Positions 1 through 64,000 of a DNA stretch of 64,000 bases are shown here, in pieces. The number at the start of each line of letters is the position of its first letter. The first letter of the stretch is position 1. The DNA is taken from positions 128,136 to 192,135 of the forward strand of contig WARV01000008.1 in the NCBI GenBank assembly GCA_013387205.1. Reading direction: 5' to 3'. The notes below the pieces were generated by a model, which had not been told where the DNA came from, ran no database searches, and saw only the letters and a program-made list of their open reading frames with translations. The DNA is from Patescibacteria group bacterium. GTDB taxonomy: Bacteria > Patescibacteriota > Doudnabacteria > UBA920. The translations under genes and the position numbers were made by a program.

Positions 1-691
1 CGCCAGCTTGAACCAAAAATATTTCGAAGAGTTCAAAATATTTGAAATCGGCAGGCAGTATTTAAGCTTTGAAAACGAACCCACGCTTTTAACTGCAGTC
101 ACTTACGGCAAAAACTATGCAATAGAATTGCTGGCAGGCAAGCTCAAGGCATCTGTTTTGGAATATTTCAGGCAACTGGGAATCCAAAATATCGTTTTTC
201 AGCAGACAGATAAGCCTTGGATGGAAATCAAATCCGGCGGACAGACTGTCGGGCTTATTGGAATGGTCCAGGAAGCTATAATTAAAAACTTTGACATAGA
301 TGAAGAAGTAGCTTTCGTTAAATTGGAGCTGGAAAAAATTTACAAGCTTAAAAGCGACGTTCTGTTTAAGCCATACAGCAAGTTCCCGAAAATTTCCAGG
401 GACGTTTCAATCATTATAGAAAAGTCGGTTACATGGGCGCGAATTGAAGAGTTGATAAAGCCCATTTCGCCACTAATTACTTCAATAACCTTATTTGAAG
501 CGCCGTTTTTAGCAACGGAAAAATCCAGCAAAAAATACCACGAAGAACTTTCTAAAAAAGGGCTAAAAAACCTAGGGATTCGCTTAGAATTCCAAAGCTT
601 AGAGCGCACCCTAAAAGAGGAAGAAGTCACTGGAATTTTGGGTCAAATTGTGCTAAAATTACAGCAGGAGATAAAGGCTGAAGTCCGCTAG
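1..691 (+). CDS. pheT: phenylalanine--tRNA ligase beta subunit, C-terminal fragment (5' end lies outside window)
   Basis: C-terminal B3/4 + FDX-ACB-like region (FDIDEEVAFVKLELEKI ... ITLFEAPFLATE ... LKLQQEIKAEVR); ORF open to window edge. Confidence 0.6.
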   Translation, partial: ASLNQKYFEEFKIFEIGRQYLSFENEPTLLTAVTYGKNYAIELLAGKLKASVLEYFRQLGIQNIVFQQTDKPWMEIKSGGQTVGLIGMVQEAIIKNFDIDEEVAFVKLELEKIYKLKSDVLFKPYSKFPKISRDVSIIIEKSVTWARIEELIKPISPLITSITLFEAPFLATEKSSKKYHEELSKKGLKNLGIRLEFQSLERTLKEEEVTGILGQIVLKLQQEIKAEVR

Positions 692-807
692 AATATAGCA
701 AAATTTAACCCTTATTAATGCAATATCCTAAGGAGAATCTCTACAGGATATTTTCTTTGAGATTTTACTCTTAAATACTTATTAATTTTAAGATTTTAGA
801 TTAATAA

Positions 808-2880
<2,073 letters not shown>

Positions 2881-2883
2881 TTT

Positions 2884-2911
2884 GATAGTCACCATCGCGA
2901 TGGTGACTATC
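2884..2911. terminator. perfect 13-bp-stem palindrome downstream of gyrB (possible terminator/structural hairpin, no T-run)
   Basis: gatagtcaccatcgcgatggtgactatc immediately after gyrB stop. Confidence 0.3.
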
Positions 2912-2936
2912 TCAATACTTGGATATTAAAATTAAA

Positions 2937-3182
2937 ATGAAAAAAATCAATTTTAATGCTATTGTGCAAGTATGCTTAACTGTTTTTACTGTTCTCGGAT
3001 TCGCATTAACCGCTTTTAAACTTCCACAATACGGGCTTATCGCCGCCATGGTTTCCCAAGCATTTTGGCTTTATAGTTCCTATAAAGCATGGCGCGAAGC
3101 TAACCAGATTGGCATTTTTATCACAACCATCTTCATTGTCATCACGATAATTTGGGGATTGGTTAATTACTGGGTATTATAA
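2937..3182 (+). CDS. small hypothetical membrane protein (2-3 predicted TM helices)
   Basis: ORF with ATG at 2937 (track start 2919 is TTG); hydrophobic segments; no recognisable family. Confidence 0.3.
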   Translation: MKKINFNAIVQVCLTVFTVLGFALTAFKLPQYGLIAAMVSQAFWLYSSYKAWREANQIGIFITTIFIVITIIWGLVNYWVL

Positions 3183-3185
3183 TAG

Positions 3186-3214
3186 TTGACACAAAAATAA
3201 ATCTAGATTAATAT
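3186..3214 (+). promoter_or_regulatory. sigma70-like promoter (TTGACA-17-TAATAT) for greA transcript
   Basis: ttgaca + 17 nt + taatat upstream of greA. Confidence 0.4.
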
Positions 3215-3237
3215 ATACGCTAGCTTATAAATAACTT

Positions 3238-3362
3238 GTCATTGCGAGGAGCGCATCCGATCGAGACAATCTGATCACCGGGCGTCATCCTGAGTGCAGC
3301 CGAAGGATCTCAATAAAAATAAGAGATTCTTCGCCCTCAGATGCATTCGGGCTCAGAATGAC
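3238..3362. repeat. GTCATTGCGAG-family modular palindromic repeat, copy 1 (modules A + B + inverted B), inside greA 5' UTR
   Basis: gtcattgcgagg...caatc ; gtcatcctgagtgcagccgaaggatctc ; loop ; gagattcttcg...ctcagaatgac. Confidence 0.7.
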
Positions 3363-3398
3363 GCCGTTGGCTGACACACTCGCCAAAATGCAATCATA

Positions 3399-3860
3399 AT
3401 GTCCAAAAAATATTTACTGACCCAGGAGGGTCTGGAAAAACTGAACCAAGAATTAAAAACCTTGATTAATGAAAAGCGCAAGGAAGTCATTGAGCGCATC
3501 CGCGAGGCGGCTGCCCATGGTGACTTGTCCGAAAACGCAGATTACGCGCAGGCCAGGGAAGAACAGAGTTTTATAGAAGGCAGGATCATGGAAATTGAAG
3601 ATATCATAAAGAACGCGGAAATCATTTCCACTTCCACGCACCATTCCAGCGTGACCATTGGTTCAACCGTTGCGGTTAAGGCCGGCGGCCAAGACAGAAA
3701 GTATACCATTGTCGGCAGCAACGAAGCCAACCCGAAAGAAGGCAAAATTTCCAATGAATCAGTTGTCGGCAGGTCATTACTCGGCCGTAAAATCGGCGAA
3801 AAGTTCAAAGTCGCAACCCCGGCAGGTGAAATTGATTACGAAATAGTTTCGATTGAATAA
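3399..3860 (+). CDS. greA: transcription elongation factor GreA
   Basis: N-terminal coiled coil (LTQEGLEKLNQELKTL...GDLSENADYAQAREEQSFIEGRI) and C-terminal FKBP-like domain; 153 aa. Confidence 0.9.
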   Translation: MSKKYLLTQEGLEKLNQELKTLINEKRKEVIERIREAAAHGDLSENADYAQAREEQSFIEGRIMEIEDIIKNAEIISTSTHHSSVTIGSTVAVKAGGQDRKYTIVGSNEANPKEGKISNESVVGRSLLGRKIGEKFKVATPAGEIDYEIVSIE

Positions 3861-3875
3861 GCTTTGATAATACTA

Positions 3876-3909
3876 AACAGCTCATTTGGCTAAATGAGCT
3901 GTTTTTGTT
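3876..3909 (+). terminator. rho-independent terminator after greA
   Basis: aacagctcatttggctaaatgagctgtt + tttgtt. Confidence 0.6.
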
Positions 3910-3927
3910 ATACTTTAAGCATAAAAA

Positions 3928-4023
3928 TAATCCGAATTATCCGAATATTATCCAAATGACCCGAATAGGGAAGAACTCATTTGGGGCATTCGGATGCTGA
4001 TTCGGGGCATTAGGATTACATAA
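3928..4023. repeat. ~95-bp palindromic ATCCGAAT/ATTCGGAT element, copy A, ending exactly at lysS start codon
   Basis: aatccgaattatccgaat...caaatgacccgaa...catttgg.gcattcggatgctgattcggggcattaggattacataa; near-identical copy upstream of tsf. Confidence 0.6.
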
Positions 4024-5490
4024 ATGTCAGAAAGACTAGAAGACATCATCAAACACAGGAAATTAAAACTTGAAAATATAAAGCAGCTTGGTATGGACCC
4101 GTATCCGTCCAGCACTTCCCGCACGCATTCAAATAAAGAAGTAATTGAAGACTTCGACAAGCTCAGCCAACAATCCGAACCAGTGACTTTAGTCGGCCGC
4201 ATCCGCAGCCTAAGAACCATGGGCAAACTGGCTTTTGCGCACATTGAAGACGGCACAGCCAAGATTCAAGTCTTGTTTAAATCCGACAATATAGGCGATG
4301 ACCAGTTTAATTTCTTGCTGGAAAATATTGATATTGGAGATTTTATTGAAGCGACCGGCAGCTTATTCATCACCAAAACCAATGAAAAAACTTTGCAGGC
4401 TAAAAACTATAAACTATTAGCTAAAAGCCTGTTGCCGCTTCCAAGCGAACACTACGGTTTAAACGATGAAGAAACCAGGCTTAGAAAGCGCTACCTGGAT
4501 ATACTGCTTAACCCCGAAGTCAAAGATTTATTCGTAAAATCTGCCAAATTTTGGGGCTCAATGAGGGAATTTTTGGTTAAAAAGGGCTTTTTAGAGCTAG
4601 AAATGCCTGTTTTAGAGCCGATTCCGGGCGGAGCCGAGGCAGAACCGTTTATAACCCATCACAATGCCCTAGACCGCGATTTTTACCTTAGGATAAGCCT
4701 TGAATTACCCTTAAAAAAGATGCTTGTTGCCGGATTTGAAAAGGTTTTTGAAATTGGCCGAATTTTCCGCAATGAAGGAATCGATACCGAACATTTGCAA
4801 GATTACACCCAAATGGAATTTTACTGGGCATACGGCGACTTTGAAAAACTCATGCAATTTTTGCAAGACATGTACCAATATATCATCAAAGAAACTTTCG
4901 GCACGCTGCAAATACAAAGCCGCGGAATGACATGCGACTGGAGCGGACAATGGGAAAGAGTGAGCTATATTGATTTATTCAAAAAGCAAACTGGCATAGA
5001 TTTATCTGACGCTAGTAATGACGACTTACGAAAGTATCTCGATAAGAACCACATTAAATACGATCCTGGTTTCCATCGCGGCAAGTTGATTGATACGATT
5101 TTCAAAACAGTCAGGTCTTCCATTCCTTTGGACAAACCCGTGTTCTTAATTGACCAGCCGGTGGAACTGGAACCTTTGGCAAAAAAAGATCCCAAGAACC
5201 CCAAAATAGTCCAGCGCTTACAGATTATCGCTTATGGAACAGAACTCGGCAAAGGTTTTGGCGAGCTTAACGACCCAGTTGACCAGCGTGCCAGATTTGA
5301 GGAGCAGATGCAGAGAAGGGAAGCAGGGGACAAAGAAGCGCAGATGATTGACAACGATTATTTGGAAGCCATGGAATACGGCATGCCGCCGGCAGCCGGT
5401 TTTGGCGTTTCTCAAAGGCTATTTGCGTTCTTGGCCGACAAGCCTATCCGCGAAACCGTCATCTTCCCGCCAATGAAAAGTGAAAAATAA
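4024..5490 (+). CDS. lysS: lysine--tRNA ligase (class II)
   Basis: OB anticodon-binding N-domain, class II motifs (FRNEGIDTEHLQDYTQMEFYWAY, GELNDPVDQRARFEEQ), 488 aa. Confidence 0.95.
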   Translation: MSERLEDIIKHRKLKLENIKQLGMDPYPSSTSRTHSNKEVIEDFDKLSQQSEPVTLVGRIRSLRTMGKLAFAHIEDGTAKIQVLFKSDNIGDDQFNFLLENIDIGDFIEATGSLFITKTNEKTLQAKNYKLLAKSLLPLPSEHYGLNDEETRLRKRYLDILLNPEVKDLFVKSAKFWGSMREFLVKKGFLELEMPVLEPIPGGAEAEPFITHHNALDRDFYLRISLELPLKKMLVAGFEKVFEIGRIFRNEGIDTEHLQDYTQMEFYWAYGDFEKLMQFLQDMYQYIIKETFGTLQIQSRGMTCDWSGQWERVSYIDLFKKQTGIDLSDASNDDLRKYLDKNHIKYDPGFHRGKLIDTIFKTVRSSIPLDKPVFLIDQPVELEPLAKKDPKNPKIVQRLQIIAYGTELGKGFGELNDPVDQRARFEEQMQRREAGDKEAQMIDNDYLEAMEYGMPPAAGFGVSQRLFAFLADKPIRETVIFPPMKSEK

Positions 5491-5494
5491 ATAC

Positions 5495-5548
5495 CAAAAA
5501 CTTATAGGTCCAATATGACTTATAAGTCCTATCAGTCCTATTTGACTT
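5495..5548. repeat. CTTATAAGTCCTATAGG / TCCTATCAGTC repeat cluster (locus 1 of 3)
   Basis: aaaaacttataggtccaatatgacttataagtcctatcagtcctatttgacttatg; related copies at 33993 and 40705. Confidence 0.4.
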
Positions 5549-6136
5549 ATGAAATTACTCCTCGGCACTAGCAATGAAGGCAAAATCAGGCATTATAAAA
5601 AATTCCTATCAAATGCAAATCTGGAATTGGTTACGTTAAAAGATGTTGGCATAACAGATGAGCCGGAAGAAACAGGAATGACGCTTGAGGAAAATGCAAC
5701 ACTTAAAGCAAAATTCTATTATGAAAAATCAGGATTACCAACTCTTGCCGACGATGCTGGTTTTGAAATCCCGGCTTTAAATAACTTTCCCGGTGTGCAA
5801 TCTAGAAGAATAGATGGAATTACCAGAACCGATAAAGAAATTTTGGATATAATAATTGACCGGATGAAGGATTTAAAAAGCCAAGACAGGGCAGCGAGAA
5901 TGAAAGTCGCTCTGGCACTAGCTTTAGATAAAGATGATATTAAAATTGCGACAGGTGAAATTACCGGAATAGTCCCCGAAAAACCTTACGAAAAACTGGA
6001 AGACTATTTTCCCTACCGCTCGCTCCTGTTTATTCCGCAGTTAAACAAGTGGTTTTACGACTTAACCGAAGACGAAGAAAATATGCTTGGATATAGGAAG
6101 GCGGCTGCAGAAAAAATCAAACAATATTTATTATAA
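5549..6136 (+). CDS. rdgB: non-canonical purine NTP pyrophosphatase (RdgB/HAM1 family)
   Basis: MKLLLGTSNEGKIRHYKKFL ... TLEENATLKAKFYYEKSGLPTLADDAGFEIPALNNFPGVQSRR typical of Maf/Ham1 ITPase. Confidence 0.8.
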   Translation: MKLLLGTSNEGKIRHYKKFLSNANLELVTLKDVGITDEPEETGMTLEENATLKAKFYYEKSGLPTLADDAGFEIPALNNFPGVQSRRIDGITRTDKEILDIIIDRMKDLKSQDRAARMKVALALALDKDDIKIATGEITGIVPEKPYEKLEDYFPYRSLLFIPQLNKWFYDLTEDEENMLGYRKAAAEKIKQYLL

Positions 6137-6140
6137 GTTT

Positions 6141-6572
6141 ATGGATAAACAAACCCCCGTGGTCCTGGCGGTGATCCGAAATACTAAAAACCAAGTTTTG
6201 ATAGCAAAACGTAAGGACGAAGATACAATAGGTGCACATGATATGTGGGAATTAGTCGGCGGAAAAATAGAGTTTGGCGAGACGCCGGAACAAGCATTAA
6301 TCAGGGAAGTTAAAGAAGAAACCGGACTTGATGTAAAAATTACCAGGTTGATACCAATTGTAAAATCCCAAGTATGGGAAAAGAAAAACGGGGACAAAAC
6401 ACAAGTCATTCTTATTTCTTACGAATGTTTGGCAGAAGATGCCTCCCAACTCAAACAGAATTTAATTGACGAGGTCCAGGAAGCAAAATTTATTAACATC
6501 AGCGAACTCGATGACTACAATTTTCTCCCGCTCGATAAAGAATTGATATTAAGTTTAAATCTTAAATCGTAA
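6141..6572 (+). CDS. NUDIX hydrolase (MutT-like)
   Basis: Nudix box GGKIEFGETPEQALIREVKEETGLDV; start moved to in-frame ATG 6141 to avoid overlap with rdgB. Confidence 0.75.
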   Translation: MDKQTPVVLAVIRNTKNQVLIAKRKDEDTIGAHDMWELVGGKIEFGETPEQALIREVKEETGLDVKITRLIPIVKSQVWEKKNGDKTQVILISYECLAEDASQLKQNLIDEVQEAKFINISELDDYNFLPLDKELILSLNLKS

Positions 6573-6589
6573 ATCTAAAATCTACAAAT

Positions 6590-7936
6590 ATGCTCGACAT
6601 TAAATTCATCCGCGACAATCAGGAAGCGGTAAAAAAAGCCATCACTGATAAAAATATTGATCTGGATTTGGACCATTTGCTCGACGTTGACCAGCGTCGC
6701 AGGAGCCTTTTGACCGAACTGGAATCTCTGCAAGCAACAAAAAACCAGGTTTCAAAAGAAATCCCAAAACTTTCTCCTGAAGACAAGAAGGTCAAGCTTT
6801 TGGAAATGAAGGAAGTCGACGCCAAATCGGATGAATTAAAAACCCAACTCAAGGAAGTCTTGAAAGAATACGAAGACTTAATGGCAATTACCCCGAACAT
6901 CCCAAGCCCGGAAACTCCGATTGGAAAAAATGACGAAGGAAACGTGCCGTGGAGCTACTGGAGCCCTCAACTCGGGCAGGTTGACCCTAAAGACACGGAC
7001 AAAATCGCGCAAATCCCGACCAAGTTTGATTTTGAACCCAAAGACCACATTACTTTAGGCAAAGAACTGGATCTTATAGATACTGAAGCTGGCGTAAAAA
7101 CTTCCGGTTTTAGGGGGTATTACTTAAAGAACGAGGCCGTACTTTTGCACTACGCGCTTATTTGGCACGCTATTAAAAAAATGCAGGAGAAAAGTTTTAA
7201 TCTTTTCACCACTCCTGTTTTAGTCCGCGACTTTGCCCTTTTTGGCAGCGGCCATTTTCCGTTCGGAAAAGATGAGATTTACCAAATCGGAAATCCCGGC
7301 AAGCTTAGTGACAATGATACCAGGGAAAACCAATACTTGGCAGGAACTTCCGAGCCAAGCCTTTTAGCTTACCATGCGGATAAAATTTTGGATGAAAAAG
7401 ATTTGCCGATAAAAATGTGCGGGATAAGCCCATGCTTCAGGAGTGAAGTGGGCAGTTATGGCAAAGACACCAAAGGCATTTATCGCATACATGAATTCAT
7501 GAAAGTCGAGCAGGTGGTTATTTGCAAAGCTGACATTTTGGAAAGCGACAAGTGGCTGGAATCGATGAGAGAAATCGCGCAGGAAATGCTCATGGACTTA
7601 AAATTGCCGCATAGGGTTTTGAACATCTGCACTGGTGATATGGGCGCCGGGAAATATAAAATGTATGACATTGAAACCTGGATGCCAGCCAGGAAAAATT
7701 ATGGCGAAACCCACAGTGATTCCAATTTGACCGACTGGCAGGCCAGAAGGCTGAACATCCGCTACCGCGACCATGAAGGAAAAACCAAATACGCGTACAC
7801 CTTGAATAATACTGTTATAGCCAGCCCACGCATTTTAATCGCTATTTTAGAAAATTACCAGCAAAAAGACGGGAGCATAGTAATTCCGGAAGTTCTAAGG
7901 CCGCTGGTAGGCAAGGATGTGATAAAGAAACAATAA
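6590..7936 (+). CDS. serS: serine--tRNA ligase
   Basis: N-terminal coiled-coil arm (MLDIKFIRDNQEAVKKAI...), class II core (FRSEVGSYGKDTKGIYRIHEFMKVEQVV, YTLNNTVIASPRILIAILENYQ). Confidence 0.95.
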   Translation: MLDIKFIRDNQEAVKKAITDKNIDLDLDHLLDVDQRRRSLLTELESLQATKNQVSKEIPKLSPEDKKVKLLEMKEVDAKSDELKTQLKEVLKEYEDLMAITPNIPSPETPIGKNDEGNVPWSYWSPQLGQVDPKDTDKIAQIPTKFDFEPKDHITLGKELDLIDTEAGVKTSGFRGYYLKNEAVLLHYALIWHAIKKMQEKSFNLFTTPVLVRDFALFGSGHFPFGKDEIYQIGNPGKLSDNDTRENQYLAGTSEPSLLAYHADKILDEKDLPIKMCGISPCFRSEVGSYGKDTKGIYRIHEFMKVEQVVICKADILESDKWLESMREIAQEMLMDLKLPHRVLNICTGDMGAGKYKMYDIETWMPARKNYGETHSDSNLTDWQARRLNIRYRDHEGKTKYAYTLNNTVIASPRILIAILENYQQKDGSIVIPEVLRPLVGKDVIKKQ

Positions 7937-8057
7937 TATGATACTAATAATGCCAATATTATCCTAAGAACAATCTTTCAAGAGGATTAGTATTATTTGT
8001 ACCATTCGTATGCTTTCGTATATTGGTATCACAATAAAGTAATTTGTCTAGATTTAC

Positions 8058-9005
8058 ATGTTACCTCAAAATAAAAAGTCCCGCTTCCAAAACCAAACTT
8101 TCAAAAAACAGCTGGAAAACGCCAGGGGGTATAAACGAAACGCCAGGAAAATTCCGGAAAAGAAATTTGACGCTATACTGGACAAGTTTGGCTTAAGCTC
8201 TATTTGGACGAAATCTGCGCTTGTTATAATAATTTTAGCTTTGGGATATATAATTTATATCCCGAATTTTTTAAAAATCAAGCAAATTGAAATAACTGGT
8301 ATTAGAAGCGACAACAAGGGAACAATTGAAAATACCACCCGTGATTTTTTAAAAAGCAAGCCGTATTGGCCACAAACGAACTTGTTGCTGTTGTCTAAAC
8401 AAGGCCTTAGCAAATATATCCTGAAAAAGAATACTGAGGTGCTTAAAGTAGAAAGTATCAACAAAAAGTTTCCGAATTCACTCGAAATCCAGATATCTTC
8501 AAGAATGCCGAGATTTGTCCTGCAATCTCCAGATGGAAGTTTTATTATATTCAACGACGGAAAGCTTTACAAAAAACTTGATGCGTCCGCAACGCCGGAA
8601 TCAAATTTAATTTTAATCAAGATAGCCGGAGGTATTGAACCTGGCACAGGCACTTTTACCATGCCGCAAGAAACCATCTCCTCAATTAATTTAATCCAGA
8701 AAGATTTGCCGGATATCACAAAGTTGGCTATTGAATATTATAAAGTAGAATCGATTAAGGATCCGGATTTGATAGTGCAACTGAAAAGCGGTTATAAGAT
8801 TAAATTCGACACCAAGCTGGATACCGCCGATGTATTAAAAAAAACAAGGCTGCTTTTATCGGAAATCCCTGACACTGACCAGGCAAAACTCGAATATTTG
8901 GACATGAGAATTAACGACAGGGGATACGTTTGTATTAAAAATGCCCCATGCGCGAAAGAAACCGTAATAAACAATGCTTCTACAACAATTGAAAGTATTA
9001 AATAG
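8058..9005 (+). CDS. FtsQ/DivIB-like cell-division protein (single TM + POTRA-like domain)
   Basis: basic N-terminus, one TM helix (ALVIIILALGYIIYI), POTRA-like segment IKQIEITGIRSDNK...LKVESINKKFPNSLEIQISSRMP. Confidence 0.5.
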   Translation: MLPQNKKSRFQNQTFKKQLENARGYKRNARKIPEKKFDAILDKFGLSSIWTKSALVIIILALGYIIYIPNFLKIKQIEITGIRSDNKGTIENTTRDFLKSKPYWPQTNLLLLSKQGLSKYILKKNTEVLKVESINKKFPNSLEIQISSRMPRFVLQSPDGSFIIFNDGKLYKKLDASATPESNLILIKIAGGIEPGTGTFTMPQETISSINLIQKDLPDITKLAIEYYKVESIKDPDLIVQLKSGYKIKFDTKLDTADVLKKTRLLLSEIPDTDQAKLEYLDMRINDRGYVCIKNAPCAKETVINNASTTIESIK

Positions 9006-9140
9006 ATTCACTAATATAATTAACCAATCTACGAATCCATACTAATAATAACTAATGACAACTAATTCATACTAAGATAGCATTGGTTGTCATTAGTAAT
9101 ATTCGTTACATTAGTTGATTGGTTAATATTATTCGTTATT

Positions 9141-9821
9141 ATGACTAAAACTTTTATCATTTCTTTAGGCGGCTCGTTAATTAATCCGGGAGAAGTAAAT
9201 ACCGGATTTCTAAAACAATTTAAAAAGCTTGTCGCTGACCGGGTAAAAAAAGGCGATAGGTTTATTATAATTTCAGGCGGCGGCAAGCTGTGCCGCGACT
9301 ATAATGACGCTTTGTCTAAAATCACCAAACCATCTACAGATGACTTAGACTGGATGGGAATCAACATTACCTGGACTAACGCGAAACTTATCCAGTTAAT
9401 GTTCGGCAAACTAGCCAATAAAGAGATTACAAAAAATCCGGAAGTAAAATTCGATTTCAAAGAAAAAATCCTGGTTGGCGGTGGCTGGAAGCCCGGAAGA
9501 AGTTCCGACGGCGCTGCGGTTAAATATGCGACTACGTACGGCGCAGGCACAGTCATTAATTTAAGCAATATAGATTACGCTTATACTAAAGATCCAAAAA
9601 AATATCATGATGCCCAGCCGATTAAAAAAACTACCTGGAAAGAATTCAGGAAGATTGTAGGAAATAAGTGGACACCTGGAATAAATACGCCATTCGACCC
9701 AACTGCTGCAAAATACGCGCAAGAAAATAATCTTAAAGTAATAATCGCCAACGGCAATAATTTAAAAAACCTTGATAGAATTTTAAGCAACAAAGAATTT
9801 ATCGGTACTGAAATCATCTAG
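9141..9821 (+). CDS. pyrH: amino-acid kinase family protein, probable archaeal-type UMP kinase
   Basis: IISLGGSLI N-terminus, IIISGGGKLCRDY, VGGGWKPGRSSDGAAVKYA, DYAYTKDPKKYHDAQP, EFIGTEI pattern of archaeal PyrH; start at ATG 9141 (track start 9087 extends into an upstream inverted repeat). Confidence 0.55.
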   Translation: MTKTFIISLGGSLINPGEVNTGFLKQFKKLVADRVKKGDRFIIISGGGKLCRDYNDALSKITKPSTDDLDWMGINITWTNAKLIQLMFGKLANKEITKNPEVKFDFKEKILVGGGWKPGRSSDGAAVKYATTYGAGTVINLSNIDYAYTKDPKKYHDAQPIKKTTWKEFRKIVGNKWTPGINTPFDPTAAKYAQENNLKVIIANGNNLKNLDRILSNKEFIGTEII

Positions 9822-9843
9822 TTATGTAAATAATACTTGCAAA

Positions 9844-9878
9844 GGGCATCCTTGATCTGATCAAGGATGCCCTTTTTT
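9844..9878. terminator. hairpin terminator (AAAGGGCAYCC family, copy 1) with T6
   Basis: gggcatccttgatctgatcaaggatgccc + tttttt. Confidence 0.7.
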
Positions 9879-9892
9879 GATACCCCACGAAT

Positions 9893-9915
9893 ACCTCAAC
9901 CGATGGTTGAGCCAT
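9893..9915. repeat. GGCTCAACC-N4-GGTTGAGCC hairpin family, degenerate copy 1
   Basis: cctcaaccgatggttgagcc. Confidence 0.5.
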
Positions 9916-9928
9916 TCAATTCCGCATA

Positions 9929-10042
9929 CCCCGTATATCAACATTCGATTCTGTTATTTTACCCAGCTTTGATAACAACCAAGTCTTGTTGTAATATCAG
10001 CATATTGATATTGCTAACCATATCGAATGTTGTATTACGGGG
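9929..10042. mobile_element. MITE-like element, copy 1 (~114 bp, ~21-bp terminal inverted repeats CCCCGTATATCAACATTCGAT)
   Basis: near-identical second copy at 48989..49101; TIR ccccgtatatcaacattcgat / atcgaatgttgtattacgggg; no coding capacity. Confidence 0.7.
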
Positions 10043-10076
10043 CTTAAATAAGCCAATTATATTTTCTACAAAAAAC

Positions 10077-11651
10077 CTAATTCACCTTATACTCCGTAAC
10101 CACAATCCAGGTGCCGACCCAGGGGCGGACATCTTCGTAACCTTTCTCATCAACCTGCACCCAATTTTTCGGCGTCTCTGGCTTATTGGATCCAAATCCA
10201 TTGGTCCACAAAAGCCAAACGGTGTCGCCGGGCTTGGTGGAGGCTTTAAAATCCGGCACCAAATCTTCATTAGTTAAAATCGCCGAACCGGCTATATGGG
10301 AAATATTCTTCACATCTGCCACACCGCCCGTGAAAAGCTGAGGCCTGACAGGAGTCTTGTTATAATATTTATAATTGAAAAATTCAAAAGAAGTCCCGAC
10401 GTATAATTTTTGCCCCGGCTCGACATTGGCCTGCAGATATTTTGCCGCACCAGCCATGCCAGGCCGAGTTTGTATTTTAAGCTGGCTCCAATAATAAGAA
10501 AAGGTGAACAGATTAAGTACGATATAAATTATAAACAAGCCGGCAGCAAATAACTTATTCTTTAATTGCGACATCCATACTGCTAAGGCAATTGAATAGT
10601 ATATGCTGGCAAACAGAAAATATCTATCCATGTAGACCGATGACGAGCTGCCTTTTAATTTGGCCAATAAGGCAAATAAAACCGCTCCGCCAAATGGGGC
10701 AATTATTGCCAAAACCACAAGCCATTTGTGGAAGAAATCGGTTTTTCTGACGAATTTATATATAAAGTAAATTGAAAACAGGAAAATTACTGCAAGCCAA
10801 AATTGCGTGGATGTTTTGGCTGTATCGCGGCCAAGGCCTAAAAGCATATCCCACAAAGTCGCGGGAATGCTCCAGCGGTTGATTGGCGGAATCCAGTACC
10901 CGGCTCCCACTTGGCGGTATTGGAACAAAAAAGTCTTAAGCCAAGGAAGGAAAGACAATCCAATAACCAGGTAAGATGCGATTATGTAAATATATTTTCT
11001 AAAATCCCACTTGTGATGGGAAAACAAGTAAACTAATCCATAAAAACCTAACGCTGCCGCGGTAAAGAACAAATAATAATGCGTGTAAATTATTACTATC
11101 ATGGACAAAGTGAATCCAAAATAGTTTAAAAGCATATTGCGCTTTAAATTGATATCCTGAGGCAGGTTGGGTATTTTTAAAGCCCGGGTCTCATGCAGCT
11201 GCTTTTGCTGGTTCAAAGCTTTAACTAAGAAATACCCGGCAAGCAAGGCAAAAAACGCGCCCATGGTATACATTCTTGCTTCGGTTACATATTTTAGCTG
11301 GAACGGATTAAGGGCGATAAAAACCGCGGCCCAAATCGCAGCTCTCTCGTTTTTAAATGCTTCTTTGACAAATGCATAGCCGGCCCAAATAGAAGCTACG
11401 CCAAAAAATATAGACATGCCGCGCAGGGACAGCAGGGAATCGCCGAAAATATAATGCCAGAACCTCAAAAATACGTAATACATCGGCGGGTGGACATCCA
11501 GCCCAATGCGGTACACCATCTCGCTCCAGCTGTACCTGATAAGCAATGCCGAAAACGCCTCGTCATGCCAGAGGGAAATTAAAGTATTGTTGTAAAACCT
11601 CAAAACCGTCCCTAAAATTAGGATCAAAATTAAAGGAAGGTGTTTTTTCAT
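10077..11651 (-). CDS. membrane glycosyltransferase, PMT/ArnT (GT39/GT83-like) family
   Basis: multi-TM protein with N-terminal LRFYNNTLISLWHDEAFSALL... motif typical of dolichyl-phosphate-mannose-protein mannosyltransferase-like proteins; 524 aa. Confidence 0.75.
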   Translation of the reverse strand: MKKHLPLILILILGTVLRFYNNTLISLWHDEAFSALLIRYSWSEMVYRIGLDVHPPMYYVFLRFWHYIFGDSLLSLRGMSIFFGVASIWAGYAFVKEAFKNERAAIWAAVFIALNPFQLKYVTEARMYTMGAFFALLAGYFLVKALNQQKQLHETRALKIPNLPQDINLKRNMLLNYFGFTLSMIVIIYTHYYLFFTAAALGFYGLVYLFSHHKWDFRKYIYIIASYLVIGLSFLPWLKTFLFQYRQVGAGYWIPPINRWSIPATLWDMLLGLGRDTAKTSTQFWLAVIFLFSIYFIYKFVRKTDFFHKWLVVLAIIAPFGGAVLFALLAKLKGSSSSVYMDRYFLFASIYYSIALAVWMSQLKNKLFAAGLFIIYIVLNLFTFSYYWSQLKIQTRPGMAGAAKYLQANVEPGQKLYVGTSFEFFNYKYYNKTPVRPQLFTGGVADVKNISHIAGSAILTNEDLVPDFKASTKPGDTVWLLWTNGFGSNKPETPKNWVQVDEKGYEDVRPWVGTWIVVTEYKVN

Positions 11652-11720
11652 ACGACACAGATCTTATCGCGGATCTGCTGCGCGGGTATTAATGCTGCTA
11701 AATTTGAGTTAATTGAAAAA

Positions 11721-12824
11721 CTACTTAATAAATACAAGGCTTCCTATTGGGACATAATCACCACTTAATGTAAAATCAAGATTGTTATGTTTGGTTACGG
11801 CAACAGACGATTCTTTTGCAGACGTTTTATCTTTAAAACGCAAAATTGTCCAAACTGCTCCGCTAGTCGCGACCTGTTGTTCTTCGACAATTTTTAAATT
11901 AGTATCTTGTCTAACATCTTTAAGTGCGTCAATACCATTATCTTTACCTACTTCAAGAGAGTAGTTCGCATTTGTCGGACCGTCATTATTTACACCGAAA
12001 TCTAAACGTAAAACCCCAGGGCATTGTTCGCTGTTGTTGCAAATTTGGATAGGATCACAATAATCCAAATTACCACACTCGTTAACTGAATATTTAAACT
12101 CAAAACCATACTCCTCATTTCTATAAGTTTTCCATGTGCTTGTGTCGACTTGCGGTTGGGTAAATTTGAAGGTGGAAAGGATTTCTTTATAAACTTGTTG
12201 CTGCTCGTCAAATATTTTTTGGCCGCAATCAGCTTCACATGCTGGTGATATAATCATGTCGTACACTGAATTATTATTTTCAAATAAAATTCCATTATAC
12301 CCACCCACGTCGCTAAATATATATTCAAGAGCTGGCAGACCTGCAAGCTGAGAATCTGAAATTGTATCAGCACCTTCTATATTTTGGTTTGCCCATTGTC
12401 TTAATGATAAGCGTTGGGGATTTGGGCGCACTTCAATAATAATATCATAGCCGTCCATTGCTACATTAACTCCAGGCTGAGCATTATCCGGTAACAAGCC
12501 GCCAGAACGTAAAAGCTCGAGTTTAGTGTTCTCTAAAATTACAACCATCGAACTCTCTTTATTAAAGTAATGAAATTTTAAATCCTTGGGTTCCTTTAAA
12601 TATAAGTACTTTGGGTAATGAAATTCAAATCCATACTCGTCATTTTTATAAGTCTTCCAATCCTTTAAATCCTCTTTGGCAGTTGTGGTAGAGGATTGGG
12701 TTTTGGTTTTATGATGGATGGAAATCGGACTGTAATCGGCAAAAGGCAAATTGGCATAGTAAATTATGCCGGCGGCAATTGCCGCCACTACAATTATCAA
12801 TATTATCCAATATTTGTGCTTCAT
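11721..12824 (-). CDS. hypothetical membrane-anchored extracellular protein with internal tandem duplication
   Basis: N-terminal TM anchor; motif WKTY(K/R)NEEYGFEF(H/K)Y occurs twice. Confidence 0.5.
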   Translation of the reverse strand: MKHKYWIILIIVVAAIAAGIIYYANLPFADYSPISIHHKTKTQSSTTTAKEDLKDWKTYKNDEYGFEFHYPKYLYLKEPKDLKFHYFNKESSMVVILENTKLELLRSGGLLPDNAQPGVNVAMDGYDIIIEVRPNPQRLSLRQWANQNIEGADTISDSQLAGLPALEYIFSDVGGYNGILFENNNSVYDMIISPACEADCGQKIFDEQQQVYKEILSTFKFTQPQVDTSTWKTYRNEEYGFEFKYSVNECGNLDYCDPIQICNNSEQCPGVLRLDFGVNNDGPTNANYSLEVGKDNGIDALKDVRQDTNLKIVEEQQVATSGAVWTILRFKDKTSAKESSVAVTKHNNLDFTLSGDYVPIGSLVFIK

Positions 12825-12848
12825 GGGATTAAACTGAACTCATCCTAT

Positions 12849-12962
12849 CCTTCTCTTTAGCAAAGAGAAGGAACCAACTAAGTAAGATTAGTAAATAATT
12901 ATCAGCTAACCTTTCTTAGCATGTTCTCCCTCTTTTCTAAAGAGGGAGACAGAGGGAGTTCT
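12849..12962. repeat. structured direct repeat unit 1 (two hairpins CCTYCTCTTT-N3-AAAGAGRAGG plus CTTAGCATGTTC core) flanking DUF559 gene
   Basis: ccttctctttagcaaagagaaggaaccaactaa...cttagcatgttctccctcttttctaaagagggagacagagggagttc; second unit at 13348..13459. Confidence 0.6.
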
Positions 12963-12984
12963 GAATTAGTTATGTTTTTAATTG

Positions 12985-13335
12985 TTAGATTGTTTTAACG
13001 ATTTCTTCGTATACACCCTCAATATTATTCAAGACATCATTATTCCAAAAACGGATGACATAGACACCTATGCTATTTAAGTATTCAGTTCTTTCCTTAT
13101 CATAAAGCTTATCAACTTCCAGATTATGCTGTCCGCCATCGATCTCTATACATAACTTTATTGAAGGGCAATAAAAATCGAGGATATACCTTCCAACCCC
13201 GTATTGCCTAAAAAACTTTAAACCCTTTATTTTCCTGTTTCTTACAATTCCCCAAATTTTCCTTTCCGCATCTGTAAGTCTTTTACGTAATGTTTTTCGT
13301 ATTTCTTTTGTTTGGGACTTGTTATAGATTCTCAT
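12985..13335 (-). CDS. DUF559 endonuclease-domain protein (Vsr/restriction-endonuclease-like fold)
   Basis: LTDAERKIWGIVRNRKIKGLKFFRQY...YILDFYCPSIKLCIEIDGGQH...VIRFWNNDV typical of DUF559; 116 aa. Confidence 0.75.
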   Translation of the reverse strand: MRIYNKSQTKEIRKTLRKRLTDAERKIWGIVRNRKIKGLKFFRQYGVGRYILDFYCPSIKLCIEIDGGQHNLEVDKLYDKERTEYLNSIGVYVIRFWNNDVLNNIEGVYEEIVKTI

Positions 13336-13347
13336 GGAAATTCTTAA

Positions 13348-13459
13348 CTCCTCCTGTCCTCCTCTTTTTTAAAGAGGAGGAACCAACTAAAACGCTAAAA
13401 TGATAATCATCACCACATCGTCTTAGCATGTTCCCTCTCTTTACCAAAGAGAAGGGCAG
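13348..13459. repeat. structured direct repeat unit 2 (same architecture as 12849..12962, with compensatory stem substitutions)
   Basis: cctcctcttttttaaagaggaggaaccaactaaaacg...cttagcatgttccctctctttaccaaagagaagggcagggtgagttcc. Confidence 0.6.
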
Positions 13460-13470
13460 GGTGAGTTCCG

Positions 13471-15144
13471 TTATTCAATTTTATACACCGCCATTGTGGC
13501 TTGGTTGAATTTATTGCGGTATTCGAGAAATAAACGAGCTTGCGGATGGTATTGCTTGAATTTCTTGATGTCAAAAATGCTGGATTGGGTAAAGATAACT
13601 TTATCGCCAAGCTTTAAATTGGAGAGCTTCCAGGAATCTTCCGGGTCAACTTGGTTGTATGGCACATTGCAAGGATCACTGAAATCACCATGCCAGTTGC
13701 TGGTTAAATAATCGGTTGTTTGCACCGAGAATTTATCGAGCACGAGATAAGTATGTTCCTTATCGCAATTTTGGACAAGATATTTACTGGTTCTGGTTAA
13801 GTCTGACCTGAAGTAATAAAAATTTTCCGGAGAATTTGCCGCATAAACAAAATACAAAAAGTAAGTCTGCAAAATTAATGCCAAGACAAAAGCCGCAGCT
13901 GCAAATTTAAACGCGTTCAGCACTAGCCTGGATCTTCTTGAATCATCCATGTGGTATTTGGTATAGACTCCGTGGTGCGCTTTTAGCACAATGCGGCAAA
14001 ATTCATAAATCGCCCATGCGGTTATTATAAACACGACAGGGATTGTGCCGATGGACCTAAGCCCATGGGGAATTCCTTCTGCCGTAGTGATAACAGGAAG
14101 CAACATACCCCAAAACCATCCGGTTAATAGGAAATACGGCCAAAAATGCTTCCTTTTGTTCGGCGCAAAAAAATACCAAATGCCGAAAATAGTGACAATT
14201 ACCAAGCCGATACCGAAAAACGGGCTGATGATTTGCGACAGGAAGGGGAATCCGGAAATGTTATGCCGCCAATTCAAATCGCCTTTAGTAAAGTAGGCAA
14301 GCATGCTTTCCTTTAAAACCTGCCCGACTGTACCGATTAAATTGCCATGGTTAAGCTCCGGGTTAAATACGCTAACCTGTCCGCTACGGCCGACAAATGA
14401 ACCAGGGTGGGTGTAAAAATATTTCGCAATGGGATAAATAAAAACTACAAAACCGATAATAAAACTGATAACAGGTAATTTATAACTAGAAGCAGTTTTC
14501 CAGAATTGTTTTTGCTTGATTTGGGCAAGCAGCGGCCAGGCTATTATCATAAACAAAATAGGAGCCATTATGCGGTAAGCGATGTATGTGTAAAAACCCA
14601 AGGCAAATGACGCGCCGGTAAGCAATGCCAAAATCATGCGATTTCTTAAAGTTTTTGACTGGAAACTGGCAATCAGCAAATACAAAGTCAGGGTGGAAAA
14701 GAGGGGAATAAGATTGGCGCGAAAAGCAGTACGTGACAAAACCACATACCAGGAATTTACAGCCATCAAAAATGAAGCCAAAAGAGCGATGTTAACGGAA
14801 CGGTTTTTGTCTTCGCCATTAAACATGGAAAACAACCTTCTGGTTAAAAAGAAAGTAATTAAAACCGACAAAACTCCTACTAAAGCCGAAACAATATGAT
14901 GTTGCCACGGACCTTTGCCAAAAAGTTCAACGCTGCCCCAAAGCATGTAAAAGAACAAGGCCTCCCTTCCGTTCCCGCGTTCGTAAAACGGCTGTAAGTG
15001 CCCTTGCTGCATTAAGTTAATATCCAATCCGTTGGCGGCTTCATCAGGGAATAGTCCGCCAGGCATAATGTTAATTTGGTAAAATCTAAAAAACACGGCC
15101 AAAAATATTATGCCGATTAAGAACAATTTTTGTTTCTGCGTCAT
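13471..15144 (-). CDS. membrane glycosyltransferase, PMT/ArnT (GT39/GT83-like) family, paralog
   Basis: FYQINIMPGGLFPDEAANGLDINLMQQG... N-terminal motif and ~12 TM segments; 557 aa. Confidence 0.75.
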   Translation of the reverse strand: MTQKQKLFLIGIIFLAVFFRFYQINIMPGGLFPDEAANGLDINLMQQGHLQPFYERGNGREALFFYMLWGSVELFGKGPWQHHIVSALVGVLSVLITFFLTRRLFSMFNGEDKNRSVNIALLASFLMAVNSWYVVLSRTAFRANLIPLFSTLTLYLLIASFQSKTLRNRMILALLTGASFALGFYTYIAYRIMAPILFMIIAWPLLAQIKQKQFWKTASSYKLPVISFIIGFVVFIYPIAKYFYTHPGSFVGRSGQVSVFNPELNHGNLIGTVGQVLKESMLAYFTKGDLNWRHNISGFPFLSQIISPFFGIGLVIVTIFGIWYFFAPNKRKHFWPYFLLTGWFWGMLLPVITTAEGIPHGLRSIGTIPVVFIITAWAIYEFCRIVLKAHHGVYTKYHMDDSRRSRLVLNAFKFAAAAFVLALILQTYFLYFVYAANSPENFYYFRSDLTRTSKYLVQNCDKEHTYLVLDKFSVQTTDYLTSNWHGDFSDPCNVPYNQVDPEDSWKLSNLKLGDKVIFTQSSIFDIKKFKQYHPQARLFLEYRNKFNQATMAVYKIE

Positions 15145-15202
15145 AAAGTAGGGTGTTTAGCGAATCCTTAAAAACGAACGAGCGTTTGAAAACAATCCGC
15201 TA

Positions 15203-15598
15203 TTGTTGTATAATTTAAGCACTATTAATTATTATTTGATGTTAAACGGCTTAAATACCCAAAAAATTTTTCGCGTTTTTGAAAATGTTTGGTTTCTCTG
15301 GATCGTTTGTTTGCTTTTAAACATTATAACATTTTTATTAGTATTTTACAAAATCCACCCTGGGGACAGGATTTTGGCTTTGCGCTATAACATCCTGGTC
15401 GGTGTCGAGTGGTATGACAAAGGCAATAATTTATATTTAATCCCAGGTGCCGGATTGGCAGTTTTATCCGTTAATTTTATTCTTTTTAAAGCATTAAACA
15501 AAAGTGGCAGGTTTCTATCTCTCTTGGCTTTACTGGTAACTTTCGTCGTGGAATCCGCGCTGCTGTTAAGCATTTTAATGCTGGCCAGGGTGAACTGA
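15203..15598 (+). CDS. small hypothetical membrane protein
   Basis: ORF with 3-4 hydrophobic helices; no family signal. Confidence 0.35.
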   Translation: MLYNLSTINYYLMLNGLNTQKIFRVFENVWFLWIVCLLLNIITFLLVFYKIHPGDRILALRYNILVGVEWYDKGNNLYLIPGAGLAVLSVNFILFKALNKSGRFLSLLALLVTFVVESALLLSILMLARVN

Positions 15599-15605
15599 CA
15601 AAACA

Positions 15606-15665
15606 ATTCACAATTGACGATTAGCAATTCACTGCTATTACTCCTGTTAATCGTCAATTGTGAAT
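15606..15665. promoter_or_regulatory. perfect 19-bp inverted repeat (AATTCACAATTGACGATT) with 20-bp spacer between two membrane-protein genes
   Basis: caattcacaattgacgatt ... aatcgtcaattgtgaattg. Confidence 0.4.
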
Positions 15666-15687
15666 TGTTAATTGTTATTTTTAAAAT

Positions 15688-17358
15688 ATGTTCCGCAAAC
15701 GTACAACCAGCGAAAGATTATGGGAGATGTTGCCAGGATTGCAGTTCTGGCTGGTTTTTATTGGAGCCATTACACTCTCTTACCGCCAGCCGGTATGGGC
15801 AGCCGTTTTTATTATCTGCTTTGACCTTTATTGGGTTTTAAAAGCCGTTAATGTCGCAGCTCACTTAATTGCCAGCTACAGGAAGTTCACTTTTTTCGTC
15901 AAAATCGACTGGCTCGACATGGTCAAAAAGCTGTCTGATTTTAAATCGTACGGCGAATTTTTAAGCGGTGAAAAGCTTCAAGCTAAAAAGAAGCTGGAAA
16001 TAAACTTTTTTAAGGAAGAGCTGGAACGGATTAACCGCCTGCAAAATAAAGGCAAGGCAGGAGCCGGCTACCGGGCATTTTACCATCTTATATTAATTCC
16101 TTTCATGGATGAAAGCTTTGAAGTACTCGACTCCACGTTCAGCGCCCTTTCAGCGAGCAACTACGACAAGGAAAATTTAATGGTAATTTTAGCCAGCGAA
16201 GAAAGAGCGGGGATTGCCGCCCAGGAAATTGCTAAAAAAATCCGGGAAAAATTCGAAAAGAATTTCTACAAGTTTTTCATCACAACCCATCCGGACGGAC
16301 TGGAAGGGGAAATTAAAGGCAAAAGCGCTAATGCGAGTTTTGCTGTAGAATCCGTATTGCCGGAATTGCAAAAATTAGGCATAGGGATAGAGCAGGTGTT
16401 AGTTTCCAATTTTGACAGCGACACAATCGTACATCCCCAATACTTTGCCAGGGTCATGTATGAATTTTTGCTGACAGACAATCCGTACCAAAAAAGTTTC
16501 CAGCCAATCGCCATTTACAACAACAACATTTGGGACAGCCCGGCTATAATTAGGGTTGTTTCGGTCTCTAATTCCTTCTGGCAATTTACCGAGAGCTCGC
16601 GCCCCGACCGCCTGCGTACTTTTTCTTCGCACACCATGACGCTAAAAGCCCTGACAGAAGTAGGATTTTGGAAAAAAGACGTCGTCAATGAAGACGGTTA
16701 CATATACTGGCAATGCTATTTGCACTACAAGGGAGACTACCAGGTGGTGCCTTTGTTCATCCCGATTTCTTTGGATACCTGCCTGGCAGACAGCACGTGG
16801 CAAACCATGGTCAACCAGTATAAGCAAAAAAGAAGATGGGCTTACAACGTGGAATATTATCCTCATTTGGTGCCGCAAATTTTAGAAAGCCCGGCTCCGT
16901 TTTGGGACAAATTATACAAGCTCTGGCAATATATTGAAGGGAACTTCAACTGGGCCGCGGCCAGCATTTTAATTTCTTCCTTGGGATGGATGCCGCTGTT
17001 TTTGGGCGGAACGGAATTCAACAACAGCGTTCTGGCCTTCAACCTGCCGTTTGCAACCAAAGCCTTAATGACCATAGCCACATTGTTTTTGATTTTTAGC
17101 GTATATATAAACTTAATTTTGCTCCCGCCGCGGCCGAAAAAATACGGCATCAGCAGGAGCATTATGATGTATCTCCAGTGGTTTTTAGTGCCGCTGTCTT
17201 CGGTAATTTTTGGCAGCCTTCCGGCTATAGAAGCCCAAACTAGGCTAATGCTTGGATACTACCTGGAATTCTGGGTCACGCCCAAAGCCAGGAAAGGGGA
17301 AAACACCGGACTGACCATGAAAGAAATGCAAAGCGTAAAACAAATTTCTAATTCCTAA
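15688..17358 (+). CDS. processive family-2 glycosyltransferase (cellulose/chitin-synthase-like), membrane-bound
   Basis: N- and C-terminal TM helices; GT-A core with DSD (NFDSDTIVHP) and Q(x)xRW motif (QYKQKRRWAYN). Confidence 0.65.
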   Translation: MFRKRTTSERLWEMLPGLQFWLVFIGAITLSYRQPVWAAVFIICFDLYWVLKAVNVAAHLIASYRKFTFFVKIDWLDMVKKLSDFKSYGEFLSGEKLQAKKKLEINFFKEELERINRLQNKGKAGAGYRAFYHLILIPFMDESFEVLDSTFSALSASNYDKENLMVILASEERAGIAAQEIAKKIREKFEKNFYKFFITTHPDGLEGEIKGKSANASFAVESVLPELQKLGIGIEQVLVSNFDSDTIVHPQYFARVMYEFLLTDNPYQKSFQPIAIYNNNIWDSPAIIRVVSVSNSFWQFTESSRPDRLRTFSSHTMTLKALTEVGFWKKDVVNEDGYIYWQCYLHYKGDYQVVPLFIPISLDTCLADSTWQTMVNQYKQKRRWAYNVEYYPHLVPQILESPAPFWDKLYKLWQYIEGNFNWAAASILISSLGWMPLFLGGTEFNNSVLAFNLPFATKALMTIATLFLIFSVYINLILLPPRPKKYGISRSIMMYLQWFLVPLSSVIFGSLPAIEAQTRLMLGYYLEFWVTPKARKGENTGLTMKEMQSVKQISNS

Positions 17359-17476
17359 TTTCTAAGCTCTAAACGATATCTAATTTCCCAATTTCTTAAT
17401 TTCAAATATTTTTTACATTGGTCATTGGGATTTGTTTAGAAATTAGGTCAATTAGTAATTAGGTTAATTTATTATC

Positions 17477-18562
17477 ATGTCCTATTTTCTCTTCTTCACT
17501 CTTTCGGCTATTCTAGCCATAATTTTAACTCCGCTTATAAAGCGCCTGGCAATTAAAGCCAGTATTTTGGACATTCCAAAGTCTGAAAGGAAAATCCACA
17601 AACAACCCATACCGCTCTTAGGCGGCTTGGCCATATACCTTGCGTTTTTAATTTCCACGTTGACATATCTTCAATTCGGAAATGTTGATTTCAATGTTGT
17701 GCCGCAAAAATTTTTCGCAGGACTGATTATTGGCGGACTAATTTTAACCATTGGCGGAATTATAGACGACAAATACGATCTTCCGCCAAAAATTTTATGG
17801 CTTTTCCCGGCTTTGGCTTCGCTAGGAGTTGTTTTTTCAGGAATCGGCATTGGCATAAAATTCATCTCTAATCCTTTTGGCAATCCGGTCAACCTTGATT
17901 TTGCCGTATTGGGAATTCCGTTTTCCGCAATTTTCATTTGGCTTTGGATGATGGGCATGATTTTCACCACTAAGTTTTTAGACGGGCTTGACGGGCTTTG
18001 CTCCGGAATATCTTTAATCGGCGGACTGACTTTATTCTTTTTATCCATTACGCCGAAAATCAACCAACCCATAACCGCCACTTTGGCAATTATTTTTGTC
18101 GGCACCCTGGCCGGGTATCTCATCTTCGCTTTTTATCCTGCATCCATTTTTTTGGGAGAAGGCGGCAGCACCTTTTTGGGCTTCATTTTGGGAACTCTTT
18201 CTGTAATTACTGGCGGGAAAATAGCCACCGCGCTGCTGGTAATGGGTATCCCGATTCTGGACGTTGCCTGGTCAATCACCAGAAGATTATGGTATGGGAT
18301 GAGCCCGTTTAAAGCCGACAAAAGCCATTTGCATCACCGTCTTTTAGATATAGGCTTTACCCAGCCGCAAGCTGTTTTAATCCTTTATGCTATTTCAGCA
18401 GTATTCGGCTTCACCGCGGTCTTCTTGCAAAGTTTTGGCAAACTGGTCGCGCTAATTATTTTATTCGTCTTGATGATATCTTTGGCCTTAAGTTTAGTAA
18501 TAATTTACAAGCGCAAACATCCGCACGTTCCAGAAAATGTTTTAGCAAACAGCAAGGAATGA
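17477..18562 (+). CDS. glycosyltransferase family 4, polyprenyl-phosphate N-acetylhexosamine-1-phosphate transferase (WecA/MraY family)
   Basis: 10-11 TM helices, motifs IDDKYDL, GLDGL, DRRLWYGMSPFKADKSHLHHRLL typical of MraY/WecA. Confidence 0.8.
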   Translation: MSYFLFFTLSAILAIILTPLIKRLAIKASILDIPKSERKIHKQPIPLLGGLAIYLAFLISTLTYLQFGNVDFNVVPQKFFAGLIIGGLILTIGGIIDDKYDLPPKILWLFPALASLGVVFSGIGIGIKFISNPFGNPVNLDFAVLGIPFSAIFIWLWMMGMIFTTKFLDGLDGLCSGISLIGGLTLFFLSITPKINQPITATLAIIFVGTLAGYLIFAFYPASIFLGEGGSTFLGFILGTLSVITGGKIATALLVMGIPILDVAWSITRRLWYGMSPFKADKSHLHHRLLDIGFTQPQAVLILYAISAVFGFTAVFLQSFGKLVALIILFVLMISLALSLVIIYKRKHPHVPENVLANSKE

Positions 18563-18645
18563 TTCTAGAGTTGGTCTCAGAACCTGCTTTTAAGGCGAAA
18601 TGAGATTTTGGGACCAGCTCTAAATTTCAAGAGAGGAGGAATGTA

Positions 18646-19005
18646 ATGACCAATGTTGGCGATGTGGTAAATTTTGGGAGTACTCTCGGATACATGGTTT
18701 TAGAAAGGGTGGATTCTTTGCCTAGGCATTATTTCCGAAGGGTCCCAATCAGCCATTGTAGTAACCACAGATGGTGCCATCATGCTTTTCAGGTCATCAA
18801 GGTCGGGGATAGCTGGACCACCCAGACAGACGGCCTGATCTGCCTGCAATACAGCACCAAGGTCCGGGTTGTAGCAATCGAAGACGAGTTCAATCCGAAC
18901 CCGAAAATCAACCAAGAGATTCTTAATCGGCTCAATCAGATAAAAGGCTTTCTGAACGCAGCCAAGAGAAGAAAAGCCGCTCTTCAGTGTAAAAATTTCA
19001 GATGA
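18646..19005 (+). CDS. hypothetical protein (Cys/His-rich), GC-richer than surroundings
   Basis: strong SD (agaggagga) 8 nt upstream of ATG; local GC ~48%; no family recognised; antisense ORF 18700..19104 considered less likely. Confidence 0.4.
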   Translation: MTNVGDVVNFGSTLGYMVLERVDSLPRHYFRRVPISHCSNHRWCHHAFQVIKVGDSWTTQTDGLICLQYSTKVRVVAIEDEFNPNPKINQEILNRLNQIKGFLNAAKRRKAALQCKNFR

Positions 19006-19087
19006 CAAAGAATCATCGCGTGATTTTACCAAGGACAGCATCCATAAGGCGTTTTGGCAGAGACCAAGGCGCCTTTTTTTATTCTTG

Positions 19088-19116
19088 TTGACGGATTTAG
19101 CCAAATCTGATAAAAT
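19088..19116 (+). promoter_or_regulatory. candidate promoter for rplU (TTGACG-17-TAAAAT)
   Basis: ttgacg gatttagccaaatctga taaaat ~50 nt upstream of rplU. Confidence 0.35.
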
Positions 19117-19167
19117 AAATTAACCTATATATTCTAATAACTAAAACCTAATATCTAATACCTATTT

Positions 19168-19473
19168 ATGACAGCAATAATTGAAACCGGCAGCAAACAA
19201 TATTTAGTCAAAACCGGTGATAAAATCCAGGTTGAAAAACTGGCCGGTGAAGTCGGAAGCGTTGTAAAATTCGACAAAATCCTTTTTACTTCCAATGATA
19301 AAGATTTCACCCTTGGCAAGCCATATGTTGCAGGCGCCAGTGTGGAAGGCAAGGTCTTAAAGCAAGGCAAAGGCAAAAAAGTCCATGTCTTGAAATTCAA
19401 AGCCAAAAGCAAATACCGCCGCAAAATCGGCTCCAGGCAGCAATACACTGAAGTTGAAATCACCAAAGCTTAA
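19168..19473 (+). CDS. rplU: 50S ribosomal protein L21
   Basis: MTAIIETGSKQYLVKTGDKIQVEKL...VLKFKAKSKYRRKIGSRQQYTEVEI; 101 aa. Confidence 0.9.
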   Translation: MTAIIETGSKQYLVKTGDKIQVEKLAGEVGSVVKFDKILFTSNDKDFTLGKPYVAGASVEGKVLKQGKGKKVHVLKFKAKSKYRRKIGSRQQYTEVEITKA

Positions 19474-19520
19474 AACCGCTGATTGAACGCTGATAGCAAC
19501 GCTGATAATACGCTGAATTT

Positions 19521-19552
19521 AAAAAGCCAACCGTACGGTTGGCTTTTTGTTT
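19521..19552 (+). terminator. rho-independent terminator after rplU
   Basis: agccaaccgtacggttggct + ttttgtt. Confidence 0.75.
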
Positions 19553-19652
19553 ATATAAATATCATTCCCGGAAAACGAGCGATCGCTCGAAATCCGGGAA
19601 CTGGTTAGAATCAATAAAACAGGGCGAGGGTTGAGCCATTCATGGACGCTAC

Positions 19653-19687
19653 AAAGGGCATCCTTGGTCAGACCAAGGATGCCCTTT
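19653..19687. terminator. hairpin (AAAGGGCAYCC family, copy 2), likely bidirectional terminator between rplU and recR
   Basis: aaagggcatccttggtcagaccaaggatgcccttt. Confidence 0.5.
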
Positions 19688-19708
19688 GTTTCAATTTAGT
19701 TTGATAAA

Positions 19709-20368
19709 CTAGTATTCTCTTCGCCCTTCAAGCGCTCTCATTAAGGTTATATCGTCTGCGTATTCCAAATCGCCGCCCATGGGCAGGCCGCGGGCAATAC
19801 GGGAAACTTTAATTTCTTGATTTCCTGATTTAGTGATTTCCTGATTAATTCCTCTTATCAACTTAGCTAGGTGCATAGCTGTTGTTTCACCTTCTAAAGA
19901 AGGATTTGTTGCAATTATTATTTCCTTAATTCCTGATTCATGATTCTTGATTCTATCCACTAACTTCTGGATACTTAACTGCTCCGGGCCGATGCCTTCC
20001 AAAGGGTTCAGCACGCCGCCCAAAATATGGAACACGCCGTTATATTCTCCGGTTTTATCCAGCGCCTGCGCGTCCAAAGTTTCTTCCACTACGCAAACCA
20101 CACTATGGTCGCGCTTTGGGTCTTTGTCGATATTGCACGGGTCAGATTCTGACATAAGGCCGCATACCGAGCAAAACACAATTCCTTGCTTTATATTAGC
20201 GATAGCTGACGACAAGTTGGAAATATCGATATTATCTTTTTTCAGCAAATAAAAAGCCAGGCGCTGGGCAGTCTTGGGCCCAATGCCAGGGAGACGGTTA
20301 AGTTCATTAATTAGACGTTGGAGAGAGTGAGGTAATTTTAACATTAATTCAAGATAACAAGATAGCAA
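19709..20368 (-). CDS. recR: recombination protein RecR
   Basis: HhH (LPGIGPKTAQRLAFYLL), C4 zinc finger (CSVCGLMSESDPCNIC-like), Toprim domain. Confidence 0.9.
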   Translation of the reverse strand: MLSCYLELMLKLPHSLQRLINELNRLPGIGPKTAQRLAFYLLKKDNIDISNLSSAIANIKQGIVFCSVCGLMSESDPCNIDKDPKRDHSVVCVVEETLDAQALDKTGEYNGVFHILGGVLNPLEGIGPEQLSIQKLVDRIKNHESGIKEIIIATNPSLEGETTAMHLAKLIRGINQEITKSGNQEIKVSRIARGLPMGGDLEYADDITLMRALEGRREY

Positions 20369-20418
20369 TATAACAATTTAATATGTTATTTTGTTATCTT
20401 GTTTAATTGTTATTTTGA

Positions 20419-21831
20419 TTACGCCGGTTGTTCCGGCGTTAAGGATTGCATCACTGCCTGCGGGGATGTATCAAAAGTCTTGTCCAAATTCCTGAAACTG
20501 GTCTTATCCGCGTCGAAATACAAATCTACCTGCCCGGTCGGGCCGTTTCTATGTTTTTTGATGTGGATTTCCGCAATGTGCGGCCTGCGCGCGTCTTTGC
20601 CTTTATACATGTCTTCGCGGTAAATAAACATGACCACGTCAGCGTCCTGCTCAATAGATCCCGATTCGCGCAAGTCTGCCAGTTGCGGCACTTTGTCCGG
20701 CCTGTTTTCCACGCCGCGGGACAACTGGGACAAGGCTATAACCGGTACGTTCAATTCGCGGGCCAGCAGTTTTAGCGAACGGGAAATTTCGCTGACTTCC
20801 TGCACGCGGTTGTCAGTGCTGCGGCCTTCCATAAGCTGCAAGTAGTCGACTACGATCATGCCGATGTTATGTTCGGCCTGAAGCCTGCGAGCCTTAGTCC
20901 TTACTTCCATAATATTGCTGCCGGCGGCATCATCTATGAATATAGGCGCTTCGGACAACTGCCCCATGGCTTCGCCGATCCGTTCAAAATCTTCGTCGTT
21001 CAAATGTCCGGTGCGGATTTTCCAAAGGTTAACATCGCTCTGCGCGGAAAGCAGCCTGTCTACCAACTGGTCCTTGCTCATTTCCAAAGAGAATATTCCG
21101 ACTGGAACCTTTTGGTTAACTCCAATGTGGCGCATTATGTCCAAAGCCAAGGATGTTTTTCCCATGGACGGCCTGGCTGCCAAAATGACAAGGTCGGATT
21201 TTTGGAATCCGCCAAGCAGCGCGTCCAAATCTATATACCCCGACGGCACGCCGCGCAATTTACCCTTGTCGCGATGCAACTCGTCAATCCTTTCAAACGT
21301 GGAATGCAGCACTGCATTAATCGGCACGAAATTCTGTTTTAACTGCTTTTGGGAAACATGGAAAAGCTTTTGCTCGGACTGGTCCAAAATATCCTCAATT
21401 TCTCCTTCTTCTTCAAAGGCCAGGCCGGTAATTTCGCCGGCAGCATTAATTAAGCGACGCAGGGTGCCTTTTTTCCTTACGATAAAGGCATAATGCGTCA
21501 CGTGCGCTGCGGTGGGAACCGCGTTTACCAGCTGAGTCAGAAAACTGACTCCTCCGGCGGCTTCCAATTTTTTATGTTCTTCCAGCCAGTTGGTGACGGT
21601 CAAAATATCAATTGAAGTGTTTTTTTCATAAAGCGCTACAATGGCCTCGTAGATAATTTGGTTTCTCTTGTCGTAAAAATCATCGGCATTAATCAAATCC
21701 GCAATTTTAATAATCGCATCTTTATCAAGCATAAGGCAGCCGAGAACCGAATTCTCAGCCTCTAAGTTTTGCGGCGGCACCCTTTGGATTATCGAAGTTT
21801 CCGGCATATTATTATTTGTTATTAAGACCAC
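20419..21831 (-). CDS. dnaB: replicative DNA helicase DnaB
   Basis: N-terminal domain PPQNLEAENSVLGCLMLD, Walker A ARPSMGKTSLAL, RecA-like core; 470 aa, no intein. Confidence 0.95.
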   Translation of the reverse strand: MVLITNNNMPETSIIQRVPPQNLEAENSVLGCLMLDKDAIIKIADLINADDFYDKRNQIIYEAIVALYEKNTSIDILTVTNWLEEHKKLEAAGGVSFLTQLVNAVPTAAHVTHYAFIVRKKGTLRRLINAAGEITGLAFEEEGEIEDILDQSEQKLFHVSQKQLKQNFVPINAVLHSTFERIDELHRDKGKLRGVPSGYIDLDALLGGFQKSDLVILAARPSMGKTSLALDIMRHIGVNQKVPVGIFSLEMSKDQLVDRLLSAQSDVNLWKIRTGHLNDEDFERIGEAMGQLSEAPIFIDDAAGSNIMEVRTKARRLQAEHNIGMIVVDYLQLMEGRSTDNRVQEVSEISRSLKLLARELNVPVIALSQLSRGVENRPDKVPQLADLRESGSIEQDADVVMFIYREDMYKGKDARRPHIAEIHIKKHRNGPTGQVDLYFDADKTSFRNLDKTFDTSPQAVMQSLTPEQPA

Positions 21832-21996
21832 TGATACGCAGATAATCGCTGATTACACTAATGTTTCTAATCTGTGTTATCTGTGCCATCAGTGTATCTG
21901 TGGATATATTTATTGTAGTTTTAATCTTAATTTCAGGCAATTCACAGGCAGGGGATACTGTGGATATGTAAATCCGCCAGTCGGCGGAGATGGTTT

Positions 21997-23046
21997 TTAC
22001 GCCAAAATGCTAATATTTTTAAGGATACCATCTAACTGTTCAAGACTATTTACCTGGCTTAATTCTTTGCGAAGTTCAGAGGCATTCGGAAAACCCTTAA
22101 AATACCAAAGCAGGTGTTTTCTAAGTTCAAGCATACCTCTGTCGCCCTTATATCGGTACACAAGGTGCGCCTGGTCCATTATGGTTTGGATTCGTGTCTG
22201 CAAATTTATTTCTGGCTTAAACTTCCCTTCCAAAGCGGATTTGATTTCTGCAAAAATGAACGGGTTGCCGAGAGAGCTTTGTGCGACCATCACACCATCA
22301 GCACCAGTGTGCTGTAAAGCCTGTTTTGCTTTTTCACCGGAATCTATTCCGCCGTTAATCAGCACGGTTACGTCCGTATCTTTGAAAAATTCTTTTACCT
22401 GTTTGCCGATATCCCAATTAGGCTGGCCGTGATGGACTTGCTCGTATGTCCTCATGTGCACTGTGACGTTTTCAAAAGGCGCGCCTTTAATGGCCTGTAA
22501 AAAATCCAAAGCCGTGACATGCTTGTATGAAGCGCGCAGTTTAATAGATGTCGGCAGATTAGCTGCTTCTTTTACTAAAGTAACAATTTTCTTTGCAGCC
22601 TCAGGGTTTAAAAACAAGCAGCTGCCCGCGCCGTTATTTATAACGCTTCTGGCTGGACAGCCGAAGTTAATGTCAAACCCGTCGGGATTAAACCTGTGTT
22701 TCAAGATTTTTGCGGCAATGGAAAAATGTTCCGGTGTCGGGCCGAACAATTGGATAATAAACGGCCGCTCTTCTTCTATAAATTCAGCGAGCCTGCAAGA
22801 CTTATCATCAGCCCATATGGCGTCATCCTGAGCACAGTGAAGCATCTCTTTATCTGATAGCGATAACGGATCTTTTCCGATTAAACTTTTTACCTTATAA
22901 TATAGCGCGTCAGTGGAAATAAATTCGCTGAATGTGATATCCGAGCCCCATTTTCTCGCAACTGAGCGCGCGGCAATATCCGTAACTCCGCTCATGGGAG
23001 CCAAGGCCACAACAGGCTTTTTGATTGTTTTCCAGGAAAAAGGCAT
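21997..23046 (-). CDS. dus: tRNA-dihydrouridine synthase (DusB-like) carrying an in-frame repeat-derived insertion
   Basis: ALAPMSGVTD..., FMN-binding TIM-barrel motifs (QLFGPTPEHF, NFGCPARSV, INGGI); ~24 extra aa (EMLHCAQDD...) relative to E. coli DusB spacing. Confidence 0.85.
   Translation of the reverse strand: MPFSWKTIKKPVVALAPMSGVTDIAARSVARKWGSDITFSEFISTDALYYKVKSLIGKDPLSLSDKEMLHCAQDDAIWADDKSCRLAEFIEEERPFIIQLFGPTPEHFSIAAKILKHRFNPDGFDINFGCPARSVINNGAGSCLFLNPEAAKKIVTLVKEAANLPTSIKLRASYKHVTALDFLQAIKGAPFENVTVHMRTYEQVHHGQPNWDIGKQVKEFFKDTDVTVLINGGIDSGEKAKQALQHTGADGVMVAQSSLGNPFIFAEIKSALEGKFKPEINLQTRIQTIMDQAHLVYRYKGDRGMLELRKHLLWYFKGFPNASELRKELSQVNSLEQLDGILKNISILA
22822..22848. repeat. B-module of GTCATTGCGAG family (GTCATCCTGAGCACAGTGAAGCATCTC) embedded in-frame in dus
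   Basis: 27-nt match to gtcatYctgagtgcaNccgaagRatctc; encodes EMLHCAQDD on the minus strand. Confidence 0.55.
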
Positions 23047-23221
23047 ATCTATTATATTATCTATAAATTATAGTAAAATCAACCCCCAAAAGAAACACGG
23101 GATCCGAAAAAAAATACTGGACCCCGACTCTTCGCCACGCTTCGGCCGGGATAAAAATAACATGTATACGCTCCTTGCCAAAATGGTCATTTTCTGGTAA
23201 AACATAGGTGCGGAGGAACCA

Positions 23222-23719
23222 ATGAACCTGATCATTGCGATCGTTTTTTGTTTGTTTTTTTGCAGCCCTTCCCAAGCCAGGGACGGCAACGAGTTAATGC
23301 AGGTACTGACCTCAAAGCTCGATGAAGTTGAGAAGGCGCTGGCCAGCTACAACAAATGCATGCAAGAGACAAATGCGTGCTACGGCATCCCTTCAATGCG
23401 CAAAAATGTGGAATCTTTCCTAACCGAATCGGTTGCCGGCCTTGCGCTGGAACTCCACAATGGATGGGAGGATTTCAACAAGCTAAACCGCTCACAGATT
23501 TCAACTCTAAGGAAAAGAGAGGCGAACATTGAAAACTACTTAAAGACGCTGAGGAAATACAAGAAACAGCTCGATGGCATGCTGAGAAAACAGCGAAAAA
23601 CACCGCCGCGAAGTTTGCGGCGGTTTTCTTATGCCGAACAGCTTAACTCGTTAAACTTTTTTAATATTTTATTGTCTTTTCTAAAGTCTTTAAACTTCTG
23701 CCAATTCTTCCTAATTTGA
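23222..23719 (+). CDS. hypothetical secreted protein (signal peptide)
   Basis: SD ggaggaacc before ATG; N-terminal signal-like segment MNLIIAIVFCLFFCSPSQA; C-terminal end runs into terminator hairpin. Confidence 0.45.
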   Translation: MNLIIAIVFCLFFCSPSQARDGNELMQVLTSKLDEVEKALASYNKCMQETNACYGIPSMRKNVESFLTESVAGLALELHNGWEDFNKLNRSQISTLRKREANIENYLKTLRKYKKQLDGMLRKQRKTPPRSLRRFSYAEQLNSLNFFNILLSFLKSLNFCQFFLI

Positions 23720-23760
23720 CGGCCGTCAAATTAGGAAGAATTGGCAGAATATTCTTTTTC
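23697..23760 (+). terminator. 26-bp perfect-stem terminator
   Basis: tctgccaattcttcctaatttgacgg/ccgtcaaattaggaagaattggcaga + atattcttttt. Confidence 0.7.
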
Positions 23761-23854
23761 AGATCTTAGTTAGCATGGTTCATTTTCCGAGAATTGATAT
23801 TGACCGAAAAAATATCTTAATTTATACTGAATTAGTTTTTATGGAGGAATTATC

Positions 23855-24187
23855 ATGATTTCAAAAGAACTGGAGGGGAATTTAATGCCGATTTGCGGTG
23901 GAATTGTAGTCCCGATTTCCGACCATCTCGAAGACAGGCTGCACGAGGCATGCTGGAAATGCCTCAAGCAAAGCAGCGGCAACAACCTTTTACCCCTGGT
24001 AGAATTCTGCAAGGACAACACGAAGCCCTTAAACCCGCAGAGCAGAAAACATCTGATTCAGGAATTAAAAAGAGTTGGATGGCTTAACAGGAAAGGTTTT
24101 CTGTCAAAAATCTCCAGCGATGAAACCTTGCCGCCGCCGTGGAAGAGGCTACCAGACGCTTTTTTTGAAGTCCTTTCGACCTTTTAA
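23855..24187 (+). CDS. hypothetical protein
   Basis: SD tggaggaa before ATG 23855; 110 aa; no family recognised. Confidence 0.45.
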   Translation: MISKELEGNLMPICGGIVVPISDHLEDRLHEACWKCLKQSSGNNLLPLVEFCKDNTKPLNPQSRKHLIQELKRVGWLNRKGFLSKISSDETLPPPWKRLPDAFFEVLSTF

Positions 24188-24199
24188 GGTTCAATAAAA

Positions 24200-24231
24200 C
24201 CCCCAGGGAACGTTCCCTGGGGGTTTGTCTT
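24200..24231. terminator. bidirectional terminator between hypothetical gene and cysS
   Basis: cccccagggaacgttccctggggg + tttgtctt. Confidence 0.7.
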
Positions 24232-25621
24232 ATATATTTATTTTCTTTTTCACCTTCTGCCCTTCGGCCGTATCCATCACCTCGTATCCCAACTCTTCAA
24301 TCCGCTTCCTTAATTCGTCGGATTTGGCAAAATCTTTAGCATCCCTGGCCTGCTGCCTTTGTCCTAGCAAAGCCGATGCTTCTTCTGTGGGAGATGTTTC
24401 TTTAGGAGGATTATCCAAGTTAAACCCTAAAACTTTATCAAATTTTAATATTGAAGCAATTTTAATTTCCTTTGCTATTTTATTGTCATCAACAAGCTTC
24501 CAGACAACTGCCAAAGCTTGGGGAATGTTTAAATCATCATTAATTGCCTCTAAAAATTCTTTTTCGTATTCAGCTGCGCCTTCTTTGCCAGGTTTTACAT
24601 CCCTGATAAAATCAAATAATTTTTCCGAAGTATTATGCGCAAAAAGCATGCCCTCCCAAGTAAAATTTAATTGCGAACGGTAATGCGCGGTCAGGCAGAG
24701 ATAACGATAATCAAGAGGGGAGAACCCTTTGTCTTTTACATCATTCAAAGTAATGAAGGTTCCCGCGCTTTTTGCCATTTTGTTGTCATTAATCTGCAAA
24801 AACCTGCCGTGCATCCATAAATTAGCCAGAGGCACCCCAAAAGCGGCTTCGCTTTGCGCCATTTCATTGGGATGATGGGTGCCAATATGGTCTTCGCCTC
24901 CGGTGTGAATATCGAATGGCTGTCCTAATTCCTGCCTGGAAATTGCGGAGCATTCAATGTGCCACCCTGGGAAACCTTCACCCCATGGCGACGGCCAGTG
25001 TAAAATATGATTTTTATAACGGCCTGCCAAAAAGAACCATAAAGCAAAATCGGCCGGATTCTTTTTCTTTAAATCCACTACAACATCCCCGCGCGCGCCA
25101 GTTTGTTTATCCGACAATTTTTGCCCGGATAATTTTCCGTAATCCGGTAATTTGGAAGTATCAAAGTAAATCGCAGATTCATCACGGTAAGTATAGCCTT
25201 TTTGTTCTAAAATCTTGATAATTTCTATTTGGGAAGGAATAGCTTCTGTTGCCCGAACAACTTTACCAGGCATCTCGATATTTAAATCTTTTAAATCCGA
25301 GAAAAATCTCTGCTCATAGAATTTTGCAATTTCCAGAGGGGATTTGCCTTCGCGCCTGGCGCCAACGTCTATTTTATCTTCACCTTCGTCGCCATCGCCG
25401 ACCAAATGGCCGACATCTGTCACGTTCATGACATGCTTTACCTGATAGCCGTTGTATTCCAAAACGCGGCGCAGTAAATCTTCAAAAATATAGGTGCGCA
25501 AATTCCCGATATGGGCAAAATTATAAACCGTGGGGCCGCAAGTGTAGAGCCGGACTTGAGTTTTATCAATCGGCTTAAAATCCTCAAGTTGTCTTGATAA
25601 CGTATTATAAAATTTAATCAT
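24230..25621 (-). CDS. cysS: cysteine--tRNA ligase
   Basis: HIGN (NFAHIGNLRTY), KMAKS-like (NDNKMAKSAG), zinc-binding Cys, DALR C-domain; 463 aa. Confidence 0.95.
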   Translation of the reverse strand: MIKFYNTLSRQLEDFKPIDKTQVRLYTCGPTVYNFAHIGNLRTYIFEDLLRRVLEYNGYQVKHVMNVTDVGHLVGDGDEGEDKIDVGARREGKSPLEIAKFYEQRFFSDLKDLNIEMPGKVVRATEAIPSQIEIIKILEQKGYTYRDESAIYFDTSKLPDYGKLSGQKLSDKQTGARGDVVVDLKKKNPADFALWFFLAGRYKNHILHWPSPWGEGFPGWHIECSAISRQELGQPFDIHTGGEDHIGTHHPNEMAQSEAAFGVPLANLWMHGRFLQINDNKMAKSAGTFITLNDVKDKGFSPLDYRYLCLTAHYRSQLNFTWEGMLFAHNTSEKLFDFIRDVKPGKEGAAEYEKEFLEAINDDLNIPQALAVVWKLVDDNKIAKEIKIASILKFDKVLGFNLDNPPKETSPTEEASALLGQRQQARDAKDFAKSDELRKRIEELGYEVMDTAEGQKVKKKINI

Positions 25622-25650
25622 ATAATCATTTTATCAGATGGCACAAAAAA

Positions 25651-25674
25651 AGTCATTCGGATATCCGAATGACT
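25651..25674. repeat. perfect palindrome AGTCATTCGGAT|ATCCGAATGACT (ATTCGGAT family) between kefB-like 3' end and cysS start
   Basis: agtcattcggatatccgaatgact. Confidence 0.4.
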
Positions 25675-25680
25675 AAAAAC

Positions 25681-27399
25681 TTAACCTACTTTATGGCCCA
25701 AAACATGCAAATGGCGCTCTTTGAGTTTTTTAAGGCCCTTGTAACCCTGGCCGTCTTCCAAAATCTTCGCCAGATGCAGCCCGCCCATGAAGTGCGGGGA
25801 GATGACGTAATCTATATTCTGCTCATACAAATATTTAATTTCCGCTTCATCCTGGGCAATAAAAATAAGTTTAGGCCGGGATCTTTTAAGTCCGGTTTTC
25901 CTTTTAACAGTGTCGAGCAAAGACAAGTTGTCGTTCAAGTCGGGAACGGTGGAGATAATTAGCTTGGCATAGGGCAGATTAATCTGTTCTTGGATATACG
26001 GGTCAGTAATGTCCCCGCAAACTGCCAGAGTGCCGTTTTCCACAAGCAACTCAACGATTTCCGGATTAAAATCCACGACCACAAAAGTTTTTTTCTGTTT
26101 GCTTAAAGAATCTATTAAGTGCTTGCCCATCCGATGCGCGCCGACTAATATAACATGATCCTTAAGCTCAACCGTGTGCAGATTTTTTTCCGCTGAGCCT
26201 TTGAAGAAATCAAAATATTTTAAAAAGAACTTTAATTTTTCGTAAATATTCTGGGCATACAAAATCATGTATGAAGAAATGGTGATTGTTAAAATGCCGA
26301 TTAAAGTAACCAGGCCTACTTCTGTCTGGCTTAAAATGCCAATCTTCTGTCCAAGCGCGACTAAAATTAGGCTAAACTCGGAAATTTGCGCCACTGTCAC
26401 GCCTGCCAAAAAACCCGTCCTGGGCTTGTAGCCCTGCAGCGCCAAAAGCAGCAATACAATTAATGGGTTGCCGATAAGCACGAACAAAGAAAGGACAATT
26501 GCCGGCCAGGTCATGCTGGCCATATCTTTAAAGACTAACTGCGAACCTAAGACAATGAAAAACAGGATAATGAAAAAGTCGCGTAAAGATTTTATCCTGG
26601 CGCTTATTTCGTAATGCATGGCGCTACGGGCCAAGGCAATGCCTGCCAAAAACCCTCCTATCTCCAGGCTAAAACCAATAAACGGCTGGGAGACAAAAGC
26701 CGCAAGCCCCAAAGCCCAAGAAAGAGCAAAAACCAAAAGCAGCTCGTCATTTTTGCCAATGTAGCCCATAATTTTTGGGAAAAATTTTGTAGACACCCAG
26801 AAAACCAAAAGGGCTAAAATAAGGCCGCGGACAATTGTTAAAATAATATTTTGCCAAGCCGGTAAGCTGGAATACAAACTGAAAGTTTGCCCGGAAGTGC
26901 TGGATAGGGAAATCAGCATTAAAATTGCAATAAAATCCTGGATTAAAAATATCCCAACCACGATTTTCCCGTAAAGGCTCTGCATGTCTTTCTTTTCTGT
27001 GAGCAGCTTAACCACGATTATGGTGGAAGAAAAAGTCAAAGCAGGAGCGATAAACAAAGAAACAGCATTGGAAAAACCTAAAAGCTTCAAAATAAAAAAT
27101 CCGATTGATGTAGTAATCACCACCTGGCCAAGTCCGGTAATTAGCGCGGTTTTCCCGAGGCGCTTGATTTGGGAAATATCCAATTCCAAACCAACCATAA
27201 ACAACAGCAGAGTTATTCCAATTTGCGCTAAAGCGTCAAAGACTTCGGACTGGCGAAGCTGGTAATACCCAAGCGGACCAATAACAAGGCCGGTAATGAT
27301 GTAAGCAATAATGCTGGGCTGCTTGAAAAAACTGACAACGACAGCTATAAGCCCTGCCAGGATCAATAAAATTGTCAATTCAAAAAATATATTGTTCAC
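25681..27399 (-). CDS. monovalent cation:proton antiporter (CPA2/Kef-type) with C-terminal TrkA-N (RCK) domain
   Basis: 12-13 TM Na_H_Exchanger-like domain, then Rossmann-like HVILVGAHRMGKHLIDSL...VVVDFNPE. Confidence 0.8.
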   Translation of the reverse strand: MNNIFFELTILLILAGLIAVVVSFFKQPSIIAYIITGLVIGPLGYYQLRQSEVFDALAQIGITLLLFMVGLELDISQIKRLGKTALITGLGQVVITTSIGFFILKLLGFSNAVSLFIAPALTFSSTIIVVKLLTEKKDMQSLYGKIVVGIFLIQDFIAILMLISLSSTSGQTFSLYSSLPAWQNIILTIVRGLILALLVFWVSTKFFPKIMGYIGKNDELLLVFALSWALGLAAFVSQPFIGFSLEIGGFLAGIALARSAMHYEISARIKSLRDFFIILFFIVLGSQLVFKDMASMTWPAIVLSLFVLIGNPLIVLLLLALQGYKPRTGFLAGVTVAQISEFSLILVALGQKIGILSQTEVGLVTLIGILTITISSYMILYAQNIYEKLKFFLKYFDFFKGSAEKNLHTVELKDHVILVGAHRMGKHLIDSLSKQKKTFVVVDFNPEIVELLVENGTLAVCGDITDPYIQEQINLPYAKLIISTVPDLNDNLSLLDTVKRKTGLKRSRPKLIFIAQDEAEIKYLYEQNIDYVISPHFMGGLHLAKILEDGQGYKGLKKLKERHLHVLGHKVG

Positions 27400-27490
27400 T
27401 TTGTTTCAGTTCCGTTTTTGATTTATGTTATTATAACATGCTTTGTTGCAAAAAACAAAAAAATAAGTTAAAATATAGGAAATTAGTATT

Positions 27491-27605
27491 GTCATTGCGA
27501 GAAGCCCGCAGGGCGACGTGGCAATCTAATCCTAAATCGAGATCCTTCGGATGCACTCAGGATGACGCCTGTGGCGCCAGATCAGATGCATTCGCCCGCA
27601 ATGAC
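27491..27605. repeat. GTCATTGCGAG-family repeat, copy 2 (A + inverted B + inverted A-end), immediately upstream of adk start
   Basis: gtcattgcgagaagc...ggcaatc ; gagatccttcggatgcactcaggatgac ; ...cgcccgcaatgac. Confidence 0.7.
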
Positions 27606-27615
27606 ATCAAAAATT

Positions 27616-28188
27616 ATGAACCTAAATACCATCTTCTTCATTGGCCCGCAAGGAAGCGGCAAAGGCACTCAGGCTAAAATACTGGCAAAAAGGCTGGATT
27701 TTTTTTATTGGGAAATGGGCGGTATTTTCCGCGGAATGGCCAATGAAACATCCGAATTTGCCAAAAAAGTTACTAGCATGATTAACCAGGGAATTTTGCT
27801 TCCGGATGATATTTTATTGGAGGTAGTAAAATCCAAATTGAACGAAATGCGGGCTGACAAAGGAGTGATTTTTGACGGCATTCCCAGAAGAATCGGCCAG
27901 GCGGAGTTTTTACTCCAGGCCCTAAAAGACCAGGGCAGAACCGTCTTTACCACCCTGTTTATCGATATTCCCAAAGAAGAAACTTTGTCCAGGCTGCTTA
28001 AACGGGCAGAAATAGAAAAGCGGGCTGATGACACCAAGGAAAAAATTGAATTTCGATTGGAGCAATATTATAAAGATACTGTGCCGGTATTAGATTTCCT
28101 GAAAGCCAACTCAGAATTTTTTACGATTGACGGCACACCGGCAATTGATGAAGTTACAAAAAAAATTGACAAAACATTAGGATTATAG
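27616..28188 (+). CDS. adk: adenylate kinase (short-LID type)
   Basis: P-loop FFIGPQGSGKGTQA, NMP-binding, IFDGIPRRIGQAEFL; start set to ATG 27616 (track start 27562 lies in the repeat). Confidence 0.9.
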   Translation: MNLNTIFFIGPQGSGKGTQAKILAKRLDFFYWEMGGIFRGMANETSEFAKKVTSMINQGILLPDDILLEVVKSKLNEMRADKGVIFDGIPRRIGQAEFLLQALKDQGRTVFTTLFIDIPKEETLSRLLKRAEIEKRADDTKEKIEFRLEQYYKDTVPVLDFLKANSEFFTIDGTPAIDEVTKKIDKTLGL

Positions 28189-28191
28189 CCA

Positions 28192-28803
28192 ATGAAAAAA
28201 GATCAACCTTTAAACATAATACTTCTTGGTGACCCAGCTGCGGGCAAAGCAACGCACGCGGTTTATCTTTGCAAAAAATATAACATGTTCGATTTAGACA
28301 TGGGCAAAGAATTGCGCCAAATGAAAGCACGCGATAAGAAATTCGCGGACAAAATCAAGCACACTGAGGGTAAAGGCAATTTAACGCAAACAAACATTGT
28401 CAGGGATATCTTAAAACAAAAAATCTTTAGTATACCTAAAAGCAAAGGTATTTTATTTGACGGTACACCCAAAATGATCGGCGAGGCAAAGATGGTTGCC
28501 AAATGGCTAAAACAAGAAGGGAGAGCAAAGCCTTTGGTCATTTATATGTCAATTCCTATGAAAGAAACCGTCAGAAGAATGACTGATAGAAAAGAAGATT
28601 TTGCCGGAAAATTTGGCAAACGCGACGACGACAACAGCGCGGCATTAGAGCGCAGAGTCAAATACTATCGGACAAATATCACAGAAGTAGTTAAATATTT
28701 CGGCTCAATTTACAAATTCAAAAAAATCTCCAGCAACGCCCCAGTACCAAAAGTAAGGAAGGTATTGGTTGGGATGATTGATGAGTATAAAAAGACATTA
28801 TAA
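28192..28803 (+). CDS. adenylate-kinase-family NMP kinase paralog
   Basis: P-loop ILLGDPAAGKATHA, ILFDGTPKMIGEAKMV; 4 nt after adk stop; divergent from canonical Adk. Confidence 0.65.
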   Translation: MKKDQPLNIILLGDPAAGKATHAVYLCKKYNMFDLDMGKELRQMKARDKKFADKIKHTEGKGNLTQTNIVRDILKQKIFSIPKSKGILFDGTPKMIGEAKMVAKWLKQEGRAKPLVIYMSIPMKETVRRMTDRKEDFAGKFGKRDDDNSAALERRVKYYRTNITEVVKYFGSIYKFKKISSNAPVPKVRKVLVGMIDEYKKTL

Positions 28804-28805
28804 CT

Positions 28806-28888
28806 CGATCCGAATACAACGAATTAATCCGAATCTACGAATACACTACAAATACAGTATTCGTGGTTCATTCGGATAATTCGGATGT
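28806..28888. repeat. degenerate ATCCGAAT/ATTCGGAT repeat cluster
   Basis: cgatccgaatacaacgaattaatccgaatctacgaat...attcgtggttcattcggataattcggatg. Confidence 0.4.
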
Positions 28889-28934
28889 CCCAAAGGGACC
28901 CCTTCGGGGTATTCGTAGATTAGGATCGCTATTT

Positions 28935-29696
28935 ATGAACAAAGGCCTTATTAAAACCCAAGAAGAGATTGGTAAAATTGCCGAGGGCGGAAAAATCCTC
29001 GGCGAAATTTTGACGCGTACGGCAAATAAGGCAAAGGCTGGTGTGTCCACAGAAGAGCTTGATGAATACGTGGACAGCGAAATTGTTAAAGCAGGCGGAA
29101 CTCCAAGCTTTAAAGGCTACGGTTCGAAAAAAAATCCATTTCCTGCGGCTTTGTGCGCTTCGGTGAATTCCGTGGTTGTCCATGGTATTCCAAGCAAAGA
29201 CGTTATACTGAAAAATGGAGATATTTTAAGCCTTGATGTCGGAATGGAATACAAAGGATTTTACACGGATACTGCGGTTACAATTTCAATCGGCACGGTT
29301 AGCGAAGAAGCAAAAAAAATTACTGATGTCACAAAAAGATGCTTAAATAACGCTATTAGGATAGCAAGACCGGGCAATACCATTGGAGATATTAGCAATG
29401 CAATTCAAAAAACAGCGGAAGCGGAAGGTTTCAACGTGGTGCGCGACTTAGTTGGCCATGGGGTAGGATACGGAGTTCACGAAGACCCTGCCATACCATG
29501 CTATGGCAAAGCAGGATCTGGGATGAAACTAAAAGAAGGGATGGTACTAGCCATTGAGCCCATGGTCGTGGCAGGCGAATATTTTTTGGAATACCTACCG
29601 GACGGCTGGACCATTGCCACCAAAGACGGAAAACTTTCAGCCCACTTCGAGCACACCATAGCAATAACGAAATTTGGAAACAAAATACTGACTTAA
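28935..29696 (+). CDS. map: methionine aminopeptidase, type I
   Basis: pita-bread fold metal ligands (D...D...HGVGYGVHE...E...E); start at ATG 28935. Confidence 0.9.
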   Translation: MNKGLIKTQEEIGKIAEGGKILGEILTRTANKAKAGVSTEELDEYVDSEIVKAGGTPSFKGYGSKKNPFPAALCASVNSVVVHGIPSKDVILKNGDILSLDVGMEYKGFYTDTAVTISIGTVSEEAKKITDVTKRCLNNAIRIARPGNTIGDISNAIQKTAEAEGFNVVRDLVGHGVGYGVHEDPAIPCYGKAGSGMKLKEGMVLAIEPMVVAGEYFLEYLPDGWTIATKDGKLSAHFEHTIAITKFGNKILT

Positions 29697-29700
29697 AAAA

Positions 29701-29729
29701 CATCCCCGTAATTACGGGGATGTTTTTTG
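29701..29729 (+). terminator. rho-independent terminator after map
   Basis: catccccgtaattacggggatg + tttttt. Confidence 0.75.
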
Positions 29730-29740
29730 ACAACAAGACG

Positions 29741-29769
29741 AATGGCTCAACCGTGGCTTGAGCCATTTA
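29741..29769. repeat. GGCTCAACC-family hairpin, copy
   Basis: gaatggctcaaccgtggcttgagccattt. Confidence 0.6.
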
Positions 29770-29805
29770 AATACCTGATTTTATTGGTTATTTTAACATG
29801 TAGAA

Positions 29806-29824
29806 GGGCGGATACTATCCGCCC
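29806..29824. repeat. GGGCGGATACTATCCGCCC hairpin (second identical copy at 56196)
   Basis: gggcggatactatccgccc. Confidence 0.5.
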
Positions 29825-29852
29825 CTACAAACTACCCACTATAAACTAGCTG

Positions 29853-31658
29853 CTATTTTTTCTTCTCAATTTCACTCTCCAATTTTTCCACCAACTTCTT
29901 TACTGCCATCACGCCCAAATCTTTCCCTTCCCGGGTGCGCAGTGATAATTTCTTGGACTTAACTTCCTTTTCGCCCAAAATAATCTGGTAAGGGATTTTT
30001 TGCATGGTGGCTTCGCGGATTTTTTTGCCCACAGATTCATCCCTGTCATCAAGTTCAACTCTTAAGTTCGGCAATTCTTCTTTTAGCTTTTTGATCAAGT
30101 CTTTCGCGTATTTGTTCTGCTTCTTGGAAATCGGCAAAACCGCAACCTGGACAGGGGACAGCCATAAAGGAAATGCCCCGGAAAAATGTTCGATAAGAAT
30201 TCCAATAAACCTTTCCAGCGAGCCATAAATCACGCGATGGATGACAACCGGGGTTTTCCTTGCCCCGTCTTTATCGATATATTCCAAACCAAACCTTCTT
30301 GGCTGTTGGAAGTCTAATTGGATTGTACCCATTTGCCACTGCCGGCCTAAGGCATCTTTCATTAAAATGTCGATTTTGGGTCCGTAAAAAGCGCCGTCTC
30401 CTTCTTCAATGAAATAATCCCTGCCGCTTTTTTGCAAAATGCGCTTAAGTGCGGCTTCGGCGCGATTCCAAGTTTCCACATCGCCGATAAAGCTATCCGG
30501 CCTGGTGCCAAGTCGATAGCGGTAATCCAGCTTGAATATGCCGTAGAATTTTTTCGTGATTTTAAATATTTCTTCGTATTCCGATTCAATCTGGTCTTCA
30601 GTCACGTAATTATGGGAGTCATCCTGCCTGAAACTCCTGACGCGGAGCAAACCGTTTAGCGTGCCTGCAAGTTCGTATCTGTGAAGGATATCAGTGTCAG
30701 ATAACCTTAAAGGCAGGTCGCGGTAACTGCGCATTTTAGACCCGAACACCAGCATGGCATTAGGGCAGTTCATGGCCTTAACGCCGTAAACCTCGTTTTC
30801 TCCCATATCACAAATGAACATGTTTTCCTTGTAATGATCCCAATGCCCGGAAGTCTCCCACAATTCTTTTTTGTTGATGAGCGGAGAGGAAATCTCGTGG
30901 TATCCGCGCTCTGCATGCTCCTTACGCCAAAATTCAATAAGTTCGTTTAATACCACCATGCCTTTTGGCAGCCAATACGGCATACCGGGAGAAGTTGGAT
31001 GGAACATGAACAAATCAAGCTGCGGCCCGAGTTTCTTATGGTCGCGCTTTTCCACTTCCTTCAAAAATTCCAAATACTTTTCCAATTCTTGCTTGGTTTC
31101 AAAAGCCAAGCCGTAAATTCTCTGCATCTGCGGATTTTTCTGGTCGCCGCGCCAGTATGCACCCGAGACTTTGTCGAGTTTAAATGCATCGGAGCGGATT
31201 TCCGAGCTATTTTTCACATGCGGTCCTTTGCATAAGTCTACGAACTTACCGCTTCTGTAAATTGATATTGTCGTAGAATTGGGGTCTATATCTGTTGTTA
31301 CTGTTTCGTCCTTAGCTGCCAGTTCTTTTGCGCTAGTCGTGCCATGCTGTTTTAAATTATTTATGAGTTCGACTTTAAAATCCTGGTGCATGTCGGAAAA
31401 CATTTTTATAGCCTGTTCGTTATCAAGCTCCGTCCTGGTGAAATCCATTTTTTCATTGACTAATGCCCTCATCCTTTTTTCAAGTTTAGATAAATCTTCC
31501 GGAGTCAGGGGGCGGGGGAGAAGAAAATCGTAATAGAATCCGTTTTCAATAACCGGGCCGACGCCGAGCTTTGCTTTGGGAAACATCTCCAAAACTGCTG
31601 ATGCTAAGATGTGGGCTAGTGAATGGCGGAGATTATATAAGTGATCCTGTTTGTTCAT
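29853..31658 (-). CDS. thrS: threonine--tRNA ligase (short form without N-terminal TGS domain)
   Basis: second additional domain HxxxH (RHSLAHILASAV), class II core motifs (FRYE-like HRYELAG..., GAFYGPKID), anticodon-binding domain; 601 aa. Confidence 0.95.
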   Translation of the reverse strand: MNKQDHLYNLRHSLAHILASAVLEMFPKAKLGVGPVIENGFYYDFLLPRPLTPEDLSKLEKRMRALVNEKMDFTRTELDNEQAIKMFSDMHQDFKVELINNLKQHGTTSAKELAAKDETVTTDIDPNSTTISIYRSGKFVDLCKGPHVKNSSEIRSDAFKLDKVSGAYWRGDQKNPQMQRIYGLAFETKQELEKYLEFLKEVEKRDHKKLGPQLDLFMFHPTSPGMPYWLPKGMVVLNELIEFWRKEHAERGYHEISSPLINKKELWETSGHWDHYKENMFICDMGENEVYGVKAMNCPNAMLVFGSKMRSYRDLPLRLSDTDILHRYELAGTLNGLLRVRSFRQDDSHNYVTEDQIESEYEEIFKITKKFYGIFKLDYRYRLGTRPDSFIGDVETWNRAEAALKRILQKSGRDYFIEEGDGAFYGPKIDILMKDALGRQWQMGTIQLDFQQPRRFGLEYIDKDGARKTPVVIHRVIYGSLERFIGILIEHFSGAFPLWLSPVQVAVLPISKKQNKYAKDLIKKLKEELPNLRVELDDRDESVGKKIREATMQKIPYQIILGEKEVKSKKLSLRTREGKDLGVMAVKKLVEKLESEIEKKK

Positions 31659-31666
31659 AAATTTTT

Positions 31667-32137
31667 CTACTAAATACTAATATTTACTAATAATACTAAA
31701 CTTAATTTTGTAAATTAATTATCCTTTTATATTTGACTCCTGTTTTTGTAAAATTAGCCAAAATACCTAATTTAATTTTTGCAGTTTTAATATAGTCGTT
31801 AACTTGCTTTATGTTTTTTAACCCAAAATTTTCATTTTTCTTAATCTCTAGTATTATCTTTGCGTCATTAATATCTATCAAAAAGTCAATATAGTATATT
31901 CCGATATATTTGCCTAAATAATATAGTTTTATCGGATATTGCTCAATAAAATTGATACCTGCAAATTTTAATGCCAATGAAACCGCTTTTTGGTAATGCC
32001 TTTCCAGTAATTCTCCACCCAATTCCTTAAAAACTTGATATAAAATCCCAATTATTTTATAGCACTCGTCTTTATAAATAAGATCTTTACGGTGCATTTA
32101 TTTTTAGTACTTTTAGTAAATTTTAGTATTTAGTAGT
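31667..32137. mobile_element. ~471-bp unit: GxxExxY-family gene bounded by 33-bp imperfect terminal inverted repeats
   Basis: left ctactaaatactaatatttactaataatact (31667..31700) vs reverse complement of right agtacttttagtaaattttagtatttagtag (32106..32136), ~30/33 match; extremely AT-rich. Confidence 0.55.
31702..32097 (-). CDS. GxxExxY-family protein (PD-(D/E)XK nuclease-like fold)
   Basis: ECYKIIGILYQVFKELGGELLERHYQKA N-terminal signature resembling TIGR04256 GxxExxY; 131 aa. Confidence 0.6.
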   Translation of the reverse strand: MHRKDLIYKDECYKIIGILYQVFKELGGELLERHYQKAVSLALKFAGINFIEQYPIKLYYLGKYIGIYYIDFLIDINDAKIILEIKKNENFGLKNIKQVNDYIKTAKIKLGILANFTKTGVKYKRIINLQN

Positions 32138-32262
32138 AAACAAAAATACAAAACCCCAGAATTCAACCGCCGATGAAATCAGCGACTAAATTCTGGGGTC
32201 CTGGCGAACATTTCGCTTGTTAAAGCAAAAAATTCGAAGCCAAGACGTTTCCGTCCCAGACT

Positions 32263-32554
32263 CCCCGCCCTTCAGATTGCATTCAAAGACTAAACTTTAA
32301 TCTCTTTCTCAGCTGGCTCCATGAACTACCGTATTGTTTCAGCTTTCTTTCCCGAATCTTTGCGTCTCGGGATTCAGCAAATGCCTCGTAATACACTAAT
32401 CGATAGGGAGCATATGCTTTGGTAGATTGGACTTTGAATGCATTATGTTCAGAAAATCTTTGTTTAAGATCGGTTGATTCACCGATATACGTATAGTCTT
32501 CTTTTAGACTTTTGATTACGTAAACATAATGCATATGCAATCTGAAGAGCGGGG
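32263..32554. mobile_element. ~290-bp unit: GIY-YIG gene bounded by 17-bp terminal inverted repeats CCCCGCYCTTCAGATTG / CAATCTGAAGRGCGGGG
   Basis: ccccgcccttcagattg at 32263..32279 and caatctgaagagcgggg at 32538..32554 (16/17 complementary). Confidence 0.5.
32283..32534 (-). CDS. GIY-YIG nuclease-domain protein
   Basis: YVYVIKS...YIGESTDLKQRFSEHN GIY-YIG motif; ~84 aa; start taken at ATG 32534 (track uses TTG 32540). Confidence 0.75.
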   Translation of the reverse strand: MHYVYVIKSLKEDYTYIGESTDLKQRFSEHNAFKVQSTKAYAPYRLVYYEAFAESRDAKIRERKLKQYGSSWSQLRKRLKFSL

Positions 32555-32738
32555 CTTTTTATCCGGTATTCCTCTAGAAAATACCAGACTATTTCTTTAT
32601 TTGTTTCAAACTCCCCGGTTGGTAGCCGGATCAAAGCTTGAAGAACTGAAATTATTATAACACAATTTTAAGATAGTTCAATATCAGTTTTCCACAATAG
32701 ATTTTTGGCTTAAATAAGCCAATAATAACCATATACTA

Positions 32739-32767
32739 TTGACATAATTGCCTAAATAGCCTATAAT
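32739..32767 (+). promoter_or_regulatory. consensus sigma70 promoter TTGACA-17-TATAAT
   Basis: ttgaca taattgcctaaatagcc tataat; shares 13-mer ttgacataattgc with 49150. Confidence 0.6.
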
Positions 32768-32802
32768 TACGCCACGTATTATATTCCATAGGAGGAAACA
32801 AA

Positions 32803-32892
32803 ATGCGACTCTTCAACGGACCGCCCACGCAGTCCAACTTCACTCACAATTACTTTTCCTTGGCTTCCACGTCCGAGTCCGCGAAAAACTGA
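32803..32892 (+). CDS. 29-codon ORF with strong SD at 5' end of GC-rich transcript (MRLFNGPPTQSNFTHNYFSLASTSESAKN)
   Basis: aggagga 7 nt upstream of ATG 32803; TGA stop 32890..32892. Confidence 0.3.
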   Translation: MRLFNGPPTQSNFTHNYFSLASTSESAKN

Positions 32893-33410
32893 CCGCCGGC
32901 GCCGGCCGCGAACCAGTTGAGCAGTGATCGAAAGGAGAAAGATGGACAACTGGCATCCTACCGGTTTTACCTAGACACTGCTGCAGTCGGCAGTGTCAAC
33001 CAAGAACCCTCTTGCCGGGCAATTTCCTGCCCGCCGGCCCGCCCGCGAAAATTTCACGGCTGCGCGGCTACAAGCCTGGCAATACAAACGGGGCGACGGC
33101 CTGAGACCTTATGGTCAATACTTTGGCCGCCTGCCAATACATCGTTCCATCGTTGATGTTGTTGTTACGCCAGCGAGCGGCGACAGGACATGCGATTAGA
33201 CCAGAAAGTTTTGGCTCGGTACCGCACCTGCGCGCGCCATCATCCCCATGGGGATGATGGCATTGGGCTGGCGTTGGGCAGCGCGGGAGATATCCCTAAC
33301 ATTGCTGCCCAGAGTGGTACCCGCTATCTAGCGGGGATGTGTAGTACGCGGGGCCGCACCCCCGCGAAAGACGCCGGCCGGCGCATAAAACCCGCGCCGG
33401 CCCCAACAAA

Positions 33411-33449
33411 AGCCCCTAGGACCTAAAAATCCTGGGGGCTATTTATTTT
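33411..33449 (+). terminator. rho-independent terminator ending the GC-rich unit
   Basis: agcccctaggacctaaaaatcctgggggct (11-bp stem incl. one G-U) + atttatttt. Confidence 0.6.
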
Positions 33450-33552
33450 GTCATTGCGAGCGACTGAAAGGAGCGCGGCAATCTGTACATCAAGAGATTG
33501 CTTCCACCTTCGCTAAAGCTACGGCGGACAAGTCGGATGCACTCGTGATGAC
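33450..33552. repeat. GTCATTGCGAG-family repeat, copy 3
   Basis: gtcattgcgagcgactgaaaggagcgcggcaatc ... gagattgcttc...tcggatgcactcgtgatgac. Confidence 0.65.
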
Positions 33553-33584
33553 GGACCAAAATCTACTTATCCACATTTAAATTT

Positions 33585-33613
33585 TGCTTATCTTTGACAA
33601 AATACAACAATTA
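33585..33613 (+). promoter_or_regulatory. sigma70-like promoter TTGACA-17-TAATAT
   Basis: ttgaca aaatacaacaattatct taatat. Confidence 0.5.
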
Positions 33614-33686
33614 TCTTAATATACGGGTGCTATTGTTTTTATACTGTCCTGATATTTTCGAAAATTTTGTCCCCTAAGGAGGGGGA

Positions 33687-33794
33687 ATGAATACATTTTG
33701 GTCGGTTTTTTTGCTTTTCGCTGTTTTTTTGATCTTACGGCACATGCTAACCCATGGCCGCAGAGGTCGCAAATGGTCAGGAATGATCACCTAA
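33687..33794 (+). CDS. 35-aa hydrophobic peptide with basic C-terminus (type I toxin-like small membrane protein)
   Basis: SD aaggaggggg then ATG; MNTFWSVFLLFAVFLILRHMLTHGRRGRKWSGMIT; one TM helix; too short for ORF track. Confidence 0.4.
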   Translation: MNTFWSVFLLFAVFLILRHMLTHGRRGRKWSGMIT

Positions 33795-33931
33795 AAACAG
33801 CAACAAGTTCCGGTTGTCATACCGGATGTATCACACGGCGTACCAATGCACTTAAACGGCAAGCCTGATATTAACGGCAAATGACCAACATACCAAAATC
33901 AGAGTCGATATCCTCACAAGGTGAACGAAAA

Positions 33932-33962
33932 AGCCGCCTCAGAGTAGCGAGGCGGCTTTCTA
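33932..33962 (+). terminator. terminator downstream of small peptide gene
   Basis: agccgcctcagagtagcgaggcggct + ttctaatt. Confidence 0.6.
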
Positions 33963-33969
33963 ATTGGCT

Positions 33970-34040
33970 GAATGGCTCATCCGATGGTTGAGGTATTCAG
34001 CCTATCAGTCTGATACGACTTATGTGTCCTATAGGACTTA
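33970..34040. repeat. GGCTCAACC-family hairpin (degenerate) followed by TCCTATCAGTC/ATAGGAC repeat cluster (locus 2)
   Basis: gaatggctcatccgatggttgaggtattc ; cctatcagtctgatacgacttatgtgtcctataggacttat. Confidence 0.45.
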
Positions 34041-34115
34041 TTGGACAGATATGGAATAGGCGGTCAGATGACCGCCTATAAATCTTACATCTTATATCTT
34101 ACCTCTTATATCTCC

Positions 34116-37100
34116 TTATCCCACATCAACCATTGTTATCTCGTTCACTTCCCTCAAAGAAGACATTAGCTCTTCTGACATCCTGACTTTTGTCTGGGTC
34201 TTAATGTTTTTCGCGTTCGGCCCTGAGCCGAGCGAAATAAAAACTTGCGCATTGCCGGGATGCTTTTGTAAAATTTCTTTTATCTGGTTCAGTAATTCTT
34301 TGCTGCCCAAGCCCGTCATATGCAAAACCACGCGCTTGTTTTTTTCCATTTCAGACAAAGCCATTATATACAATTCATCATTCGGCAGCTCCCTTAATTC
34401 GTCAGCTATTAATTTAAATTCTTCGTCTTTATCGGACAGCCTTCCGCTGACTTGGACGATTTTGTCATTAGCTAAAAACGGCAAGGCTTTTTCCATCACT
34501 TTAGGAAAAACCAAGACTTCAATGTTTCCGCCTATGTCTTCCAATGTGAAAAACGCCATCGGGTCATTCTTCTTGGTTAGCGTGCGCTTAAGCCGGGAGA
34601 TAATCCCTCCCATGGTTTTGTATGTACCTAAGTCCTGCTGCGTAAGCTGCTTGACCGATGTAAAGCTTTTTAAAACCTGCTTGTAGCTGTCTAAAGGATG
34701 GGCTGATACATACATTCCCAAATGTTCTTTTTCCCATATCAGTTTTTCATCTTTGGTTGCGGGTACCGCGTCTTTCAATCTCAATTTTCCAATTTGCAAT
34801 GATTTCCCGAACAAAGAACTCTGCCCGGTGTTTTCCGCTTTAAAATGCTCGCGCATGAAATCCAAAACCTCTTCGGTGTTGGCCAAAAGCTGACCGCGCT
34901 CGCCAAAAGCATCCAACGCTCCAGCCTTGGCCAAAGCTTCCCAGGACTTCTTGTTCAAATTTTTGGTGTGCGCGCGAAGCAAAAAGTCTTCCAAATTTTT
35001 AAACGGCCCGCTTTCTTTTCTTTGTTCAATCGCTTTTAAAATAACATCGGAACCAAGATTTTTTATGGCGTTCAGGCCAAAGCGGATAGTTTTGTCGTCA
35101 ACCACGGTAAAATCGCCAAGCGACTCATTAATGTCCGGCGGCAAAACCGCAATACCCATATTCTCGCATTCTTCCACGGCAGCGTAAATTTTGTCTTCAT
35201 CGCCGCTTTCCGCGGTCATCAAAGCCGCCATGAACTCTACAGGATAATTCGCCTTCATGTAAGCGGTCTGGTAAGATACTACGGAATAAGACGCAGAGTG
35301 CGATTTGTTAAAACCATATGCGGCAAAAGGTTCAATCCAGGTCCAAACTTGGGTAGATTTTTCAAACGACCAACCAGCGGTTTTCTGGCAGCCTTCGATA
35401 AATTTGATTTTCTGTTTGGCCATTTCTTCAGGGATTTTCTTGCCAACCGCTTTGCGGAACTTATCCACTTCCTGCCAGGTATATCCGGCCAAATCGTGCG
35501 CAATAGATAAAAGATCATCCTGGTAAACCAAAACCCCGTATGTCCTGTGCAAGATTTTTTCCAAAGCCGGATCTAAATATTTTACCAACGAAGGATTGTG
35601 CTTGCGTGCGATATAATCGGGAATGAATTGCATTGGTCCCGGGCGATACAAAGCTATCATGGCCATGATATCAAAAATATTTGACGGCTTAAGTTCCTTT
35701 AAATACCTGGTCATGCCAGACGAGCCCATTTGGAACACGCCGAAAGTCAGGCCTTCGGACAAGAGCTTGAAAGTTTTCGGGTCAGGGTGGGGGAGATTGT
35801 AAATGTCTATTTTTACATTATGCCTGGCTTGGGCGATTTTTACCGCGGCTTCCAAAATGGACAAGTTGCGGATACCGAGCAAGTCCATTTTAATCACGCC
35901 AACGGCTTTGTTGTTGGCATTGACATCGAGCGCGTACATGTCGTATTGCGTGATAATGCGCTCGCCGTCCGGTTCTTTTTGAAGCGCCATGTAATCGGTC
36001 AACGGAGTCGGAGTAATGACAATTCCGGCAGCGTGGACCGATGCGTGCCTGGCGCAGCCTTCCAGCTTTTTCGCGATTTCCAAAATGCGGTTGGTCTCCG
36101 GGTCGCGCTTGTAAATTTCGTTCAGCTCCTGGTTCATTTCCAAAGCTTTGTCCAAAGTCATGTGAAAACCCTGCTTGCCAATGGGAATCATTTTCGCGAT
36201 CTGGTCGCACTTGGAATAAGGCACGCCCAAAGCGCGGCCCACGTCGCGCACCGCGGCCCTGGCCATCATAGTCCCGAACGTGATGATCTGCGCAACTTTT
36301 TCCTTGCCGTACCTTTCGGTGATGTAAAGAATCGCCTCGTCGCGGCGGTTGTCAGCAATATCCAGGTCGATATCGGGCGGGGTGGGACGGTGCATGGTTA
36401 AAAACCTCTCGAACGGCAATTCGTATTCCAAAGGATCGACATTGGTAATACCCAAAACGTGCCCGACCAGGCTTCCGGCCGCACTGCCCCTGGTATTGGT
36501 AATCGCGCCTATTTTATGCGCGCCTTCCACAATATCCGCCACCATCAAAAAATAAGTATCAAAGCCTTTTTTGCAGATAATTTCCAGCTCGTAATCCAAT
36601 CGTTTTTGGATGTCTTCCGGCAGCACCCCTTCTTGTCCGTATTTTTCTACGGCTTTTTCCTGGGCTGTTTTCTTCAAAAATTCTTCCGAAGTGTAGCCTT
36701 TGGGGATTTCCACCCTTGGAAAATATCGTTGGTCGATTTTAATTTCCAAATTGCACAAATCGGAAATTTCCTGAGTGGCTGACAAAGCTTCCGGCAAATC
36801 GTAAAATAGCTCCTGCATTTTTTCCGCGGATTTCAACGAAAGATCATACGCGCGCATGTCCAACCGTTCAGTATCGGAAACCGTCCTGCCTGTGCCAATA
36901 CAAACCATCACGTCCTGCGCTTCGCTGTCTTCGGGATAAATATAATGGCAGTCAGCCGTAGCTACTGTCTTTAGTCCGTGCTTTTTGGCCGTGCTGGCTA
37001 ATTTTTCCACCAAAGATTCTTCCGCCTGGTCCTTGTTTCTGGCGTTCCTCTGCAGTTCAATGAAAAACCTTTCGGCCCCAAATATATTTAAATATTTTTC

Positions 37101-37574
37101 CAAAACTTTTTCCGATTCCTTGGTAGATTTGGACATTAAGCTTCTGGCCAATTCGCCGCGCATGCATCCGGAAAGGGCAATTAAGCCTTCATTGTGTTTG
37201 GATAATAATTTAAGGTCGATTCTCGGCTTGTAATAAAACCCCCTAAGGTGTGCTTGCGTGGTCAGCTCGATTAAATTCCTGTAGCCTTCTTCGTTTTTTG
37301 CCAAAAGCGTCAGATGGAAATAATCGGCATCTATCCTGCCTTCCTTGTCATCCATGGAACGGGGAGCAATGTAAGCTTCCAAGCCGATAATCGGCTTAAC
37401 CCCGGTATCTTTGCATTTAGTGAAAAATTCGATTGTCCCGTACATTACCCCATGGTCAGTCAATGCCAAAGCAGGCTGCCCAAGTTCCTTGACCCTTTCT
37501 ACAAGCGGGTCAATTTTGGACAAACCGTCTAAAAGCGAATAATGGCTATGGCAATGGAGGTGGGAAAAATCCAT
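34116..37574 (-). CDS. dnaE: DNA polymerase III alpha subunit
   Basis: N-terminal PHP domain (MDFSHLHCHSHYSLLDG), polymerase core, OB fold; 1152 aa. Confidence 0.95.
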   Translation of the reverse strand: MDFSHLHCHSHYSLLDGLSKIDPLVERVKELGQPALALTDHGVMYGTIEFFTKCKDTGVKPIIGLEAYIAPRSMDDKEGRIDADYFHLTLLAKNEEGYRNLIELTTQAHLRGFYYKPRIDLKLLSKHNEGLIALSGCMRGELARSLMSKSTKESEKVLEKYLNIFGAERFFIELQRNARNKDQAEESLVEKLASTAKKHGLKTVATADCHYIYPEDSEAQDVMVCIGTGRTVSDTERLDMRAYDLSLKSAEKMQELFYDLPEALSATQEISDLCNLEIKIDQRYFPRVEIPKGYTSEEFLKKTAQEKAVEKYGQEGVLPEDIQKRLDYELEIICKKGFDTYFLMVADIVEGAHKIGAITNTRGSAAGSLVGHVLGITNVDPLEYELPFERFLTMHRPTPPDIDLDIADNRRDEAILYITERYGKEKVAQIITFGTMMARAAVRDVGRALGVPYSKCDQIAKMIPIGKQGFHMTLDKALEMNQELNEIYKRDPETNRILEIAKKLEGCARHASVHAAGIVITPTPLTDYMALQKEPDGERIITQYDMYALDVNANNKAVGVIKMDLLGIRNLSILEAAVKIAQARHNVKIDIYNLPHPDPKTFKLLSEGLTFGVFQMGSSGMTRYLKELKPSNIFDIMAMIALYRPGPMQFIPDYIARKHNPSLVKYLDPALEKILHRTYGVLVYQDDLLSIAHDLAGYTWQEVDKFRKAVGKKIPEEMAKQKIKFIEGCQKTAGWSFEKSTQVWTWIEPFAAYGFNKSHSASYSVVSYQTAYMKANYPVEFMAALMTAESGDEDKIYAAVEECENMGIAVLPPDINESLGDFTVVDDKTIRFGLNAIKNLGSDVILKAIEQRKESGPFKNLEDFLLRAHTKNLNKKSWEALAKAGALDAFGERGQLLANTEEVLDFMREHFKAENTGQSSLFGKSLQIGKLRLKDAVPATKDEKLIWEKEHLGMYVSAHPLDSYKQVLKSFTSVKQLTQQDLGTYKTMGGIISRLKRTLTKKNDPMAFFTLEDIGGNIEVLVFPKVMEKALPFLANDKIVQVSGRLSDKDEEFKLIADELRELPNDELYIMALSEMEKNKRVVLHMTGLGSKELLNQIKEILQKHPGNAQVFISLGSGPNAKNIKTQTKVRMSEELMSSLREVNEITMVDVG

Positions 37575-37733
37575 GATATTGATTTTACTGCTTTAAGGAT
37601 AACAAAAAAAACAAGAATTTGCTATAATTTAGATAAATAATAATTTATAATTTTCAATTCTCAATTTTCAGTGAATGTTCCAATGTTTCAATTCTTAAAT
37701 TGTCTCATTGATAAATTTATTGAAAATTGAAAA

Positions 37734-38630
37734 TTGTCACTTGAAAATTTCAATAACGTGCCTTACATAAAAGAAAAATTGGAACTGAAAGCGCAAGAAG
37801 CAGAGCTTTCGGCAGAAAAAGCCATAAACAGTTTTCCTCCAGCGCTAAAGTGGTTTTTTGTGGTTACGATTATTTCCTTAATTCCCGGCTACTACATTGC
37901 CAAATCCGTTTCAAAGGCAATCTGGGACAGAAAACTTAAACAATACCAAATTACTGCCAAGCCGAGCTTTACGGACGCCAAACCTATAACCATAAAAAAA
38001 ATTGACTTGGCTAAAATTTCCGATGGCTCTTTTTCCGCTGCCGCGACAATTGTCAATGAAAATCTGGAACTGTCCGCTGACCAGGTTCCTTACAAATTCA
38101 AGTTTTTCAATGATAAAAAAGAGCTGATCCAGGCTGTCGAGGATAAATTTTATATTCTTCCCAACCAGCAAAAATATATTGTAGTGCCGAAAATTTCAGC
38201 TTCAGAAACAATAGCTTCTGCAGAACTGGAGTTGCCTAAAGATATTCCCTGGATAAAAAGAATGCAAACACCAAAAGTTTCCCTGCTGGCTACAAACCCA
38301 AATTCCTACAATCAGTTCGATCCTTTATCTTTTGCGGTGGAAGGCAATTTTTTAAACACCAGTCCTTACCAGATAAAACAAGTCAGGCTGACGTTTTTAG
38401 TTTACGGCCCGGATAATAAATTCATTGCAGCAAACCAGAGGGATGAATTTACTGTTATTCCAAACGAAAGAAGAGCTTACAAACAGCTCTGGCCAAATGT
38501 ATTTGGGCCAGATGCTGCAAGAATAATAGTCCTTGCTGAAACCGATACCTTGGACAGAGGCAACCTAACCGCTCCCAAAGGAGCGCCCGGCCCGGAATCC
38601 GACCTTGGCAGGCCAGAAAACCAATATTAA
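37734..38630 (+). CDS. hypothetical membrane-anchored protein
   Basis: single TM (WFFVVTIISLIPGYYIA) then ~230-aa extracytoplasmic domain; no family recognised; start uncertain. Confidence 0.45.
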   Translation: MSLENFNNVPYIKEKLELKAQEAELSAEKAINSFPPALKWFFVVTIISLIPGYYIAKSVSKAIWDRKLKQYQITAKPSFTDAKPITIKKIDLAKISDGSFSAAATIVNENLELSADQVPYKFKFFNDKKELIQAVEDKFYILPNQQKYIVVPKISASETIASAELELPKDIPWIKRMQTPKVSLLATNPNSYNQFDPLSFAVEGNFLNTSPYQIKQVRLTFLVYGPDNKFIAANQRDEFTVIPNERRAYKQLWPNVFGPDAARIIVLAETDTLDRGNLTAPKGAPGPESDLGRPENQY

Positions 38631-38721
38631 TTACCTGTCCACGAATTCACTAATTATCACGAATATCACTAATATAGATTTCGTGTAATTAGTGTTTATT
38701 CGTGAATTTAGTGGATAAATA

Positions 38722-39822
38722 ATGCTTCACTTTCTCAACAAATTCAAATACTCTGACATACCTTTGCAAATTAGCGTCCTGCTGCTGACGGTTTCCGGCT
38801 TGGCTATGCTCTACAGCATTTCATTAAGCAATGAAAACTTGGGGGCGTTTTGGAAGCAACTGGTTTTTTTAGGGATTGGGCTTGTCGGGTTTTTCTTTTT
38901 TTCTTTTTTCGATTACCAGACTTTGGCAAAAACCAACCGGGTTTTATACATTATATTTTTGGTCTTTTTAACTTATTTGCTGGTTTTTGGAGGCATTGTC
39001 AGGGGAGGCAGGCGCTGGATAGATTTCGGTTTTTTTGGCTTTCAGCCCGCAGAGTTCGTAAAGATTGTAGTGATTTTAGGGTTAGCCAGGCTGCTTTATT
39101 TAAGGCGCGGGCAGATAAATTCCTGGTCCGTGTTAATTTGGTCTTTTGCTTACGCGCTTGTCCCTACAATTTTAGTCGTTTTGGAACCTGACTTAGGGTC
39201 GTCTTTAATTATCTTAAGCATTTGGGCCGGAATCTTGCTGGTCAGCCCCATAAAGAAAAAATTCCTGGCAATTTTATTTTTGGCGTTTGTCTCCACGTGC
39301 GGCATCACCTGGAAATTTTTCCTGAAAGATTTCCAAAGGGACAGGGTTTTGGTATTTATAAATCCGGAGCTTGACCCCAGGGGTCGGGGATACAACGTCA
39401 AGCAGGCGACCATTGCAGTTGGCGGCGGACAATTAACCGGCAGGGGTTTAGGCAAAGGCGTCCAAAGCCAGCACAAATTTTTGCCCGAGCGGCAGACAGA
39501 CTTTATTTTCGCTGCCAGCAGCGAGGAACTAGGGTTCTTGGGATGTTCGGCCGTGCTGTCCTTATTCCTGTTTTTGTTTATCCGCCTTATTCTTATAGCC
39601 AAAAGGGCAAAAGACGACCTTGGCATGTATATTTCCTGCGGCGTGTTTTTTTTGCTTTTTTCGCACGTCTTGATAAACGTGGGAATGAACATCGGGCTGC
39701 TGCCGGTTACAGGCATACCATTGCCATTTTTTAGCGCCGGGGGAAGCTCGATGATTGTCACTTTTATCGGCTTAGGTATAGTGCAAAATATTGCAGTTCA
39801 ATCGAAAATATTGAGGTTTTAA
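38722..39822 (+). CDS. ftsW: SEDS-family cell-wall polymerase (FtsW/RodA)
   Basis: 10 TM helices, GRGLGKGVQSQHKFLPERQTDFIFA and PLPFFSAGGSSMI motifs. Confidence 0.85.
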   Translation: MLHFLNKFKYSDIPLQISVLLLTVSGLAMLYSISLSNENLGAFWKQLVFLGIGLVGFFFFSFFDYQTLAKTNRVLYIIFLVFLTYLLVFGGIVRGGRRWIDFGFFGFQPAEFVKIVVILGLARLLYLRRGQINSWSVLIWSFAYALVPTILVVLEPDLGSSLIILSIWAGILLVSPIKKKFLAILFLAFVSTCGITWKFFLKDFQRDRVLVFINPELDPRGRGYNVKQATIAVGGGQLTGRGLGKGVQSQHKFLPERQTDFIFAASSEELGFLGCSAVLSLFLFLFIRLILIAKRAKDDLGMYISCGVFFLLFSHVLINVGMNIGLLPVTGIPLPFFSAGGSSMIVTFIGLGIVQNIAVQSKILRF

Positions 39823-39916
39823 CCGTCGAATGTTATAATAAAGGTTACTCGGCTACGTCGCTAATAAATAAGCTGATAATTGAAAAATTGCAATTCTGAT
39901 TATTAATGCGGAAAGG

Positions 39917-40300
39917 ATGGCTATCATGAAAAAATACGATTTCAAAAAAGTTATGGAATGGCTGGGATACATTTTAAAATGCCCGATTTGCGGATACAAA
40001 TACAACATGGACCAAACCCAGGTCATAGACAGCGAACAGGATGACGTGTTCGGCGAAGCGAAAATTTTAATCCATTCCGACTGCAACAAGTGCAAAAGTT
40101 CAGTGATGTTCAATATTGAAATACGCGGCCCGGAAGTGTTCAGCGTCGGCATGGTAACGGATTTGACCGGCAAGGACAGCTCCAAGTTCAAGAACCGCAA
40201 CCCGATATCCGCTAACGAAATTATTGATTTGCACAAAGGCCTAAAAAAGTTTAAGGGAGATTTTGTCAAAGCTCTGACTATAACGAAAAATAAACAGTAA
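39917..40300 (+). CDS. hypothetical zinc-ribbon protein (CxxC...CxxC)
   Basis: CPICGYKYN...CNKCKS; 127 aa. Confidence 0.45.
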   Translation: MAIMKKYDFKKVMEWLGYILKCPICGYKYNMDQTQVIDSEQDDVFGEAKILIHSDCNKCKSSVMFNIEIRGPEVFSVGMVTDLTGKDSSKFKNRNPISANEIIDLHKGLKKFKGDFVKALTITKNKQ

Positions 40301-40306
40301 AAAACT

Positions 40307-40335
40307 GACCCGCGAAAGCTCGCGGGTCTTTTTGT
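40307..40335 (+). terminator. rho-independent terminator
   Basis: gacccgcgaaagctcgcgggtc + tttttg. Confidence 0.75.
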
Positions 40336-40353
40336 TTGGAGGTTTACCACCGG

Positions 40354-40656
40354 TCAAACCTCGATATTGAATTTGCTCTTAAGGATCCTGCGGGCCTTGG
40401 CAGGAATAATGTTTGCATTCTCATGCAGAACCTGAAGTTCGCCGGTTGCTGACCTTTTGACCGAAACCCTATGGATCAGCCTCGGTTTGCCGGTTGCCAC
40501 AACCTTCCGGAGTTTCTTTATCTCCGCTTCCCTTGAGCTGCGCTGAATCTCTTCCCAAGCCGTCTTTCGGAGAGTCGCCCTAACCGAAACAGACCCGGGC
40601 AGCGATTTCAAATATTGTTTCTTGATCAGAACTTGCACCTCCTTTAAGGTTTTCAT
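40354..40656 (-). CDS. hypothetical basic protein (~100 aa)
   Basis: start at MKTLKEV (ATG 40656); the longer track ORF to 40770 reads through a repeat cluster. Confidence 0.4.
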   Translation of the reverse strand: MKTLKEVQVLIKKQYLKSLPGSVSVRATLRKTAWEEIQRSSREAEIKKLRKVVATGKPRLIHRVSVKRSATGELQVLHENANIIPAKARRILKSKFNIEV

Positions 40657-40704
40657 GATAAATTTAGCATAAAAATAACGACAAGCAAAGTGGTGAAGGT
40701 ATCC

Positions 40705-40788
40705 ATTTGTCTTATAAGTCCTATAGGACCTATAGGTCGTATAAGACTGATAGGATAGCGAATGGCTCAACCCACGGTTGAGGTGTTC
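40705..40788. repeat. ATAGGAC/CTTATAAG repeat cluster (locus 3) plus GGCTCAACC-family hairpin
   Basis: cttataagtcctataggacctataggtcgtataagactgataggat ; gaatggctcaacccacggttgaggtgttc. Confidence 0.45.
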
Positions 40789-40931
40789 AGATGCCTATAA
40801 ACATTGGCTTTTCTAATTTACCCATCATCTTGCCAAAAATTGCTGAATCTGTTATAATCTACGCATTGACATTTTAAGACCGTGTGAGTAGGCAAATTTT
40901 GCTCATGGGCATGGTCGAGAGAAAGAATAAT

Positions 40932-41603
40932 ATGGATAAAATCCAGCTTAATGGCGAAAAAAGGGAAGTTAAGAGCAATCTTAACAAATTAAGAAAGAGC
41001 GGCAAGATTCCTGCTGTACTTTACGGCCACAAAGTTTTAAGCACCCCCCTGACGATTGATTTGGGTGTCTTTGAAAAAGTCCTGAGGAAAGCGGGGGAGA
41101 GCACAATTATAGATTTAGTTACAGATGACGGCAAAACCCATCCGGTAATTATTCATGACGTACAAAACCACTTTTTAACTAACCGACCCGTTCACGTTGA
41201 TTTCTACGAAGTCAGCATGACTGAAAAACTCAAAGCAGCCGTTACCTTGGAATTCACCGGCGAAGCCAAAGCAGTCAAAGAGCTTGGCGGTGTCTTGGTC
41301 AGGATTCTTAACGGCGTTGAAGTGGAATGTTTGCCGGCCGATTTACCGCACTCATTCGTAGTGGATATTTCCAAGCTTGCGACTTTCCATGATTCCATCA
41401 CTGTTGCCGACTTAGCTGTTTCGAGCAAAGTCAAAATCTTAACGCCGGCAGAAGAAGTTATCGCCAAAGTGCAGCCTCCCCGCGATATGGAAGCTGAACT
41501 TGCCACACCGGTCGTTGAAGACATATCAGCCGTTGAAGGCGCCGCTGAAACCAAGCCTGAAGAGGCAGGAGCAGCAGAAAAAACAGAAGAAGCCAACAAA
41601 TAA
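40932..41603 (+). CDS. rplY: 50S ribosomal protein L25 / general stress protein Ctc
   Basis: MDKIQLNGEKREVKSNLNKLRKSGKIPAVLYGH... L25 N-domain plus Ctc C-terminal extension with acidic tail. Confidence 0.8.
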   Translation: MDKIQLNGEKREVKSNLNKLRKSGKIPAVLYGHKVLSTPLTIDLGVFEKVLRKAGESTIIDLVTDDGKTHPVIIHDVQNHFLTNRPVHVDFYEVSMTEKLKAAVTLEFTGEAKAVKELGGVLVRILNGVEVECLPADLPHSFVVDISKLATFHDSITVADLAVSSKVKILTPAEEVIAKVQPPRDMEAELATPVVEDISAVEGAAETKPEEAGAAEKTEEANK

Positions 41604-41653
41604 TTTCACTTCCCCCGTCCTGAGCTTGTCGAATGGACGGGGGATTATCATTT

Positions 41654-42559
41654 ATGAAAAGAGGGGAAAAACTCGACAATAAAACATTGCTGATAATAAT
41701 CGGCGCGGTTTTGGCATTTGTTTTGCTGATTCCTGTTATCAACCTGATGTCCGGCAAAAAAGGCGGATCTCTTTTGCGCATGCCCGGCATTTTTACGCAA
41801 ACCATAACGCCCGGTCCGCCCAAAGACAGCCTGGCCGAAGTGCCTTCCGCATATACAAATAACGTGGTGTTGCGTATTCCGATTTTAATGTACCACCATG
41901 TCGGCCCGCTGCCTGGAAAGCCCGACGCTTTGCGAAAAGACTTAACCGTATCTTCGGAAGATTTTGAAATGCAGCTAGCGTGGCTTAAGGCGCAAGGGTA
42001 CGAATCTATCACCCTTTCAGATTTGCAATTGTTTTTCCAAAAAAAATTCAGCATGCCAAGCAAGCCGGTAATTTTCACGTTCGATGACGGATATGACGAT
42101 GTTTTCGCTTATGCACAGCCGCTTTTGAAAAAATACGGGTTTAAGGGAAGCTACGCGATTATTACCCAATTTCCAGGAATTACAATGGGCACGAATACTT
42201 ACGCATCCTGGCACCAAATTAAAGGCGCGGTTAAAGACGGCGCGGAAATTGTTTCGCACACGCAGGACCATTTTGACGGAACCGATAAAAAATACAGCGA
42301 TTCTTTTATCTTGCAAAATTATACGGATTCGATTAAAGATATAAAAAACAACCTCGGTAATAACACGACTGTTTTGATTTACCCGTACGGACATTACAAC
42401 GCCCATTTGATTGACTTAGCAAAAAAGGCAGGTTTCGAAATGGGAGTAACTACAAATTTCGGCAAAAGCGTAGGATTGAACAACCTGATGGAAGTTCCAA
42501 GAGTTAGAGTACACGGCCACGAAACCATGGAAACGTTCCAAAAACTTATAAATGAGTAA
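41654..42559 (+). CDS. polysaccharide deacetylase family protein (NodB homology domain), membrane-anchored
   Basis: N-terminal TM, NodB motifs ILMYHHV, TFDDGYDDV, PYGHYN; alternative start 41633. Confidence 0.75.
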   Translation: MKRGEKLDNKTLLIIIGAVLAFVLLIPVINLMSGKKGGSLLRMPGIFTQTITPGPPKDSLAEVPSAYTNNVVLRIPILMYHHVGPLPGKPDALRKDLTVSSEDFEMQLAWLKAQGYESITLSDLQLFFQKKFSMPSKPVIFTFDDGYDDVFAYAQPLLKKYGFKGSYAIITQFPGITMGTNTYASWHQIKGAVKDGAEIVSHTQDHFDGTDKKYSDSFILQNYTDSIKDIKNNLGNNTTVLIYPYGHYNAHLIDLAKKAGFEMGVTTNFGKSVGLNNLMEVPRVRVHGHETMETFQKLINE

Positions 42560-42640
42560 ATTTTGAAACCCTCTTCTCCTTGCCAGGAGAAGAGTTGGAG
42601 ATGAGGTCGAAACACGGCAACAGACCCAGATATATTTCAC

Positions 42641-42716
42641 AAAGGGCACCCTTTATCAGATAAAGGGTGCCCTTTGTTGTGTCTGGTGAACGGCTCAACC
42701 CACGGTTGAGCCGTTC
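42641..42716. repeat. AAAGGGCAYCC-family hairpin (copy 3) followed by GGCTCAACC-family hairpin
   Basis: aaagggcaccctttatcagataaagggtgcccttt ; gaacggctcaacccacggttgagccgttc. Confidence 0.5.
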
Positions 42717-42774
42717 ATTTACCCGATTTTGTTGATAATTTGTTTGTGTTATAATGCTCGAACAGGAGGCCTTA

Positions 42775-43035
42775 ATGGCAGAGGTAAGGTTTCTTACCGA
42801 CGATCGCGATTACCCGACAAGAAATGAGTTAGTCATTCAAGCCGGCGGGAACGGTGATTGGTACATATCTGTCGTAGACGAAGGAACAAAGGCTGTGACC
42901 GGAGTGAAAATTTGCACCTCTGGAGGAGCATCAATGTCCGTTCCAGGGCTTACTGTAGCCATAGCCAGAGCATTTCAGGCTATTAAAGATGCTGCGGAAG
43001 CCGGGATCGAAGGAGCCACGCATGTTCCTGACTGA
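42775..43035 (+). CDS. hypothetical small protein, GC-richer (~52%)
   Basis: SD caggagg before ATG 42775; 86 aa; no family recognised. Confidence 0.4.
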   Translation: MAEVRFLTDDRDYPTRNELVIQAGGNGDWYISVVDEGTKAVTGVKICTSGGASMSVPGLTVAIARAFQAIKDAAEAGIEGATHVPD

Positions 43036-43072
43036 AGAAGCAACAAAAATAGCGCCGGGAAGTATTCCGGCG

Positions 43073-43996
43073 CTATATCTTTATTTCCGCATATCTCCAC
43101 TTGCCCGCGAAATCTTTGTGGAAATTTATTACTGCATTTGGCAGATTTTTTTTAATTAGATGATTTAATTCCTGCTTTTGTCTTGGATCGAATTCCAAAT
43201 AAACTAATTTTGGCTTGTTTTTTCTCTGCGCGATTTGCTCCAAAAGTTTTCTGATTAACACCAGCCCATTTTCTTTTGCAAAAATGGAATTTTTCGGCTC
43301 AAATTTTAAATTTGCTTTAAGTTTTTTATAATCACTAACTGGAACGTAGGGGAGATTGGCGATTATAATATCAAAATCTCCTTTAACATTTTTCAGTAAA
43401 TCGCTTTTTATGAATTGAATACCACTCACGCCAATTCTCCCATACGCTGGAGTATGGGAGTTTTTGGCTAAAATATTTTTAGCGTTCTCTTTTGCAACCT
43501 TCAAAGCTTTTTCTGATATATCTGATGCAACAATCCGCAATTCGTAATCCGCAATCCGAAATTCTTTCGCCAACGAAACCGCAATGCATCCGCTTCCTGT
43601 CCCAATGTCCAAAATTTTTACAATGTCATTGCGAGGAGCCAGGGCTTTATCTGGCGACGAAGCAATCTTTTCTTGGCTTGGTTTAGATTGCTTCGCTCGG
43701 ATGCACTCGCTCGCAATGACAAGGTCCACCACCATCTCCGTCTCCGGCCTGGGGATTAAAACATCCTTATTCACCTTAAACCTTAAGCCCCTAAAATCCT
43801 TGTATCCCAAAATATACGCAATCGGTTCGCCTTTAAGGCGGCGTTTAATGAATTTTGTTAAATTGTTATATTGTTTTTTTGTTAAATTGTAATCTGGATG
43901 CAAAAAAACAAACTCCTTGGGCTTTTTCAAAACATGCGCCAGCAGGAGTTCAATTTCTATTTTATGGTATTTTTTTAAAGCCACGCTGATTGTCAT
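43073..43996 (-). CDS. prmC: release-factor glutamine methyltransferase (PrmC/HemK) with in-frame repeat-element insertion
   Basis: PRPETEMVV, DIGTGSGCIAVSLA, NLPY(V) motif (ANLPYVPVSD); ~30 extra residues between PETE and DIGTG. Confidence 0.85.
   Translation of the reverse strand: MTISVALKKYHKIEIELLLAHVLKKPKEFVFLHPDYNLTKKQYNNLTKFIKRRLKGEPIAYILGYKDFRGLRFKVNKDVLIPRPETEMVVDLVIASECIRAKQSKPSQEKIASSPDKALAPRNDIVKILDIGTGSGCIAVSLAKEFRIADYELRIVASDISEKALKVAKENAKNILAKNSHTPAYGRIGVSGIQFIKSDLLKNVKGDFDIIIANLPYVPVSDYKKLKANLKFEPKNSIFAKENGLVLIRKLLEQIAQRKNKPKLVYLEFDPRQKQELNHLIKKNLPNAVINFHKDFAGKWRYAEIKI
43625..43720. repeat. GTCATTGCGAG-family repeat, copy 4, with perfect terminal inverted repeats GTCATTGCGAG/CTCGCAATGAC, inserted in-frame in prmC
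   Basis: gtcattgcgaggagccagggctttatctggcgacgaagcaatc...tcggatgcactcgctcgcaatgac; 96 bp = 32 codons (residues ~92-123 of PrmC). Confidence 0.65.
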
Positions 43997-44376
43997 TCTA
44001 AACTTGGGTTATGCGCTTGTTCACGTAAAAACTTTATTCTCGACTTTAGTTCTTTGCTGATATTTTTTCCCTTTATTTCATTTGCCAAATTAATTCCATA
44101 CAATTCCCAAAACCATCTGTAAAAGATTTCTAAATAAGGAGTAGTGTGGCCCCATCTTCCAACTTCAGATGTTTTTTCAAAATTTGCCTGGTTTTCTTTG
44201 AAATACTCCTGGACTATCTCTTTTAAGCGGGCGGATTCTATAACCGAAAGGTTTTCAATGTCAAAATCACTGGCAATCCGCTCTTTTAACGATTCTAAAA
44301 GATAAGGAAAGCTTTTGGCTTTTTCCTTGGCCTGTTCTATAAGCTGGTCAGTTGTTAGATACTCCGGATTTTCCAT
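43993..44376 (-). CDS. hypothetical protein between prfA and prmC
   Basis: ORF in prfA-prmC operon; start taken at ATG 44376 (7 nt after prfA stop). Confidence 0.4.
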   Translation of the reverse strand: MENPEYLTTDQLIEQAKEKAKSFPYLLESLKERIASDFDIENLSVIESARLKEIVQEYFKENQANFEKTSEVGRWGHTTPYLEIFYRWFWELYGINLANEIKGKNISKELKSRIKFLREQAHNPSLE

Positions 44377-44383
44377 ATTTTTG

Positions 44384-45454
44384 TCATTGTTTGATCGCTT
44401 CTTTTTTGGCTTCAAGGTCGGCTTTTTGGAGGGCGGTGATGATGGGGGAGAGTTCGCCTTCCATGATTATGTTTATCTGGTTGAAATTCTGGTTTATGCG
44501 ATGGTCGGTAACGCGGTCCTGCGGGAAGTTGTAAGTGCGGATTTTTTCAGACCTGTCGCCCGTGCCGATTTGCGATTTGGTCAAATCGCGGATTTTTTTG
44601 TTCTCAATTTCTTCAAAATGGGCAGCCACGCGCGCACGGATGACTTCCATGGCTTTTTCCTTGTTCTGGGTAAAGCTGCGCTCGTCCTGGCACTGCGCGG
44701 TAATACCGGTAGGTATATGGACAATACGCACAGCGCTATATGTAGTATTTACGCTCTGCCCGCCATGCCCGGAAGACGTGGTGGCTTCTATTTTCAAGTC
44801 GTTCGGGTTTATTGAAAAATCTTTTTCTTCCAAAATCGGCAGCACAGCCACTGTGATTGTGGAAGTATGCACGCGTCCGCTTTTTTCAGTTTCTGGCACG
44901 CGCTGGACGCGATGCACGCCGGATTCATATTTGAATTTGCCGTAAGGCCCGCTGCCTGCCCCAGCTTTCCCCTTAACTTCACAAATTATTTCCTTAAACC
45001 CGCCGGCTTCCGAGCGGGAATTGGATACAACGTAAACTTTCCACTTGTTTTCTTCGGCAAACTTGGTATAAGCACGGTACATTTCCGCGGCAAACAAAGT
45101 TGATTCGTCCCCGCCGGCCCCGGCGCGGATTTCTAAAATGGCATCTTTGTCGTCATTAGGATCCTTAGGCAGCAAAGCATCCTCGATTTCTGATTTTAGA
45201 TTTATAATCTCAGACTCAAGGCGCTTAATCTCATCCAATGCCATGGATTTTATTTCCGGATCAGCGTCGTCTAAAAGCTTCTCGTTTTCCTGTAATTCCT
45301 TGATTTTAGATTCCAGATTCTTAATCCTATCCACGGTCGGCGCCAGTTCCGACTGCCTTTTGCCGAGCTTGGCCATATCAAAACCGTTGCCATTGCTCAT
45401 CTGCTCGGTAAGCTGGTTGTATTCGTCTAAGATTTTTTGAAATCCTTGTTCCAT
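44384..45454 (-). CDS. prfA: peptide chain release factor 1
   Basis: GGQ motif (SSGHGGQSVNTT), RF1-type PxT tripeptide present as PET (HRVQRVPETE); 356 aa. Confidence 0.9.
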   Translation of the reverse strand: MEQGFQKILDEYNQLTEQMSNGNGFDMAKLGKRQSELAPTVDRIKNLESKIKELQENEKLLDDADPEIKSMALDEIKRLESEIINLKSEIEDALLPKDPNDDKDAILEIRAGAGGDESTLFAAEMYRAYTKFAEENKWKVYVVSNSRSEAGGFKEIICEVKGKAGAGSGPYGKFKYESGVHRVQRVPETEKSGRVHTSTITVAVLPILEEKDFSINPNDLKIEATTSSGHGGQSVNTTYSAVRIVHIPTGITAQCQDERSFTQNKEKAMEVIRARVAAHFEEIENKKIRDLTKSQIGTGDRSEKIRTYNFPQDRVTDHRINQNFNQINIIMEGELSPIITALQKADLEAKKEAIKQ

Positions 45455-45625
45455 ATTTTAATTGACAAAATTTAAAAAATTTAAATAATTGACATAATTA
45501 TTACTGCAGAATATTTTTGTTCATTTTTGTCATTTATGTCAATTTTGTCATTTCCCGTATTTTACCACACTCCCAACACAAAAGCATCCCCAAAAAGAGG
45601 ATGCTGATGTTTGATGATAAAACGT

Positions 45626-45886
45626 CTACTTAGTCGCTCTTGCTTTTCTCGGCTTCTTTGGAGTGGCTTTAGCCTTAAGCTGGGCAGCCAAAGCAGTGCG
45701 CTTCTTGAATTTATCAACGGTACCGGTGGTGTCAATTAACTTCTGCTTGCCGGTATAAAACGGATGGCACTGGCTGCAGATTTCAGTGTGCAATTCCTGC
45801 ATGCTGGAACCGGTAGTAAACTTGCTGCCGCAAGCGCAAGAAACCTTAGCGTCGTTATAATATTTTGGGTGGATATTGTTCTTCAT
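45626..45886 (-). CDS. rpmE: 50S ribosomal protein L31
   Basis: [10 protein letters not shown]...CxC...[13 protein letters not shown] zinc-ribbon L31 plus basic C-terminal tail. Confidence 0.9.
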
Positions 45887-45904
45887 ATAATAGTAATCCT
45901 AATC

Positions 45905-45985
45905 TGCGAATGGCATCCGAATCAGCGAATGACTATGAATATAATATTCGGGTCATTCGGATATGATTCGGGTCATTCGGATCGG
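45905..45985. repeat. ATTCGGAT/ATCCGAAT repeat cluster
   Basis: gcgaatggcatccgaatcagcgaatgac...attcgggtcattcggatatgattcgggtcattcggat. Confidence 0.45.
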
Positions 45986-46084
45986 TTAAATTGGTTAACT
46001 TATCAGAATTATCTCATATATTATAATCTCTCTTGCCAAAATAGTCAAGGCCTGGTATAATTACAGCAATATTAATCTAACATG

Positions 46085-46205
46085 CTTTGGATGCTTTTCT
46101 GTCCCGGTTTTCCGCCCTGTTGTGGCGGATCGGGATTCCCAAGGCAGAAGTGGCCCGCCTTCGTTCCGATAAAATCGGAACTACGGTGTGGCGAAGAAAG
46201 GGTAA
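46085..46205 (+). promoter_or_regulatory. GC-rich structured 5' leader of rpsB (possible S2 autoregulatory element)
   Basis: ccgccctgttgtggcggatcgggattcccaaggcagaagtggcccgcc...; GC-rich in AT-rich genome directly upstream of rpsB. Confidence 0.3.
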
Positions 46206-46208
46206 ATA

Positions 46209-46937
46209 ATGAAAGAGATAACTCTCTTGGACCTGCTTAAAAGCGGCGCTCACTTTGGACACACCACCTCAAAATGGAACCCCAAAATGAAGCCGTATAT
46301 TTTTACGGTCCGCAACAACATCCATATTTTGGATTTGGAAAAGACTAAAAAGGCCTTGCTTAACGCCGCCAAGTTCGCCCAGGACATAACTTCCAAGGGC
46401 GGTACGGTTTTATTCATTGGCACCAAAAGGCAGTCAAAGGAAATAATCAAGAAAGCAGCCCAGTCCTGCAGCATGCCTTATGTTAATGTCCGCTGGCTGG
46501 GAGGAACTTTTACCAACCACAGGACTATCCAAAGGACCATCCATAAGCTGGAACGCCTGGAAAATTTAAAAGCTACCGGCGAACTGGAAAGCCATTACAC
46601 CAAAAAGGAAAGATTGCTCATTGAGCGTGAAATTGAAAAGATGAAAAAATTGTTCGAAGGCATACAGAACATGAAGCGCTTGCCTGAAGCGATTTTTGTC
46701 ACCGACGTCAAACATGACGACATTGCAGTAAAAGAAGCGCAAAAGAGCAGGGTCAAAGTCATCGGCTTGGCTGATACTAACAGCAACCCGGACGGATTAG
46801 ACTATGCCATTCCTTGCAACGACGACGCGACTAAAGCTATTGAACTTATGTGCACTGTAATTTCCGAAGCCATTAACGAAGGCAGAAAAACCCAGGCAGT
46901 CGTTAAAGAGAGCCTGGTCAAAGAAAATCAAAAATAA
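46209..46937 (+). CDS. rpsB: 30S ribosomal protein S2
   Basis: LLKSGAHFGHTTSKWNPKMKPYIF...; 242 aa. Confidence 0.95.
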   Translation: MKEITLLDLLKSGAHFGHTTSKWNPKMKPYIFTVRNNIHILDLEKTKKALLNAAKFAQDITSKGGTVLFIGTKRQSKEIIKKAAQSCSMPYVNVRWLGGTFTNHRTIQRTIHKLERLENLKATGELESHYTKKERLLIEREIEKMKKLFEGIQNMKRLPEAIFVTDVKHDDIAVKEAQKSRVKVIGLADTNSNPDGLDYAIPCNDDATKAIELMCTVISEAINEGRKTQAVVKESLVKENQK

Positions 46938-46942
46938 GTAAC

Positions 46943-47034
46943 ATAATCCGAATTATCCGAATTCTATACAAATGACCCGAAAAGGGAATTATTTGGAGCA
47001 TTCGGATACTAATTCGGGGCATTAGGATTATAAA
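46943..47034. repeat. ~95-bp palindromic ATCCGAAT/ATTCGGAT element, copy B, ending exactly at tsf start codon
   Basis: ataatccgaattatccgaattctatacaaatgacccgaaaagggaattatttggagcattcggatactaattcggggcattaggattataaa. Confidence 0.6.
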
Positions 47035-47616
47035 ATGGACAATTCATTACTAAAAGAACTCCGCGAAATGACCGGTGCAGGCATGATGGAAATTAAGGAA
47101 GCCTTGGCCGAGACCAACAACGACAAAGAAAAAACCATTGAGCTCTTAAGGAAAAAGGGCGCGCTTAAGCTCGGCAAAAAAGCCGACCGCGTAGCAAAAG
47201 AGGGGATAATTGAAACCTACATACACCCGGGCGGACGCATGGGCGTTTTGCTTGAACTTAACTGCGAAACCGATTTCGTCGCCAGGACAGACGCGTTTAA
47301 ATCTTTGGCTAAGGAAGTCTGCTTGCATGTTGCAGCAGCCAACCCATTGTACGTTTCCGTAAATGACGTGCCTGCCGAAGTCATCGAAAAAGAAAAGGAA
47401 ATTTACAAGGAACAAATGAAAGGCAAGCCCGAAGACGTCATTGCCAAAATTATGGAAGGCAAACTTGCCAAATACTTCGAAGAAGTTTGCCTGCTTGAGC
47501 AGCCGTATGTAAAAAATCCGGATATTAAAATAAAGGATTTAATCGGCGAAGCTGTCGCGAAAATCGGGGAAAACGTGCAAATCCGCCGCTTTACCCGCTA
47601 TGTATTAGGAAGCTAA
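47035..47616 (+). CDS. tsf: elongation factor Ts (short form)
   Basis: UBA-like N-terminus LKELREMTGAGMMEIKEALAETNND, dimerisation domain; 193 aa. Confidence 0.9.
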   Translation: MDNSLLKELREMTGAGMMEIKEALAETNNDKEKTIELLRKKGALKLGKKADRVAKEGIIETYIHPGGRMGVLLELNCETDFVARTDAFKSLAKEVCLHVAAANPLYVSVNDVPAEVIEKEKEIYKEQMKGKPEDVIAKIMEGKLAKYFEEVCLLEQPYVKNPDIKIKDLIGEAVAKIGENVQIRRFTRYVLGS

Positions 47617-47660
47617 ACAAAAATAACATCTAACATTTGACATGTGACATTTAACTAACA

Positions 47661-47689
47661 GTCAAAGGTCAATTGTCAAAGGTCAAAGG
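47661..47689 (+). promoter_or_regulatory. three GTCAAAGG direct repeats upstream of TPR gene
   Basis: gtcaaaggtcaattgtcaaaggtcaaagg. Confidence 0.25.
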
Positions 47690-47698
47690 TATCCAAAA

Positions 47699-48559
47699 TT
47701 GAGTTACCAGATGCTGCCAAATATAATTTTTATATTTGCACTTGCGGGAATTATTTTGATAATTCTCAGGCGTTTGCCTGAGGCAGTGCAGATACAAGAC
47801 CACGAAGGCCAGCAGGAGCCGGTAGATAAAAGACTGATGGGCAAAGGATTGCCCGCGCAGGCTTTTTCCAAAGCCAAAGTCTGGTCCAGGCTCTGGTCAA
47901 CAAAAATCTGGAATTTTATTTTGGAAGCCAAGGACTTAAAGCCAAACCCGGTAACCGGGTACAGGATTAAAAAGATATTCGGCCATATCCATAAAGCTTC
48001 GCCGGACGTACAAAAACCGGCTGATATTGCTCCGGCAACAGCTGTTGCCGCAGCCGTTCCAGCCCAGCCCAAAGATGAAAATTTTTATCTGGAACTCATA
48101 AAAAAAGAACCGAAAAATTTGGCGAACTACGACGCTTTGGGAAAATTCTACGTTGAAAAGGAAAATTTCGCCGACGCCAAAGACATTTACCTGTACTTAA
48201 CCAGCCACGAGCCGACTAAGGCTGACCATCACGGCAGGCTGGCATTCTGTTATTACAAGATGGGAATGTTCGACAAGGCAGCCGAACACTACAAGACTTC
48301 CATAGACATGGATTCCACCCAGCCCAACCGTTATTATAATTGGGCGCTGTGTTTGGAGGCCAAGGGGGATTTTATTGGCGCAATAAAAGCTTACCAGCAG
48401 GCAATTGCCTTAGAGCACAAAAACTGCAAATTCCATATTGGATTAAGCAATGCTTTTGCCAAAACGGGGGATAAAGAAAAAGCGAAACAGGCCTTATTGG
48501 AAGCGCAAAAAATTGACCCCTTTAATGAGATAGTAAAATCAAAGCTGAAACATTTTTAG
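47699..48559 (+). CDS. TPR-repeat protein with N-terminal TM anchor
   Basis: N-terminal TM; TPR-like repeats (YYKMGMFDKAAEHYKTSIDMD, ALCLEAKGDFIGAIKAYQQAIALE). Confidence 0.6.
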   Translation: MSYQMLPNIIFIFALAGIILIILRRLPEAVQIQDHEGQQEPVDKRLMGKGLPAQAFSKAKVWSRLWSTKIWNFILEAKDLKPNPVTGYRIKKIFGHIHKASPDVQKPADIAPATAVAAAVPAQPKDENFYLELIKKEPKNLANYDALGKFYVEKENFADAKDIYLYLTSHEPTKADHHGRLAFCYYKMGMFDKAAEHYKTSIDMDSTQPNRYYNWALCLEAKGDFIGAIKAYQQAIALEHKNCKFHIGLSNAFAKTGDKEKAKQALLEAQKIDPFNEIVKSKLKHF

Positions 48560-48567
48560 ATGTTGAT

Positions 48568-48654
48568 GTCATTGCGAGGAAACAAGGGCTTTGGCTTGTT
48601 TCCGAAGCAATCTATATATCACTGGCGTCATTCTGAGTGCATCCGAAGAATCTC
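48568..48654. repeat. GTCATTGCGAG-family repeat, copy 5 (A + B modules)
   Basis: gtcattgcgaggaaacaagggctttggcttgtttccgaagcaatc ... gtcattctgagtgcatccgaagaatctc. Confidence 0.7.
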
Positions 48655-48740
48655 GTTAAAGTTTAAAACCTCTAGCGCAAAATCGCTTATTGTGATAAAA
48701 TATCTAGGAAATTAGTTTAATAAAAAATCTCTTTCTTTGT

Positions 48741-48816
48741 GCCGTTGTAGCTCAGTTGGTAGAGCAACTCCATGGTAAGGAGTAGGTCATCGGTTCAATT
48801 CCGATCAACGGCTCCA
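48741..48816 (+). tRNA. tRNA-Thr (anticodon GGU)
   Basis: cloverleaf: GCCGTTG acceptor, anticodon loop ATGGTAA, T-arm ATCGGTTCAATTCCGAT, encoded CCA. Confidence 0.85.
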
Positions 48817-48947
48817 CTTCTTCGCCAAGGCTACGAAGTGCAAGCATAATATTGCACATTCGTACATTGTCGGAGAAATGGTAAACAAACATGCGAAGAA
48901 GTGCCCTACGAAGCTTTATGCGAAGTAGGGCTGTTTTATTATCATTT

Positions 48948-48978
48948 TAATGGCTCAACCGTAGGTTGAGCCATTTAT
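48948..48978. repeat. GGCTCAACC-family hairpin
   Basis: ttaatggctcaaccgtaggttgagccattta. Confidence 0.6.
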
Positions 48979-48988
48979 TTTTGCTTTA

Positions 48989-49101
48989 CCCCGTATATCA
49001 ACATTCGATTCAGTTTATTTACCAAGTATTGATAACAAATAAGCTTTGATTATTATTAACATATTGATTTTACTAATCATATCAAATGTTGTATTACGGG
49101 G
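48989..49101. mobile_element. MITE-like element, copy 2 (same family as 9929..10042)
   Basis: ccccgtatatcaacattcgattcagtttattt...atcaaatgttgtattacgggg, ~80% identical to copy 1 incl. both TIRs. Confidence 0.7.
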
Positions 49102-49149
49102 CTTATTTAAGGCTTTTTTCTAAATATTCGCATACTTATGCCAAATTCT

Positions 49150-49178
49150 TGACATAATTGCTGTTTTATGATAAAGTT
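49150..49178 (+). promoter_or_regulatory. candidate promoter (TTGACA-17-TAAAGT) sharing 13-mer TTGACATAATTGC with 32739 promoter
   Basis: cttgacataattgctgttttatgataaagt upstream of SD aggagga + ATG 49201. Confidence 0.4.
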
Positions 49179-49200
49179 TAAAGTTACATCAGGAGGATAA

Positions 49201-49599
49201 ATGTCAGAAGAAAAGAAAGTTTACTATTACGACGAAGATGGCTTTGCGGCCACCTTCACTCTTGAGGAAGGAACTGTTACCAGGTTCTTCCCGCAAGACA
49301 AACGTCGATATGGCTTCATCAGTATGGACAACGGCCAGGAAGTATTCTTCCACACCATCAAAGCTAAATCCATGGGACCGTTTGAAACCCATCAAGAAGG
49401 ATGGATTCCTCGGTTCTTGGATCTTTTTGGCGAAAAGCCGATTGACGACCCCAAACCCGGCGACAGGCTCGTGTTCCTGACCCGCCAAGAAACAAAGGGT
49501 TTAGCCGCATGGGCATGGTCAACCCTCGAGAGGTACGAAGAAGCGGTTCGCGCTTGTACAGAAATTAAATCACTATCAACCTTTGCGCCATCAGCCTAA
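49201..49599 (+). CDS. hypothetical protein (GC-richer cassette, gene 1)
   Basis: SD aggagga; 132 aa; no family recognised. Confidence 0.45.
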   Translation: MSEEKKVYYYDEDGFAATFTLEEGTVTRFFPQDKRRYGFISMDNGQEVFFHTIKAKSMGPFETHQEGWIPRFLDLFGEKPIDDPKPGDRLVFLTRQETKGLAAWAWSTLERYEEAVRACTEIKSLSTFAPSA

Positions 49600-49777
49600 C
49601 AAATCGTAATCTTTTTCCGGCAGGCAACCCCAATTGCCTGCCCCCCCCTTCTAAGTTCATGATTTCAAATCACGGATTTGGAAGGGGAAACCCGGCCATA
49701 TTAAGAATACACAGCTCGAACATCACCTTAGTACACCGATCAGTATCAATACTGGAGTGAGAAAGAAGGAGGACGAT

Positions 49778-50056
49778 ATGAGTTTTTTGAATTGGGTTTT
49801 GATTATTTTAGGGTTAGCTTTGATGAGGTGGGGGTATTTCCGCCATACCATCATGCAATGGCCGGTGGATTTCGCAATCTTATTTCTTGGGGCAATCTGC
49901 GTTATCGGAGGTTTCATCAAAACAAAGAAGTTATCACCTGAGGAACAAGAAAGCATCCGAGCCATGGACAGGGCAATGAATGGTTTGCCTAAAATTATAC
50001 CAGGCTATCCACCCGACAAACCAGCAGAAAAGGAGGAATTTCAGAAATGGCAGTAA
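49778..50056 (+). CDS. hypothetical small membrane protein (cassette gene 2)
   Basis: SD gaaggagg before ATG 49778; two TM helices. Confidence 0.45.
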   Translation: MSFLNWVLIILGLALMRWGYFRHTIMQWPVDFAILFLGAICVIGGFIKTKKLSPEEQESIRAMDRAMNGLPKIIPGYPPDKPAEKEEFQKWQ

Positions 50057-50391
50057 CATCAACCAGCCCTGTTTTGCGGGCTGATGATACCACAGAACAG
50101 AAACTACTGAGGGTTAACAGGACGCATTTGGAGGTTTTTGGGGAAGCGTGTACTCTTAAGGAAATTTTCGACCTGGATGACCGTTGGACAAGGCTCACCG
50201 GCACCCAAAGACGAAGAATCCTGCATGAGGTTACCAGGAACTATGCGGTGGCTATCAATCAGGAGCCAATACCGCTCTTGGAACAGCACATTCTCCAAAA
50301 AGGGGATTGGGGAAGGTTTCCACTCTCAATACCGCAAGCATGGGAACTTGTCCAGATTCTCCGCGAGGAAGACCAAAGCAAATATCTGTGA
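50047..50391 (+). CDS. hypothetical protein (cassette gene 3, translationally coupled to gene 2)
   Basis: overlaps upstream stop by 10 nt; 114 aa. Confidence 0.45.
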   Translation: MAVTSTSPVLRADDTTEQKLLRVNRTHLEVFGEACTLKEIFDLDDRWTRLTGTQRRRILHEVTRNYAVAINQEPIPLLEQHILQKGDWGRFPLSIPQAWELVQILREEDQSKYL

Positions 50392-50408
50392 TGCCACGCA
50401 AATCAAGG

Positions 50409-50449
50409 AGCGCGAATCGTATAAATACGATTCGCGCGCTTTTCTTTTT
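50409..50449 (+). terminator. strong rho-independent terminator after cassette
   Basis: agcgcgaatcgtataaatacgattcgcgct + tttctttttg. Confidence 0.75.
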
Positions 50450-50461
50450 GAAAATGATAAA

Positions 50462-50494
50462 TTAAATGGCTCAACCGTACGGTTGAGCCATTTA
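50462..50494. repeat. GGCTCAACC-family hairpin
   Basis: taaatggctcaaccgtacggttgagccattta. Confidence 0.6.
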
Positions 50495-50495
50495 A

Positions 50496-50514
50496 TGGTG
50501 GGCAGGGAGGGATT
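50496..50514. repeat. 19-bp direct duplicate of tRNA-Tyr 3' end (att-like)
   Basis: tggtgggcagggagggatt identical to 50701..50719. Confidence 0.5.
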
Positions 50515-50700
50515 TTCGTCCTCGCTCGATTGCAATCTCGCTCGTTGTCCTGGGTTGCGACTAGTCCTGCGTCACTCGGACTAGTCGAACGTTCGGCTTC
50601 ATTCAGCTTTGCAAAGCCGAATTTGCCTCACTTCAACCCGTTCGAATCCCTCTTTCCAATACAAAATAACCAACTACCATAAAGGCAATTGGTTATTTTG

Positions 50701-50786
50701 TGGTGGGCAGGGAGGGATTCGAACCCCCGAAGGCATAAGCCAGCTGATTTACAGTCAGCCGCGTTTGACCACTTCGCTACCTACCC
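50701..50786 (-). tRNA. tRNA-Tyr (anticodon GUA), class II with long variable arm
   Basis: GGGTAGG acceptor, anticodon loop CTGTAAA, variable arm TGGCTTATGCCTTCG, T-arm GGGGGTTCGAATCCCTC, CCA encoded. Confidence 0.85.
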
Positions 50787-50895
50787 AAAATTTATTTTTA
50801 ACTTTAATAGTATAGCAAATTTATCATTTTTTTCAAGACCCAACTAGTTTGACCTAAAAATAGCATTATGGTAACATCTTTGGGAAGGAGGATCT

Positions 50896-51363
50896 ATGAA
50901 AGGAGCAGTAGAAAGGAAAAGAGTTATCATCTACAGCGATGGAATCGCTTTTTGTCCTCATTGCAGCAGACGGCAGAATTTCGCTTTACAAATCGAAACG
51001 GAAACTTGTCTTTTCTGCAATAAGCCTGTAGAAATTTTAACTCCAGAGCAAGCAAGAGAAGCAGGTCGCCTCGCAGAAATCCAGGCCAGGATACCGACCG
51101 CGCAGGAAAAAGCAACCATTCCTGATGCCGTCTTGCGCGACGGCCGAATTTACTGCCCGTATCCGGAATGCGGCAGATTCCAATTTCCGACCCTTTCGGG
51201 AAAGGAGACATGTGCAAACAATAGATGCAACAGGATTTTCATTATTCCGGACACGCGGTCGTTTAAGAAAATCTTAGACAATAACGCAAAAAGGGCTTTG
51301 CGTGAAATCACAGACGTACGGGAATCTTTCCGGAGAACCAATGATTTTCTCATGTGGCGCTAG
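50896..51363 (+). CDS. hypothetical protein with two CxxC...CxxC zinc-ribbon-like motifs
   Basis: SD gggaaggagga; CPHCSRRQN...CLFCNK and CPYPECGRF...CANNRC. Confidence 0.45.
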   Translation: MKGAVERKRVIIYSDGIAFCPHCSRRQNFALQIETETCLFCNKPVEILTPEQAREAGRLAEIQARIPTAQEKATIPDAVLRDGRIYCPYPECGRFQFPTLSGKETCANNRCNRIFIIPDTRSFKKILDNNAKRALREITDVRESFRRTNDFLMWR

Positions 51364-51374
51364 CCACGCAACAA

Positions 51375-51416
51375 CACCGCCCTGGACAAAAATGCTCCAG
51401 GGCGGTGTTCTCATTT
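51375..51416 (+). terminator. rho-independent terminator
   Basis: caccgccctggacaaaaatgctccagggcggtg + ttctcattt. Confidence 0.6.
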
Positions 51417-51467
51417 AAAATTCAAAATTTGAAACTCAAAATTCCAATTCCCAAAATGGGGAATTAA

Positions 51468-52721
51468 TCACGTTCCTTCCTGCCAGGAAGATAGATATTT
51501 TTTCTGCTCAGGGGTTAATATGTCTATTTTTGCACCCATAGATTGCAGTTTCAGTTTGGCAACTTTAACATCAATTTCTTCCGGGACATTAAGGACGCCG
51601 GGTGATAACTTTTTATAATTTTTTGCGATAAAAGCAGCGGTCAGCGCCTGGTCGGCAAAGGACATATCCATGACAGAAGAAGGATGGCCTTCGGCAGCTG
51701 CTAAATTTACAAGACGGCCTTCGCTTAAAAGATAAATCCTTCTGCCGCTAGGCAAAACATATTCTTCCACATTTTCATTGAATGATTTTCTTGCCTTTGC
51801 CATTTTTTTCAAATCATCAACGTTTATCTCAACGTTAAAATGTCCGGTATTGCACAATATGGCACGATCTTTCATTAAAGCCATGTGCTTTTTGGTGATT
51901 ACATCCTTGTCGCCGGTTGCGGTAATGAATACATCGCCAAGTTTTGCCGCTTCCTGCATGGTGGCAACGTAAAATCCGTCCATAACCGCCTTAAGCGCCC
52001 TGACCGGATCTACTTCCGTAACTATAACGTGCGCACCCAAACCGCGCGCCCTTAAAGCCGCGCCACTGCCGCAATACCCATATCCTGCCACGGCAACTTT
52101 TTTGCCCGCCAGCAAAATATTTGTGGCGCGCAAAATCGCGTCTATGGTGCTTTGACCGGTGCCGTAATAATTGTCGAACATGTGCTTGGTCGGCGTGTCA
52201 TTTACCGCTACGACTGGGTATTTTAATGCGCCATCTTTGGCCATGGCCTTAAGCCTAATTACCCCGGTCGTTGTTTCTTCCTGCCCGCCCCAAACTGTTT
52301 TTAAAACTTCCCGCCTTTCGTTATGAATTAAAGAAATCAAATCCGCCCCATCGTCAATGGTAATGTTCGGTTTTATGTCCAAAGCTTTGTTCAGGCATTC
52401 GTAATATTCCTTATTTGATACGCCTTTTATGGCAAAAACATCCATACCTTCTTTTGCCAGCGCCGCCGCCACATCGTCCTGGGTGGAAAGGGGGTTGGAC
52501 CCGCACAAGGACACCCTGGCTCCGCCGGCCTGCAAAACTTTCATAAGCACCGCTGTCTCTTTGGTCACATGCAGACAAGCGGCAATATTCACGTTTTCAA
52601 ACGGCTGGGCCTTTTTAAATTCTTCTTTGATAATTTTTAAGACGGGCATTTCATTTTCCGCCCATTGGATCCGCAAGCTGCCCTGCGCTGCTAATTTTAT
52701 GTCTTTAACTTTATACGACAT
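51468..52721 (-). CDS. ahcY: adenosylhomocysteinase
   Basis: NAD-binding [18 protein letters not shown], substrate-binding motifs; 417 aa. Confidence 0.95.
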
Positions 52722-53014
52722 GGTGTGGTAGCGATTAATGTTTTGGTCAAATCTCTAAGTTAAGTATACCAAAAATAACGGTCGGTGAAAACTTGCACGC
52801 AAAGATTACATTTTAAGTTTTGCGCTTTGCTTACGTCAGCATATAAGCTAATTATTATTTCATTCCTATGATACGAAACAAAACGCATGCAGCGGCCTGA
52901 TGCAAATTATTTTGCATCACAAGAAGTTGGTGCAAAAAAATTTTCACCATGTTGTTGTCTAGGCTAGAGGAATAAATATTTAAGATCCATCATCCGTGAA
53001 AGGGGGTGAATATT

Positions 53015-53107
53015 ATGGCAATGTCAAAGGGACGCAAAAAGACCAAGAGCCGCAGCTCTAAAAGCAAGAGAGGTTCCATGGGAGCCAGGCGCTCAAGCCG
53101 CAGGTAA
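53015..53107 (+). CDS. 30-aa highly basic small protein (MAMSKGRKKTKSRSSKSKRGSMGARRSSRR)
   Basis: SD gaaagggggtg before ATG; followed by terminator; too short for ORF track. Confidence 0.4.
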   Translation: MAMSKGRKKTKSRSSKSKRGSMGARRSSRR

Positions 53108-53113
53108 AATTTA

Positions 53114-53143
53114 CCCCGCCTCTCGCGAGAGGCGGGGTTTCTT
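53114..53143 (+). terminator. rho-independent terminator
   Basis: ccccgcctctcgcgagaggcgggg + tttctt. Confidence 0.7.
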
Positions 53144-53305
53144 ATAATTGAATAGCAACCTTACCCCGGCAACTTGCATTCTTAGTTGGCTGGAGCGGTT
53201 GAGTTATTCATTATCAGAAGGCATCACAAAAGACATCCTTTATTTAGATAAAGGATGTCTTTTATTTATTCCTAGATTCTAGATTCTTTCTTCTAGATTC
53301 TTGTC

Positions 53306-53722
53306 TTACTTTTTCACCTCACTCATTTTTAATAAGTTATAAACCTGCAAGGTTTCCTTAACCTTTTTTACAACCCCCTCCAAGGACCAGTGGCTTTTGA
53401 CCAAATATTCTATAACCCCGGTTTTCGCGCCAAGTATCTCGGTAATTTTTTCCACTTCGCTCAGGTTGGAAATGATTATCACCGGAATGTGGGCAATTTT
53501 TTTATCCGCCCTCATTTTTTTTATCATGGTTACGCCGTCAACCAGGGGCATGACTATGTCCAATAAAATTAAATCCGGCTTGGTTTTTGCCGCGGCCTGC
53601 AATCCCTTGTGGCCGTCGGTTGCTTTGGCTACTTTAAAACCTTCGCGCTTGAATTTGTCGCAAAGGATGTTTAACAGATAAAGCTCGTCTTCAACAATAA
53701 GTATTTTGTTTGATTTTGTCAT
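53306..53722 (-). CDS. stand-alone response-regulator receiver domain protein (CheY-like)
   Basis: ILIVEDE...D...LLDIVMPLVDG...K; 138 aa; paralog of 61370..61753. Confidence 0.85.
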   Translation of the reverse strand: MTKSNKILIVEDELYLLNILCDKFKREGFKVAKATDGHKGLQAAAKTKPDLILLDIVMPLVDGVTMIKKMRADKKIAHIPVIIISNLSEVEKITEILGAKTGVIEYLVKSHWSLEGVVKKVKETLQVYNLLKMSEVKK

Positions 53723-53731
53723 GAGGTTTAC

Positions 53732-53896
53732 GCAGAAGTAGTTGCAAAACTTGCTTTTAAGGCGAAATTCCAGAATTTCGAGCGAAAACTTTAAAGAAAA
53801 ACAATGGCGTAGCCTTAAGGCTACGGTGAGTTTTGATGAAAAGTTTGCAGCCGAAATTCTGGAATTGCAGACAAAATGAAGTTTTGCAACTGCTTC
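53732..53896. mobile_element. MITE-like ~165-bp element: ~65-bp imperfect inverted arms around central palindrome CGTAGCCTTAAGGCTACG
   Basis: arm1 gaagtagttgcaaaacttgcttttaaggcgaaattccagaatttcg... vs arm2 reverse complement gaagcagttgcaaaacttcattttgtctgcaattccagaatttcg... (~75% id); shares 17-mer tgcttttaaggcgaaat with 18585. Confidence 0.4.
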
Positions 53897-54115
53897 ATTA
53901 ATAATGTTCTTAAAAAATCTGACGATGGTACAAAAAATAACTTACTTAGAACTCTAATAAATTTAAACTGCATTGCTATTCGCCATTACCTAATCGCTAT
54001 TCGCTAATTTTATATTAAATCTTTTGATGAATTGCTGCAAATGGATGAAGGTGGAGGGGGCTGGCAAAATTCTGGCATTTATGGTAAAATATTTTAGTGA
54101 TTTTATAAAGTGTTT

Positions 54116-54191
54116 GCCGGCTTAGCTCATCCGGTAGAGCAACGGTTTTGTAAACCGTAGGTGGTCGGTTCGAGTCCGACAGCCGGCTCCA
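54116..54191 (+). tRNA. tRNA-Thr (anticodon UGU)
   Basis: GCCGGCT acceptor, anticodon loop TTTGTAA, T-arm GTCGGTTCGAGTCCGAC, CCA encoded. Confidence 0.85.
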
Positions 54192-54339
54192 TATGTAAGT
54201 TTTGCAATCCTAGCGCAGCTTAGGCTGTTTTAGGTGAGCGGCTACTGCATCATTTAGGATCAGTGTGATGCATCTTGGTTATTCTGACGCCCAGAATACC
54301 ATCAATCTAAAATTTTAAATCTTAAATCTAAAATTAATT

Positions 54340-54495
54340 ATGTCCCAAGACCATCTCATAACTTTAGAATGCACAGTTTGCCATAACTTGAATTACCAGA
54401 CCAAAAAGAACAAGAAGAACACTGCCAAAAGGCTGGAATTGATGAAGTATTGCAAATTCGACAAAAAGAAAACCCTGCACAAAGAAACCAAGTAA
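54340..54495 (+). CDS. rpmG: 50S ribosomal protein L33 (zinc-ribbon type)
   Basis: [51 protein letters not shown]; missed by ORF track (<60 aa). Confidence 0.8.
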
Positions 54496-54498
54496 ATT

Positions 54499-54521
54499 AA
54501 GGCCGCCCTTAGGGCGGCCTT
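54499..54521 (+). terminator. terminator hairpin after rpmG (no strong T-run)
   Basis: aaggccgcccttagggcggcctt. Confidence 0.5.
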
Positions 54522-54576
54522 AATTTACAAACTATTCAGTATAGTATATACTATTTATGTAAGCACGTACGTTCGT

Positions 54577-55239
54577 ATGAAATTAAATTTAAAAACAAGA
54601 GCTATTGAACTTCGTAAGCAAGGTTTTAGTCATGGGGATATACGAAAAAAATTAGGAATATCAAAAAGCACCAGTTCATTGTGGACAAAAGACATTACCT
54701 TACCTTTGGAAGCGCAAAATATATTAGCAATCAAAACCGAGGCGGCGAGAAAGAAAGGAAGAGAATCACGTTCTACCAGAATAAAGCTCAAATATGATTT
54801 AATTAAAAAGTCGGTAATAGAAGATTTAAAGAGTATAAAACTAAGTAAATCATTGGCCAAGTTACTATGCTCAATGCTGTATTGGGGAGAAGGAAGTAAG
54901 TCCTCAGGGCGAGTAGTTTTTACTAACTCAGACCCTGAAATGGTGAATGCATTCATGAGATTATTCAGGTATGCATTTGTAATTAATGAAGACAAGATAA
55001 CCGCAACCCTACATTTACACCCTTACCATAATGAAAGAACTCAAAAAATATATTGGTCTGATAAAATCAATATACCTACGGAAAAAATACATATTTTTCA
55101 CAAAACGTCATACGGAAATGTAATTAGGAATAACTATCAAGGTTGTATAGCGATTAACTATGGAAGTATGGAAATATTAAATGAATTGATGTATTATTAT
55201 ACAGCAGGCACAGAAATACTATTTGGGGGGTTCGTATAG
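54577..55239 (+). CDS. HTH-domain protein with degenerate LAGLIDADG-like motif (putative homing-endonuclease-like), inserted between rpmG and tRNA-Trp
   Basis: N-terminal HTH (LRKQGFSHGDIRKKLGISKSTSSLW); LLCSMLYWGEGSKSS resembles LAGLIDADG core; last 15 nt overlap tRNA-Trp 5' end. Confidence 0.4.
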   Translation: MKLNLKTRAIELRKQGFSHGDIRKKLGISKSTSSLWTKDITLPLEAQNILAIKTEAARKKGRESRSTRIKLKYDLIKKSVIEDLKSIKLSKSLAKLLCSMLYWGEGSKSSGRVVFTNSDPEMVNAFMRLFRYAFVINEDKITATLHLHPYHNERTQKIYWSDKINIPTEKIHIFHKTSYGNVIRNNYQGCIAINYGSMEILNELMYYYTAGTEILFGGFV

Positions 55240-55298
55240 TGGTAATACAGCGGACTCCAAATCCGCTTACGTGGGTTCGATTCCTACACCCCCTGCCA
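55225..55298 (+). tRNA. tRNA-Trp (anticodon CCA)
   Basis: GGGGGGT/ACCCCCT acceptor, anticodon loop CTCCAAA, T-arm GTGGGTTCGATTCCTAC, CCA encoded. Confidence 0.8.
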
Positions 55299-55300
55299 AA

Positions 55301-55330
55301 AAACATCCTCAGTTACGAGGATGTTTTTTG
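55301..55330 (+). terminator. terminator after tRNA-Trp
   Basis: aacatcctcagttacgaggatgtt + ttttg. Confidence 0.7.
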
Positions 55331-55406
55331 TTTAAGTTTATATTCGTAATTGCGTCTTAAAAAACAGCAATTGGAAAATTAGTAACTTTGGAAAGGAGAA
55401 ATAAAC

Positions 55407-55805
55407 ATGAAATACATAATGTCAATTTTCATGGCCCTAGCCATGCTGTTTAGCGCAGTGCCAGTTTTCGCCGCTCCATTTAAAGCCGACAATAACCCAC
55501 AAATAGTTGCCAATTATGCCACTGGCGACCACGGTATCCCCGGCGAACCAGCCACCCACACAGGAGCCGATGTGGTTATGCAGGCAGGAAACAGCGGTAA
55601 TTTCCAGCAGTGGTTTTACGGTTTTGCCGATGAAAATAGCGGGATCATGGAAGGCGACCATAGCGTGTGGAAACTTTCTAAAGACGGAACCTGCCCGAGC
55701 AATACTTTTGCCATGACAGTGGGCCCAAATAACTTTTGGGGAGATTACTTAGTTCAAGGGGCTACGTACTGCATCCGCACAAATGATTTTCATCAAACAA
55801 AATAA
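55407..55805 (+). CDS. hypothetical secreted protein (signal peptide)
   Basis: SD ggaaaggag; MKYIMSIFMALAMLFSAVPVFA signal; 132 aa. Confidence 0.5.
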   Translation: MKYIMSIFMALAMLFSAVPVFAAPFKADNNPQIVANYATGDHGIPGEPATHTGADVVMQAGNSGNFQQWFYGFADENSGIMEGDHSVWKLSKDGTCPSNTFAMTVGPNNFWGDYLVQGATYCIRTNDFHQTK

Positions 55806-55821
55806 CAATTTCATTTTGCCA

Positions 55822-55852
55822 AACGCCCCGGACATCCGGGGCGTTATTTCTT
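55822..55852 (+). terminator. rho-independent terminator
   Basis: acgccccggacatccggggcgt + tatttctt. Confidence 0.75.
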
Positions 55853-55899
55853 GAATTATTCACGCATATCTGCTAAGATTTAAATTTGAAACATATTTT

Positions 55900-56154
55900 A
55901 TGAAAATCACCAACGAACCAATTCAAGAAAACTCGCCCGTAAAATTCAAGATCTTCGGTTTCCCGGAAGAAACCGCGGTCAGGTCTTCCATTGAAAGATT
56001 TTATGCTTTAAAGCGCGACGCCTTTAAAAGCTTTGAGATTTATAACGAATTCAATGAGCAGATTTTTACAGGGACCGTTGACGACTACGGCAAAATCACT
56101 GTCTTAACTCCAATCAACCGTTCGGGAAAGCCGTACCAGGAAGCAAACGATTAG
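55900..56154 (+). CDS. hypothetical protein
   Basis: 84-aa ORF, no family recognised. Confidence 0.35.
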   Translation: MKITNEPIQENSPVKFKIFGFPEETAVRSSIERFYALKRDAFKSFEIYNEFNEQIFTGTVDDYGKITVLTPINRSGKPYQEAND

Positions 56155-56195
56155 TATAAATTTATAGTTGGTAGTTTATAGTTTGTAGGCGTAGG

Positions 56196-56279
56196 GGCGG
56201 ATACTATCCGCCCTTTTGATTTTACCCTATAAATCTAATCTGACGAACGCCTCAACCGTCGGTTGAGGCGTTCATTCGT
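56196..56279. repeat. GGGCGGATACTATCCGCCC hairpin (copy 2) and GGCTCAACC-family hairpin with compensatory changes
   Basis: gggcggatactatccgccc ; gacgaacgcctcaaccgtcggttgaggcgttcattcgtc. Confidence 0.55.
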
Positions 56280-56306
56280 CCTATACAGGGAAAGGAGGTG
56301 AGGACG

Positions 56307-56591
56307 ATGATTATTGTCAGGGAAGTGTTTATTGCAAAGCCAGGCCAGGCATCAAAACTGGCCAAGCTTTTAAAAGAAGTAATGGGGCAGAGCCCTAAAT
56401 ATAAAACAACAATCATGACTGACTTAACAGGCAGGTTCAATAAGGTGGTTACGGAAACCGAACTGGAAAACCTGTCCGCTGTGGAAACCCGCTATAAAGA
56501 ATACGCGCAAAACGCGGATATGCGGGACAAAATGAAAGGCTATATTGATATGTATTTAACCGGTAAAAGGGAAATATACCAAGTTGTTTAA
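56307..56591 (+). CDS. hypothetical protein
   Basis: SD aggaggtgagg before ATG 56307; 94 aa. Confidence 0.45.
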   Translation: MIIVREVFIAKPGQASKLAKLLKEVMGQSPKYKTTIMTDLTGRFNKVVTETELENLSAVETRYKEYAQNADMRDKMKGYIDMYLTGKREIYQVV

Positions 56592-56602
56592 AATACGCAT
56601 TT

Positions 56603-56650
56603 AGTCCCAAATTTCCACATTTGTGGAAATTTGGGACTATTTTGTTTTTG
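56603..56650. terminator. bidirectional terminator (17-bp perfect stem)
   Basis: agtcccaaatttccacatttgtggaaatttgggact + attttgtttttg. Confidence 0.75.
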
Positions 56651-56672
56651 TTCTAAAATGATATTTAATTGA

Positions 56673-58430
56673 TTACCGGTTGCGGTTTTTAACCGTCCTT
56701 GTTTGTAAAAAATTCTTTAACTCATTGGCGCTAAGCGGCTTGCTTATGCTGTAACCCTGCATTTCATGGCAGCCCAGGCTGGAAAGCAGGTCCATTTGCG
56801 TTTTTGTATCAACGCCTTCGGCTATTACTTTCAGCTTCAAATTCTCGGCAATGGAAATTATGGCTTTGATTATATTTTTATCCCGCTTGCCTGCCAAGCT
56901 TTGCTGCACGAAACTTTTGTCTATTTTCAATTTCTGGATAGGAAATTGCTTTAAGTAATTCAGTGAAGAAAACCCCATCCCGAAATCGTCCATGATAATG
57001 GAAATTCCGCGATCCCGCAAATTCAACAGCGCTTCTTTAACCTGCTTTGAATTTTCCATGGCTGAACTTTCGGTTATTTCCAACTCAAAATATTTCGGGT
57101 CAATGTTTTCCTCCGCCAAAATGGAAATAATATCTCCTGCGATATCATCATTAATGAATTGCCGAGCGGAAACATTGACGGCCAAATTCAAAAACATTCC
57201 CTGCCGGTGCAGCGTCCGCAAAAACGCGCAGGATTTTTTCAATGCCTTCCTCCCCAGCGGCACAATTAGCCCGACATCTTCCGCAATAGGCACGAAGTCT
57301 TCGGGTAAAAGTATGCCTAACCGAGGATGTCTCCAGCGTAAAAGCGCTTCAATAGAAACAAAATTCCCGGTTTTAGCGTTAATAATAGGCTGGAAGAAAA
57401 CCTCAAATTCATCCCTCAAAAGCGCGCTCTTAATGTCATTTTGCAAATTTCTGCGGCTTAAAGCGCCAGCGCTCATGTTTTGGCCGAATAATTCATAGCG
57501 GTTACGGCCCATTTCTTTGGCCCCGTAAAGCGCCATATCCGCGCTTTTCAGCAAAGTACGGATATCCTTGCCGTCATTCGGAAAAACCGCAATCCCTGCG
57601 CTGGCTGTAACACGGAAAACGTTATCGTCAATTTTAATTACCGGATCTAAAGCAGCGAAATAATCTTTCACGGATTGGACCATGTCAAAAGCGGAACCAA
57701 TACCATCTTTCAGTACGATAAATTCGTCGCCGCCCCATCTGGCTAAAAATTCATTCTCGTGTTCCTGCCTCAAAAGCCTGCTGCCGACTTCTTTTAAAAC
57801 AACATCGCCAACCTGGTGGCCTAAAGTATCATTAATATCCTTTAGCCGGTCTATGTCAATGAAACAAATGGCAATTTTCTTCCCTGACCTTTTTGCTTTC
57901 CGGAATACTTTATAAAAATGGTCGTCAAAATGCTTACGATTAGGAAGGTTTGTCAAAGGATCATGGAAAGCCTGGTGATGCATCTGCTCTTCGGCCTGCT
58001 TGCGTCTGGTAATTTCTATCGCCACAATGCCGACGCCTAAAAGTTTTTTATTTTTACCGTAGACCGGATAATAACTTTTCAGCCAATGCCTTTTGGTGCT
58101 TGGCGCTGCCCGGGTCTTCCCGGTCATTTCAAAATCCAAAACCGGCTTGCCGGTCTTTATAACCTGGTCGACAATCTGACTGGAAACACTGGCGATATCC
58201 AGAAGCAGCTTGTCAGCAGGTTTTCCGATAATTTCACCTGCGGGCATGCCATAAATTTCCGCCATCACCCCGTTTACTTTTAAAAACCTGCGCTTTACAT
58301 CAATTAATGCAAAACCAATGGACGCTTTTGAAAGGAGAGTATTTAAGATTTCAGCTTCTTTTTGGCTCAAAAACAGTACGTTTTTCGCGCCGGTTTTACT
58401 GCTTTTTGCCTTTAAACGGTTAGTCGTCAT
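56673..58430 (-). CDS. PAS-domain c-di-GMP signalling protein with GGDEF and EAL domains
   Basis: GGDEF (RWGGDEFIVL), EAL (FQPIINAKTGNFVSIEALLRW), N-terminal PAS-like sensor region. Confidence 0.85.
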   Translation of the reverse strand: MTTNRLKAKSSKTGAKNVLFLSQKEAEILNTLLSKASIGFALIDVKRRFLKVNGVMAEIYGMPAGEIIGKPADKLLLDIASVSSQIVDQVIKTGKPVLDFEMTGKTRAAPSTKRHWLKSYYPVYGKNKKLLGVGIVAIEITRRKQAEEQMHHQAFHDPLTNLPNRKHFDDHFYKVFRKAKRSGKKIAICFIDIDRLKDINDTLGHQVGDVVLKEVGSRLLRQEHENEFLARWGGDEFIVLKDGIGSAFDMVQSVKDYFAALDPVIKIDDNVFRVTASAGIAVFPNDGKDIRTLLKSADMALYGAKEMGRNRYELFGQNMSAGALSRRNLQNDIKSALLRDEFEVFFQPIINAKTGNFVSIEALLRWRHPRLGILLPEDFVPIAEDVGLIVPLGRKALKKSCAFLRTLHRQGMFLNLAVNVSARQFINDDIAGDIISILAEENIDPKYFELEITESSAMENSKQVKEALLNLRDRGISIIMDDFGMGFSSLNYLKQFPIQKLKIDKSFVQQSLAGKRDKNIIKAIISIAENLKLKVIAEGVDTKTQMDLLSSLGCHEMQGYSISKPLSANELKNFLQTRTVKNRNR

Positions 58431-58703
58431 AAATTAGAATTAATACAAAAAGTTCAATCAGTGATAAATTCCTGCTTATTTATAATGACTTTATTCTTGC
58501 CATTTTCTTAATTTTTATGTTATTATTAAGTTTTTTTACGTTAAAACTCCTCATTTTTAAAAGATTATTCATATTTTAATGCTTAAAATTGCTATAATTT
58601 TCTTATAGGCGTTGTTTGTGTGACGAAACTGTGGGATAATAGAATTAGCACGGTATTTCGGGGGCTTGAAGTAAACACATACCGTAAAAAAGGAGGACAA
58701 CTT

Positions 58704-58787
58704 ATGAGGCGCCCAGATCCGTTGTTTTTGGATCTCGTCTCTCCATTCATCCTAACCAATAAACTATTTGGAGGTTTTTGTGGGTAA
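58704..58787 (+). CDS. 27-codon upstream ORF with strong SD (possible leader peptide)
   Basis: aaaaaggaggacaactt ATG; MRRPDPLFLDLVSPFILTNKLFGGFCG. Confidence 0.2.
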   Translation: MRRPDPLFLDLVSPFILTNKLFGGFCG

Positions 58788-58794
58788 CCCCAAA

Positions 58795-59550
58795 ATGGTT
58801 CTCAATTTGCAACTTGGTTTGGATATTGCTCAAATACTCCGCAGCAACATCAACCCATCGGAAAGGAAACACTGGGACAAAAAGATCAGAGAGGGGATAA
58901 TCCCCACCGAAGCCACTGGCCAAAAGATCGACCCGGACGCCCATCAACATGAAGTGCAGCGTCGGACAACGTTTGAGGTTCGCAAGGTAACAGAGGTTTT
59001 GGCTTTTTGCCAAGATCTGCAGCACAAGTTGGTCCACTACATTGGGATTGGGACTGCGGATGCGTTGCCCGGGGTTTTGAATGCCGTAAACAAGAGGGGA
59101 GCAGACCTGATTGCGTATGACATTAGCAGAGTTGGCTACGAAAACGGCCAAAAAGTAATAAACAGCATAGACAGTTTTTGCACCAATCTCTGCTATCAGG
59201 CAGATATCGAGTTTGTCTGCGATCCAAAGTTTATCGACCCTGACTGCTCCGCGCTTTTGATTGTACCCAGGGTTCTGGACGTATTGGACAACGTATCGGG
59301 AGATAAGCACAAAATGGAGAGAACGGCCAAGCGGCTAGGTCGCCTGCTCGAATTTTTGCAAGGAGTTCTGCTGATTCACCCATGTCCGGAAGGAAACGAG
59401 CATGCTGTTTTCCGCGATACCACTCTCTATTCGCTCGAACAAGTTCTCGACTACATGGAACAGGGGCTTGGCAGTAAACTGCGCCTCAGCCGGCTTGGAA
59501 CCGTTGAGTTCTACCGGCACATCTACACTGCGGCGTTCATACGAAAGTAA
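58795..59550 (+). CDS. hypothetical protein, GC-richer (~48%)
   Basis: 251-aa ORF (alt. GTG 58779 / TTG 58768 starts); no family recognised; antisense ORF 58747..59310 judged spurious. Confidence 0.4.
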   Translation: MVLNLQLGLDIAQILRSNINPSERKHWDKKIREGIIPTEATGQKIDPDAHQHEVQRRTTFEVRKVTEVLAFCQDLQHKLVHYIGIGTADALPGVLNAVNKRGADLIAYDISRVGYENGQKVINSIDSFCTNLCYQADIEFVCDPKFIDPDCSALLIVPRVLDVLDNVSGDKHKMERTAKRLGRLLEFLQGVLLIHPCPEGNEHAVFRDTTLYSLEQVLDYMEQGLGSKLRLSRLGTVEFYRHIYTAAFIRK

Positions 59551-59615
59551 ACAGCGCCGAAGTCCTGCAAGGGAGGTTGTGAACCACACTTCCTCCCTCA
59601 TCTTTAAATAATTTT

Positions 59616-61292
59616 ATGGATATAACCAAAAAAATTGGCTTGCTAAACCAAGCAACGCTGGAATCTCTCAAAGACCTTGATAATAACGACGTGATTGAGA
59701 AATTCAATATAATGGCCTTAAAAATTTTAGAGGCTGATTTTGGTTTTACTTTCTGGAAAGAGGAAGGAAATAAATCTTATAAACTGGCCTACAAAAGCCC
59801 TAACACCCCTTACGAACCGCGCCTTCCCAGGAAAAAAGGCTATAATTTCAAAGTGGAAAAAACAAACAAGCCTTACATGGGAAACGTGAAAAAAGAAAAG
59901 CTTCCCGAATACGATTTAACGCCATACATGAAAAGCATCATGATAATTCCTATCTTTTATAAAAGAAGGTACGGGAATTTTGTTTTATGCTATAAAAAAA
60001 AGCATGTTTTCACCAACCAAGAAAAAAGCCTAGCGATTTCCGTCGGAAACGCAGCAGCCCAGGCCATTACCATAAATAGGCTGTTTAAAAACCAAAAAAA
60101 ATTCAATACCAAGCTGGAAAACCTGGTCCAAGATAGGACAGCCGAACTTATAAAAGACAAAGCTAAAGACAAGGCTTTATTGGCGAGCATTGGCGAGGGG
60201 ATAATTGCCACTGATACCGAAGCAAAAATATTTTTGGTCAATTCCCATGCTGAAGAAATTTTCGGCAAAAGCAAAAAGGAGCTGGTTGGCCAGTCGCTTT
60301 TGGACGTACAGCCTTTATTTGAAGAAAACGGGAAAGAAGTCGAGCGGGAAAACCGTCCTACATATAAGTTATTGAAAAGCGGCCTTAAAGCCAAGATTAA
60401 AGTGAAGAATTATTACGTCGTAAGAAAAGACGGGACAAGAATCCCTGTGTCCATTACGGTTTCTCCCATTAAGCATAATGGCAGGCTGGAAGGAGCCATT
60501 GAGGTTATCCATGACATCGTCAAAGAAAAAGAAATGGATAAAGCCAAAAGCGAACTAATTTCCCTGGCAAGCCACCAATTACGCACCCCGCTTTCCGCCA
60601 TCAACTGGTACGCGGAAGTGCTGTTAAAAGAAGAATTGGGGAAACTTAACCCTGAGCAAAAAAGGTATTTGGGGGAAATCAGCAATGCCAACAAGAAAAT
60701 GATTGAACTGGTTTACGACTTTTTGAACGTTTCCAGGATAGAGCTCGGCACTTTCCAGGTTAAATTCAGCGAGTTGGACATAAAAGAAACGGCCGAAGGA
60801 GTAATTAAGGAAGTCATGCCTTTAATCTTGTACAAAAAGATTAAACTGACGGAAAAATACAGGCCGGGCCTTGAAAAATTAATGGCAGACAAAAAAATCT
60901 TAAGGATTATTTTGCAAAACCTGTTGTCCAATGCCGCAAAATATACCCCGAATAAGGGAAAAGTTTCCATGGAAATTTCCTTGAAGCAAAGAGCGAAAAA
61001 TAAAAGCTCTCTTTATATAGAAGTTCGCGACAATGGTTACGGCATCCCCAAAGAGCACCAACAAAAAATATTCACCAAGCTTTTCAGGGCGGACAATGTG
61101 GCCAAGATGGATACGGAAGGCAGCGGACTGGGGCTATATCTGGTCAAATCTTTGGTTGATTTTTGCCAGGGTGAGGTGTGGTTCAAGTCATCGCAAAATA
61201 AAGGGACTACTTTTTTTGTTGACCTGCCTTTCGGCGTCTGGGGAAAACCGGCAAAGGACTTCAAGCCCCAGCAGGAAACCGTTAAAATTTAA
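59616..61292 (+). CDS. sensor histidine kinase with PAS domain
   Basis: HisKA H-box (SHQLRTPLSAINWY), HATPase_c N/G boxes (NLLSNAAKYT, GSGLGLYLVKSL), PAS-like segment. Confidence 0.85.
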   Translation: MDITKKIGLLNQATLESLKDLDNNDVIEKFNIMALKILEADFGFTFWKEEGNKSYKLAYKSPNTPYEPRLPRKKGYNFKVEKTNKPYMGNVKKEKLPEYDLTPYMKSIMIIPIFYKRRYGNFVLCYKKKHVFTNQEKSLAISVGNAAAQAITINRLFKNQKKFNTKLENLVQDRTAELIKDKAKDKALLASIGEGIIATDTEAKIFLVNSHAEEIFGKSKKELVGQSLLDVQPLFEENGKEVERENRPTYKLLKSGLKAKIKVKNYYVVRKDGTRIPVSITVSPIKHNGRLEGAIEVIHDIVKEKEMDKAKSELISLASHQLRTPLSAINWYAEVLLKEELGKLNPEQKRYLGEISNANKKMIELVYDFLNVSRIELGTFQVKFSELDIKETAEGVIKEVMPLILYKKIKLTEKYRPGLEKLMADKKILRIILQNLLSNAAKYTPNKGKVSMEISLKQRAKNKSSLYIEVRDNGYGIPKEHQQKIFTKLFRADNVAKMDTEGSGLGLYLVKSLVDFCQGEVWFKSSQNKGTTFFVDLPFGVWGKPAKDFKPQQETVKI

Positions 61293-61369
61293 ACAAGAAC
61301 CTATACGAAAAATTCTTTTAAATTATTTTTCGCAAAGGTTATAAATAATTATTTTTAAATTAATTTTCC

Positions 61370-61753
61370 ATGAAAGATTCCCAAAAAAAAATCCTTATCG
61401 TGGAAGATGAAAAAACCCTGCTCCTGGTCCTGTCGGAAAAATTCAAAAGGGAGGGGTTTAAAGTCTTCGAGGCAGGAGATGGCGAAGAGGGGCTGGCCAG
61501 CGCCAAAAAAAACAAGCCCCATTTGATAATTTTGGATATTGTCATGCCCAGCATGGACGGACTGACAATGCTAAAAAAGCTTCGGGAAGACAAATGGGGC
61601 AACAGCGTGCCGGTTTTAATCCTAAGCAACCTCAGCGACCCGCAGCAGATTAACGAAGCCACGGGAAGAGGAGCGGTTGAGTATCTGGTAAAAAGCAACT
61701 GGGGACTGGACGACGTCGTGGAAAAAGCAGAACAGACGTTAAATAAAAAATAA
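61370..61753 (+). CDS. stand-alone response-regulator receiver domain protein (CheY-like), paralog of 53306..53722
   Basis: ILIVEDE...D...ILDIVMPSMDG...K; 127 aa. Confidence 0.85.
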   Translation: MKDSQKKILIVEDEKTLLLVLSEKFKREGFKVFEAGDGEEGLASAKKNKPHLIILDIVMPSMDGLTMLKKLREDKWGNSVPVLILSNLSDPQQINEATGRGAVEYLVKSNWGLDDVVEKAEQTLNKK

Positions 61754-61777
61754 TTCACTAATTCCAAAATACAAACT

Positions 61778-61807
61778 GAATCCGCGAAAAATATTTTTCG
61801 CGGATTC
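61778..61807 (+). terminator. rho-independent terminator
   Basis: gaatccgcgaaaaatatttttcgcggattc. Confidence 0.6.
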
Positions 61808-61836
61808 TCACGTAACTGCGTTTTCACTGAACAATT

Positions 61837-63345
61837 ATGAACAAACCACTGCTTCTTGTTATCCTTGACGGCTGGGGCTACCGCGAAGAAATAAAAAACA
61901 ATGCCATTGCCCAGGCTAATATCCCGTATTTTAAATCGCTGTGGGAAAACTATCCCCACAGCCTTTTAAGAGCATCTGGTTCCGCAGTCGGCTTGCCAGA
62001 CGGGCAAATGGGCAATAGCGAAGTCGGACATACTATTATAGGCGCCGGAAAAATCATTTACACTGACCTTGCAAGGATAAACAAAGCCATAGAAGAAAAC
62101 CAGTTCGAAAACAATGAAGCGTTCAAGAAACTTTTTGACCATGTCAAAAAGCACAACTCGACGCTTCATGTAAAAGGACTGGCCAGCGACGGGGGAGTAC
62201 ACAGCCATTTAGACCACTTGTACGCGTTTATAAAAGCCGCTGAAAAAGCCGGGATAAGCAAAATCGCCATACATGCCTTCACTGACGGGCGTGACACGCC
62301 TCCGCAAAGCTCCCACCAATACCTGGTTGAGCTTGAAAAAATTTTGGAAGAAGCGGGAATAGGGCAAATCGCCACGGTTACGGGCAGGTTTTATGCCATG
62401 GACCGCGATAATAACTGGCATCGCACTGACAAAGCCGAACAAGCTATATTCAAAGCCCAAGGGAAAACTTTTGGGAGCGAAAAACCGTCTGTAGTGGTCA
62501 AAAAATTATACGAAGAAGGCTTGACCGACGAATTACTGGAACCGATTGTCTTTTTGGACGAAACCGGCAACAGCTGGGTAATCTCAAAAAACGACGGGGT
62601 ATTTTTCTTTAATTTCCGGCCCGACCGCGCCAAACAGATTTCTAAAAAAATTCTGGAAAAGAAAGATGAACTGAACCTGTGTTTTGCCACCTTAACCCAG
62701 TACGATAAAGATTTTGATTGTTTAGTTGCTTTTCCGCCTATTCCCGCTACCGCCACGCTAGCCGGCGAGCTGGACAAAGCCGGACTCAAGCAAGCCCATG
62801 TTGCGGAAACGGAAAAATTCGCCCACGTCACTTATTTTTTTAATGGCGGCAAAAAGGACGAACACTTAAACGAAAAACATATATTAATCAACAGCCGGAA
62901 AGACATTGAGACGCACGACCAATCGCCGAAAATGATGGCCAAAGAAGTGGCTGACGAGACAATAAAGGCAATCGCCCAAGGCTGCGACTTTATCCTGGTT
63001 AACTTTGCCAACGCGGACATGGTTGGCCACACCGCCAATTCCGCTGCGATAATTGAAGCGGTGGAAGAAGTGGATGTACAACTCAAAAGGATTACGGAGT
63101 TTCTGCAAGAAAAAGGAGGCACCGCGATAGTAACCGCAGACCACGGCAATGCCGAAGTTAATATAGATAAAAACGGATTGCCGCACACTGCCCATACCAC
63201 CAATCCAGTCCCGTTTATCATAACAAAAAAAGGGCTTAAGCTTAATGACGGAAGCCTGGCGGATATCGCCCCGACCATCATGGATTTATTGCAATTGGAT
63301 AAGCCTTTGGGTATGACCGGGAACAGCTTGATTAAACACTCTTAG
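61837..63345 (+). CDS. gpmI: 2,3-bisphosphoglycerate-independent phosphoglycerate mutase
   Basis: LVILDGWGYRE, Ser-phosphorylation site region SGSAVGLPDGQMGNSEVGH, Mn-binding motifs; 502 aa. Confidence 0.95.
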   Translation: MNKPLLLVILDGWGYREEIKNNAIAQANIPYFKSLWENYPHSLLRASGSAVGLPDGQMGNSEVGHTIIGAGKIIYTDLARINKAIEENQFENNEAFKKLFDHVKKHNSTLHVKGLASDGGVHSHLDHLYAFIKAAEKAGISKIAIHAFTDGRDTPPQSSHQYLVELEKILEEAGIGQIATVTGRFYAMDRDNNWHRTDKAEQAIFKAQGKTFGSEKPSVVVKKLYEEGLTDELLEPIVFLDETGNSWVISKNDGVFFFNFRPDRAKQISKKILEKKDELNLCFATLTQYDKDFDCLVAFPPIPATATLAGELDKAGLKQAHVAETEKFAHVTYFFNGGKKDEHLNEKHILINSRKDIETHDQSPKMMAKEVADETIKAIAQGCDFILVNFANADMVGHTANSAAIIEAVEEVDVQLKRITEFLQEKGGTAIVTADHGNAEVNIDKNGLPHTAHTTNPVPFIITKKGLKLNDGSLADIAPTIMDLLQLDKPLGMTGNSLIKHS

Positions 63346-63371
63346 TAAAATATTCCGTCATATTAAATATT

Positions 63372-64000
63372 ATGGACCAAGAACTTAAAGACCAAAAAGA
63401 CACAGAAGAAGAAGCCGCAAAAAGCGACAAAAAAAGTTTTGTGGCAAGATTGATATTGGCAGTCCTGGTTCTATTGATTATTGGCGGGACAGTATATTTG
63501 ATATACAACAGGAAACCAGCTAACAACACTTCCAACGAAACGGCAGACAGCATAAGGAACGCGTTCCAAACTCCTCCCGGCAACCAAAATTCCAATCCCT
63601 CAGGAGCCGCGACGTTTACCCCTCCAAATCCTACCGTGGCTACGCCAACCCCTCCGCAAATTTCACAACCAACGAACCCGCAACCAAGCACGCGCCAAAA
63701 CACCGCCCAGCCGAGAGGTTCAAGCCCGTCTTCAGGAATAGCACAAAGCAAGCCCAAACCAAGCACAAGCGTTCCAAGAACAACTACTCCGGCTGTTCCC
63801 GTGGTATACAGCGACCAAACCCGCAATTTCCAATTGAGGCTGCCTGCTAACTGGGCAATCGGCAGCAACCCAAACCCGGATGTCATTACGGTCTTTAACC
63901 GCCAAACCGGACAAATGATAGGATATGTAGAAATTTATAACAACAGCGGCGAGACGCTCGGTAGCTTGTCAGAAATTTTCCAGGGCAGCCCATCCGTAAC
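63372..64000 (+). CDS. hypothetical membrane-anchored Pro/Thr/Gln-rich extracellular protein (3' end beyond window)
   Basis: ATG 63372; TM LILAVLVLLIIGGTVYLIY; low-complexity linker then folded domain; open to window edge; antisense track ORF 63332..63886 judged shadow. Confidence 0.5.
   Translation, partial: MDQELKDQKDTEEEAAKSDKKSFVARLILAVLVLLIIGGTVYLIYNRKPANNTSNETADSIRNAFQTPPGNQNSNPSGAATFTPPNPTVATPTPPQISQPTNPQPSTRQNTAQPRGSSPSSGIAQSKPKPSTSVPRTTTPAVPVVYSDQTRNFQLRLPANWAIGSNPNPDVITVFNRQTGQMIGYVEIYNNSGETLGSLSEIFQGSPSV

Follow-up and report, generated by a model that had tools for sequence, protein, structure and literature searches.

Tagged DNA hairpin repeats in a Doudnabacteria genome, probably divergent targets of Ssn-type nucleases

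What kind of element is the palindromic repeat that recurs both between and within genes in a 64-kb stretch of a Candidatus Doudnabacteria (CPR) genome, hereafter called the window? The repeat resolves into a single hairpin unit, present 13 times and spread over six loci. When up to one mismatch is allowed, GTCATTGCGAG has seven matches in the window versus 0.75 expected from shuffles, none of which reached seven. GTCATYCTGAG has five matches versus 0.71 expected. The generic head GTCATNNNGAG occurs 12 times in the window, always within the six loci, and one further copy carries a GGG variant. All copies listed in a preliminary description of this DNA are present at their coordinates, and they form a genuine repeat family, as it had claimed. 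It had placed them in five intergenic loci, whereas four loci are in fact intergenic, one lies in prmC and one in dus, both in frame. With an intact unit defined as a head with a complementary tail, nine of the 13 units are intact and four are degenerate; perfect stems, tags and the 3′ C are retained in 9/13. Most window copies are arranged as inverted dimers with their tags outward, and the right-hand halves of loci 1–4 are additional units in inverted orientation. The repeat does occur in both orientations, as had been claimed.

Each unit is a strand-specific DNA hairpin with the formula (T/C)GTC-AT-xyz-GAG-[variable apex]-GA(A)-z′y′x′-AT-C. Next to the unpaired (T/C)GTC tag is a 5-bp stem, beyond which come an internal loop of GA/GA(A) and a distal hairpin that varies between units. 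The stem begins with the invariant pairs A-T and T-A, continues with three freely covarying pairs, and has a C directly after it. The stem triplets xyz in the window are TGC, TCT or CCT, each with a complementary tail. What had been described as distinct modules A and B is thus one architecture differing only in the covarying stem triplet, and its seemingly "composite" build is simply the way in which REP-type repeats are usually organised, in dimers and clusters. In an unbiased scan with the stem given as N, 147 units were recovered, of which 141 were fully complementary, with nine different stem triplets. A formal covariation count found 97.5% of the cells paired, double-sided changes at all three free pairs and no one-sided (G-U) changes among these pairs, a score reached by 0 of 500 shuffles. 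The variable internal hairpin that the preliminary description had noticed is also seen in the unit apexes. Across the family, the apex met most often is GCGNAGC (32% of 180 A-type units), which we take to be a GNA mini-hairpin of the d(GCGAAGC) type, reportedly characterised by Hirao and co-workers in the 1990s, and which points to a single-stranded DNA form. The d(GCGAAGC) hairpin is, however, a structural motif and no genetic element, and in the window most units have TGCA(T/G)CC or a longer hairpin in its place.

The greA leader holds U1 (3238..3271, + strand; TGTC tag, stem ATTGC, imperfect tail GACAATC), followed by the intact U2 (3284..3311, +; CGTC tag, GTCATCCTGAG-TGCAGCC-GAAGGATCTC) and its inverted partner U3 (3323..3362, −; GTCATTCTGAG-CCCGAATGCATCTGAGGGC-GAAGAATCTC), and U2 and U3 fold together as a single long hairpin. 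In the adk leader, U4 (27491..27526, +) has the stem ATTGC and a GCCC-GCA-GGGC hairpin as its apex, and the intact U5 (27539..27566, −) reads GTCATCCTGAG-TGCATCC-GAAGGATCTC. Directly 5′ of U5 on the − strand lies the head-only U6 (27567..27605, −; GTCATTGCGGG plus 28 nt), a "tandem head" arrangement also found beside full units elsewhere. U7 (33450..33483, +) is located in the dnaE-thrS spacer just 3′ of a terminator-like hairpin (33411-33440). Its inverted partner U8 (33494..33552, −) has an apex that contains TGCATCCGA and another hairpin, and its head GTCATCACGAG is mismatched with its tail GAAGCAATCTC; U8 is therefore a hybrid or decayed copy. Between a TPR gene and tRNA-Thr, U11 (48568..48612, +) is followed in direct orientation by U12 (48627..48654, +; GTCATTCTGAG-TGCATCC-GAAGAATCTC). 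The apex of U11, an ACAAG-GGCTTTGG-CTTGT hairpin, has a stem compensatory to that of U9, and the loop core GGCTTT is common to both.

U9 (43625..43667, +; apex a GCCAG-GGCTTTAT-CTGGC hairpin) and its inverted partner U10 (43686..43720, −) lie within prmC, which is encoded on the − strand, and are separated by an 18-nt spacer. Together they form a 96-nt in-frame insertion (32 codons) between PRPETE and ILDIGTGSG of PrmC, also present in the related locus L001. Between two species this dimer is 89% identical (75/84 aligned positions), while its flanking codons are 73% and 61% identical. It also bears out the earlier remark that inverted pairs form long stems (z = −6.8 as DNA and −7.2 as RNA). 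U13 (22822..22848, +), with one stem mismatch in its tail, is in frame within dus (− strand), where it encodes EMLHCAQDD. Compared with E. coli DusB, the protein has a 28-aa insertion, and the unit lies at its end.

The surroundings of the same units in relatives suggest a protein partner. In sister Doudnabacteria and other CPR genomes they bracket, tags outward, a 96-aa single-domain GIY-YIG gene. The protein from locus L311 matches Pfam PF01541 (E 1e-16) and, along 94% of its length, shares 50.5% identity with that of the N. gonorrhoeae ssn gene, which is surrounded by 16 NTS repeats in 3.3 kb. The CPR Ssn homologues fetched are ~50% identical to Neisseria SsnA, and all their genes (L311, two in L314, L316, L317/L318 and L257) have tags-outward unit brackets. 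Among 80 metagenome loci picked by protein homology alone, a unit in cassette orientation was found at 85/149 ssn gene flanks versus 2/109 control windows, and 59 of these 85 units belong to the GA-class. Close pairs in the broad sample are likewise mostly tags-outward (77, versus 21 and 22 for the other arrangements).

The repeats are thus probably divergent "GA-class" Ssn-related motifs (SRMs), which are also CGTC/TGTC-tagged REP hairpins, and putative targets of an Ssn nuclease. This kind of repeat is already known; here it is found in a candidate-phyla bacterium, even inside two protein genes. SRMs, including the Neisseria Transformation Sequence recognised by SsnA (Chenal et al. 2025, Nat Commun 16:2388, PMC11893778), form hairpins in ssDNA, which small GIY-YIG nucleases of the Ssn type bind and cleave. 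SsnA is site-specific and binds and cuts only the single-stranded, forward-strand hairpin form, such ssDNA-restricted cleavage having been demonstrated for Neisseria and Wolbachia only (PMC11893778). The window units share with SRMs the 5′ (H)GTC tag, a palindrome starting with A-T, the C directly after the palindrome, the 20–50-nt hairpin size with many dispersed copies and, in relatives, the motif-ssn-motif cassette encoding proteins ~50% identical to SsnA. They differ in having a 5-bp stem with tandem G-A mismatches and an extendable apex, where SRMs have a perfect 8-bp stem and a short loop, and the published degenerate SRM search pattern matches none of the window's units. Moreover, CPR bacteria are absent from the main text of PMC11893778, and the window has no canonical ssn gene.

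The units also fit the CGTC-tagged REP superfamily (Di Nocera, De Gregorio, Rocco 2013, BMC Genomics 14:522, PMC3733652), whose members include Neisseria dRS3 and Rickettsia RPE-4 and RPE-6. The Ssn GIY-YIG ssDNA nucleases are the cognate proteins of this superfamily (PMC11893778). Common features are the CGTC or TGTC tag, the first two stem pairs A-T, the short unpaired tail, the predominance of inverted dimers, and in-frame intragenic copies whose peptides are in the same register (...ND and ...MT ends, VI... starts). The described families, however, have 8–9-bp perfect stems, 4–5-nt loops and a CCA tail (PMC3733652), whereas G-A pairs interrupt the stem here, the apex can be as short as 3 nt or as long as a 25-nt nested hairpin, and most tails are CTC or CTA. 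As with the Rickettsia palindromic elements, a palindromic repeat is translated within conserved proteins (here PrmC and Dus) with the frame unbroken, although RPE-1 is longer (about 100–150 bp) and unrelated in sequence; RPE-4 and RPE-6 fall in the CGTC superfamily.

In general look the units also resemble REP/REPIN elements, which a RAYT (an IS200-like Y1 HUH transposase) mobilises: both are short hairpins with a tag, form inverted dimers and are scattered between genes (PMC3733652, PMC3116915). The GTAG-tagged REPs (Bertels and Rainey 2011, PMC3116915) follow the same logic, with a cassette that bears a gene, inverted dimers that lack it, and scattered single hairpins that are recognised as ssDNA. 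Mobilisation by a RAYT is nevertheless extremely improbable: the tag is (C/T)GTC and not GTAG, none of the 66 window ORFs has a Y1_Tnp or other transposase domain, none of the related loci examined has a transposase annotated beside the units, the gene within the unit brackets is a GIY-YIG nuclease, and CGTC repeats have no association with RAYT genes (PMC3733652). We give equally little credence to an origin as MITEs of a DDE insertion sequence whose terminal inverted repeats read TGTCAT...ATGACA. The A-type dimers do start with TG and end with CA, with 11–12-bp inverted ends, and rve-family integrase genes occur in related loci, but target-site duplications flank none of the window loci, single units and direct pairs are common, the window is free of transposases, and what is conserved is a hairpin whose pairs covary rather than a linear end sequence.

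Could the units act as RNA instead? The copies at greA and adk have promoter-like sites upstream and sit between these sites and the start codons, which supports their earlier assignment to the two leaders; they would therefore be transcribed. REPs of other bacteria are known to stabilise mRNAs (discussed in PMC3733652), and the loci fold well as RNA at greA (z = −3.4) as well as at prmC. Even so, a role as cis-acting RNA hairpins that control mRNA stability, processing or translation from the leaders of greA and adk and from 3′ regions seems very improbable, since the unit has no Rfam match even at E ≤ 10, both orientations occur at one locus, copies lie inside ORFs and beside tRNA genes, and G-U intermediates are absent from the covarying pairs. 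On the same points, the preliminary idea of RNA processing from the leaders is unsupported. The adk locus folds no better than shuffles (z = −1.1 to −1.4), and the RNA form of the SsnA motif is not bound by this protein (PMC11893778). If the copies affect RNA at all, that would be a side effect of their insertion sites.

If the units are Ssn targets, where is the nuclease? By tblastn the 64-kb window contains no canonical ssn gene and a single GIY-YIG ORF (32283-32540, − strand), 30–36% identical to Ssn proteins. This 85-aa single-domain protein is encoded in the dnaE-thrS spacer, the ssn site of relatives, ~900 nt from U7/U8, and its flanking hairpin arms contain AGATTGC...GCAATCT, which resembles the tail of A-units. 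It is, however, very unlikely to be the cognate nuclease: the ORF has no GTCAT unit brackets, it is only 31% identical to SsnA compared with ~50% for true CPR Ssn, and the homologues closest to it sit inside hairpins of RNase P RNA (L320, L321) and 16S rRNA (L322), the pattern of a different, homing-endonuclease-like cassette.

The units might also be inactive remains of a past invasion by Ssn cassettes, kept only because they are harmless after loss of the nuclease, a reading that shares the family assignment and denies present activity. The missing canonical ssn would fit, as would the four degenerate units, the related locus L312 with no unit in 21 kb, and the dnaE-thrS spacer, which carries ssn in L311 and L316 and only the decayed, head-tail mismatched dimer U7/U8 at the syntenic site here. 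We consider this unlikely, though less so than the other alternatives, because perfect stems, tags and the 3′ C persist in nine units, conservation across two species is higher in the prmC dimer than in its flanking codons, and a related Doudnabacteria assembly has at least three ssn copies. The window also covers only 64 kb of the genome, the contig alone being 192 kb.

As targets of an active Ssn, the units would fold whenever the DNA becomes single-stranded, as in replication, repair or incoming DNA. A cognate Ssn, presumably encoded elsewhere in the genome, would recognise tag, stem and 3′ C, and may nick these divergent units on the 5′ side of the tag, at a distance of a few nucleotides. 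Such breaks, and the recombination triggered by them, could spread, shuffle and homogenise the units, with copies surviving only in permissive places such as leaders, spacers and the presumed surface loops of PrmC and Dus, where the frame is kept. What is observed here is the anatomy, the covariation, the ssn association in relatives and the in-frame persistence. The tags-outward window dimers have the geometry of the Ssn cassette minus its gene, analogous to REPINs relative to REPtrons. Each strand carries only one dimer arm in the cleavable orientation, and simple excision by cutting at both ends therefore does not follow.

The motif class extends well beyond this genome, with genuine units in at least eight phyla and matches on more than 120 viral contigs, phage contigs included, among the matches listed. 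The resemblance to a widespread motif noted in the preliminary description thus holds, although the family itself, the CGTC/TGTC-tagged REP superfamily, had gone unrecognised there.

From a direct reading of the five loci and the dus site, it is clear that the repeat copies lie where the preliminary description had placed them. Thirteen units (U1–U13) could be resolved at six loci in the window, namely the greA leader, dus, the adk leader, the dnaE–thrS spacer, prmC and the spacer between a TPR gene and tRNA-Thr, and all have one common architecture: an unpaired tag (T/C)GTC, a stem strand A-T-x-y-z (x, y and z being free positions), GAG, a variable apex, GA or GAA, the returning strand z′-y′-x′-A-T, and a C. 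The HGTC tag stands unpaired directly 5′ of the palindrome in all 13 units (TGTC in seven, CGTC in six) and gives the orientation. The AT and xyz bases pair with z′y′x′ and AT, perfectly so in nine of 13 units, and a C directly follows the palindrome in 12 of 13. The Watson–Crick stem is 5 bp long and is followed by GA/GA(A) mismatches (the GA class). Apices have 3 nt (GNA) or 7 nt (TGCATCC), or consist of a nested hairpin that can reach 25 nt, and the 3′ tails read C plus TC, TA, TG or TT. Modules A and B, originally described as separate elements, share this architecture and differ in xyz (TGC in A, TCT or CCT in B); they are therefore stem variants of one unit.

Within the window, GTCATTGCGAG with at most one mismatch occurs seven times compared with 0.75 expected from dinucleotide-preserving shuffles, and GTCATYCTGAG five times compared with 0.71, while all 12 occurrences of the generic head GTCATNNNGAG fall within the six loci. 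An inverted pair with its tags outward is found in four of the five multi-unit loci, the fifth having two units in direct order. The long stems proposed for such pairs are indeed obtained on folding, the prmC dimer being the strongest (z = −6.8 as DNA and −7.2 as RNA). The A-type unit comes first on the + strand in five of five loci, which has a chance of about 1 in 16, and the GC skew of the window is weak.

Secondary-structure covariation, on which the preliminary description had staked the family, is present. Between two of the window's B copies, a T-A pair is exchanged for C-G, a compensatory change, and the long A apices GCCAG-GGCTTTAT-CTGGC and ACAAG-GGCTTTGG-CTTGT show compensatory differences around a common loop. 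A formal pair count was made on the 17 distinct 25-mers, with the 26-mers left out: 97.5% of the cells are paired, double-sided changes occur at all three free stem pairs with no one-sided (G-U) changes, and none of 500 shuffles reached the covariation score.

The claim that the motif is widespread among bacteria also holds. The A-type pattern matched at least 120 IMG/VR contigs, and a second scan, in which any base was allowed at the three stem positions, gave at least 147 distinct units; among the 147 units listed, the triplets pair completely in 141 and are of nine kinds (TGC/GCA 73, TCT/AGA 28, CCT/AGG 20, TCC/GGA 6, CCC/GGG 5 and four rarer). Genuine units were found in Patescibacteria (Doudna-, Sacchari-, Davies- and Kuenenbacteria) and in Bacteroidota, Myxococcota, Planctomycetota, Verrucomicrobiota, Pseudomonadota and Thermodesulfobacteriota, the genome-contig pattern being loose (16 specified bases and a variable gap), with about 40 genuine units among the 120 matches listed and most of the others due to chance. 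Units across the broad sample keep the same proximal part, and their apex varies freely provided that pairing is kept. The commonest apex, GCGNAGC (32% of the A-type sample, n = 180), is one we take to be a GNA-type DNA mini-hairpin; the TGCANCC-apex variant, corresponding to TGCA(T/G)CC in the window, had no matches in viral contigs. The two bases 3′ of ..AATC are TC in 68, CA in 53 and CC in 21 of the 180 A-type units, the consensus of the unpaired 3-nt tail in the CGTC superfamily being CCA. Close pairs are inverted with tags outward in 77 cases versus 21 and 22 in the other arrangements. Occupied sites differ among related loci, with one (L312) having no units in 21 kb and a unit between rpmE and prfA being common to two others (L311 and L313) and absent from the window, so units have been gained or lost on the time scale of species divergence.

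Among known repeats of similar form are the CGTC-tagged REPs, a superfamily defined by Di Nocera et al. (PMC3733652), which includes dRS3 of Neisseria and RPE-4 and RPE-6 of Rickettsia and is characterized by a CGTC/TGTC tag, a stem starting with A-T, a short tail, mostly inverted dimers, in-frame intragenic copies and no associated transposase (PMC3733652). The window units share the CGTC/TGTC tag (the superfamily also has CCTC), the first two stem pairs A-T and T-A, the predominance of inverted dimers and the in-frame copies, here in prmC and dus. However, the superfamily stem is 8–9 bp with a loop of 4–5 nt, compared with 5 bp plus GA/GA(A) and an apex of 3–25 nt here. The REP/REPIN-RAYT system differs in its GTAG tag, which the window units lack, and no Y1_Tnp domain was found in the 66 window ORFs or in the annotated related loci; by Pfam, these 66 ORFs contain no transposase of any kind. 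A MITE derived from a DDE transposon would account for the inverted ends of the dimers, but no locus has a target-site duplication, and singletons and direct pairs are common. Rfam gave no match over any unit, either at the gathering threshold or at E ⩽ 10, and a hammerhead or k-turn reading of GTC...CUGA...GAA was rejected by eye, as the order of the elements does not fit. A literature search with exact 11-mers returned primers and unrelated matches only.

A further comparison is with the Neisseria Transformation Sequence (NTS), CGTCATTCCCGCGMAVGCGGGAATCYRG, to which the small GIY-YIG nuclease SsnA, a protein of a single domain, binds and which it cuts (PMC11893778). SsnA acts solely on the forward strand of the NTS in its single-stranded DNA form, and not on dsDNA or RNA. 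Cutting depends critically on the three nucleotides 5′ of the palindrome, and binding on the C that follows it. Typically, ssn genes are bracketed by such Ssn-related motifs (SRMs), and the strand-specific activity on single-stranded DNA has been demonstrated just for the Neisseria and Wolbachia homologues (PMC11893778). The window units share with SRMs and the NTS the HGTC tag, the palindrome, which likewise starts with W-Y, and the 3′ C. The positions critical in Neisseria are the invariant ones here, and in relatives ssn is bracketed by units. In the syntenic Doudnabacteria locus L311, a 96-aa ORF with a GIY-YIG domain lies between dnaE and thrS, flanked by one unit upstream and an inverted dimer downstream. 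Its protein shares 50.5% identity, across 94% of its length, with that of a Neisseria gonorrhoeae gene lying among 16 NTS repeats in 3.3 kb, a setting that marks the ssnA locus. Every CPR homologue fetched by protein identity is bracketed by units with tags outward (L311, two genes in L314, L316, L317/L318 and, from Saccharibacteria, L257). A TGCA(T/G)CC apex is present in several of the flanking units, and some have the ATTGC stem known from the window. When 80 metagenome loci were chosen by Ssn homology only, a unit in cassette orientation was present in 85 of 149 flanks of 160 nt versus two of 109 controls taken 740–900 nt away. Many CPR Ssn genes are on very short contigs (500–1500 bp), the pattern expected of a multi-copy element that breaks metagenome assemblies, and the Doudnabacteria assembly GCA_031291995.1 has at least three ssn copies.

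The published pattern HGTCWYN(0-2)YYVSBRHN(0-5)WNVSBRGN(0-2)RNCYNB has no match in the window and none to the units of the CPR ssn cassettes, although it does match the Neisseria NTS; this pattern is a search tool derived from 29 genomes of four phyla and not a biochemical definition, and the class it misses, the GA class, makes up 59 of the 85 ssn-flanking units in the metagenome sample. A tblastn search with Ssn proteins found no canonical ssn gene within the 64-kb window, the only match being an 85-aa single-domain GIY-YIG ORF (32283–32540, − strand) that is 30–36% identical to Ssn. We judge it unlikely that this ORF encodes the cognate nuclease of the units, given the low identity and the fact that no units flank it. 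Instead, a long hairpin encloses it (AGCCCCGCTCTTCAGATTGCAT-ORF-ATGCAATCTGAAGGGCGGGG), apparently a small RNA gene between thrS and dnaE. Its nearest homologues (49–67% identical; L320 2081–2332, L321 5001–5252 and L322 5001–5336) are likewise nested in RNase P RNA and 16S rRNA hairpins, and it therefore belongs to a different type of cassette. The hairpins of the L320 homologue lie just 5′ of GGGAGGAAAGUCC of an RNase P RNA, which matches Rfam RNaseP_bact_a with 63.6 bits (E 6e-19) where the gathering score is 100, and the L322 homologue sits inside a 16S rRNA gene. The ORF looks like a homing-endonuclease-like cassette colonising structured RNA genes in CPR. It adjoins a PD-(D/E)XK nuclease ORF (PDDEXK_3, E 2e-24; 31702–32097, − strand) directly upstream of thrS, which gives the thrS–dnaE spacer a small group of stand-alone nuclease genes.

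The PrmC homologues place the window in Candidatus Doudnabacteria (Patescibacteria/CPR), and the identities of greA and adk were confirmed by Pfam. In both leaders the units are closely preceded by promoter-like sites (TTGACA-17-TAATAT at 3186–3214 for greA and TTGCAA-17-TAAAAT at 27446–27474 for adk), so these copies would be transcribed with the genes, as had been suggested. In prmC, the insertion of 96 nt (32 codons) is in frame and reads VIASECIRAKQSKPSQEKIASSPDKALAPRNDI between PRPETE and ILDIGTGSG, in what an alignment of 24 homologues shows to be a hypervariable loop. The nearest homologue (L001, 63% identity) has the same kind of insert, and the others have none or inserts from other repeat families. 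The two orthologous dimers are identical at 75 of 84 aligned positions, compared with 73% and 61% over the flanking 150 nt and 56% and 34% at third codon positions, and the inserts differ in length by a multiple of three. The dus unit encodes EMLHCAQDD, in frame; compared with E. coli DusB, the protein has 28 inserted residues, and the unit forms the end of this insertion. Such in-frame insertions in PrmC and Dus should not be taken as functional protein motifs in annotation. In Doudnabacteria the PrmC loop from PRPETE to the SAM-binding motif (alignment columns ~105–235) is a hot spot for repeat-encoded insertions of several unrelated families, such as SAKLRSSPLLRGD...QPLPGPLL and PSPSPSGRGKPQ..LWERGRGEG, both similar to other palindromic repeats that occur across phyla.

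Taken together, the window repeats are best regarded as Ssn-related motifs, or CGTC/TGTC-tagged REPs, of a divergent class. This assignment is well supported; in terms of a hairpin-ssn-hairpin cassette, the window set comprises scattered units and dimers that lack the gene. Most likely the units act as single-stranded DNA, at which an Ssn nuclease would recognise and nick them, and if the greA and adk transcripts are affected, this would be incidental. We only infer that the units are active in this genome at present, that hairpins of the GA class are cleaved, and by what mechanism the units spread. Rather doubtful is a further proposal, that GA-class hairpins and a small GIY-YIG partner form an active, self-propagating 'Ssn cassette', insertion-sequence-like, in CPR and phages, with gene-less dimers as its MITEs/REPINs, which would spread by single-stranded DNA nicking and recombinational copying without a transposase and could colonise essential genes in frame. 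If true, this would give the GIY-YIG superfamily a new mechanism of mobility that does not involve introns, and would explain the cross-phylum spread of the GTCATYCTGAGCGNAGCGAAGRATC motif.

The kind of element was already known (2013 and 2025), and what is new is limited to three points: a class beyond the published search pattern, its presence in CPR and phage contigs, and the common in-frame insertion in PrmC. A very common short motif, which litters metagenome assemblies and hypothetical-protein databases with such peptides as VIASEAKQS, RLLRFARND, VILSEAKDL and SFASLRMT, thereby receives a name and a likely protein partner, and the Ssn/SRM system is extended to candidate-phyla bacteria and phage contigs. 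The variable apex and G-A mismatch stems also provide natural substrates for tests of Ssn specificity, of practical interest because Ssn enzymes have been proposed as tools for site-specific cutting of single-stranded DNA.

In three IMG/VR contigs (L004, L037 and L134) units lie in frame within phage structural genes, for example in a portal-like protein (...SARNDSPFVSLRGAEHRSNL...) and in another with ...EIPRFARNDG... and ...RAPQDDNS..., and the family therefore colonises phage genomes too. Clustering of the ORFs near units in phage contigs for an associated enzyme gave phage structural proteins only. Head-only half units (GTCATxyzGAG plus ~12 nt) also occur in tandem, with a period of 22–27 nt and two to four repeats (L037 6118–6209; L175 880–971 and 1262–1351; L151 262–340 and 3815–3901; also L333, L345, L355 and L356). 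These arrays lie directly 5′ of a full unit, several adjoin ssn genes, and U6 and U5 in the window, perhaps also U1 and U2, are arranged similarly. We know of no described mechanism that accounts for them.

Several other elements were observed in the window. At 32740–33445 (+ strand), a promoter-like TTGACA-17-TATAAT precedes a strong RBS with a 30-codon mini-ORF and then ~600 nt at 56.5% G+C (window average 42%) with no ORF of more than 79 aa, ending in a terminator (33411–33440). Rfam has no match to this region, nor do the related loci contain anything similar; it could represent decayed foreign DNA or a large non-coding RNA. Hairpin-forming repeats also surround another small nuclease gene, a DUF559 (Vsr-like endonuclease) ORF at 12985–13335: it is flanked (12832–13472) by 51-nt inverted repeats (12832–12882 and 13422–13472, 80% complementary) and by paired 48-nt direct repeats. 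L314 likewise contains a DUF559 ORF.

A second palindromic family, GAATGGCTCAACC-N4-GGTTGAGCCATTC, unrelated to the GTCAT units, has seven copies, mostly near gene ends (9890, 29741, 33971, 40761, 42689, 48949 and 56246), and three near-identical terminator-like hairpins CAAAGGGCATCCTTG-N-CAAGGATGCCCTTTG(T)n, 85–90% alike, lie at 9840–9878, 19652–19690 and 42640–42678. Short periodic intergenic arrays are of two kinds. One has 9-nt units of the TAAGTCCTA / TAGGACCTA type (5504–5550, 33986–34050 and 40705–40754), the 34-kb and 40.7-kb arrays being mutually inverted (50 nt, 86%), and the other, of the ATCCGAAT / ATTCGGAT type, is found around the rpsB region and downstream of greA (3917–4023, 45945–45989 and 46933–47035). 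Finally, a segment of ~160 nt is duplicated at 9890–10052 and 48949–49111 (84–85% identity), with a GGCTCAACC palindrome first and then TACCCCGTATATCAACATTCGATTC...GGGGCTTA, and may represent a mobile fragment or the gene of a small RNA; upstream of the GIY-YIG ORF in L320 there is a similar string, CCCCGTATATCAAC...ACGGGG.

Follow-up and report, generated by a model that had tools for sequence, protein, structure and literature searches.

Two closely similar palindromes stand directly before the start codons of lysS and tsf in the 64-kb stretch of Patescibacteria DNA analyzed here (the window). This raises the question of whether they regulate the two genes or are repeats of another kind. An earlier note had described copy A (3928-4023) and copy B (46943-47034) as imperfect palindromes of about 85% identity that end just before an ATG, and both points were borne out. 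Mean column identity in a MAFFT alignment is 88%, and blastn gave 87% over 92 nt (E value, 9e-20). CATTAGGATTA closes both copies, 7 to 8 nt ahead of an ATG that, by Pfam, begins a class II Lys-tRNA synthetase (4024) or EF-Ts (47035). Copy A folds stably (-34.7 kcal/mol; z score, -4.1). A predicted promoter that overlaps the greA terminator (3875-3904) lies upstream, which would make copy A the transcribed leader of lysS.

The palindromes are not confined to these two sites. ATCCGAAT occurs 16 times in the window, against 3.0 ± 1.9 expected, and none of 100 shuffles reached that number. The matches cluster at A, B, and the three places (25651, 28806, and 45905) where the earlier note had seen degenerate relatives. 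Two of these three are family members: 28806 is copy C, which abuts map, and 45905 lies in copy D, which abuts rpmE on the minus strand. However, 25651 (site E) looks, from its sequence, like a terminator. It lies after a Na+/H+ exchanger gene and before cysS, does not have the architecture of the family, and has its units in the opposite order (ATTCG and then CGAAT). Arms built from the generalized unit CNAAT/ATTNG number 15 in the window versus 2.6 ± 1.6 in shuffles, and altogether at least eight copies of the element are present (Table 1). Copies B and C are inside operons, and A and D are in 5' untranslated regions (UTRs) downstream of sigma70-type promoters.

Table 1. Palindromic elements, the nuclease cassette, and associated signals in the window
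Feature	Position	Strand	Description
Promoter upstream of copy A	3886-3914	+	Sigma70-type, TTGGCT-17-TGtTATACT; from a consensus scan only
Copy A	3928-4018	+	4+4-unit palindromic element in the lysS 5' UTR; termini TAATCCGAAT...ATTAGGATTA
Weak extra member	7944-8030		Found with the generalized CNAAT/ATTNG unit
Extra member	9006-9140		6+6 CNAAT/ATTNG units between genes 8058-9005 and ~9150 onward; DNA fold z score, -5.2
Extra member	17341-17465		AT-rich, CTAAT/ATTAG units; abuts ATG 17477
Site E	25651-25674	-	10-bp perfect hairpin AGTCATTCGGAT/ATCCGAATGACT with one ATTCGGAT/ATCCGAAT pair, then T7
Copy C	28806-28929	+	Canonical CGATCCGAAT...GTAGATTAGGATCGC element occupying the adk-map spacer; 3' arm interrupted by two GC-rich mini-hairpins
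GxxExxY cassette (candidate gene-bearing form)	31663-32140	-	Inverted 43-nt arms, 31663-31705 and 32098-32140
GxxExxY gene	31702-32097	-	131 aa, PD-(D/E)XK (PF13366); between the cassette arms
Extra member	38642-38712		Small, CGAAT/CTAAT...ATTAG/ATTCG; abuts ATG 38722; DNA fold z score, -6.2
Copy D	45894-45985	-	Canonical 4+4 element in the rpmE 5' UTR; ATTAGGATTA terminus
Promoter upstream of copy D	46048-46020	-	TTGACT-17-TATAAT
Copy B	46943-47030	+	Occupies the rpsB-tsf spacer; 87% identical to copy A

We sampled the family by scanning genome contigs and metagenome contigs, which yielded at least 200 copies of the element, 79 to 116 bp long. Their hosts, among the matches listed, include Saccharibacteria, Doudna-, Collier-, Portnoy-, Komeili-, and Falkowbacteria. 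MITEs and REPs are normally lineage specific; conservation of the unit across phylum-level lineages is unusual for either and may indicate that it serves the host. Each arm consists of about four units of 8 to 11 nt, with the core CGAAT on the left and ATTCG on the right, and the termini are either GCGATCC...GGATCGC or TATAATCC...GGATTATA. Among the matches listed, 63 copies could be parsed into the 4+4 architecture, and CGAAT-then-ATTCG order outnumbered the reverse by 70:1. The two arms are not equivalent, in that a GACC spacer stands opposite a TAG spacer as a conserved mismatch, an inequality of left and right that transposon ends also have. The termini covary (Watson-Crick fractions of 0.84 to 0.89, versus 0.64 to 0.69 with partners shuffled), and the inner spacers showed no covariation or compensatory changes between the arms. 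The folds are stable, with z scores of -3.7 to -4.8. In an Rfam 15 covariance model search only tRNAs exceeded the gathering threshold, and a permissive scan of 45850-47100 returned nothing relevant. Several copies can share one 8-kb locus, as in four of those sampled, and solo half-arrays exist in either orientation.

If the palindromes were operators or attenuators of translation genes, as the earlier note had proposed, their downstream genes should be enriched for translation functions. That expectation was not borne out. Next to at least 220 related copies we found 113 abutting ORFs (gene calls in the loci came from an ORF heuristic), and these represent 110 different Pfam families. Glycosyltransferases, PilB, ABC transporters, penicillin-binding proteins, TrmD, and nucleases are among them. 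Genes start 11 to 20 nt past the terminus in most abutting cases, and the orientation of the element relative to them is mixed, at about 60:40. Unrelated neighbors and random orientation were among the findings that the earlier note had itself named as refuting its proposal. A cognate repressor that co-regulates lysS, tsf, map, rpmE, and cysS would fit the fact that each of the five window sites stands before a gene related to translation, as well as the several ribosomal-protein, aminoacyl-tRNA synthetase, and chaperone neighbors at other loci. However, the diversity of neighbors, the mixed orientation, the absence of the tsf and rpmE copies in relatives, the copies inside genes and introns, and the terminator-like nature of the cysS site make this explanation extremely improbable. 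The upstream palindrome is not a gene-specific regulator of translation genes. A transcription-factor regulon was rejected on the same grounds, there being no coherent gene set, and so was an operator with a fixed position relative to the promoter, since two window copies lie in 5' UTRs and two inside operons. It had also been suggested that the element supplies a promoter. In the two cases that have a promoter of their own, it precedes the element instead of forming part of it.

What the element does appear to supply is a ribosome-binding site. The AGGA of its terminal ATTAGG unit lies 8 nt upstream of the ATG of lysS (at 4012-4015), 7 nt upstream of that of tsf, 9 nt upstream of that of map, which encodes an M24 peptidase (ATG 28935), and 10 nt upstream of that of rpmE (ATG 45886). 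The element-less tsf allele of a related locus (L238) has no Shine-Dalgarno sequence. Judged from this spacing, the AGGA terminus is probably the Shine-Dalgarno site of all four genes. The hairpin, of about 90 nt, probably has a further influence on how the mRNA is processed or how stable it is.

The distribution of copies among relatives argues for gain and loss. The rpsB-tsf spacer of L238 is 24 nt long and holds no element, whereas an element occupies it in the window, L240, and L241; the rpmE copy is absent from the same site in both L238 and L240. Copy B is 86% identical to its paralogue A but only 70% identical to its positional orthologue. One sampled locus holds two near-identical copies, and another holds three highly similar ones. 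Against a purely selfish repeat, certain sites are reused or kept: tsf (two lineages), pnp (two phyla), and rpmE, grpE, and rplK (twice each). Copies are also kept at orthologous sites in two pairs of loci (L033/L184 and L025/L071). Others occupy the ends of rRNA group I introns, and at least eight conserved proteins carry in-frame copies, among them ValRS (valS), a MurD-like ligase (murD), GatA, a class V aminotransferase, topoisomerase I (topA), PheS, and PheT. These genes stay open through the element, with Pfam domains kept on both sides, and the nearest homologues of the ValRS (71 to 75% identity) do not have the extra residues. No target-site duplication was found in 21 of 24 canonical copies, and the other 3 share a single base; the flanks of these 24 are an A/T-rich continuation of the palindrome.

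These observations bear on whether the element serves the host as generic punctuation, either as arrays bound by a conserved Patescibacteria protein (nucleoid-associated or a global regulator) or as a hairpin that any operon could use to process or stabilize its mRNA or to initiate translation. The strong conservation of unit word and architecture across phyla would be expected of such a function. So would the narrow spacing to most gene starts, the transcription of A to D (A and D below promoters; B and C in operons), the stable folds, and the retention at orthologous sites. Even so, we regard it as rather unlikely. Punctuation would not account for in-frame copies in conserved proteins, for mixed orientation despite asymmetric arms, for solo half-arrays in either orientation, or for presence and absence varying among relatives. 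Within-genome paralogues more alike than positional orthologues, inner spacers without compensatory changes, and the lack of an Rfam family match also count against it.

The element arms have one recurrent partner. They also bracket genes for GxxExxY proteins of about 112 to 130 aa, which are PD-(D/E)XK nucleases (PF13366). The window holds one such cassette, whose arms are 86% complementary and built of ACTAA(T/A)/TTAGTA units. Its protein was modeled with a PD-(D/E)XK fold (pLDDT, 92.9) and retains an intact D...ExK motif. In six further loci selected by pattern, a GxxExxY gene likewise lies between arms, and in a seventh the 3' arm follows the gene and the contig ends at the gene start. Among six independently chosen Patescibacteria GxxExxY loci, all had a 3' ATTNG array; four had a clear 5' arm abutting the ATG, and two had weaker or more distant CNAAT units (background, 0.47 CNAAT per 60 nt). 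Relative to the asymmetry of the arms, the gene is always oriented the same way; it begins 2 to 6 nt past the left arm and has its stop codon within the right arm. Such genes are wedged into the yidD-yidC, polA-ppa, and rtcB-archease spacers. The unit word varies with the nuclease variant, being CAGAT/ATCTG in L209 and ACTAA/TTAGTA in the window. The association is positional, and binding and cleavage of the arrays by the nuclease are putative.

One way to read this association is that the palindromes are symmetric targets of homodimeric GxxExxY homing endonucleases, each gene being centered in its own split target, and that the palindromes would have spread by another route. The exact placement of the gene between the arms fits, a palindromic target would suit a dimeric PD-(D/E)XK enzyme with a confident fold model and intact motif, and the unit word differs by nuclease variant. 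The loops of gene-less copies also behave as insertion hot spots, with GC-rich mini-hairpins in copy C and in three other loci (L063, L090, and L196). However, homing leaves the arrival of gene-less palindromes at nonhomologous sites such as coding sequences unexplained, and hundreds of intact targets beside an active nuclease would be a hazard to the genome. We therefore think it quite unlikely.

On balance, A to D are probably selfish, or at least self-propagating, palindromic repeats like Rickettsia palindromic elements (RPEs) or MITEs, possibly derived from or recognized by GxxExxY nucleases. A GxxExxY cassette may be the parent of the short palindromes, which would then be its gene-less derivatives or the recognition sites of a nuclease that reads pentamer arrays. 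A PD-(D/E)XK nuclease alone cannot integrate DNA, and we know of no transposase in this system. Because spread leaves no target-site duplication, a route through the repair of breaks, gene conversion, or a hairpin intermediate would be more likely than DDE transposition. In the window, elements would have landed in transcribed spacers (the lysS and rpmE 5' UTRs and the rpsB-tsf and adk-map junctions), and donation of AGGA and any effect of the hairpin would be side effects or exaptations. It counts against a selfish repeat that no transposition or homing event was observed and that no strain-level presence/absence junction was recovered.

The family PF13366/TIGR04256 is listed as being of unknown function (PMC3424549). 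Tentatively, and with some doubt, we suggest that GxxExxY proteins could be the recognition and cleavage enzymes of previously unrecognized nuclease-driven mobile elements, whose ends are inverted ATTNG-type pentamer arrays with a unit word that covaries with the nuclease variant. Gene-less palindromes would have colonized spacers, rRNA introns, and coding sequences across Patescibacteria, and core genes would have co-opted some of them as ribosome-binding sites and mRNA hairpins. The consistency with which the arrays bracket GxxExxY genes yields a concrete hypothesis, open to testing, about a protein family of very large size.

Patescibacteria genomes are tiny and thought to be streamlined, yet this window alone is rich in repeat copies. 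Copies that interrupt essential genes and rRNA introns of relatives suggest that selfish DNA has a genuine influence on such genomes. Elements that sit at operon junctions and in 5' UTRs of core translation genes, and that appear to give them their ribosome-binding sites, have a bearing on how genes are called and start codons chosen, and on the design of expression in those few Patescibacteria that are genetically tractable. They also advise caution, because conserved upstream palindromes in metagenome-assembled genomes need not mean regulons.

How does the element compare with known repeats? The earlier note had also considered a MITE that donates expression signals. The proliferating palindrome and the donated AGGA uphold part of that idea, but the element is not a classical MITE. 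It is short, noncoding, and multicopy, with covarying terminal inverted repeats. However, classical MITEs have target-site duplications, which this element lacks, and derive from DDE insertion sequences, whereas its only linked gene encodes a PD-(D/E)XK nuclease, not known as a transposase. Correia/NEMIS and ERIC MITEs are likewise short, with inverted termini, lie upstream of or between genes, are cotranscribed, and can provide expression signals. Correia elements are documented to carry promoters, IHF sites, and RNase III sites (PMC10969869), whereas the promoters of the element described here lie outside it and the donated signal is a Shine-Dalgarno-like AGGA.

REPs and REPINs are also extragenic imperfect hairpins without target-site duplication, and long hairpins form from two inverted halves. 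As in REPs, the conserved asymmetry would set the hairpin of one strand apart, and a GTAG word stands beside the terminal unit (ATTCGTAGATT). Among the genes that flank the arms, none was noticed to encode a RAYT (Y1) transposase. REPs are lineage specific and strictly extragenic, whereas this element crosses phyla and occurs in genes and introns; its arms are arrays of four units rather than a single REP. PD-(D/E)XK homing endonuclease genes occur both free-standing and intron-borne, e.g., I-Ssp6803I. They too are small nuclease ORFs in spacers of conserved genes, with the halves of a split palindrome as flanks. However, GxxExxY flanks are repeat arrays and not a unique host target. The likeness is one of geometry and fold model.

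A parallel in behavior is with the RPEs of Rickettsia, whose properties are summarized in PMC10969869. RPEs differ in host group and unit structure, and the Patescibacteria element is set apart by its periodic pentamer arms, its conserved left/right asymmetry, its spread across phylum-level lineages, and its physical link to GxxExxY nuclease genes, for which RPEs have no known counterpart. The likeness is thus one of behavior only: both are palindromic repeats of about 85 to 150 bp, present in many copies in a reduced genome without a known transposase, and both are found between genes and, in frame, in essential genes unrelated to one another, adding a loop to the protein where it can be tolerated.

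Copies A and B, which precede lysS and tsf, are imperfect palindromes, as the earlier note had proposed, aligning with 87-88% identity. Two of the three clusters it had listed as relatives, those before map (copy C) and rpmE (copy D), also belong to the family. However, the third, at 25651, has the reversed unit order and looks like a terminator, because its perfect hairpin is followed by T7. In the window, ATCCGAAT occurred 16 times, with 3.0 expected (none of 100 shuffles attained 16), and there were 15 CNAAT/ATTNG arms, compared with 2.6 in shuffles.

Features of the window, with coordinates
Feature	Position	Strand	Description
Copy A	3928-4018	+	ends CATTAGGATTA, 7-8 nt before ATG of class II lysyl-tRNA synthetase
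Copy B	46943-47030	+	ends CATTAGGATTA, 7-8 nt before ATG of EF-Ts
Copy C	28806 cluster		fills adk-map spacer; ends ATTAGGAT, 9-10 nt before ATG
Copy D	45905 cluster	-	in front of rpmE; ends ATTAGGAT, 9-10 nt before ATG
25651 site	25651		single perfect hairpin, then T7; unit order opposite to that of the family
Further copies	~9006-9140; 17341-17465; 38642-38712		found with the unit broadened to CNAAT/ATTNG
Predicted promoter upstream of A	3886-3914		sigma70-type, TTGGCT-17-TGtTATACT; overlaps greA terminator
Predicted promoter upstream of D	46048-46020		sigma70-type, TTGACT-17-TATAAT
CATTAGGATTA before adk	28175-28185		6 nt before ATG; no element; inside 3' end of preceding gene
rpsB leader	46063-46208		GC-rich, seemingly structured; between rpsB promoter and rpsB ATG
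Genes with AT-rich upstream regions lacking a Shine-Dalgarno (examples)	811; 6590; 15688; 29853-31658 (-); 44384-45454 (-); 56673-58430 (-)
Leaderless candidate gene	21997-23046	-	TATAAT 4 nt ahead of ATG
GxxExxY cassette gene	31702-32097		131 aa, PF13366; 43-nt inverted arms of ACTAA(T/A)/TTAGTA units
Second small nuclease cassette	12832-13472		51-nt inverted arms, 80% complementary, each with a GC-rich mini-hairpin
ORF in second cassette	12985-13335	-	116-aa DUF559/Vsr-like endonuclease
Other intergenic palindromic arrays	37642-37749; 15600-15692; 45460-45553; 20339-20412; 40710-40755		period 8-10 nt; words TTCAAT/ATTGAA, CAATTC/GAATTG, TTGACA/TGTCA, GATAACAA/TTGTTATC, GTCCTAT-like

One of the two readings offered for the element was an operator or attenuator that co-regulates translation genes. 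This was not borne out, because its neighbors are diverse, its orientation is mixed, and copies have been gained and lost at orthologous sites. Among 113 ORFs that begin next to an element, there were 110 Pfam families. These comprise ribosomal proteins and aminoacyl-tRNA synthetases, plus glycosyltransferases, PilB, ABC transporters, PBPs, TrmD, nucleases, and SMC, among others. Genes faced both ways relative to the asymmetric arms (~60:40), for full and half elements alike. We also compared syntenic relatives on other contigs (loci designated L) over prfA-rpmE and rpsB-tsf. The rpsB-tsf spacer of L238 is 24 nt, AT-rich, and devoid of both an element and a Shine-Dalgarno sequence; that of L240/L241 holds a related element. 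The rpmE copy was absent from both L238 and L240. Copy B shares 86% identity with its paralogue A but only 70% with its positional orthologue in L240, and that orthologue shares 82% with a groES-linked copy from a different MAG. Therefore, similarity tracks the genome and not the locus, with copies in one genome more alike than positional orthologues. In one MAG (L090), rplC, rplN, and rplX of the S10/spc ribosomal-protein operon are preceded by long elements (392-547, 6141-6249, and 6664-6771); the three are highly similar and contain nested GC-rich mini-hairpins.

Predicted promoters lie upstream of copies A and D, and B and C lie within operon junctions (rpsB-tsf and adk-map). Therefore, all four are expected, from this arrangement, to be transcribed. 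All form stable predicted folds, and their reverse strands fold about equally well. No relevant Rfam family was found, either in the whole window at the gathering threshold or in 45850-47100 under permissive settings. We do not favor an RNA-only hairpin function as the primary explanation, because both strands fold alike, orientation is mixed, and the inner spacers lack compensatory change. The hairpin might modulate mRNA processing. The rpsB leader, parts of which are shared with L238 and L240, has no Rfam match and may be an S2 autoregulatory leader.

AGGA lies 7-10 nt ahead of the ATG of lysS, tsf, map, and rpmE, whereas other window genes have GGAGG or, in many cases, an AT-rich upstream region with no Shine-Dalgarno sequence. 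The terminal ATTAGG unit would be the Shine-Dalgarno site of these four genes. The word that terminates A and B is likewise found ahead of adk, where there is no element, so it resembles a native ribosome-binding context of this genome. A promoter reading was considered as well, in which TAGATT would act as the -10 box and ATTCG units would stand in for the -35 box; the 11- to 20-nt spacing to the ATG had made it attractive. It was dropped because ~40% of copies point in the opposite direction, arrays are present at the 3' ends of introns and within coding sequences too, and ordinary TTGACA-17-TATAAT-type promoters sit upstream of A and D.

Scanning genome contigs with the pattern ATCCGAATTATCCGAAT identified ~23 loci that have the complete palindrome layout, nearly all of them Patescibacteria-named (Saccharibacteria and Doudna-, Collier-, Portnoy-, Komeili-, and Falkowbacteria). 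Matches outside Patescibacteria were chance or (Asp-Asn-Ser)n coding repeats, and some Gammaproteobacteria-labeled matches had 74-86% nucleotide identity to Patescibacteria loci. A metagenome scan with CATTCGGATGN{0,3}ATTCGTAGATT yielded at least 116 distinct sites, and solo 3' arms made up about half of the pattern matches among those listed. The architecture is fixed. A canonical form was derived from 63 full copies: the left half A-GCGATC-CGAAT-gacc-CGAAT-nncatc-CGAAT-tatc-CGAAT, a loop (0-45), and the right half ATTCG-tgtc/gagc-ATTCG-gatgn-ATTCG-tag-ATT(C/A)G-GATCGC-T. Copies A, B, L063, L078, and L240 instead have a second terminus type, TATAATCC...GGATTATA. The arm order was CGAAT to ATTCG in 70 cases and reversed in 1. 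One terminus covaries with the other, but no such covariation links the inner spacers, and a mismatch of GACC with TAG is conserved. Therefore, the two arms are distinct, in the manner of a transposon's left and right ends, and do not fit a hairpin maintained for its stability. Other intergenic arrays in the window are built from different short words, and several repeat families may share the periodic-arm design.

Several known motifs were rejected. CsrA-type sites are GGA, which the terminal unit does not preserve (it can also read GTA, GGG, or GAA). CsrA sites, DnaA boxes (TTATCC...), and response-regulator direct repeats all fail because CGAAT is the sole conserved word and the units are irregularly spaced (8-11 nt). 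TIGR-Tas arrays consist of tandem ~36-nt units with guide spacers, whereas the units here are inverted and 9 nt long.

The element behaves like selfish DNA, with copies within genes as well. In 23S and 16S rRNA genes, copies border group I introns, at the 3' end and in some cases at the 5' end. Five Patescibacteria loci (L137, L142, L145, L170, and L183) have such genes broken by several group I introns, with ATTCG arrays directly after the intron core, just ahead of the 3' exon, and full palindromes near intron 5' ends. Conserved proteins contain in-frame copies with intact Pfam domains on either side. ValRS has an 84-nt insert between its catalytic and anticodon-binding domains, and these additional residues are absent from its closest homologues (71-75% identity). 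The other hosts are a MurD-like ligase, GatA, a class V aminotransferase, topoisomerase I, PheS, and PheT. The linker peptide KNPKSEYRNPKQIQNSKFKIQN of a ValRS homologue, P0243, resembles a translated second element copy, which suggests that this linker is a recurrent insertion hot spot. No target-site duplication was found; the flanks simply prolong the palindrome with A/T. All-against-all blastn of the loci revealed no strain-level empty sites, and the sole indel found was unrelated to the element. Some copies are kept in place at moderate divergence (L033/L184), and one orthologous site has a full copy in L025 and only the left arm in L071.

The element is positionally associated with genes for the small GxxExxY nuclease family. 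At six of the pattern-selected loci (L213, L096, L077, L081, L136, and L114), a ~112-aa gene (PF13366 PDDEXK_3, TIGR04256) lies exactly between the left and right arms. The left arm stops 2-6 nt ahead of the ATG, the stop codon is inside the right arm, and gene direction is constant relative to arm asymmetry. At L216 only the right arm is visible, the contig ending at the gene start. We then picked six more Patescibacteria GxxExxY loci by protein similarity alone. All six had a 3' ATTNG array. A clear 5' CNAAT arm abutted the ATG at four, and the other two had weaker or more distant CNAAT units (background, 0.47 per 60 nt). A scan of viral contigs for GxxExxY loci gave one match, at which flanking arrays were not found. 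One contig, L209, has two GxxExxY paralogues (~11300-11800 and 9060-9560), one flanked by CGAAT/ATTCG units and the other by CAGAT/ATCTG arrays. Therefore, the choice of unit word may follow the nuclease variant. A GxxExxY cassette is also present in the window, as is a second small nuclease cassette.

The function of PF13366 is listed as unknown in a published classification (PMC3424549). The predicted GxxExxY structure is of high confidence (pLDDT, 92.9) and has a PD-(D/E)XK fold with a conserved D71...E-x-K86 motif, and its nearest structural matches, all distant, are Cas4, lambda exonuclease, MGME1, and Hjc. We infer that the nuclease recognizes the pentamer arrays, that the short palindromes either derive from GxxExxY cassettes by lacking the gene or serve as their recognition sites, and that the element would spread through break repair or hairpin intermediates. 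The leading alternative is a generic element with a function for the host. We give it a modest probability, because the units are strikingly conserved across phyla.

Literature on the motif, Patescibacteria repeats and MITEs, and GxxExxY contained no description of the element that we could find, and we found no paper describing the array-GxxExxY association. In behavior, the element is like the Rickettsia palindromic elements and co-transcribed MITEs such as Correia and ERIC (PMC10969869). The alternative suggestion of the earlier note, a MITE that donates expression signals, comes close to this; however, MITEs are defined by target-site duplication, which the element lacks. REP sequences are strictly extragenic, and the element is not. 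Its periodic-unit arms and its association with GxxExxY genes make it a distinct form among such elements.

Follow-up and report, generated by a model that had tools for sequence, protein, structure and literature searches.

Putative intrastrand-triplex motifs of the BoxC/PIT/TM class bracket a DUF559 nuclease gene and are associated with such genes across bacterial phyla

Small DUF559 genes were found to be strongly associated, in an orientation-specific manner, with triplex motifs (TMs) across phyla, the association spanning CPR, Proteobacteria and Cyanobacteria; in one CPR lineage the TM-DUF559-TM segment is present or absent as one unit between conserved genes. In the window studied here (the whole stretch of DNA analysed, 64,000 nucleotides or 64 kb) a DUF559 gene lies between two such structured units. 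With moderate confidence, we read the arrangement as a REPIN-RAYT-like or homing-like nuclease-repeat module, that is, a DUF559 cassette with intrastrand-triplex ends.

Results

Two structured units flank an intact DUF559 gene

Alignment placed the two units, U1 and U2, at 12836-12961 and 13345-13469 (126 and 125 nt), with a mutual identity of 73%; identity rises to 79-83% at the unit ends, and the ~30 nt in the centre have diverged. The sequence CTCTTTnnnAAAGAG occurs four times in the window, every time inside U1 or U2, with 0 occurrences expected from shuffles, and the cores CTTAGCATGTTC and GGAACCAACTAA have two exact occurrences apiece, also in the units only. Searches with the cores and with CTCTTTnnnAAAGAG gave no further copies of the U1/U2 type in the 64 kb. 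The preliminary description of this DNA had reported two similar structured units around the gene, and this was confirmed; the limits that it gave (12849..12962 and 13348..13459) were corrected, since outer GAACTC.../...GAGTTC tails carry each unit further out.

Each unit is a single long imperfect inverted repeat. The minus-strand RNA of U1 folds with -55.9 kcal/mol (z = -5.6) and that of U2 with -64.3 kcal/mol (z = -8.0). The cores, formerly described as independent boxes, turned out to be the two arms of an inner stem, which in unit 2 encloses a ~30-nt loop bearing a small hairpin in the minus-strand fold. Each unit consists of an inverted pair of ~36-nt motifs, the end TM and its partner being ~55 nt apart, so that two 126-nt long-hairpin doublets appear as direct repeats around the DUF559 gene (Table 1).

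Table 1. Features of the cassette and of the solo motif, in window positions
Feature	Positions	Strand	Sequence or description
TM1, distal triplex motif of unit 1	12836..12872	-	TCCTTCTCTTT-gct-AAAGAGAAGGA-t-AGGATGAGTTC
Unit 1 inner stem and variable loop	12872..12924	-	arms ACATGCTAAG, CTTAGTTGGTT; from fold and unit alignment
TM2, gene-proximal, downstream of DUF559	12925..12961	+	TCTCCCTCTTT-tct-AAAGAGGGAGA-c-AGAGGGAGTTC
Predicted DUF559 nuclease gene, YcjD-like, Vsr-fold PD-(D/E)XK	12985..13335	-	116 aa, intact
TM3, gene-proximal, upstream of DUF559	13345..13381	-	TCCTCCTCTTT-aaa-AAAGAGGAGGA-c-AGGAGGAGTTA
Unit 2 inner stem and variable loop	13381..13432	-	gene-strand arms AACATGCTAAG, TTTAGTTGGTT
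TM4, distal triplex motif of unit 2	13433..13469	+	CCCTCTCTTT-acc-AAAGAGAAGGG-ca-GGGTGAGTTCC
Solo triplex motif	42571..42605	+	CTCTTCTCCT-tgcc-AGGAGAAGAG-ttg-GAGATGAGGT; from detector and sequence

The gene between the units, already recognised in the preliminary description, is intact. Its product matches Pfam PF04480 with E=7.5e-36 (score 122.8 bits, cut-off 20.6; the match covers profile positions 3-107 of 109) and NCBIfam PRK09767 (YcjD) with E=3e-29, under the equivalog cut-off. Among PDB entries, 3hrl was matched with E=1.4e-32, and 3r3p (I-Bth0305I, 'mobile intron protein') distantly, with E=1.6e-5. The active-site pattern considered was DFYC ... E.DG.QH; residues D53, E64, D66 and H70, invariant in a 16-sequence alignment, are present in the window protein and align with 3hrl. 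By its sequence the window protein is a full-length predicted DUF559 nuclease, and tblastn detected one DUF559 gene in the window. The family is very large (24,893 clusters at 50% identity, E<=1e-3); E. coli YcjD belongs to it, and the structure of a Neisseria member has been solved. Identity as a defence system was discarded, PADLOC yielding weak generic restriction-fold matches only, and so was carriage by phages or plasmids, DUF559 being found in only 2 phage records and 40 plasmid records (mostly chromids).

The neighbours of the cassette encode two PMT_2-type glycosyltransferases and a PsbP_2-like protein according to Pfam, on the minus strand throughout. The PsbP_2-like protein has 367 aa, and its best homologue shows 44% identity over 54% of the length. 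The end of the TM1 tail lies 11 nt from the ATG of this gene, the end of the TM3 tail 9 nt from the DUF559 ATG, and TM2 begins 23 nt beyond the DUF559 stop codon.

The position of both units between co-directional genes, with TM4 starting 1 nt past the stop codon of the preceding glycosyltransferase gene, could suggest that they have nothing to do with DUF559 and serve the adjacent minus-strand genes as ordinary intrinsic terminators or generic REP-like RNA stabilisers; true terminator-like hairpin families do occur elsewhere in the window. This explanation, the terminator part of which the preliminary description had named as the one that would overturn its view, is hardly credible: neither unit contains a hairpin-plus-T-run site on either strand, the units are found only around the DUF559 gene within the 64 kb, and the association of the motif with DUF559 is general (see below). 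At gathering thresholds Rfam returned tRNAs alone for the window and nothing in the units; at permissive thresholds the units gave weak matches resembling miRNA precursors, i.e. a long hairpin.

A third segment mirrors the purine arm of each hairpin

In each motif a pyrimidine arm is followed by a loop, a purine arm, a spacer of 1-3 nt and a G-rich tail that matches the purine arm in mirror order: G stands opposite G, and A or T opposite A. To judge from these pairings, the tail could fold back antiparallel to the purine arm and form a third strand (G.G:C, A.A:T, T.A:T). In TM1-TM3, three of the four TMs of the cassette, the stem has 11 bp, the loop 3 nt and the spacer 1 nt, and the rule holds at 10/10 tail positions, including one T opposite A in TM1. 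TM4 has a stem of 10 bp with one bulge and was recognised by the relaxed detector (tail 7/8, one stem mismatch); its purine arm carries one surplus A, its tail and pyrimidine arm are mutually consistent, and once the extra A is removed the rule holds at 9/10 positions.

The two hairpins that had been described in each unit were present, the second hairpin of unit 2 being imperfect because of this extra A. Their differences are compensatory, as had been claimed, and the compensatory changes between the units support the selection at the structure level proposed for them; the covariation is three-way rather than two-way, since the tail takes part in it. The purine arms read AAAGAG, then AAGG, GGAG or GAGG, then A, and they vary together with their pyrimidine arms and with the mirrored tails GGAT, GAGG or GGAG. 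The third mirror-symmetric segment on each hairpin and the published class to which the motifs belong were points outside the preliminary description.

As stem covariation would be circular if perfect stems had been selected by the detector, the rule was tested both hairpin-first and mirror-first. Among 945 pyrimidine/purine hairpins, 37% carried a rule-obeying 3' tail, 282 of them perfect (8/8), against 5.8% and 6 perfect for shuffled tails. The tail base opposite A was A in 532 cases, T in 355, G in 8 and C in 9. In the mirror-first test, a complementary arm was found upstream at 220 of 285 purine mirror sites, and at 64 in the downstream control.

The BoxC/PIT/TM class has been published as an intrastrand-triplex class; since the 1990s its members have been listed from hundreds of bacterial genomes and connected with genome instability (PMC4666352). 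Its criteria are three blocks on one strand, loops of 1-6 nt, a stem of >=6-7, and a third strand (G.G:C, A.A:T, T.A:T) antiparallel to the purine arm with <=1 mismatch. The window motifs have the three blocks, follow the third-strand rule and occur as intergenic inverted pairs, and on these sequence features they are members of the class. The window holds five triplex motifs per 64 kb, all five intergenic and four of them in the two inverted pairs; the solo motif, different in sequence and without a nearby DUF559 gene, is of the same motif class, outside the cassette.

A pyrimidine-motif triplex (C+.G:C) on the complementary strand was also considered. It agrees with only 7 positions and is contradicted wherever a T of the tail faces an A, for which reason the purine-strand reading was preferred. 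A G-quadruplex was ruled out, as each motif has just two G-runs per strand. Triplex formation in vitro, by CD and NMR of an oligonucleotide, has been reported for the E. coli TMECO sequence only (PMC4666352), and in the literature stable triplexes were not seen in E. coli by in vivo footprinting.

DUF559 genes are flanked by triplex motifs beyond the window

A sample of 80 metagenomic DUF559 loci was picked by protein alone. A TM in the canonical orientation was found just upstream at 54/77 unrelated loci, just downstream at 49/77 and on both sides at 42/74. The background of 0.195 TM per kb predicts ~1.8% per side, which corresponds to an enrichment of ~40-fold (binomial P ~1e-76 upstream and ~1e-66 downstream). 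The motifs are oriented like terminal inverted repeats, and a median of 12 and 14 nt separates them from the ORF. In the window, TM3 has the orientation and spacing seen at the 54 upstream-positive loci, and TM2 is inverted relative to TM3 as at the 49 downstream-positive ones. In other lineages the TM subtypes of the left and right ends consistently differ, and each is conserved among related loci.

At 19 of the 80 loci no canonical-orientation TM was detected on either side; at several of them the arrangement is complex or reversed. The opposite orientation was counted 24 times upstream and 30 times downstream among 89 DUF559 loci.

From the side of the motif, a DNA pattern of two copies of CTCTTTnnnAAAGAG was scanned over the genome collection and matched at least 118 loci. 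Among the matches listed, a DUF559 gene was present at 7/118 loci, always adjoining the motif. Doublets of CCACCCTCTTTaaaAAAGAGGGTGG from termite-gut Oscillospiraceae, caught by the same pattern, have no third-strand tail and were set aside as unrelated.

In Sphingomonas YK209 the DUF559 gene is likewise sandwiched by two doublets, and DUF559 genes of Pseudanabaena and Photobacterium are TM-flanked too. The E. coli ycjD gene has a TM-like 3' end, with a canonical TM (TMECO) ~170 nt downstream; the ycjD+TM segment was found in 3346 of 5426 complete E. coli genomes, the eef operon taking its place in the others. Phylogroups A, B1 and C have ycjD, whereas B2, D, E and F lack it. In E. coli and Haemophilus the gene-adjoining TM is of the dispersed type. 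The mobile-element-like link between DUF559 and the repeat that had been suggested from the window was supported, and a bracketing of DUF559 genes by TMs was not found in the literature consulted.

An alternative account would see in DUF559 an ordinary solitary Vsr-like mismatch/repair nuclease, and in the TMs cis elements of expression or insulation that control a potentially toxic nuclease by RBS sequestration, mRNA-stabilising hairpins or a replication/transcription barrier, the cassette having spread by ordinary recombination only. Caulobacter VsrA, the sole DUF559 protein with in vivo data and a methylation-linked Vsr-like nuclease, induces SOS when its cognate methylation is missing (PMC12907096); the G-rich tail lies at Shine-Dalgarno distance from the start codon, many cassettes are in stable synteny and the long hairpins would form strong RNA structures on the gene strand, all consistent with this account. 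We nevertheless consider it rather unlikely. TMs greatly outnumber DUF559 genes and adjoin genes of all kinds, PIT/TM elements acted neither as promoters nor as terminators in E. coli (cited in PMC4666352), and a 5' regulatory element needs no symmetric inverted copies flanking the gene. Furthermore, a purine-motif third strand is not expected in RNA (PMC4666352); tail and hairpin nevertheless covary, and this indicates a structure at the DNA level.

The cassette is present or absent as one unit

The preliminary description had proposed to look for filled and empty sites. Such a polymorphism was found, not at the window's own locus, in another, well-sampled Doudnabacteria-like CPR lineage. At two loci (L119, L124) a TM-DUF559-TM segment sits between tRNA_edit and ScpA; at the syntenic L208/L209 and L213/L214, the tRNA_edit-ScpA junction reads TAActtATG or TAAcaaATG, a 3-nt spacer with no TM. 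As the empty sites have this short spacer and no motif, the motifs must arrive with the gene as its ends. The ~14 nt outside each TM are likewise missing from the empty sites. No target-site duplication or exact cassette end was seen at the filled/empty junctions compared, and minimal cassettes carry one TM per side.

It had been suggested that the insertion duplicated, or targets, a structured repeat; according to this explanation, the unit is an independent repeat that was there beforehand, offers a DUF559 homing endonuclease a site for recognition or insertion, and is split or duplicated when the gene enters. The gene lying exactly between two alike units, the same sandwich in Sphingomonas, gene-less TM doublets of Pasteurellaceae that, tails inward, resemble empty cassettes, the relationship of DUF559 to the homing endonuclease I-Bth0305I, and the tRNA_edit-ScpA junction, which attracts other small nuclease genes and palindromes, would all agree with it. 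We regard it as unlikely, because the empty sites in synteny with a filled one have no TM and just 3 nt between the genes, the minimal cassettes carry a single TM per side, U1 and U2 are merely 73% identical with diverged centres, and the left and right TMs are consistently of different subtypes; moreover, many gene-less TMs persist in genomes, evidently unconverted. Duplication of a pre-existing target is further contradicted by the lack of target-site duplication, and empty alleles without the motif mean that the motif cannot be a split homing target.

Two paralogues (P0042 and P0090), 83% identical, lie 287 kb apart on one 523-kb contig in unrelated contexts, each with its own covarying TMs. 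A third gene, P0006, was found on many contigs with an identical context throughout and gave no mobility signal. Several groups of cassettes (L146/L160/L161, L119/L124, L196/L200) show stable synteny over long divergence. The TMs of E. coli are largely orthologous and static (PMC4666352), so that mobility, if any, must be rare.

The tRNA_edit-ScpA junction is a hotspot that also holds other small nuclease genes, including GIY-YIG, and palindromes. Such sites raise the question of co-accumulation without function, in which TMs and small nuclease genes gather as junk in the same places where intergenic DNA is permissive or unstable, or such genes are captured at breaks that TMs induce. The several unrelated small elements gathered at the ScpA junction, the hypervariable TM loci of E. 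coli (PMC4666352) and the E. coli sapF-fabI interval, a swap site, are in line with it. It seems very unlikely in view of the ~40-fold, orientation-specific enrichment within ~12-14 nt of both ORF ends, its recurrence from CPR to Proteobacteria and Cyanobacteria, the TM pair that each paralogue bears of its own, and the other elements of the tRNA_edit-ScpA hotspot, which are without TMs.

Discussion

Proposed mechanism

In the nuclease-repeat module that we favour, one TM before the start codon and an inverted TM after the stop codon would form the ends of the cassette, like terminal inverted repeats. The DUF559 protein may recognise the folded or extruded TM ends and nick there as a structure-specific Vsr-fold nuclease, and this nicking would drive the copying or insertion of the cassette. 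By analogy with REPIN-RAYT, the gene-less TMs and doublets, which are far commoner, may be non-autonomous derivatives on which the protein acts in trans. GGAGGAG, the G-rich tail located 9 nt from the ATG, probably doubles as the RBS of an otherwise promoter-less cassette. The action of the DUF559 nuclease on the motif is what we infer from this arrangement.

More tentatively, and with somewhat less than even confidence, we propose that DUF559/YcjD nucleases are the missing partner enzymes of BoxC/PIT/TM repeats from CPR to E. coli, which would recognise the triplex-hairpin ends of the cassette and mobilise or maintain gene-less motifs. The coupling of DUF559 with TMs thereby offers a candidate partner enzyme to a repeat orphaned for 30 years, possibly a nuclease able to recognise a DNA triplex or hairpin junction, and the questions of the TM and of DUF559 merge into one testable hypothesis in E. 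coli: YcjD acting on TMECO. If true, this would assign a role to one of the largest nuclease families still uncharacterised and account for the origin of BoxC/PIT/TM repeats as well as for their spread and instability. The coupling also explains many DUF559 ORF calls that are over-long or fused because they run into the motif, with tails such as ...SPRPSL or ...LPTSSLEKR.

Comparison with known systems

The window motifs resemble BoxC/PIT/TM (Bachellier et al. 1990s; Hoyne and Maher 2000; Holder et al. 2015, PMC4666352) in their three blocks on one strand with short loops, in their predicted class II purine-motif triads, in being intergenic and multi-copy, in the frequent inverted pairs of two different subtypes (five such inverted pairs are described for E. 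coli; PMC4666352), and in being chromosomal and absent from phages and plasmids. They differ in being A/T-richer (CTCTTT/AAAGAG cores) and in belonging to a CPR genome. The BoxC/PIT/TM literature consulted describes no associated gene, enzyme or mechanism and no mobility functions near TMs (PMC4666352), whereas here a nuclease gene is bracketed.

With Vsr-type solitary nucleases (E. coli Vsr; Caulobacter VsrA, PMC12907096) the window protein, a predicted nuclease, shares the catalytic fold, VsrA having a DUF559 domain, and the likeness may extend to nicking at distorted DNA; unlike them, it has no adjacent cytosine methyltransferase in the window. The Vsr literature consulted makes no link between such nucleases and flanking repeats. 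Homing endonuclease genes, whether free-standing or borne by introns, and above all that of I-Bth0305I (3r3p), a Vsr-like EDxHD enzyme, are comparable as small nuclease ORFs of the same fold family, with filled and empty sites between conserved genes and hotspots shared with GIY-YIG. The cassette differs from them in lying outside an intron or intein and in carrying its own structured inverted ends.

MITEs and Correia/NEMIS elements are likewise units of ~125 nt that sit between genes, are co-transcribed and form long hairpins through their long terminal inverted repeats, and the gene-less copies described here resemble internally deleted cassettes. Unlike those elements with their parent ISs, the cassette has no recognised transposase family, and its ends are triplex motifs. 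The inversion of TM3 and TM2 around the ORF is IS/MITE-like, whereas the filled/empty junctions lack a target-site duplication.

REP/REPIN-RAYT (Nunvar 2010; Bertels and Rainey 2011, PMC3116915) has in common with the cassette a repeat that occurs as singlets and as long-hairpin inverted doublets and far exceeds the gene in number, and a usually single-copy chromosomal gene, largely vertically inherited, with repeats on both sides. The differences lie in a triplex-type third segment in place of REP's hairpin and conserved tetranucleotide, in the two ends of the window cassette, which present the folding strand on opposite strands, and in the gene, which encodes a predicted Vsr-fold PD-(D/E)XK nuclease and not an IS200/IS605-type HUH Y1 transposase. 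Since the protein is a DUF559 protein, the cassette is best described as an analogue of REPIN-RAYT rather than a member.

Structure of the units flanking the DUF559 gene

The DUF559 gene of the window lies between two structured units, in a region in which the minus strand carries every gene. Its protein is full length, retains the D, E, D and H that are invariant in the family, finds its nearest solved structure in 3hrl, an 'endonuclease-like protein' of N. gonorrhoeae (E=1.4e-32), and is a remote relative of I-Bth0305I, a homing endonuclease (3r3p, E=1.6e-5).

Features of the region around the DUF559 gene, and other repeats of the window
Feature	Positions	Strand	Remarks
PMT_2 glycosyltransferase	13471-15144	-	First in gene order of the region
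Unit 2	13345-13469		Between PMT_2 glycosyltransferase and DUF559 ORF
DUF559 ORF	12985-13335	-	116 aa; Pfam E=7.5e-36
Unit 1	12836-12961		Between DUF559 ORF and PsbP_2-like gene
PsbP_2-like protein	11721-12824	-	367 aa
Second PMT_2 glycosyltransferase	10077-11651	-	Last in gene order
Solo triplex motif	42571-42605	+	CTCTTCTCCT-tgcc-AGGAGAAGAG-ttg-GAGATGAGGT
Three-copy hairpin family	9840, 19652, 42640		CAAAGGGCAyCCTTnnnnnnnAAGGrTGCCCTTTG
~160-nt repeat	9890-10052, 48949-49111		84-85% identical
~100-nt repeat	3924-4023, 46940-47035, also 45945-45989		~90% identical
TTGTCATTGCGAGGAGC ... GGCGTCATCCTGAGTGCAGCCGAAGGATCTC family	3236-3314, 27489-27573, 43623-43644, 48566-48655		At least 4 copies, both orientations

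The palindrome core CTCTTTnnnAAAGAG was found four times in 64 kb, always inside unit 1 or unit 2 (shuffles gave 0), and the two 'cores' of the preliminary description exactly twice each, which establishes both units as real. These cores, AACCAACTAA and CTTAGCATGTTC, are present in both units as described, but are really the two arms of one inner stem. The units are 73% identical, and each is a single long imperfect inverted repeat, with gene-strand RNA folds of -55.9 (z=-5.6) and -64.3 kcal/mol (z=-8.0). No intrinsic-terminator-like site was found inside either unit, and an Rfam search of the units returned nothing above threshold.

Either arm of a unit is formed by a motif of ~36 nt: pyrimidine arm, 3-nt loop, purine arm, 1-3 nt and G-rich tail. 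When the tail (5'->3') is set against the purine arm (3'->5'), G faces G and either A or T faces A, as in AAAGAGGAGGA-c-AGGAGGAGTT and AAAGAGAAGGA-t-AGGATGAGTT. The rule holds at 10/10 positions in three of the four copies, and the remaining one carries an additional A in its purine arm. The variable purine-arm blocks of the three intact copies (AAGG, GGAG, GAGG) match both the pyrimidine arms and the mirrored tails (GGAT, GAGG, GGAG); the compensatory hairpin changes first noted between the units are real, and they are three-way. The units are inverted pairs of triplex motifs (TMs).

The motif class

Searching the literature with the E. coli form of the motif turned up Holder et al. 2015 (PMC4666352). 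In that paper the 'TM', a class II purine-motif intrastrand triplex, is the same motif as Hoyne and Maher's 'PIT element' and the repeat named BoxC in the 1990s. In vitro the E. coli sequence folds into a stable triplex; MG1655 has 23 copies, and there are five inverted pairs, each always joining two subtypes; TM loci are unusually variable from strain to strain (PMC4666352). A third strand of the purine-motif type argues for structure at the DNA rather than the RNA level (PMC4666352).

Among the 945 distinct pyrimidine/purine hairpins of all the DNA retrieved, a rule-obeying tail followed 37% (282 perfect), against 5.8% (6 perfect) in the shuffled-tail control; the tail base opposite A was A in 532 cases, T in 355, and G or C in only 17. 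A complementary arm lay upstream of 220 of 285 purine mirror sites, compared with 64 at the control position. The hairpin-tail and mirror-site tests independently support the three-block architecture. The palindromes are lineage-specific (CTCTTT/AAAGAG, CTCTTA/TAAGAG, CTCTCCC/GGGAGAG, CCCCCT/AGGGGG, CCCCTTT/AAAGGGG), and the three blocks always covary.

A fifth TM of other sequence stands alone in the window, directly after a stop codon and shortly before a copy of the three-copy hairpin family. The ~160-nt repeat joins a hairpin AATGGCTCAACC...GGTTGAGCCATT (seven copies in the window) to the long inverted repeat TACCCCGTATATCAACATTCGAT...ATCGAATGTTGTATTACGGGGC, and is apparently a second MITE-like family of the source genome; the ~100-nt repeat is made of CCGAAT/ATTCGG-rich units, in part inverted. 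The termite-gut Oscillospiraceae MAG WRLS01 contains dozens of ~130-nt inverted doublets GCCACCCTCTTTAAAAAAGAGGGTACGTCCTACGG...CCCTCTTTTTTAAAGAGGGTGGC (L001, L010, L012, L027 and ~40 further loci). They were rejected as TMs and form a separate, very abundant repeat family, because they have neither a third-strand tail nor a DUF559 gene nearby.

Association of DUF559 genes with triplex motifs

In a scan of one genome per species, two palindrome cores spaced 45-75 nt apart were found at no fewer than 118 loci across many phyla. A DUF559 gene was present at 7 of the 118 listed, in 7/7 directly beside the motif.

The reverse sample comprised 80 metagenomic loci picked by DUF559 peptide pattern alone, an upstream motif being scored as hairpin then tail on the sense strand and a downstream motif as its inverse. 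With a strict detector, motifs were found upstream in 40/77, inverted downstream in 41/77 and on both sides in 30 (background 0.165 per kb). A relaxed detector raised this to 54/77, 49/77 and 42/74 (background 0.195 per kb; shuffles 0.007), where ~1.8% per side was expected from background (binomial P ~1e-76 upstream, ~1e-66 downstream). Set beside these figures, a merely passive piling up of DUF559 genes and TMs is very improbable.

Terminal-inverted-repeat orientation was favoured upstream (57 vs 24) and downstream (56 vs 30; 89 loci). The left and right ends may differ in subtype, and this is kept among related loci (L118, L191, L163, L175). Similar flanks occur in isolates too: DUF559 genes of Pseudanabaena and Photobacterium are TM-flanked, and in Sphingomonas parapaucimobilis YK209 a tails-outward TM doublet flanks the gene in two direct copies, as it does in the window. 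This [TM...TM]-gene-[TM...TM] layout was also seen in Saccharibacteria (L097). DUF559 genes are specifically bracketed by TMs. A connection of BoxC/PIT/TM repeats with DUF559/ycjD was not found in either literature, in a search that was not exhaustive, so that an earlier description is possible.

Median distances to the gene are 12 nt upstream, from the end of the tail (often ...GAGTTATG) to the start codon, and 14 nt downstream, from the end of the gene to the TM, which often includes the stop codon. TMs that regulate or insulate a toxic solitary Vsr-like nuclease might be placed in this way; the TM has no known function, as promoter, terminator or otherwise (PMC4666352), and we consider this explanation unlikely.

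Tandem arrays of up to 9-13 TMs adjoin DUF559 genes (L181 2140-2476, L197 2207-3217), with two subtypes alternating in opposite orientations in L197. Database DUF559 proteins are often 10-60 aa too long (P0006, P0012, P0037, P0060 and many other matches), because gene callers run through the flanking TM, leaving stereotyped tails and heads (...NSPRPSL, ...LLPTSSLEKRR, PSLFSKEG).

The bracketed gene as an insertable unit

A Doudnabacteria-like lineage conserves the order AspRS, tRNA_edit, ScpA, ScpB, ROK. L119 and L124 carry TM-DUF559-TM between tRNA_edit and ScpA, where L208/L209 and L213/L214 show no TM and just TAActtATG or TAAcaaATG; the ScpA proteins compared are 78-81% identical to that of L119. 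Filled and empty sites, sought since the preliminary description, thus exist in this lineage, at a locus other than that of the window. The inserted segment includes ~14 nt outside each TM, and no target duplication is visible at these junctions. Because the empty junctions lack the motif, the TMs arrive and leave with the gene. The repeat had been proposed as a pre-existing target, which these empty sites contradict; DUF559 homing into repeats already in place is accordingly quite improbable.

On one 523-kb CPR contig, 287 kb separate two DUF559 genes (83% identical) whose contexts are unrelated; both have covarying TMs of their own on either side. Some related DUF559 groups are syntenic (L146/L160/L161, L119/L124, L196/L200); others, with proteins about as similar, have no neighbouring genes in common (L128/L138/L152/L132, L108/L163, L143/L154). 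DUF559 is nearly absent from phage records (2) and uncommon in plasmids (40 records, mostly chromids), in agreement with what was reported for TMs. In these data the TM-bracketed gene acts like an insertable, duplicable unit with mostly vertical inheritance.

The tRNA_edit|ScpA junction is an insertion hotspot in these genomes (L215 2460-2800 and 1505-1885, L210 2449-2489, L211 2331-2500). In other relatives it is occupied by a perfect palindrome of 56 nt, an inverted-repeat element of 170-184 nt, or a small GIY-YIG ORF that has inverted repeats of its own, TGTTCGAGnnnGTCGAGAACcTAAA, and was annotated as a ScpA fusion; a PDDEXK_3 gene lies one junction upstream. What fills the junction in L211/L212 is a GTGTCATTCCAGAA...TTCTGGGATGACAC element similar to the TTGTCATTGCGAGGAGC ... 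GGCGTCATCCTGAGTGCAGCCGAAGGATCTC family.

The ycjD locus of E. coli

E. coli K-12 ycjD runs into TM-like sequence, and a canonical TM, a stretch found at a median of 19 places per genome (5,426 genomes), follows ~170 nt downstream. The sapF-fabI interval holds either ycjD and TM (K-12, L204) or a 7.5-kb eefRABCD plus MFS cluster (O157:H7, L205, NZ_CP040107.1): the ycjD+TM segment is present in 3,346/5,426 genomes and the eefRABCD operon takes its place in the rest. On the fabI side homology breaks just past the TM, and common sequence restarts ~30 nt beyond it. At least two independent replacements have been inferred at this site (PMC12817139). Within NC_000913.3 1351040-1351410 (minus strand), the stretch that separates the ycjD stop codon from the canonical TM contains a ~65-nt fragment that copies the ycjD 3' end (...ETVLENIRQGLNRP...), which suggests a decayed second, tandem cassette.

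Proposed mechanism and comparison with known systems

Vsr-fold enzymes nick at distorted DNA. The DUF559 nuclease would act on the folded TM, and TMs without a gene would be non-autonomous relatives. The extra distal TM on each side in the window may have arisen by duplication of the motif or as a leftover of decayed tandem cassettes; L206 and the stretch that follows E. coli ycjD contain remnants of second copies.

The cassette is compatible with a homing-endonuclease-like life style. It does not belong to REP/REPIN-RAYT, since the enzyme is not a Y1 transposase, but that system is its closest functional analogue.
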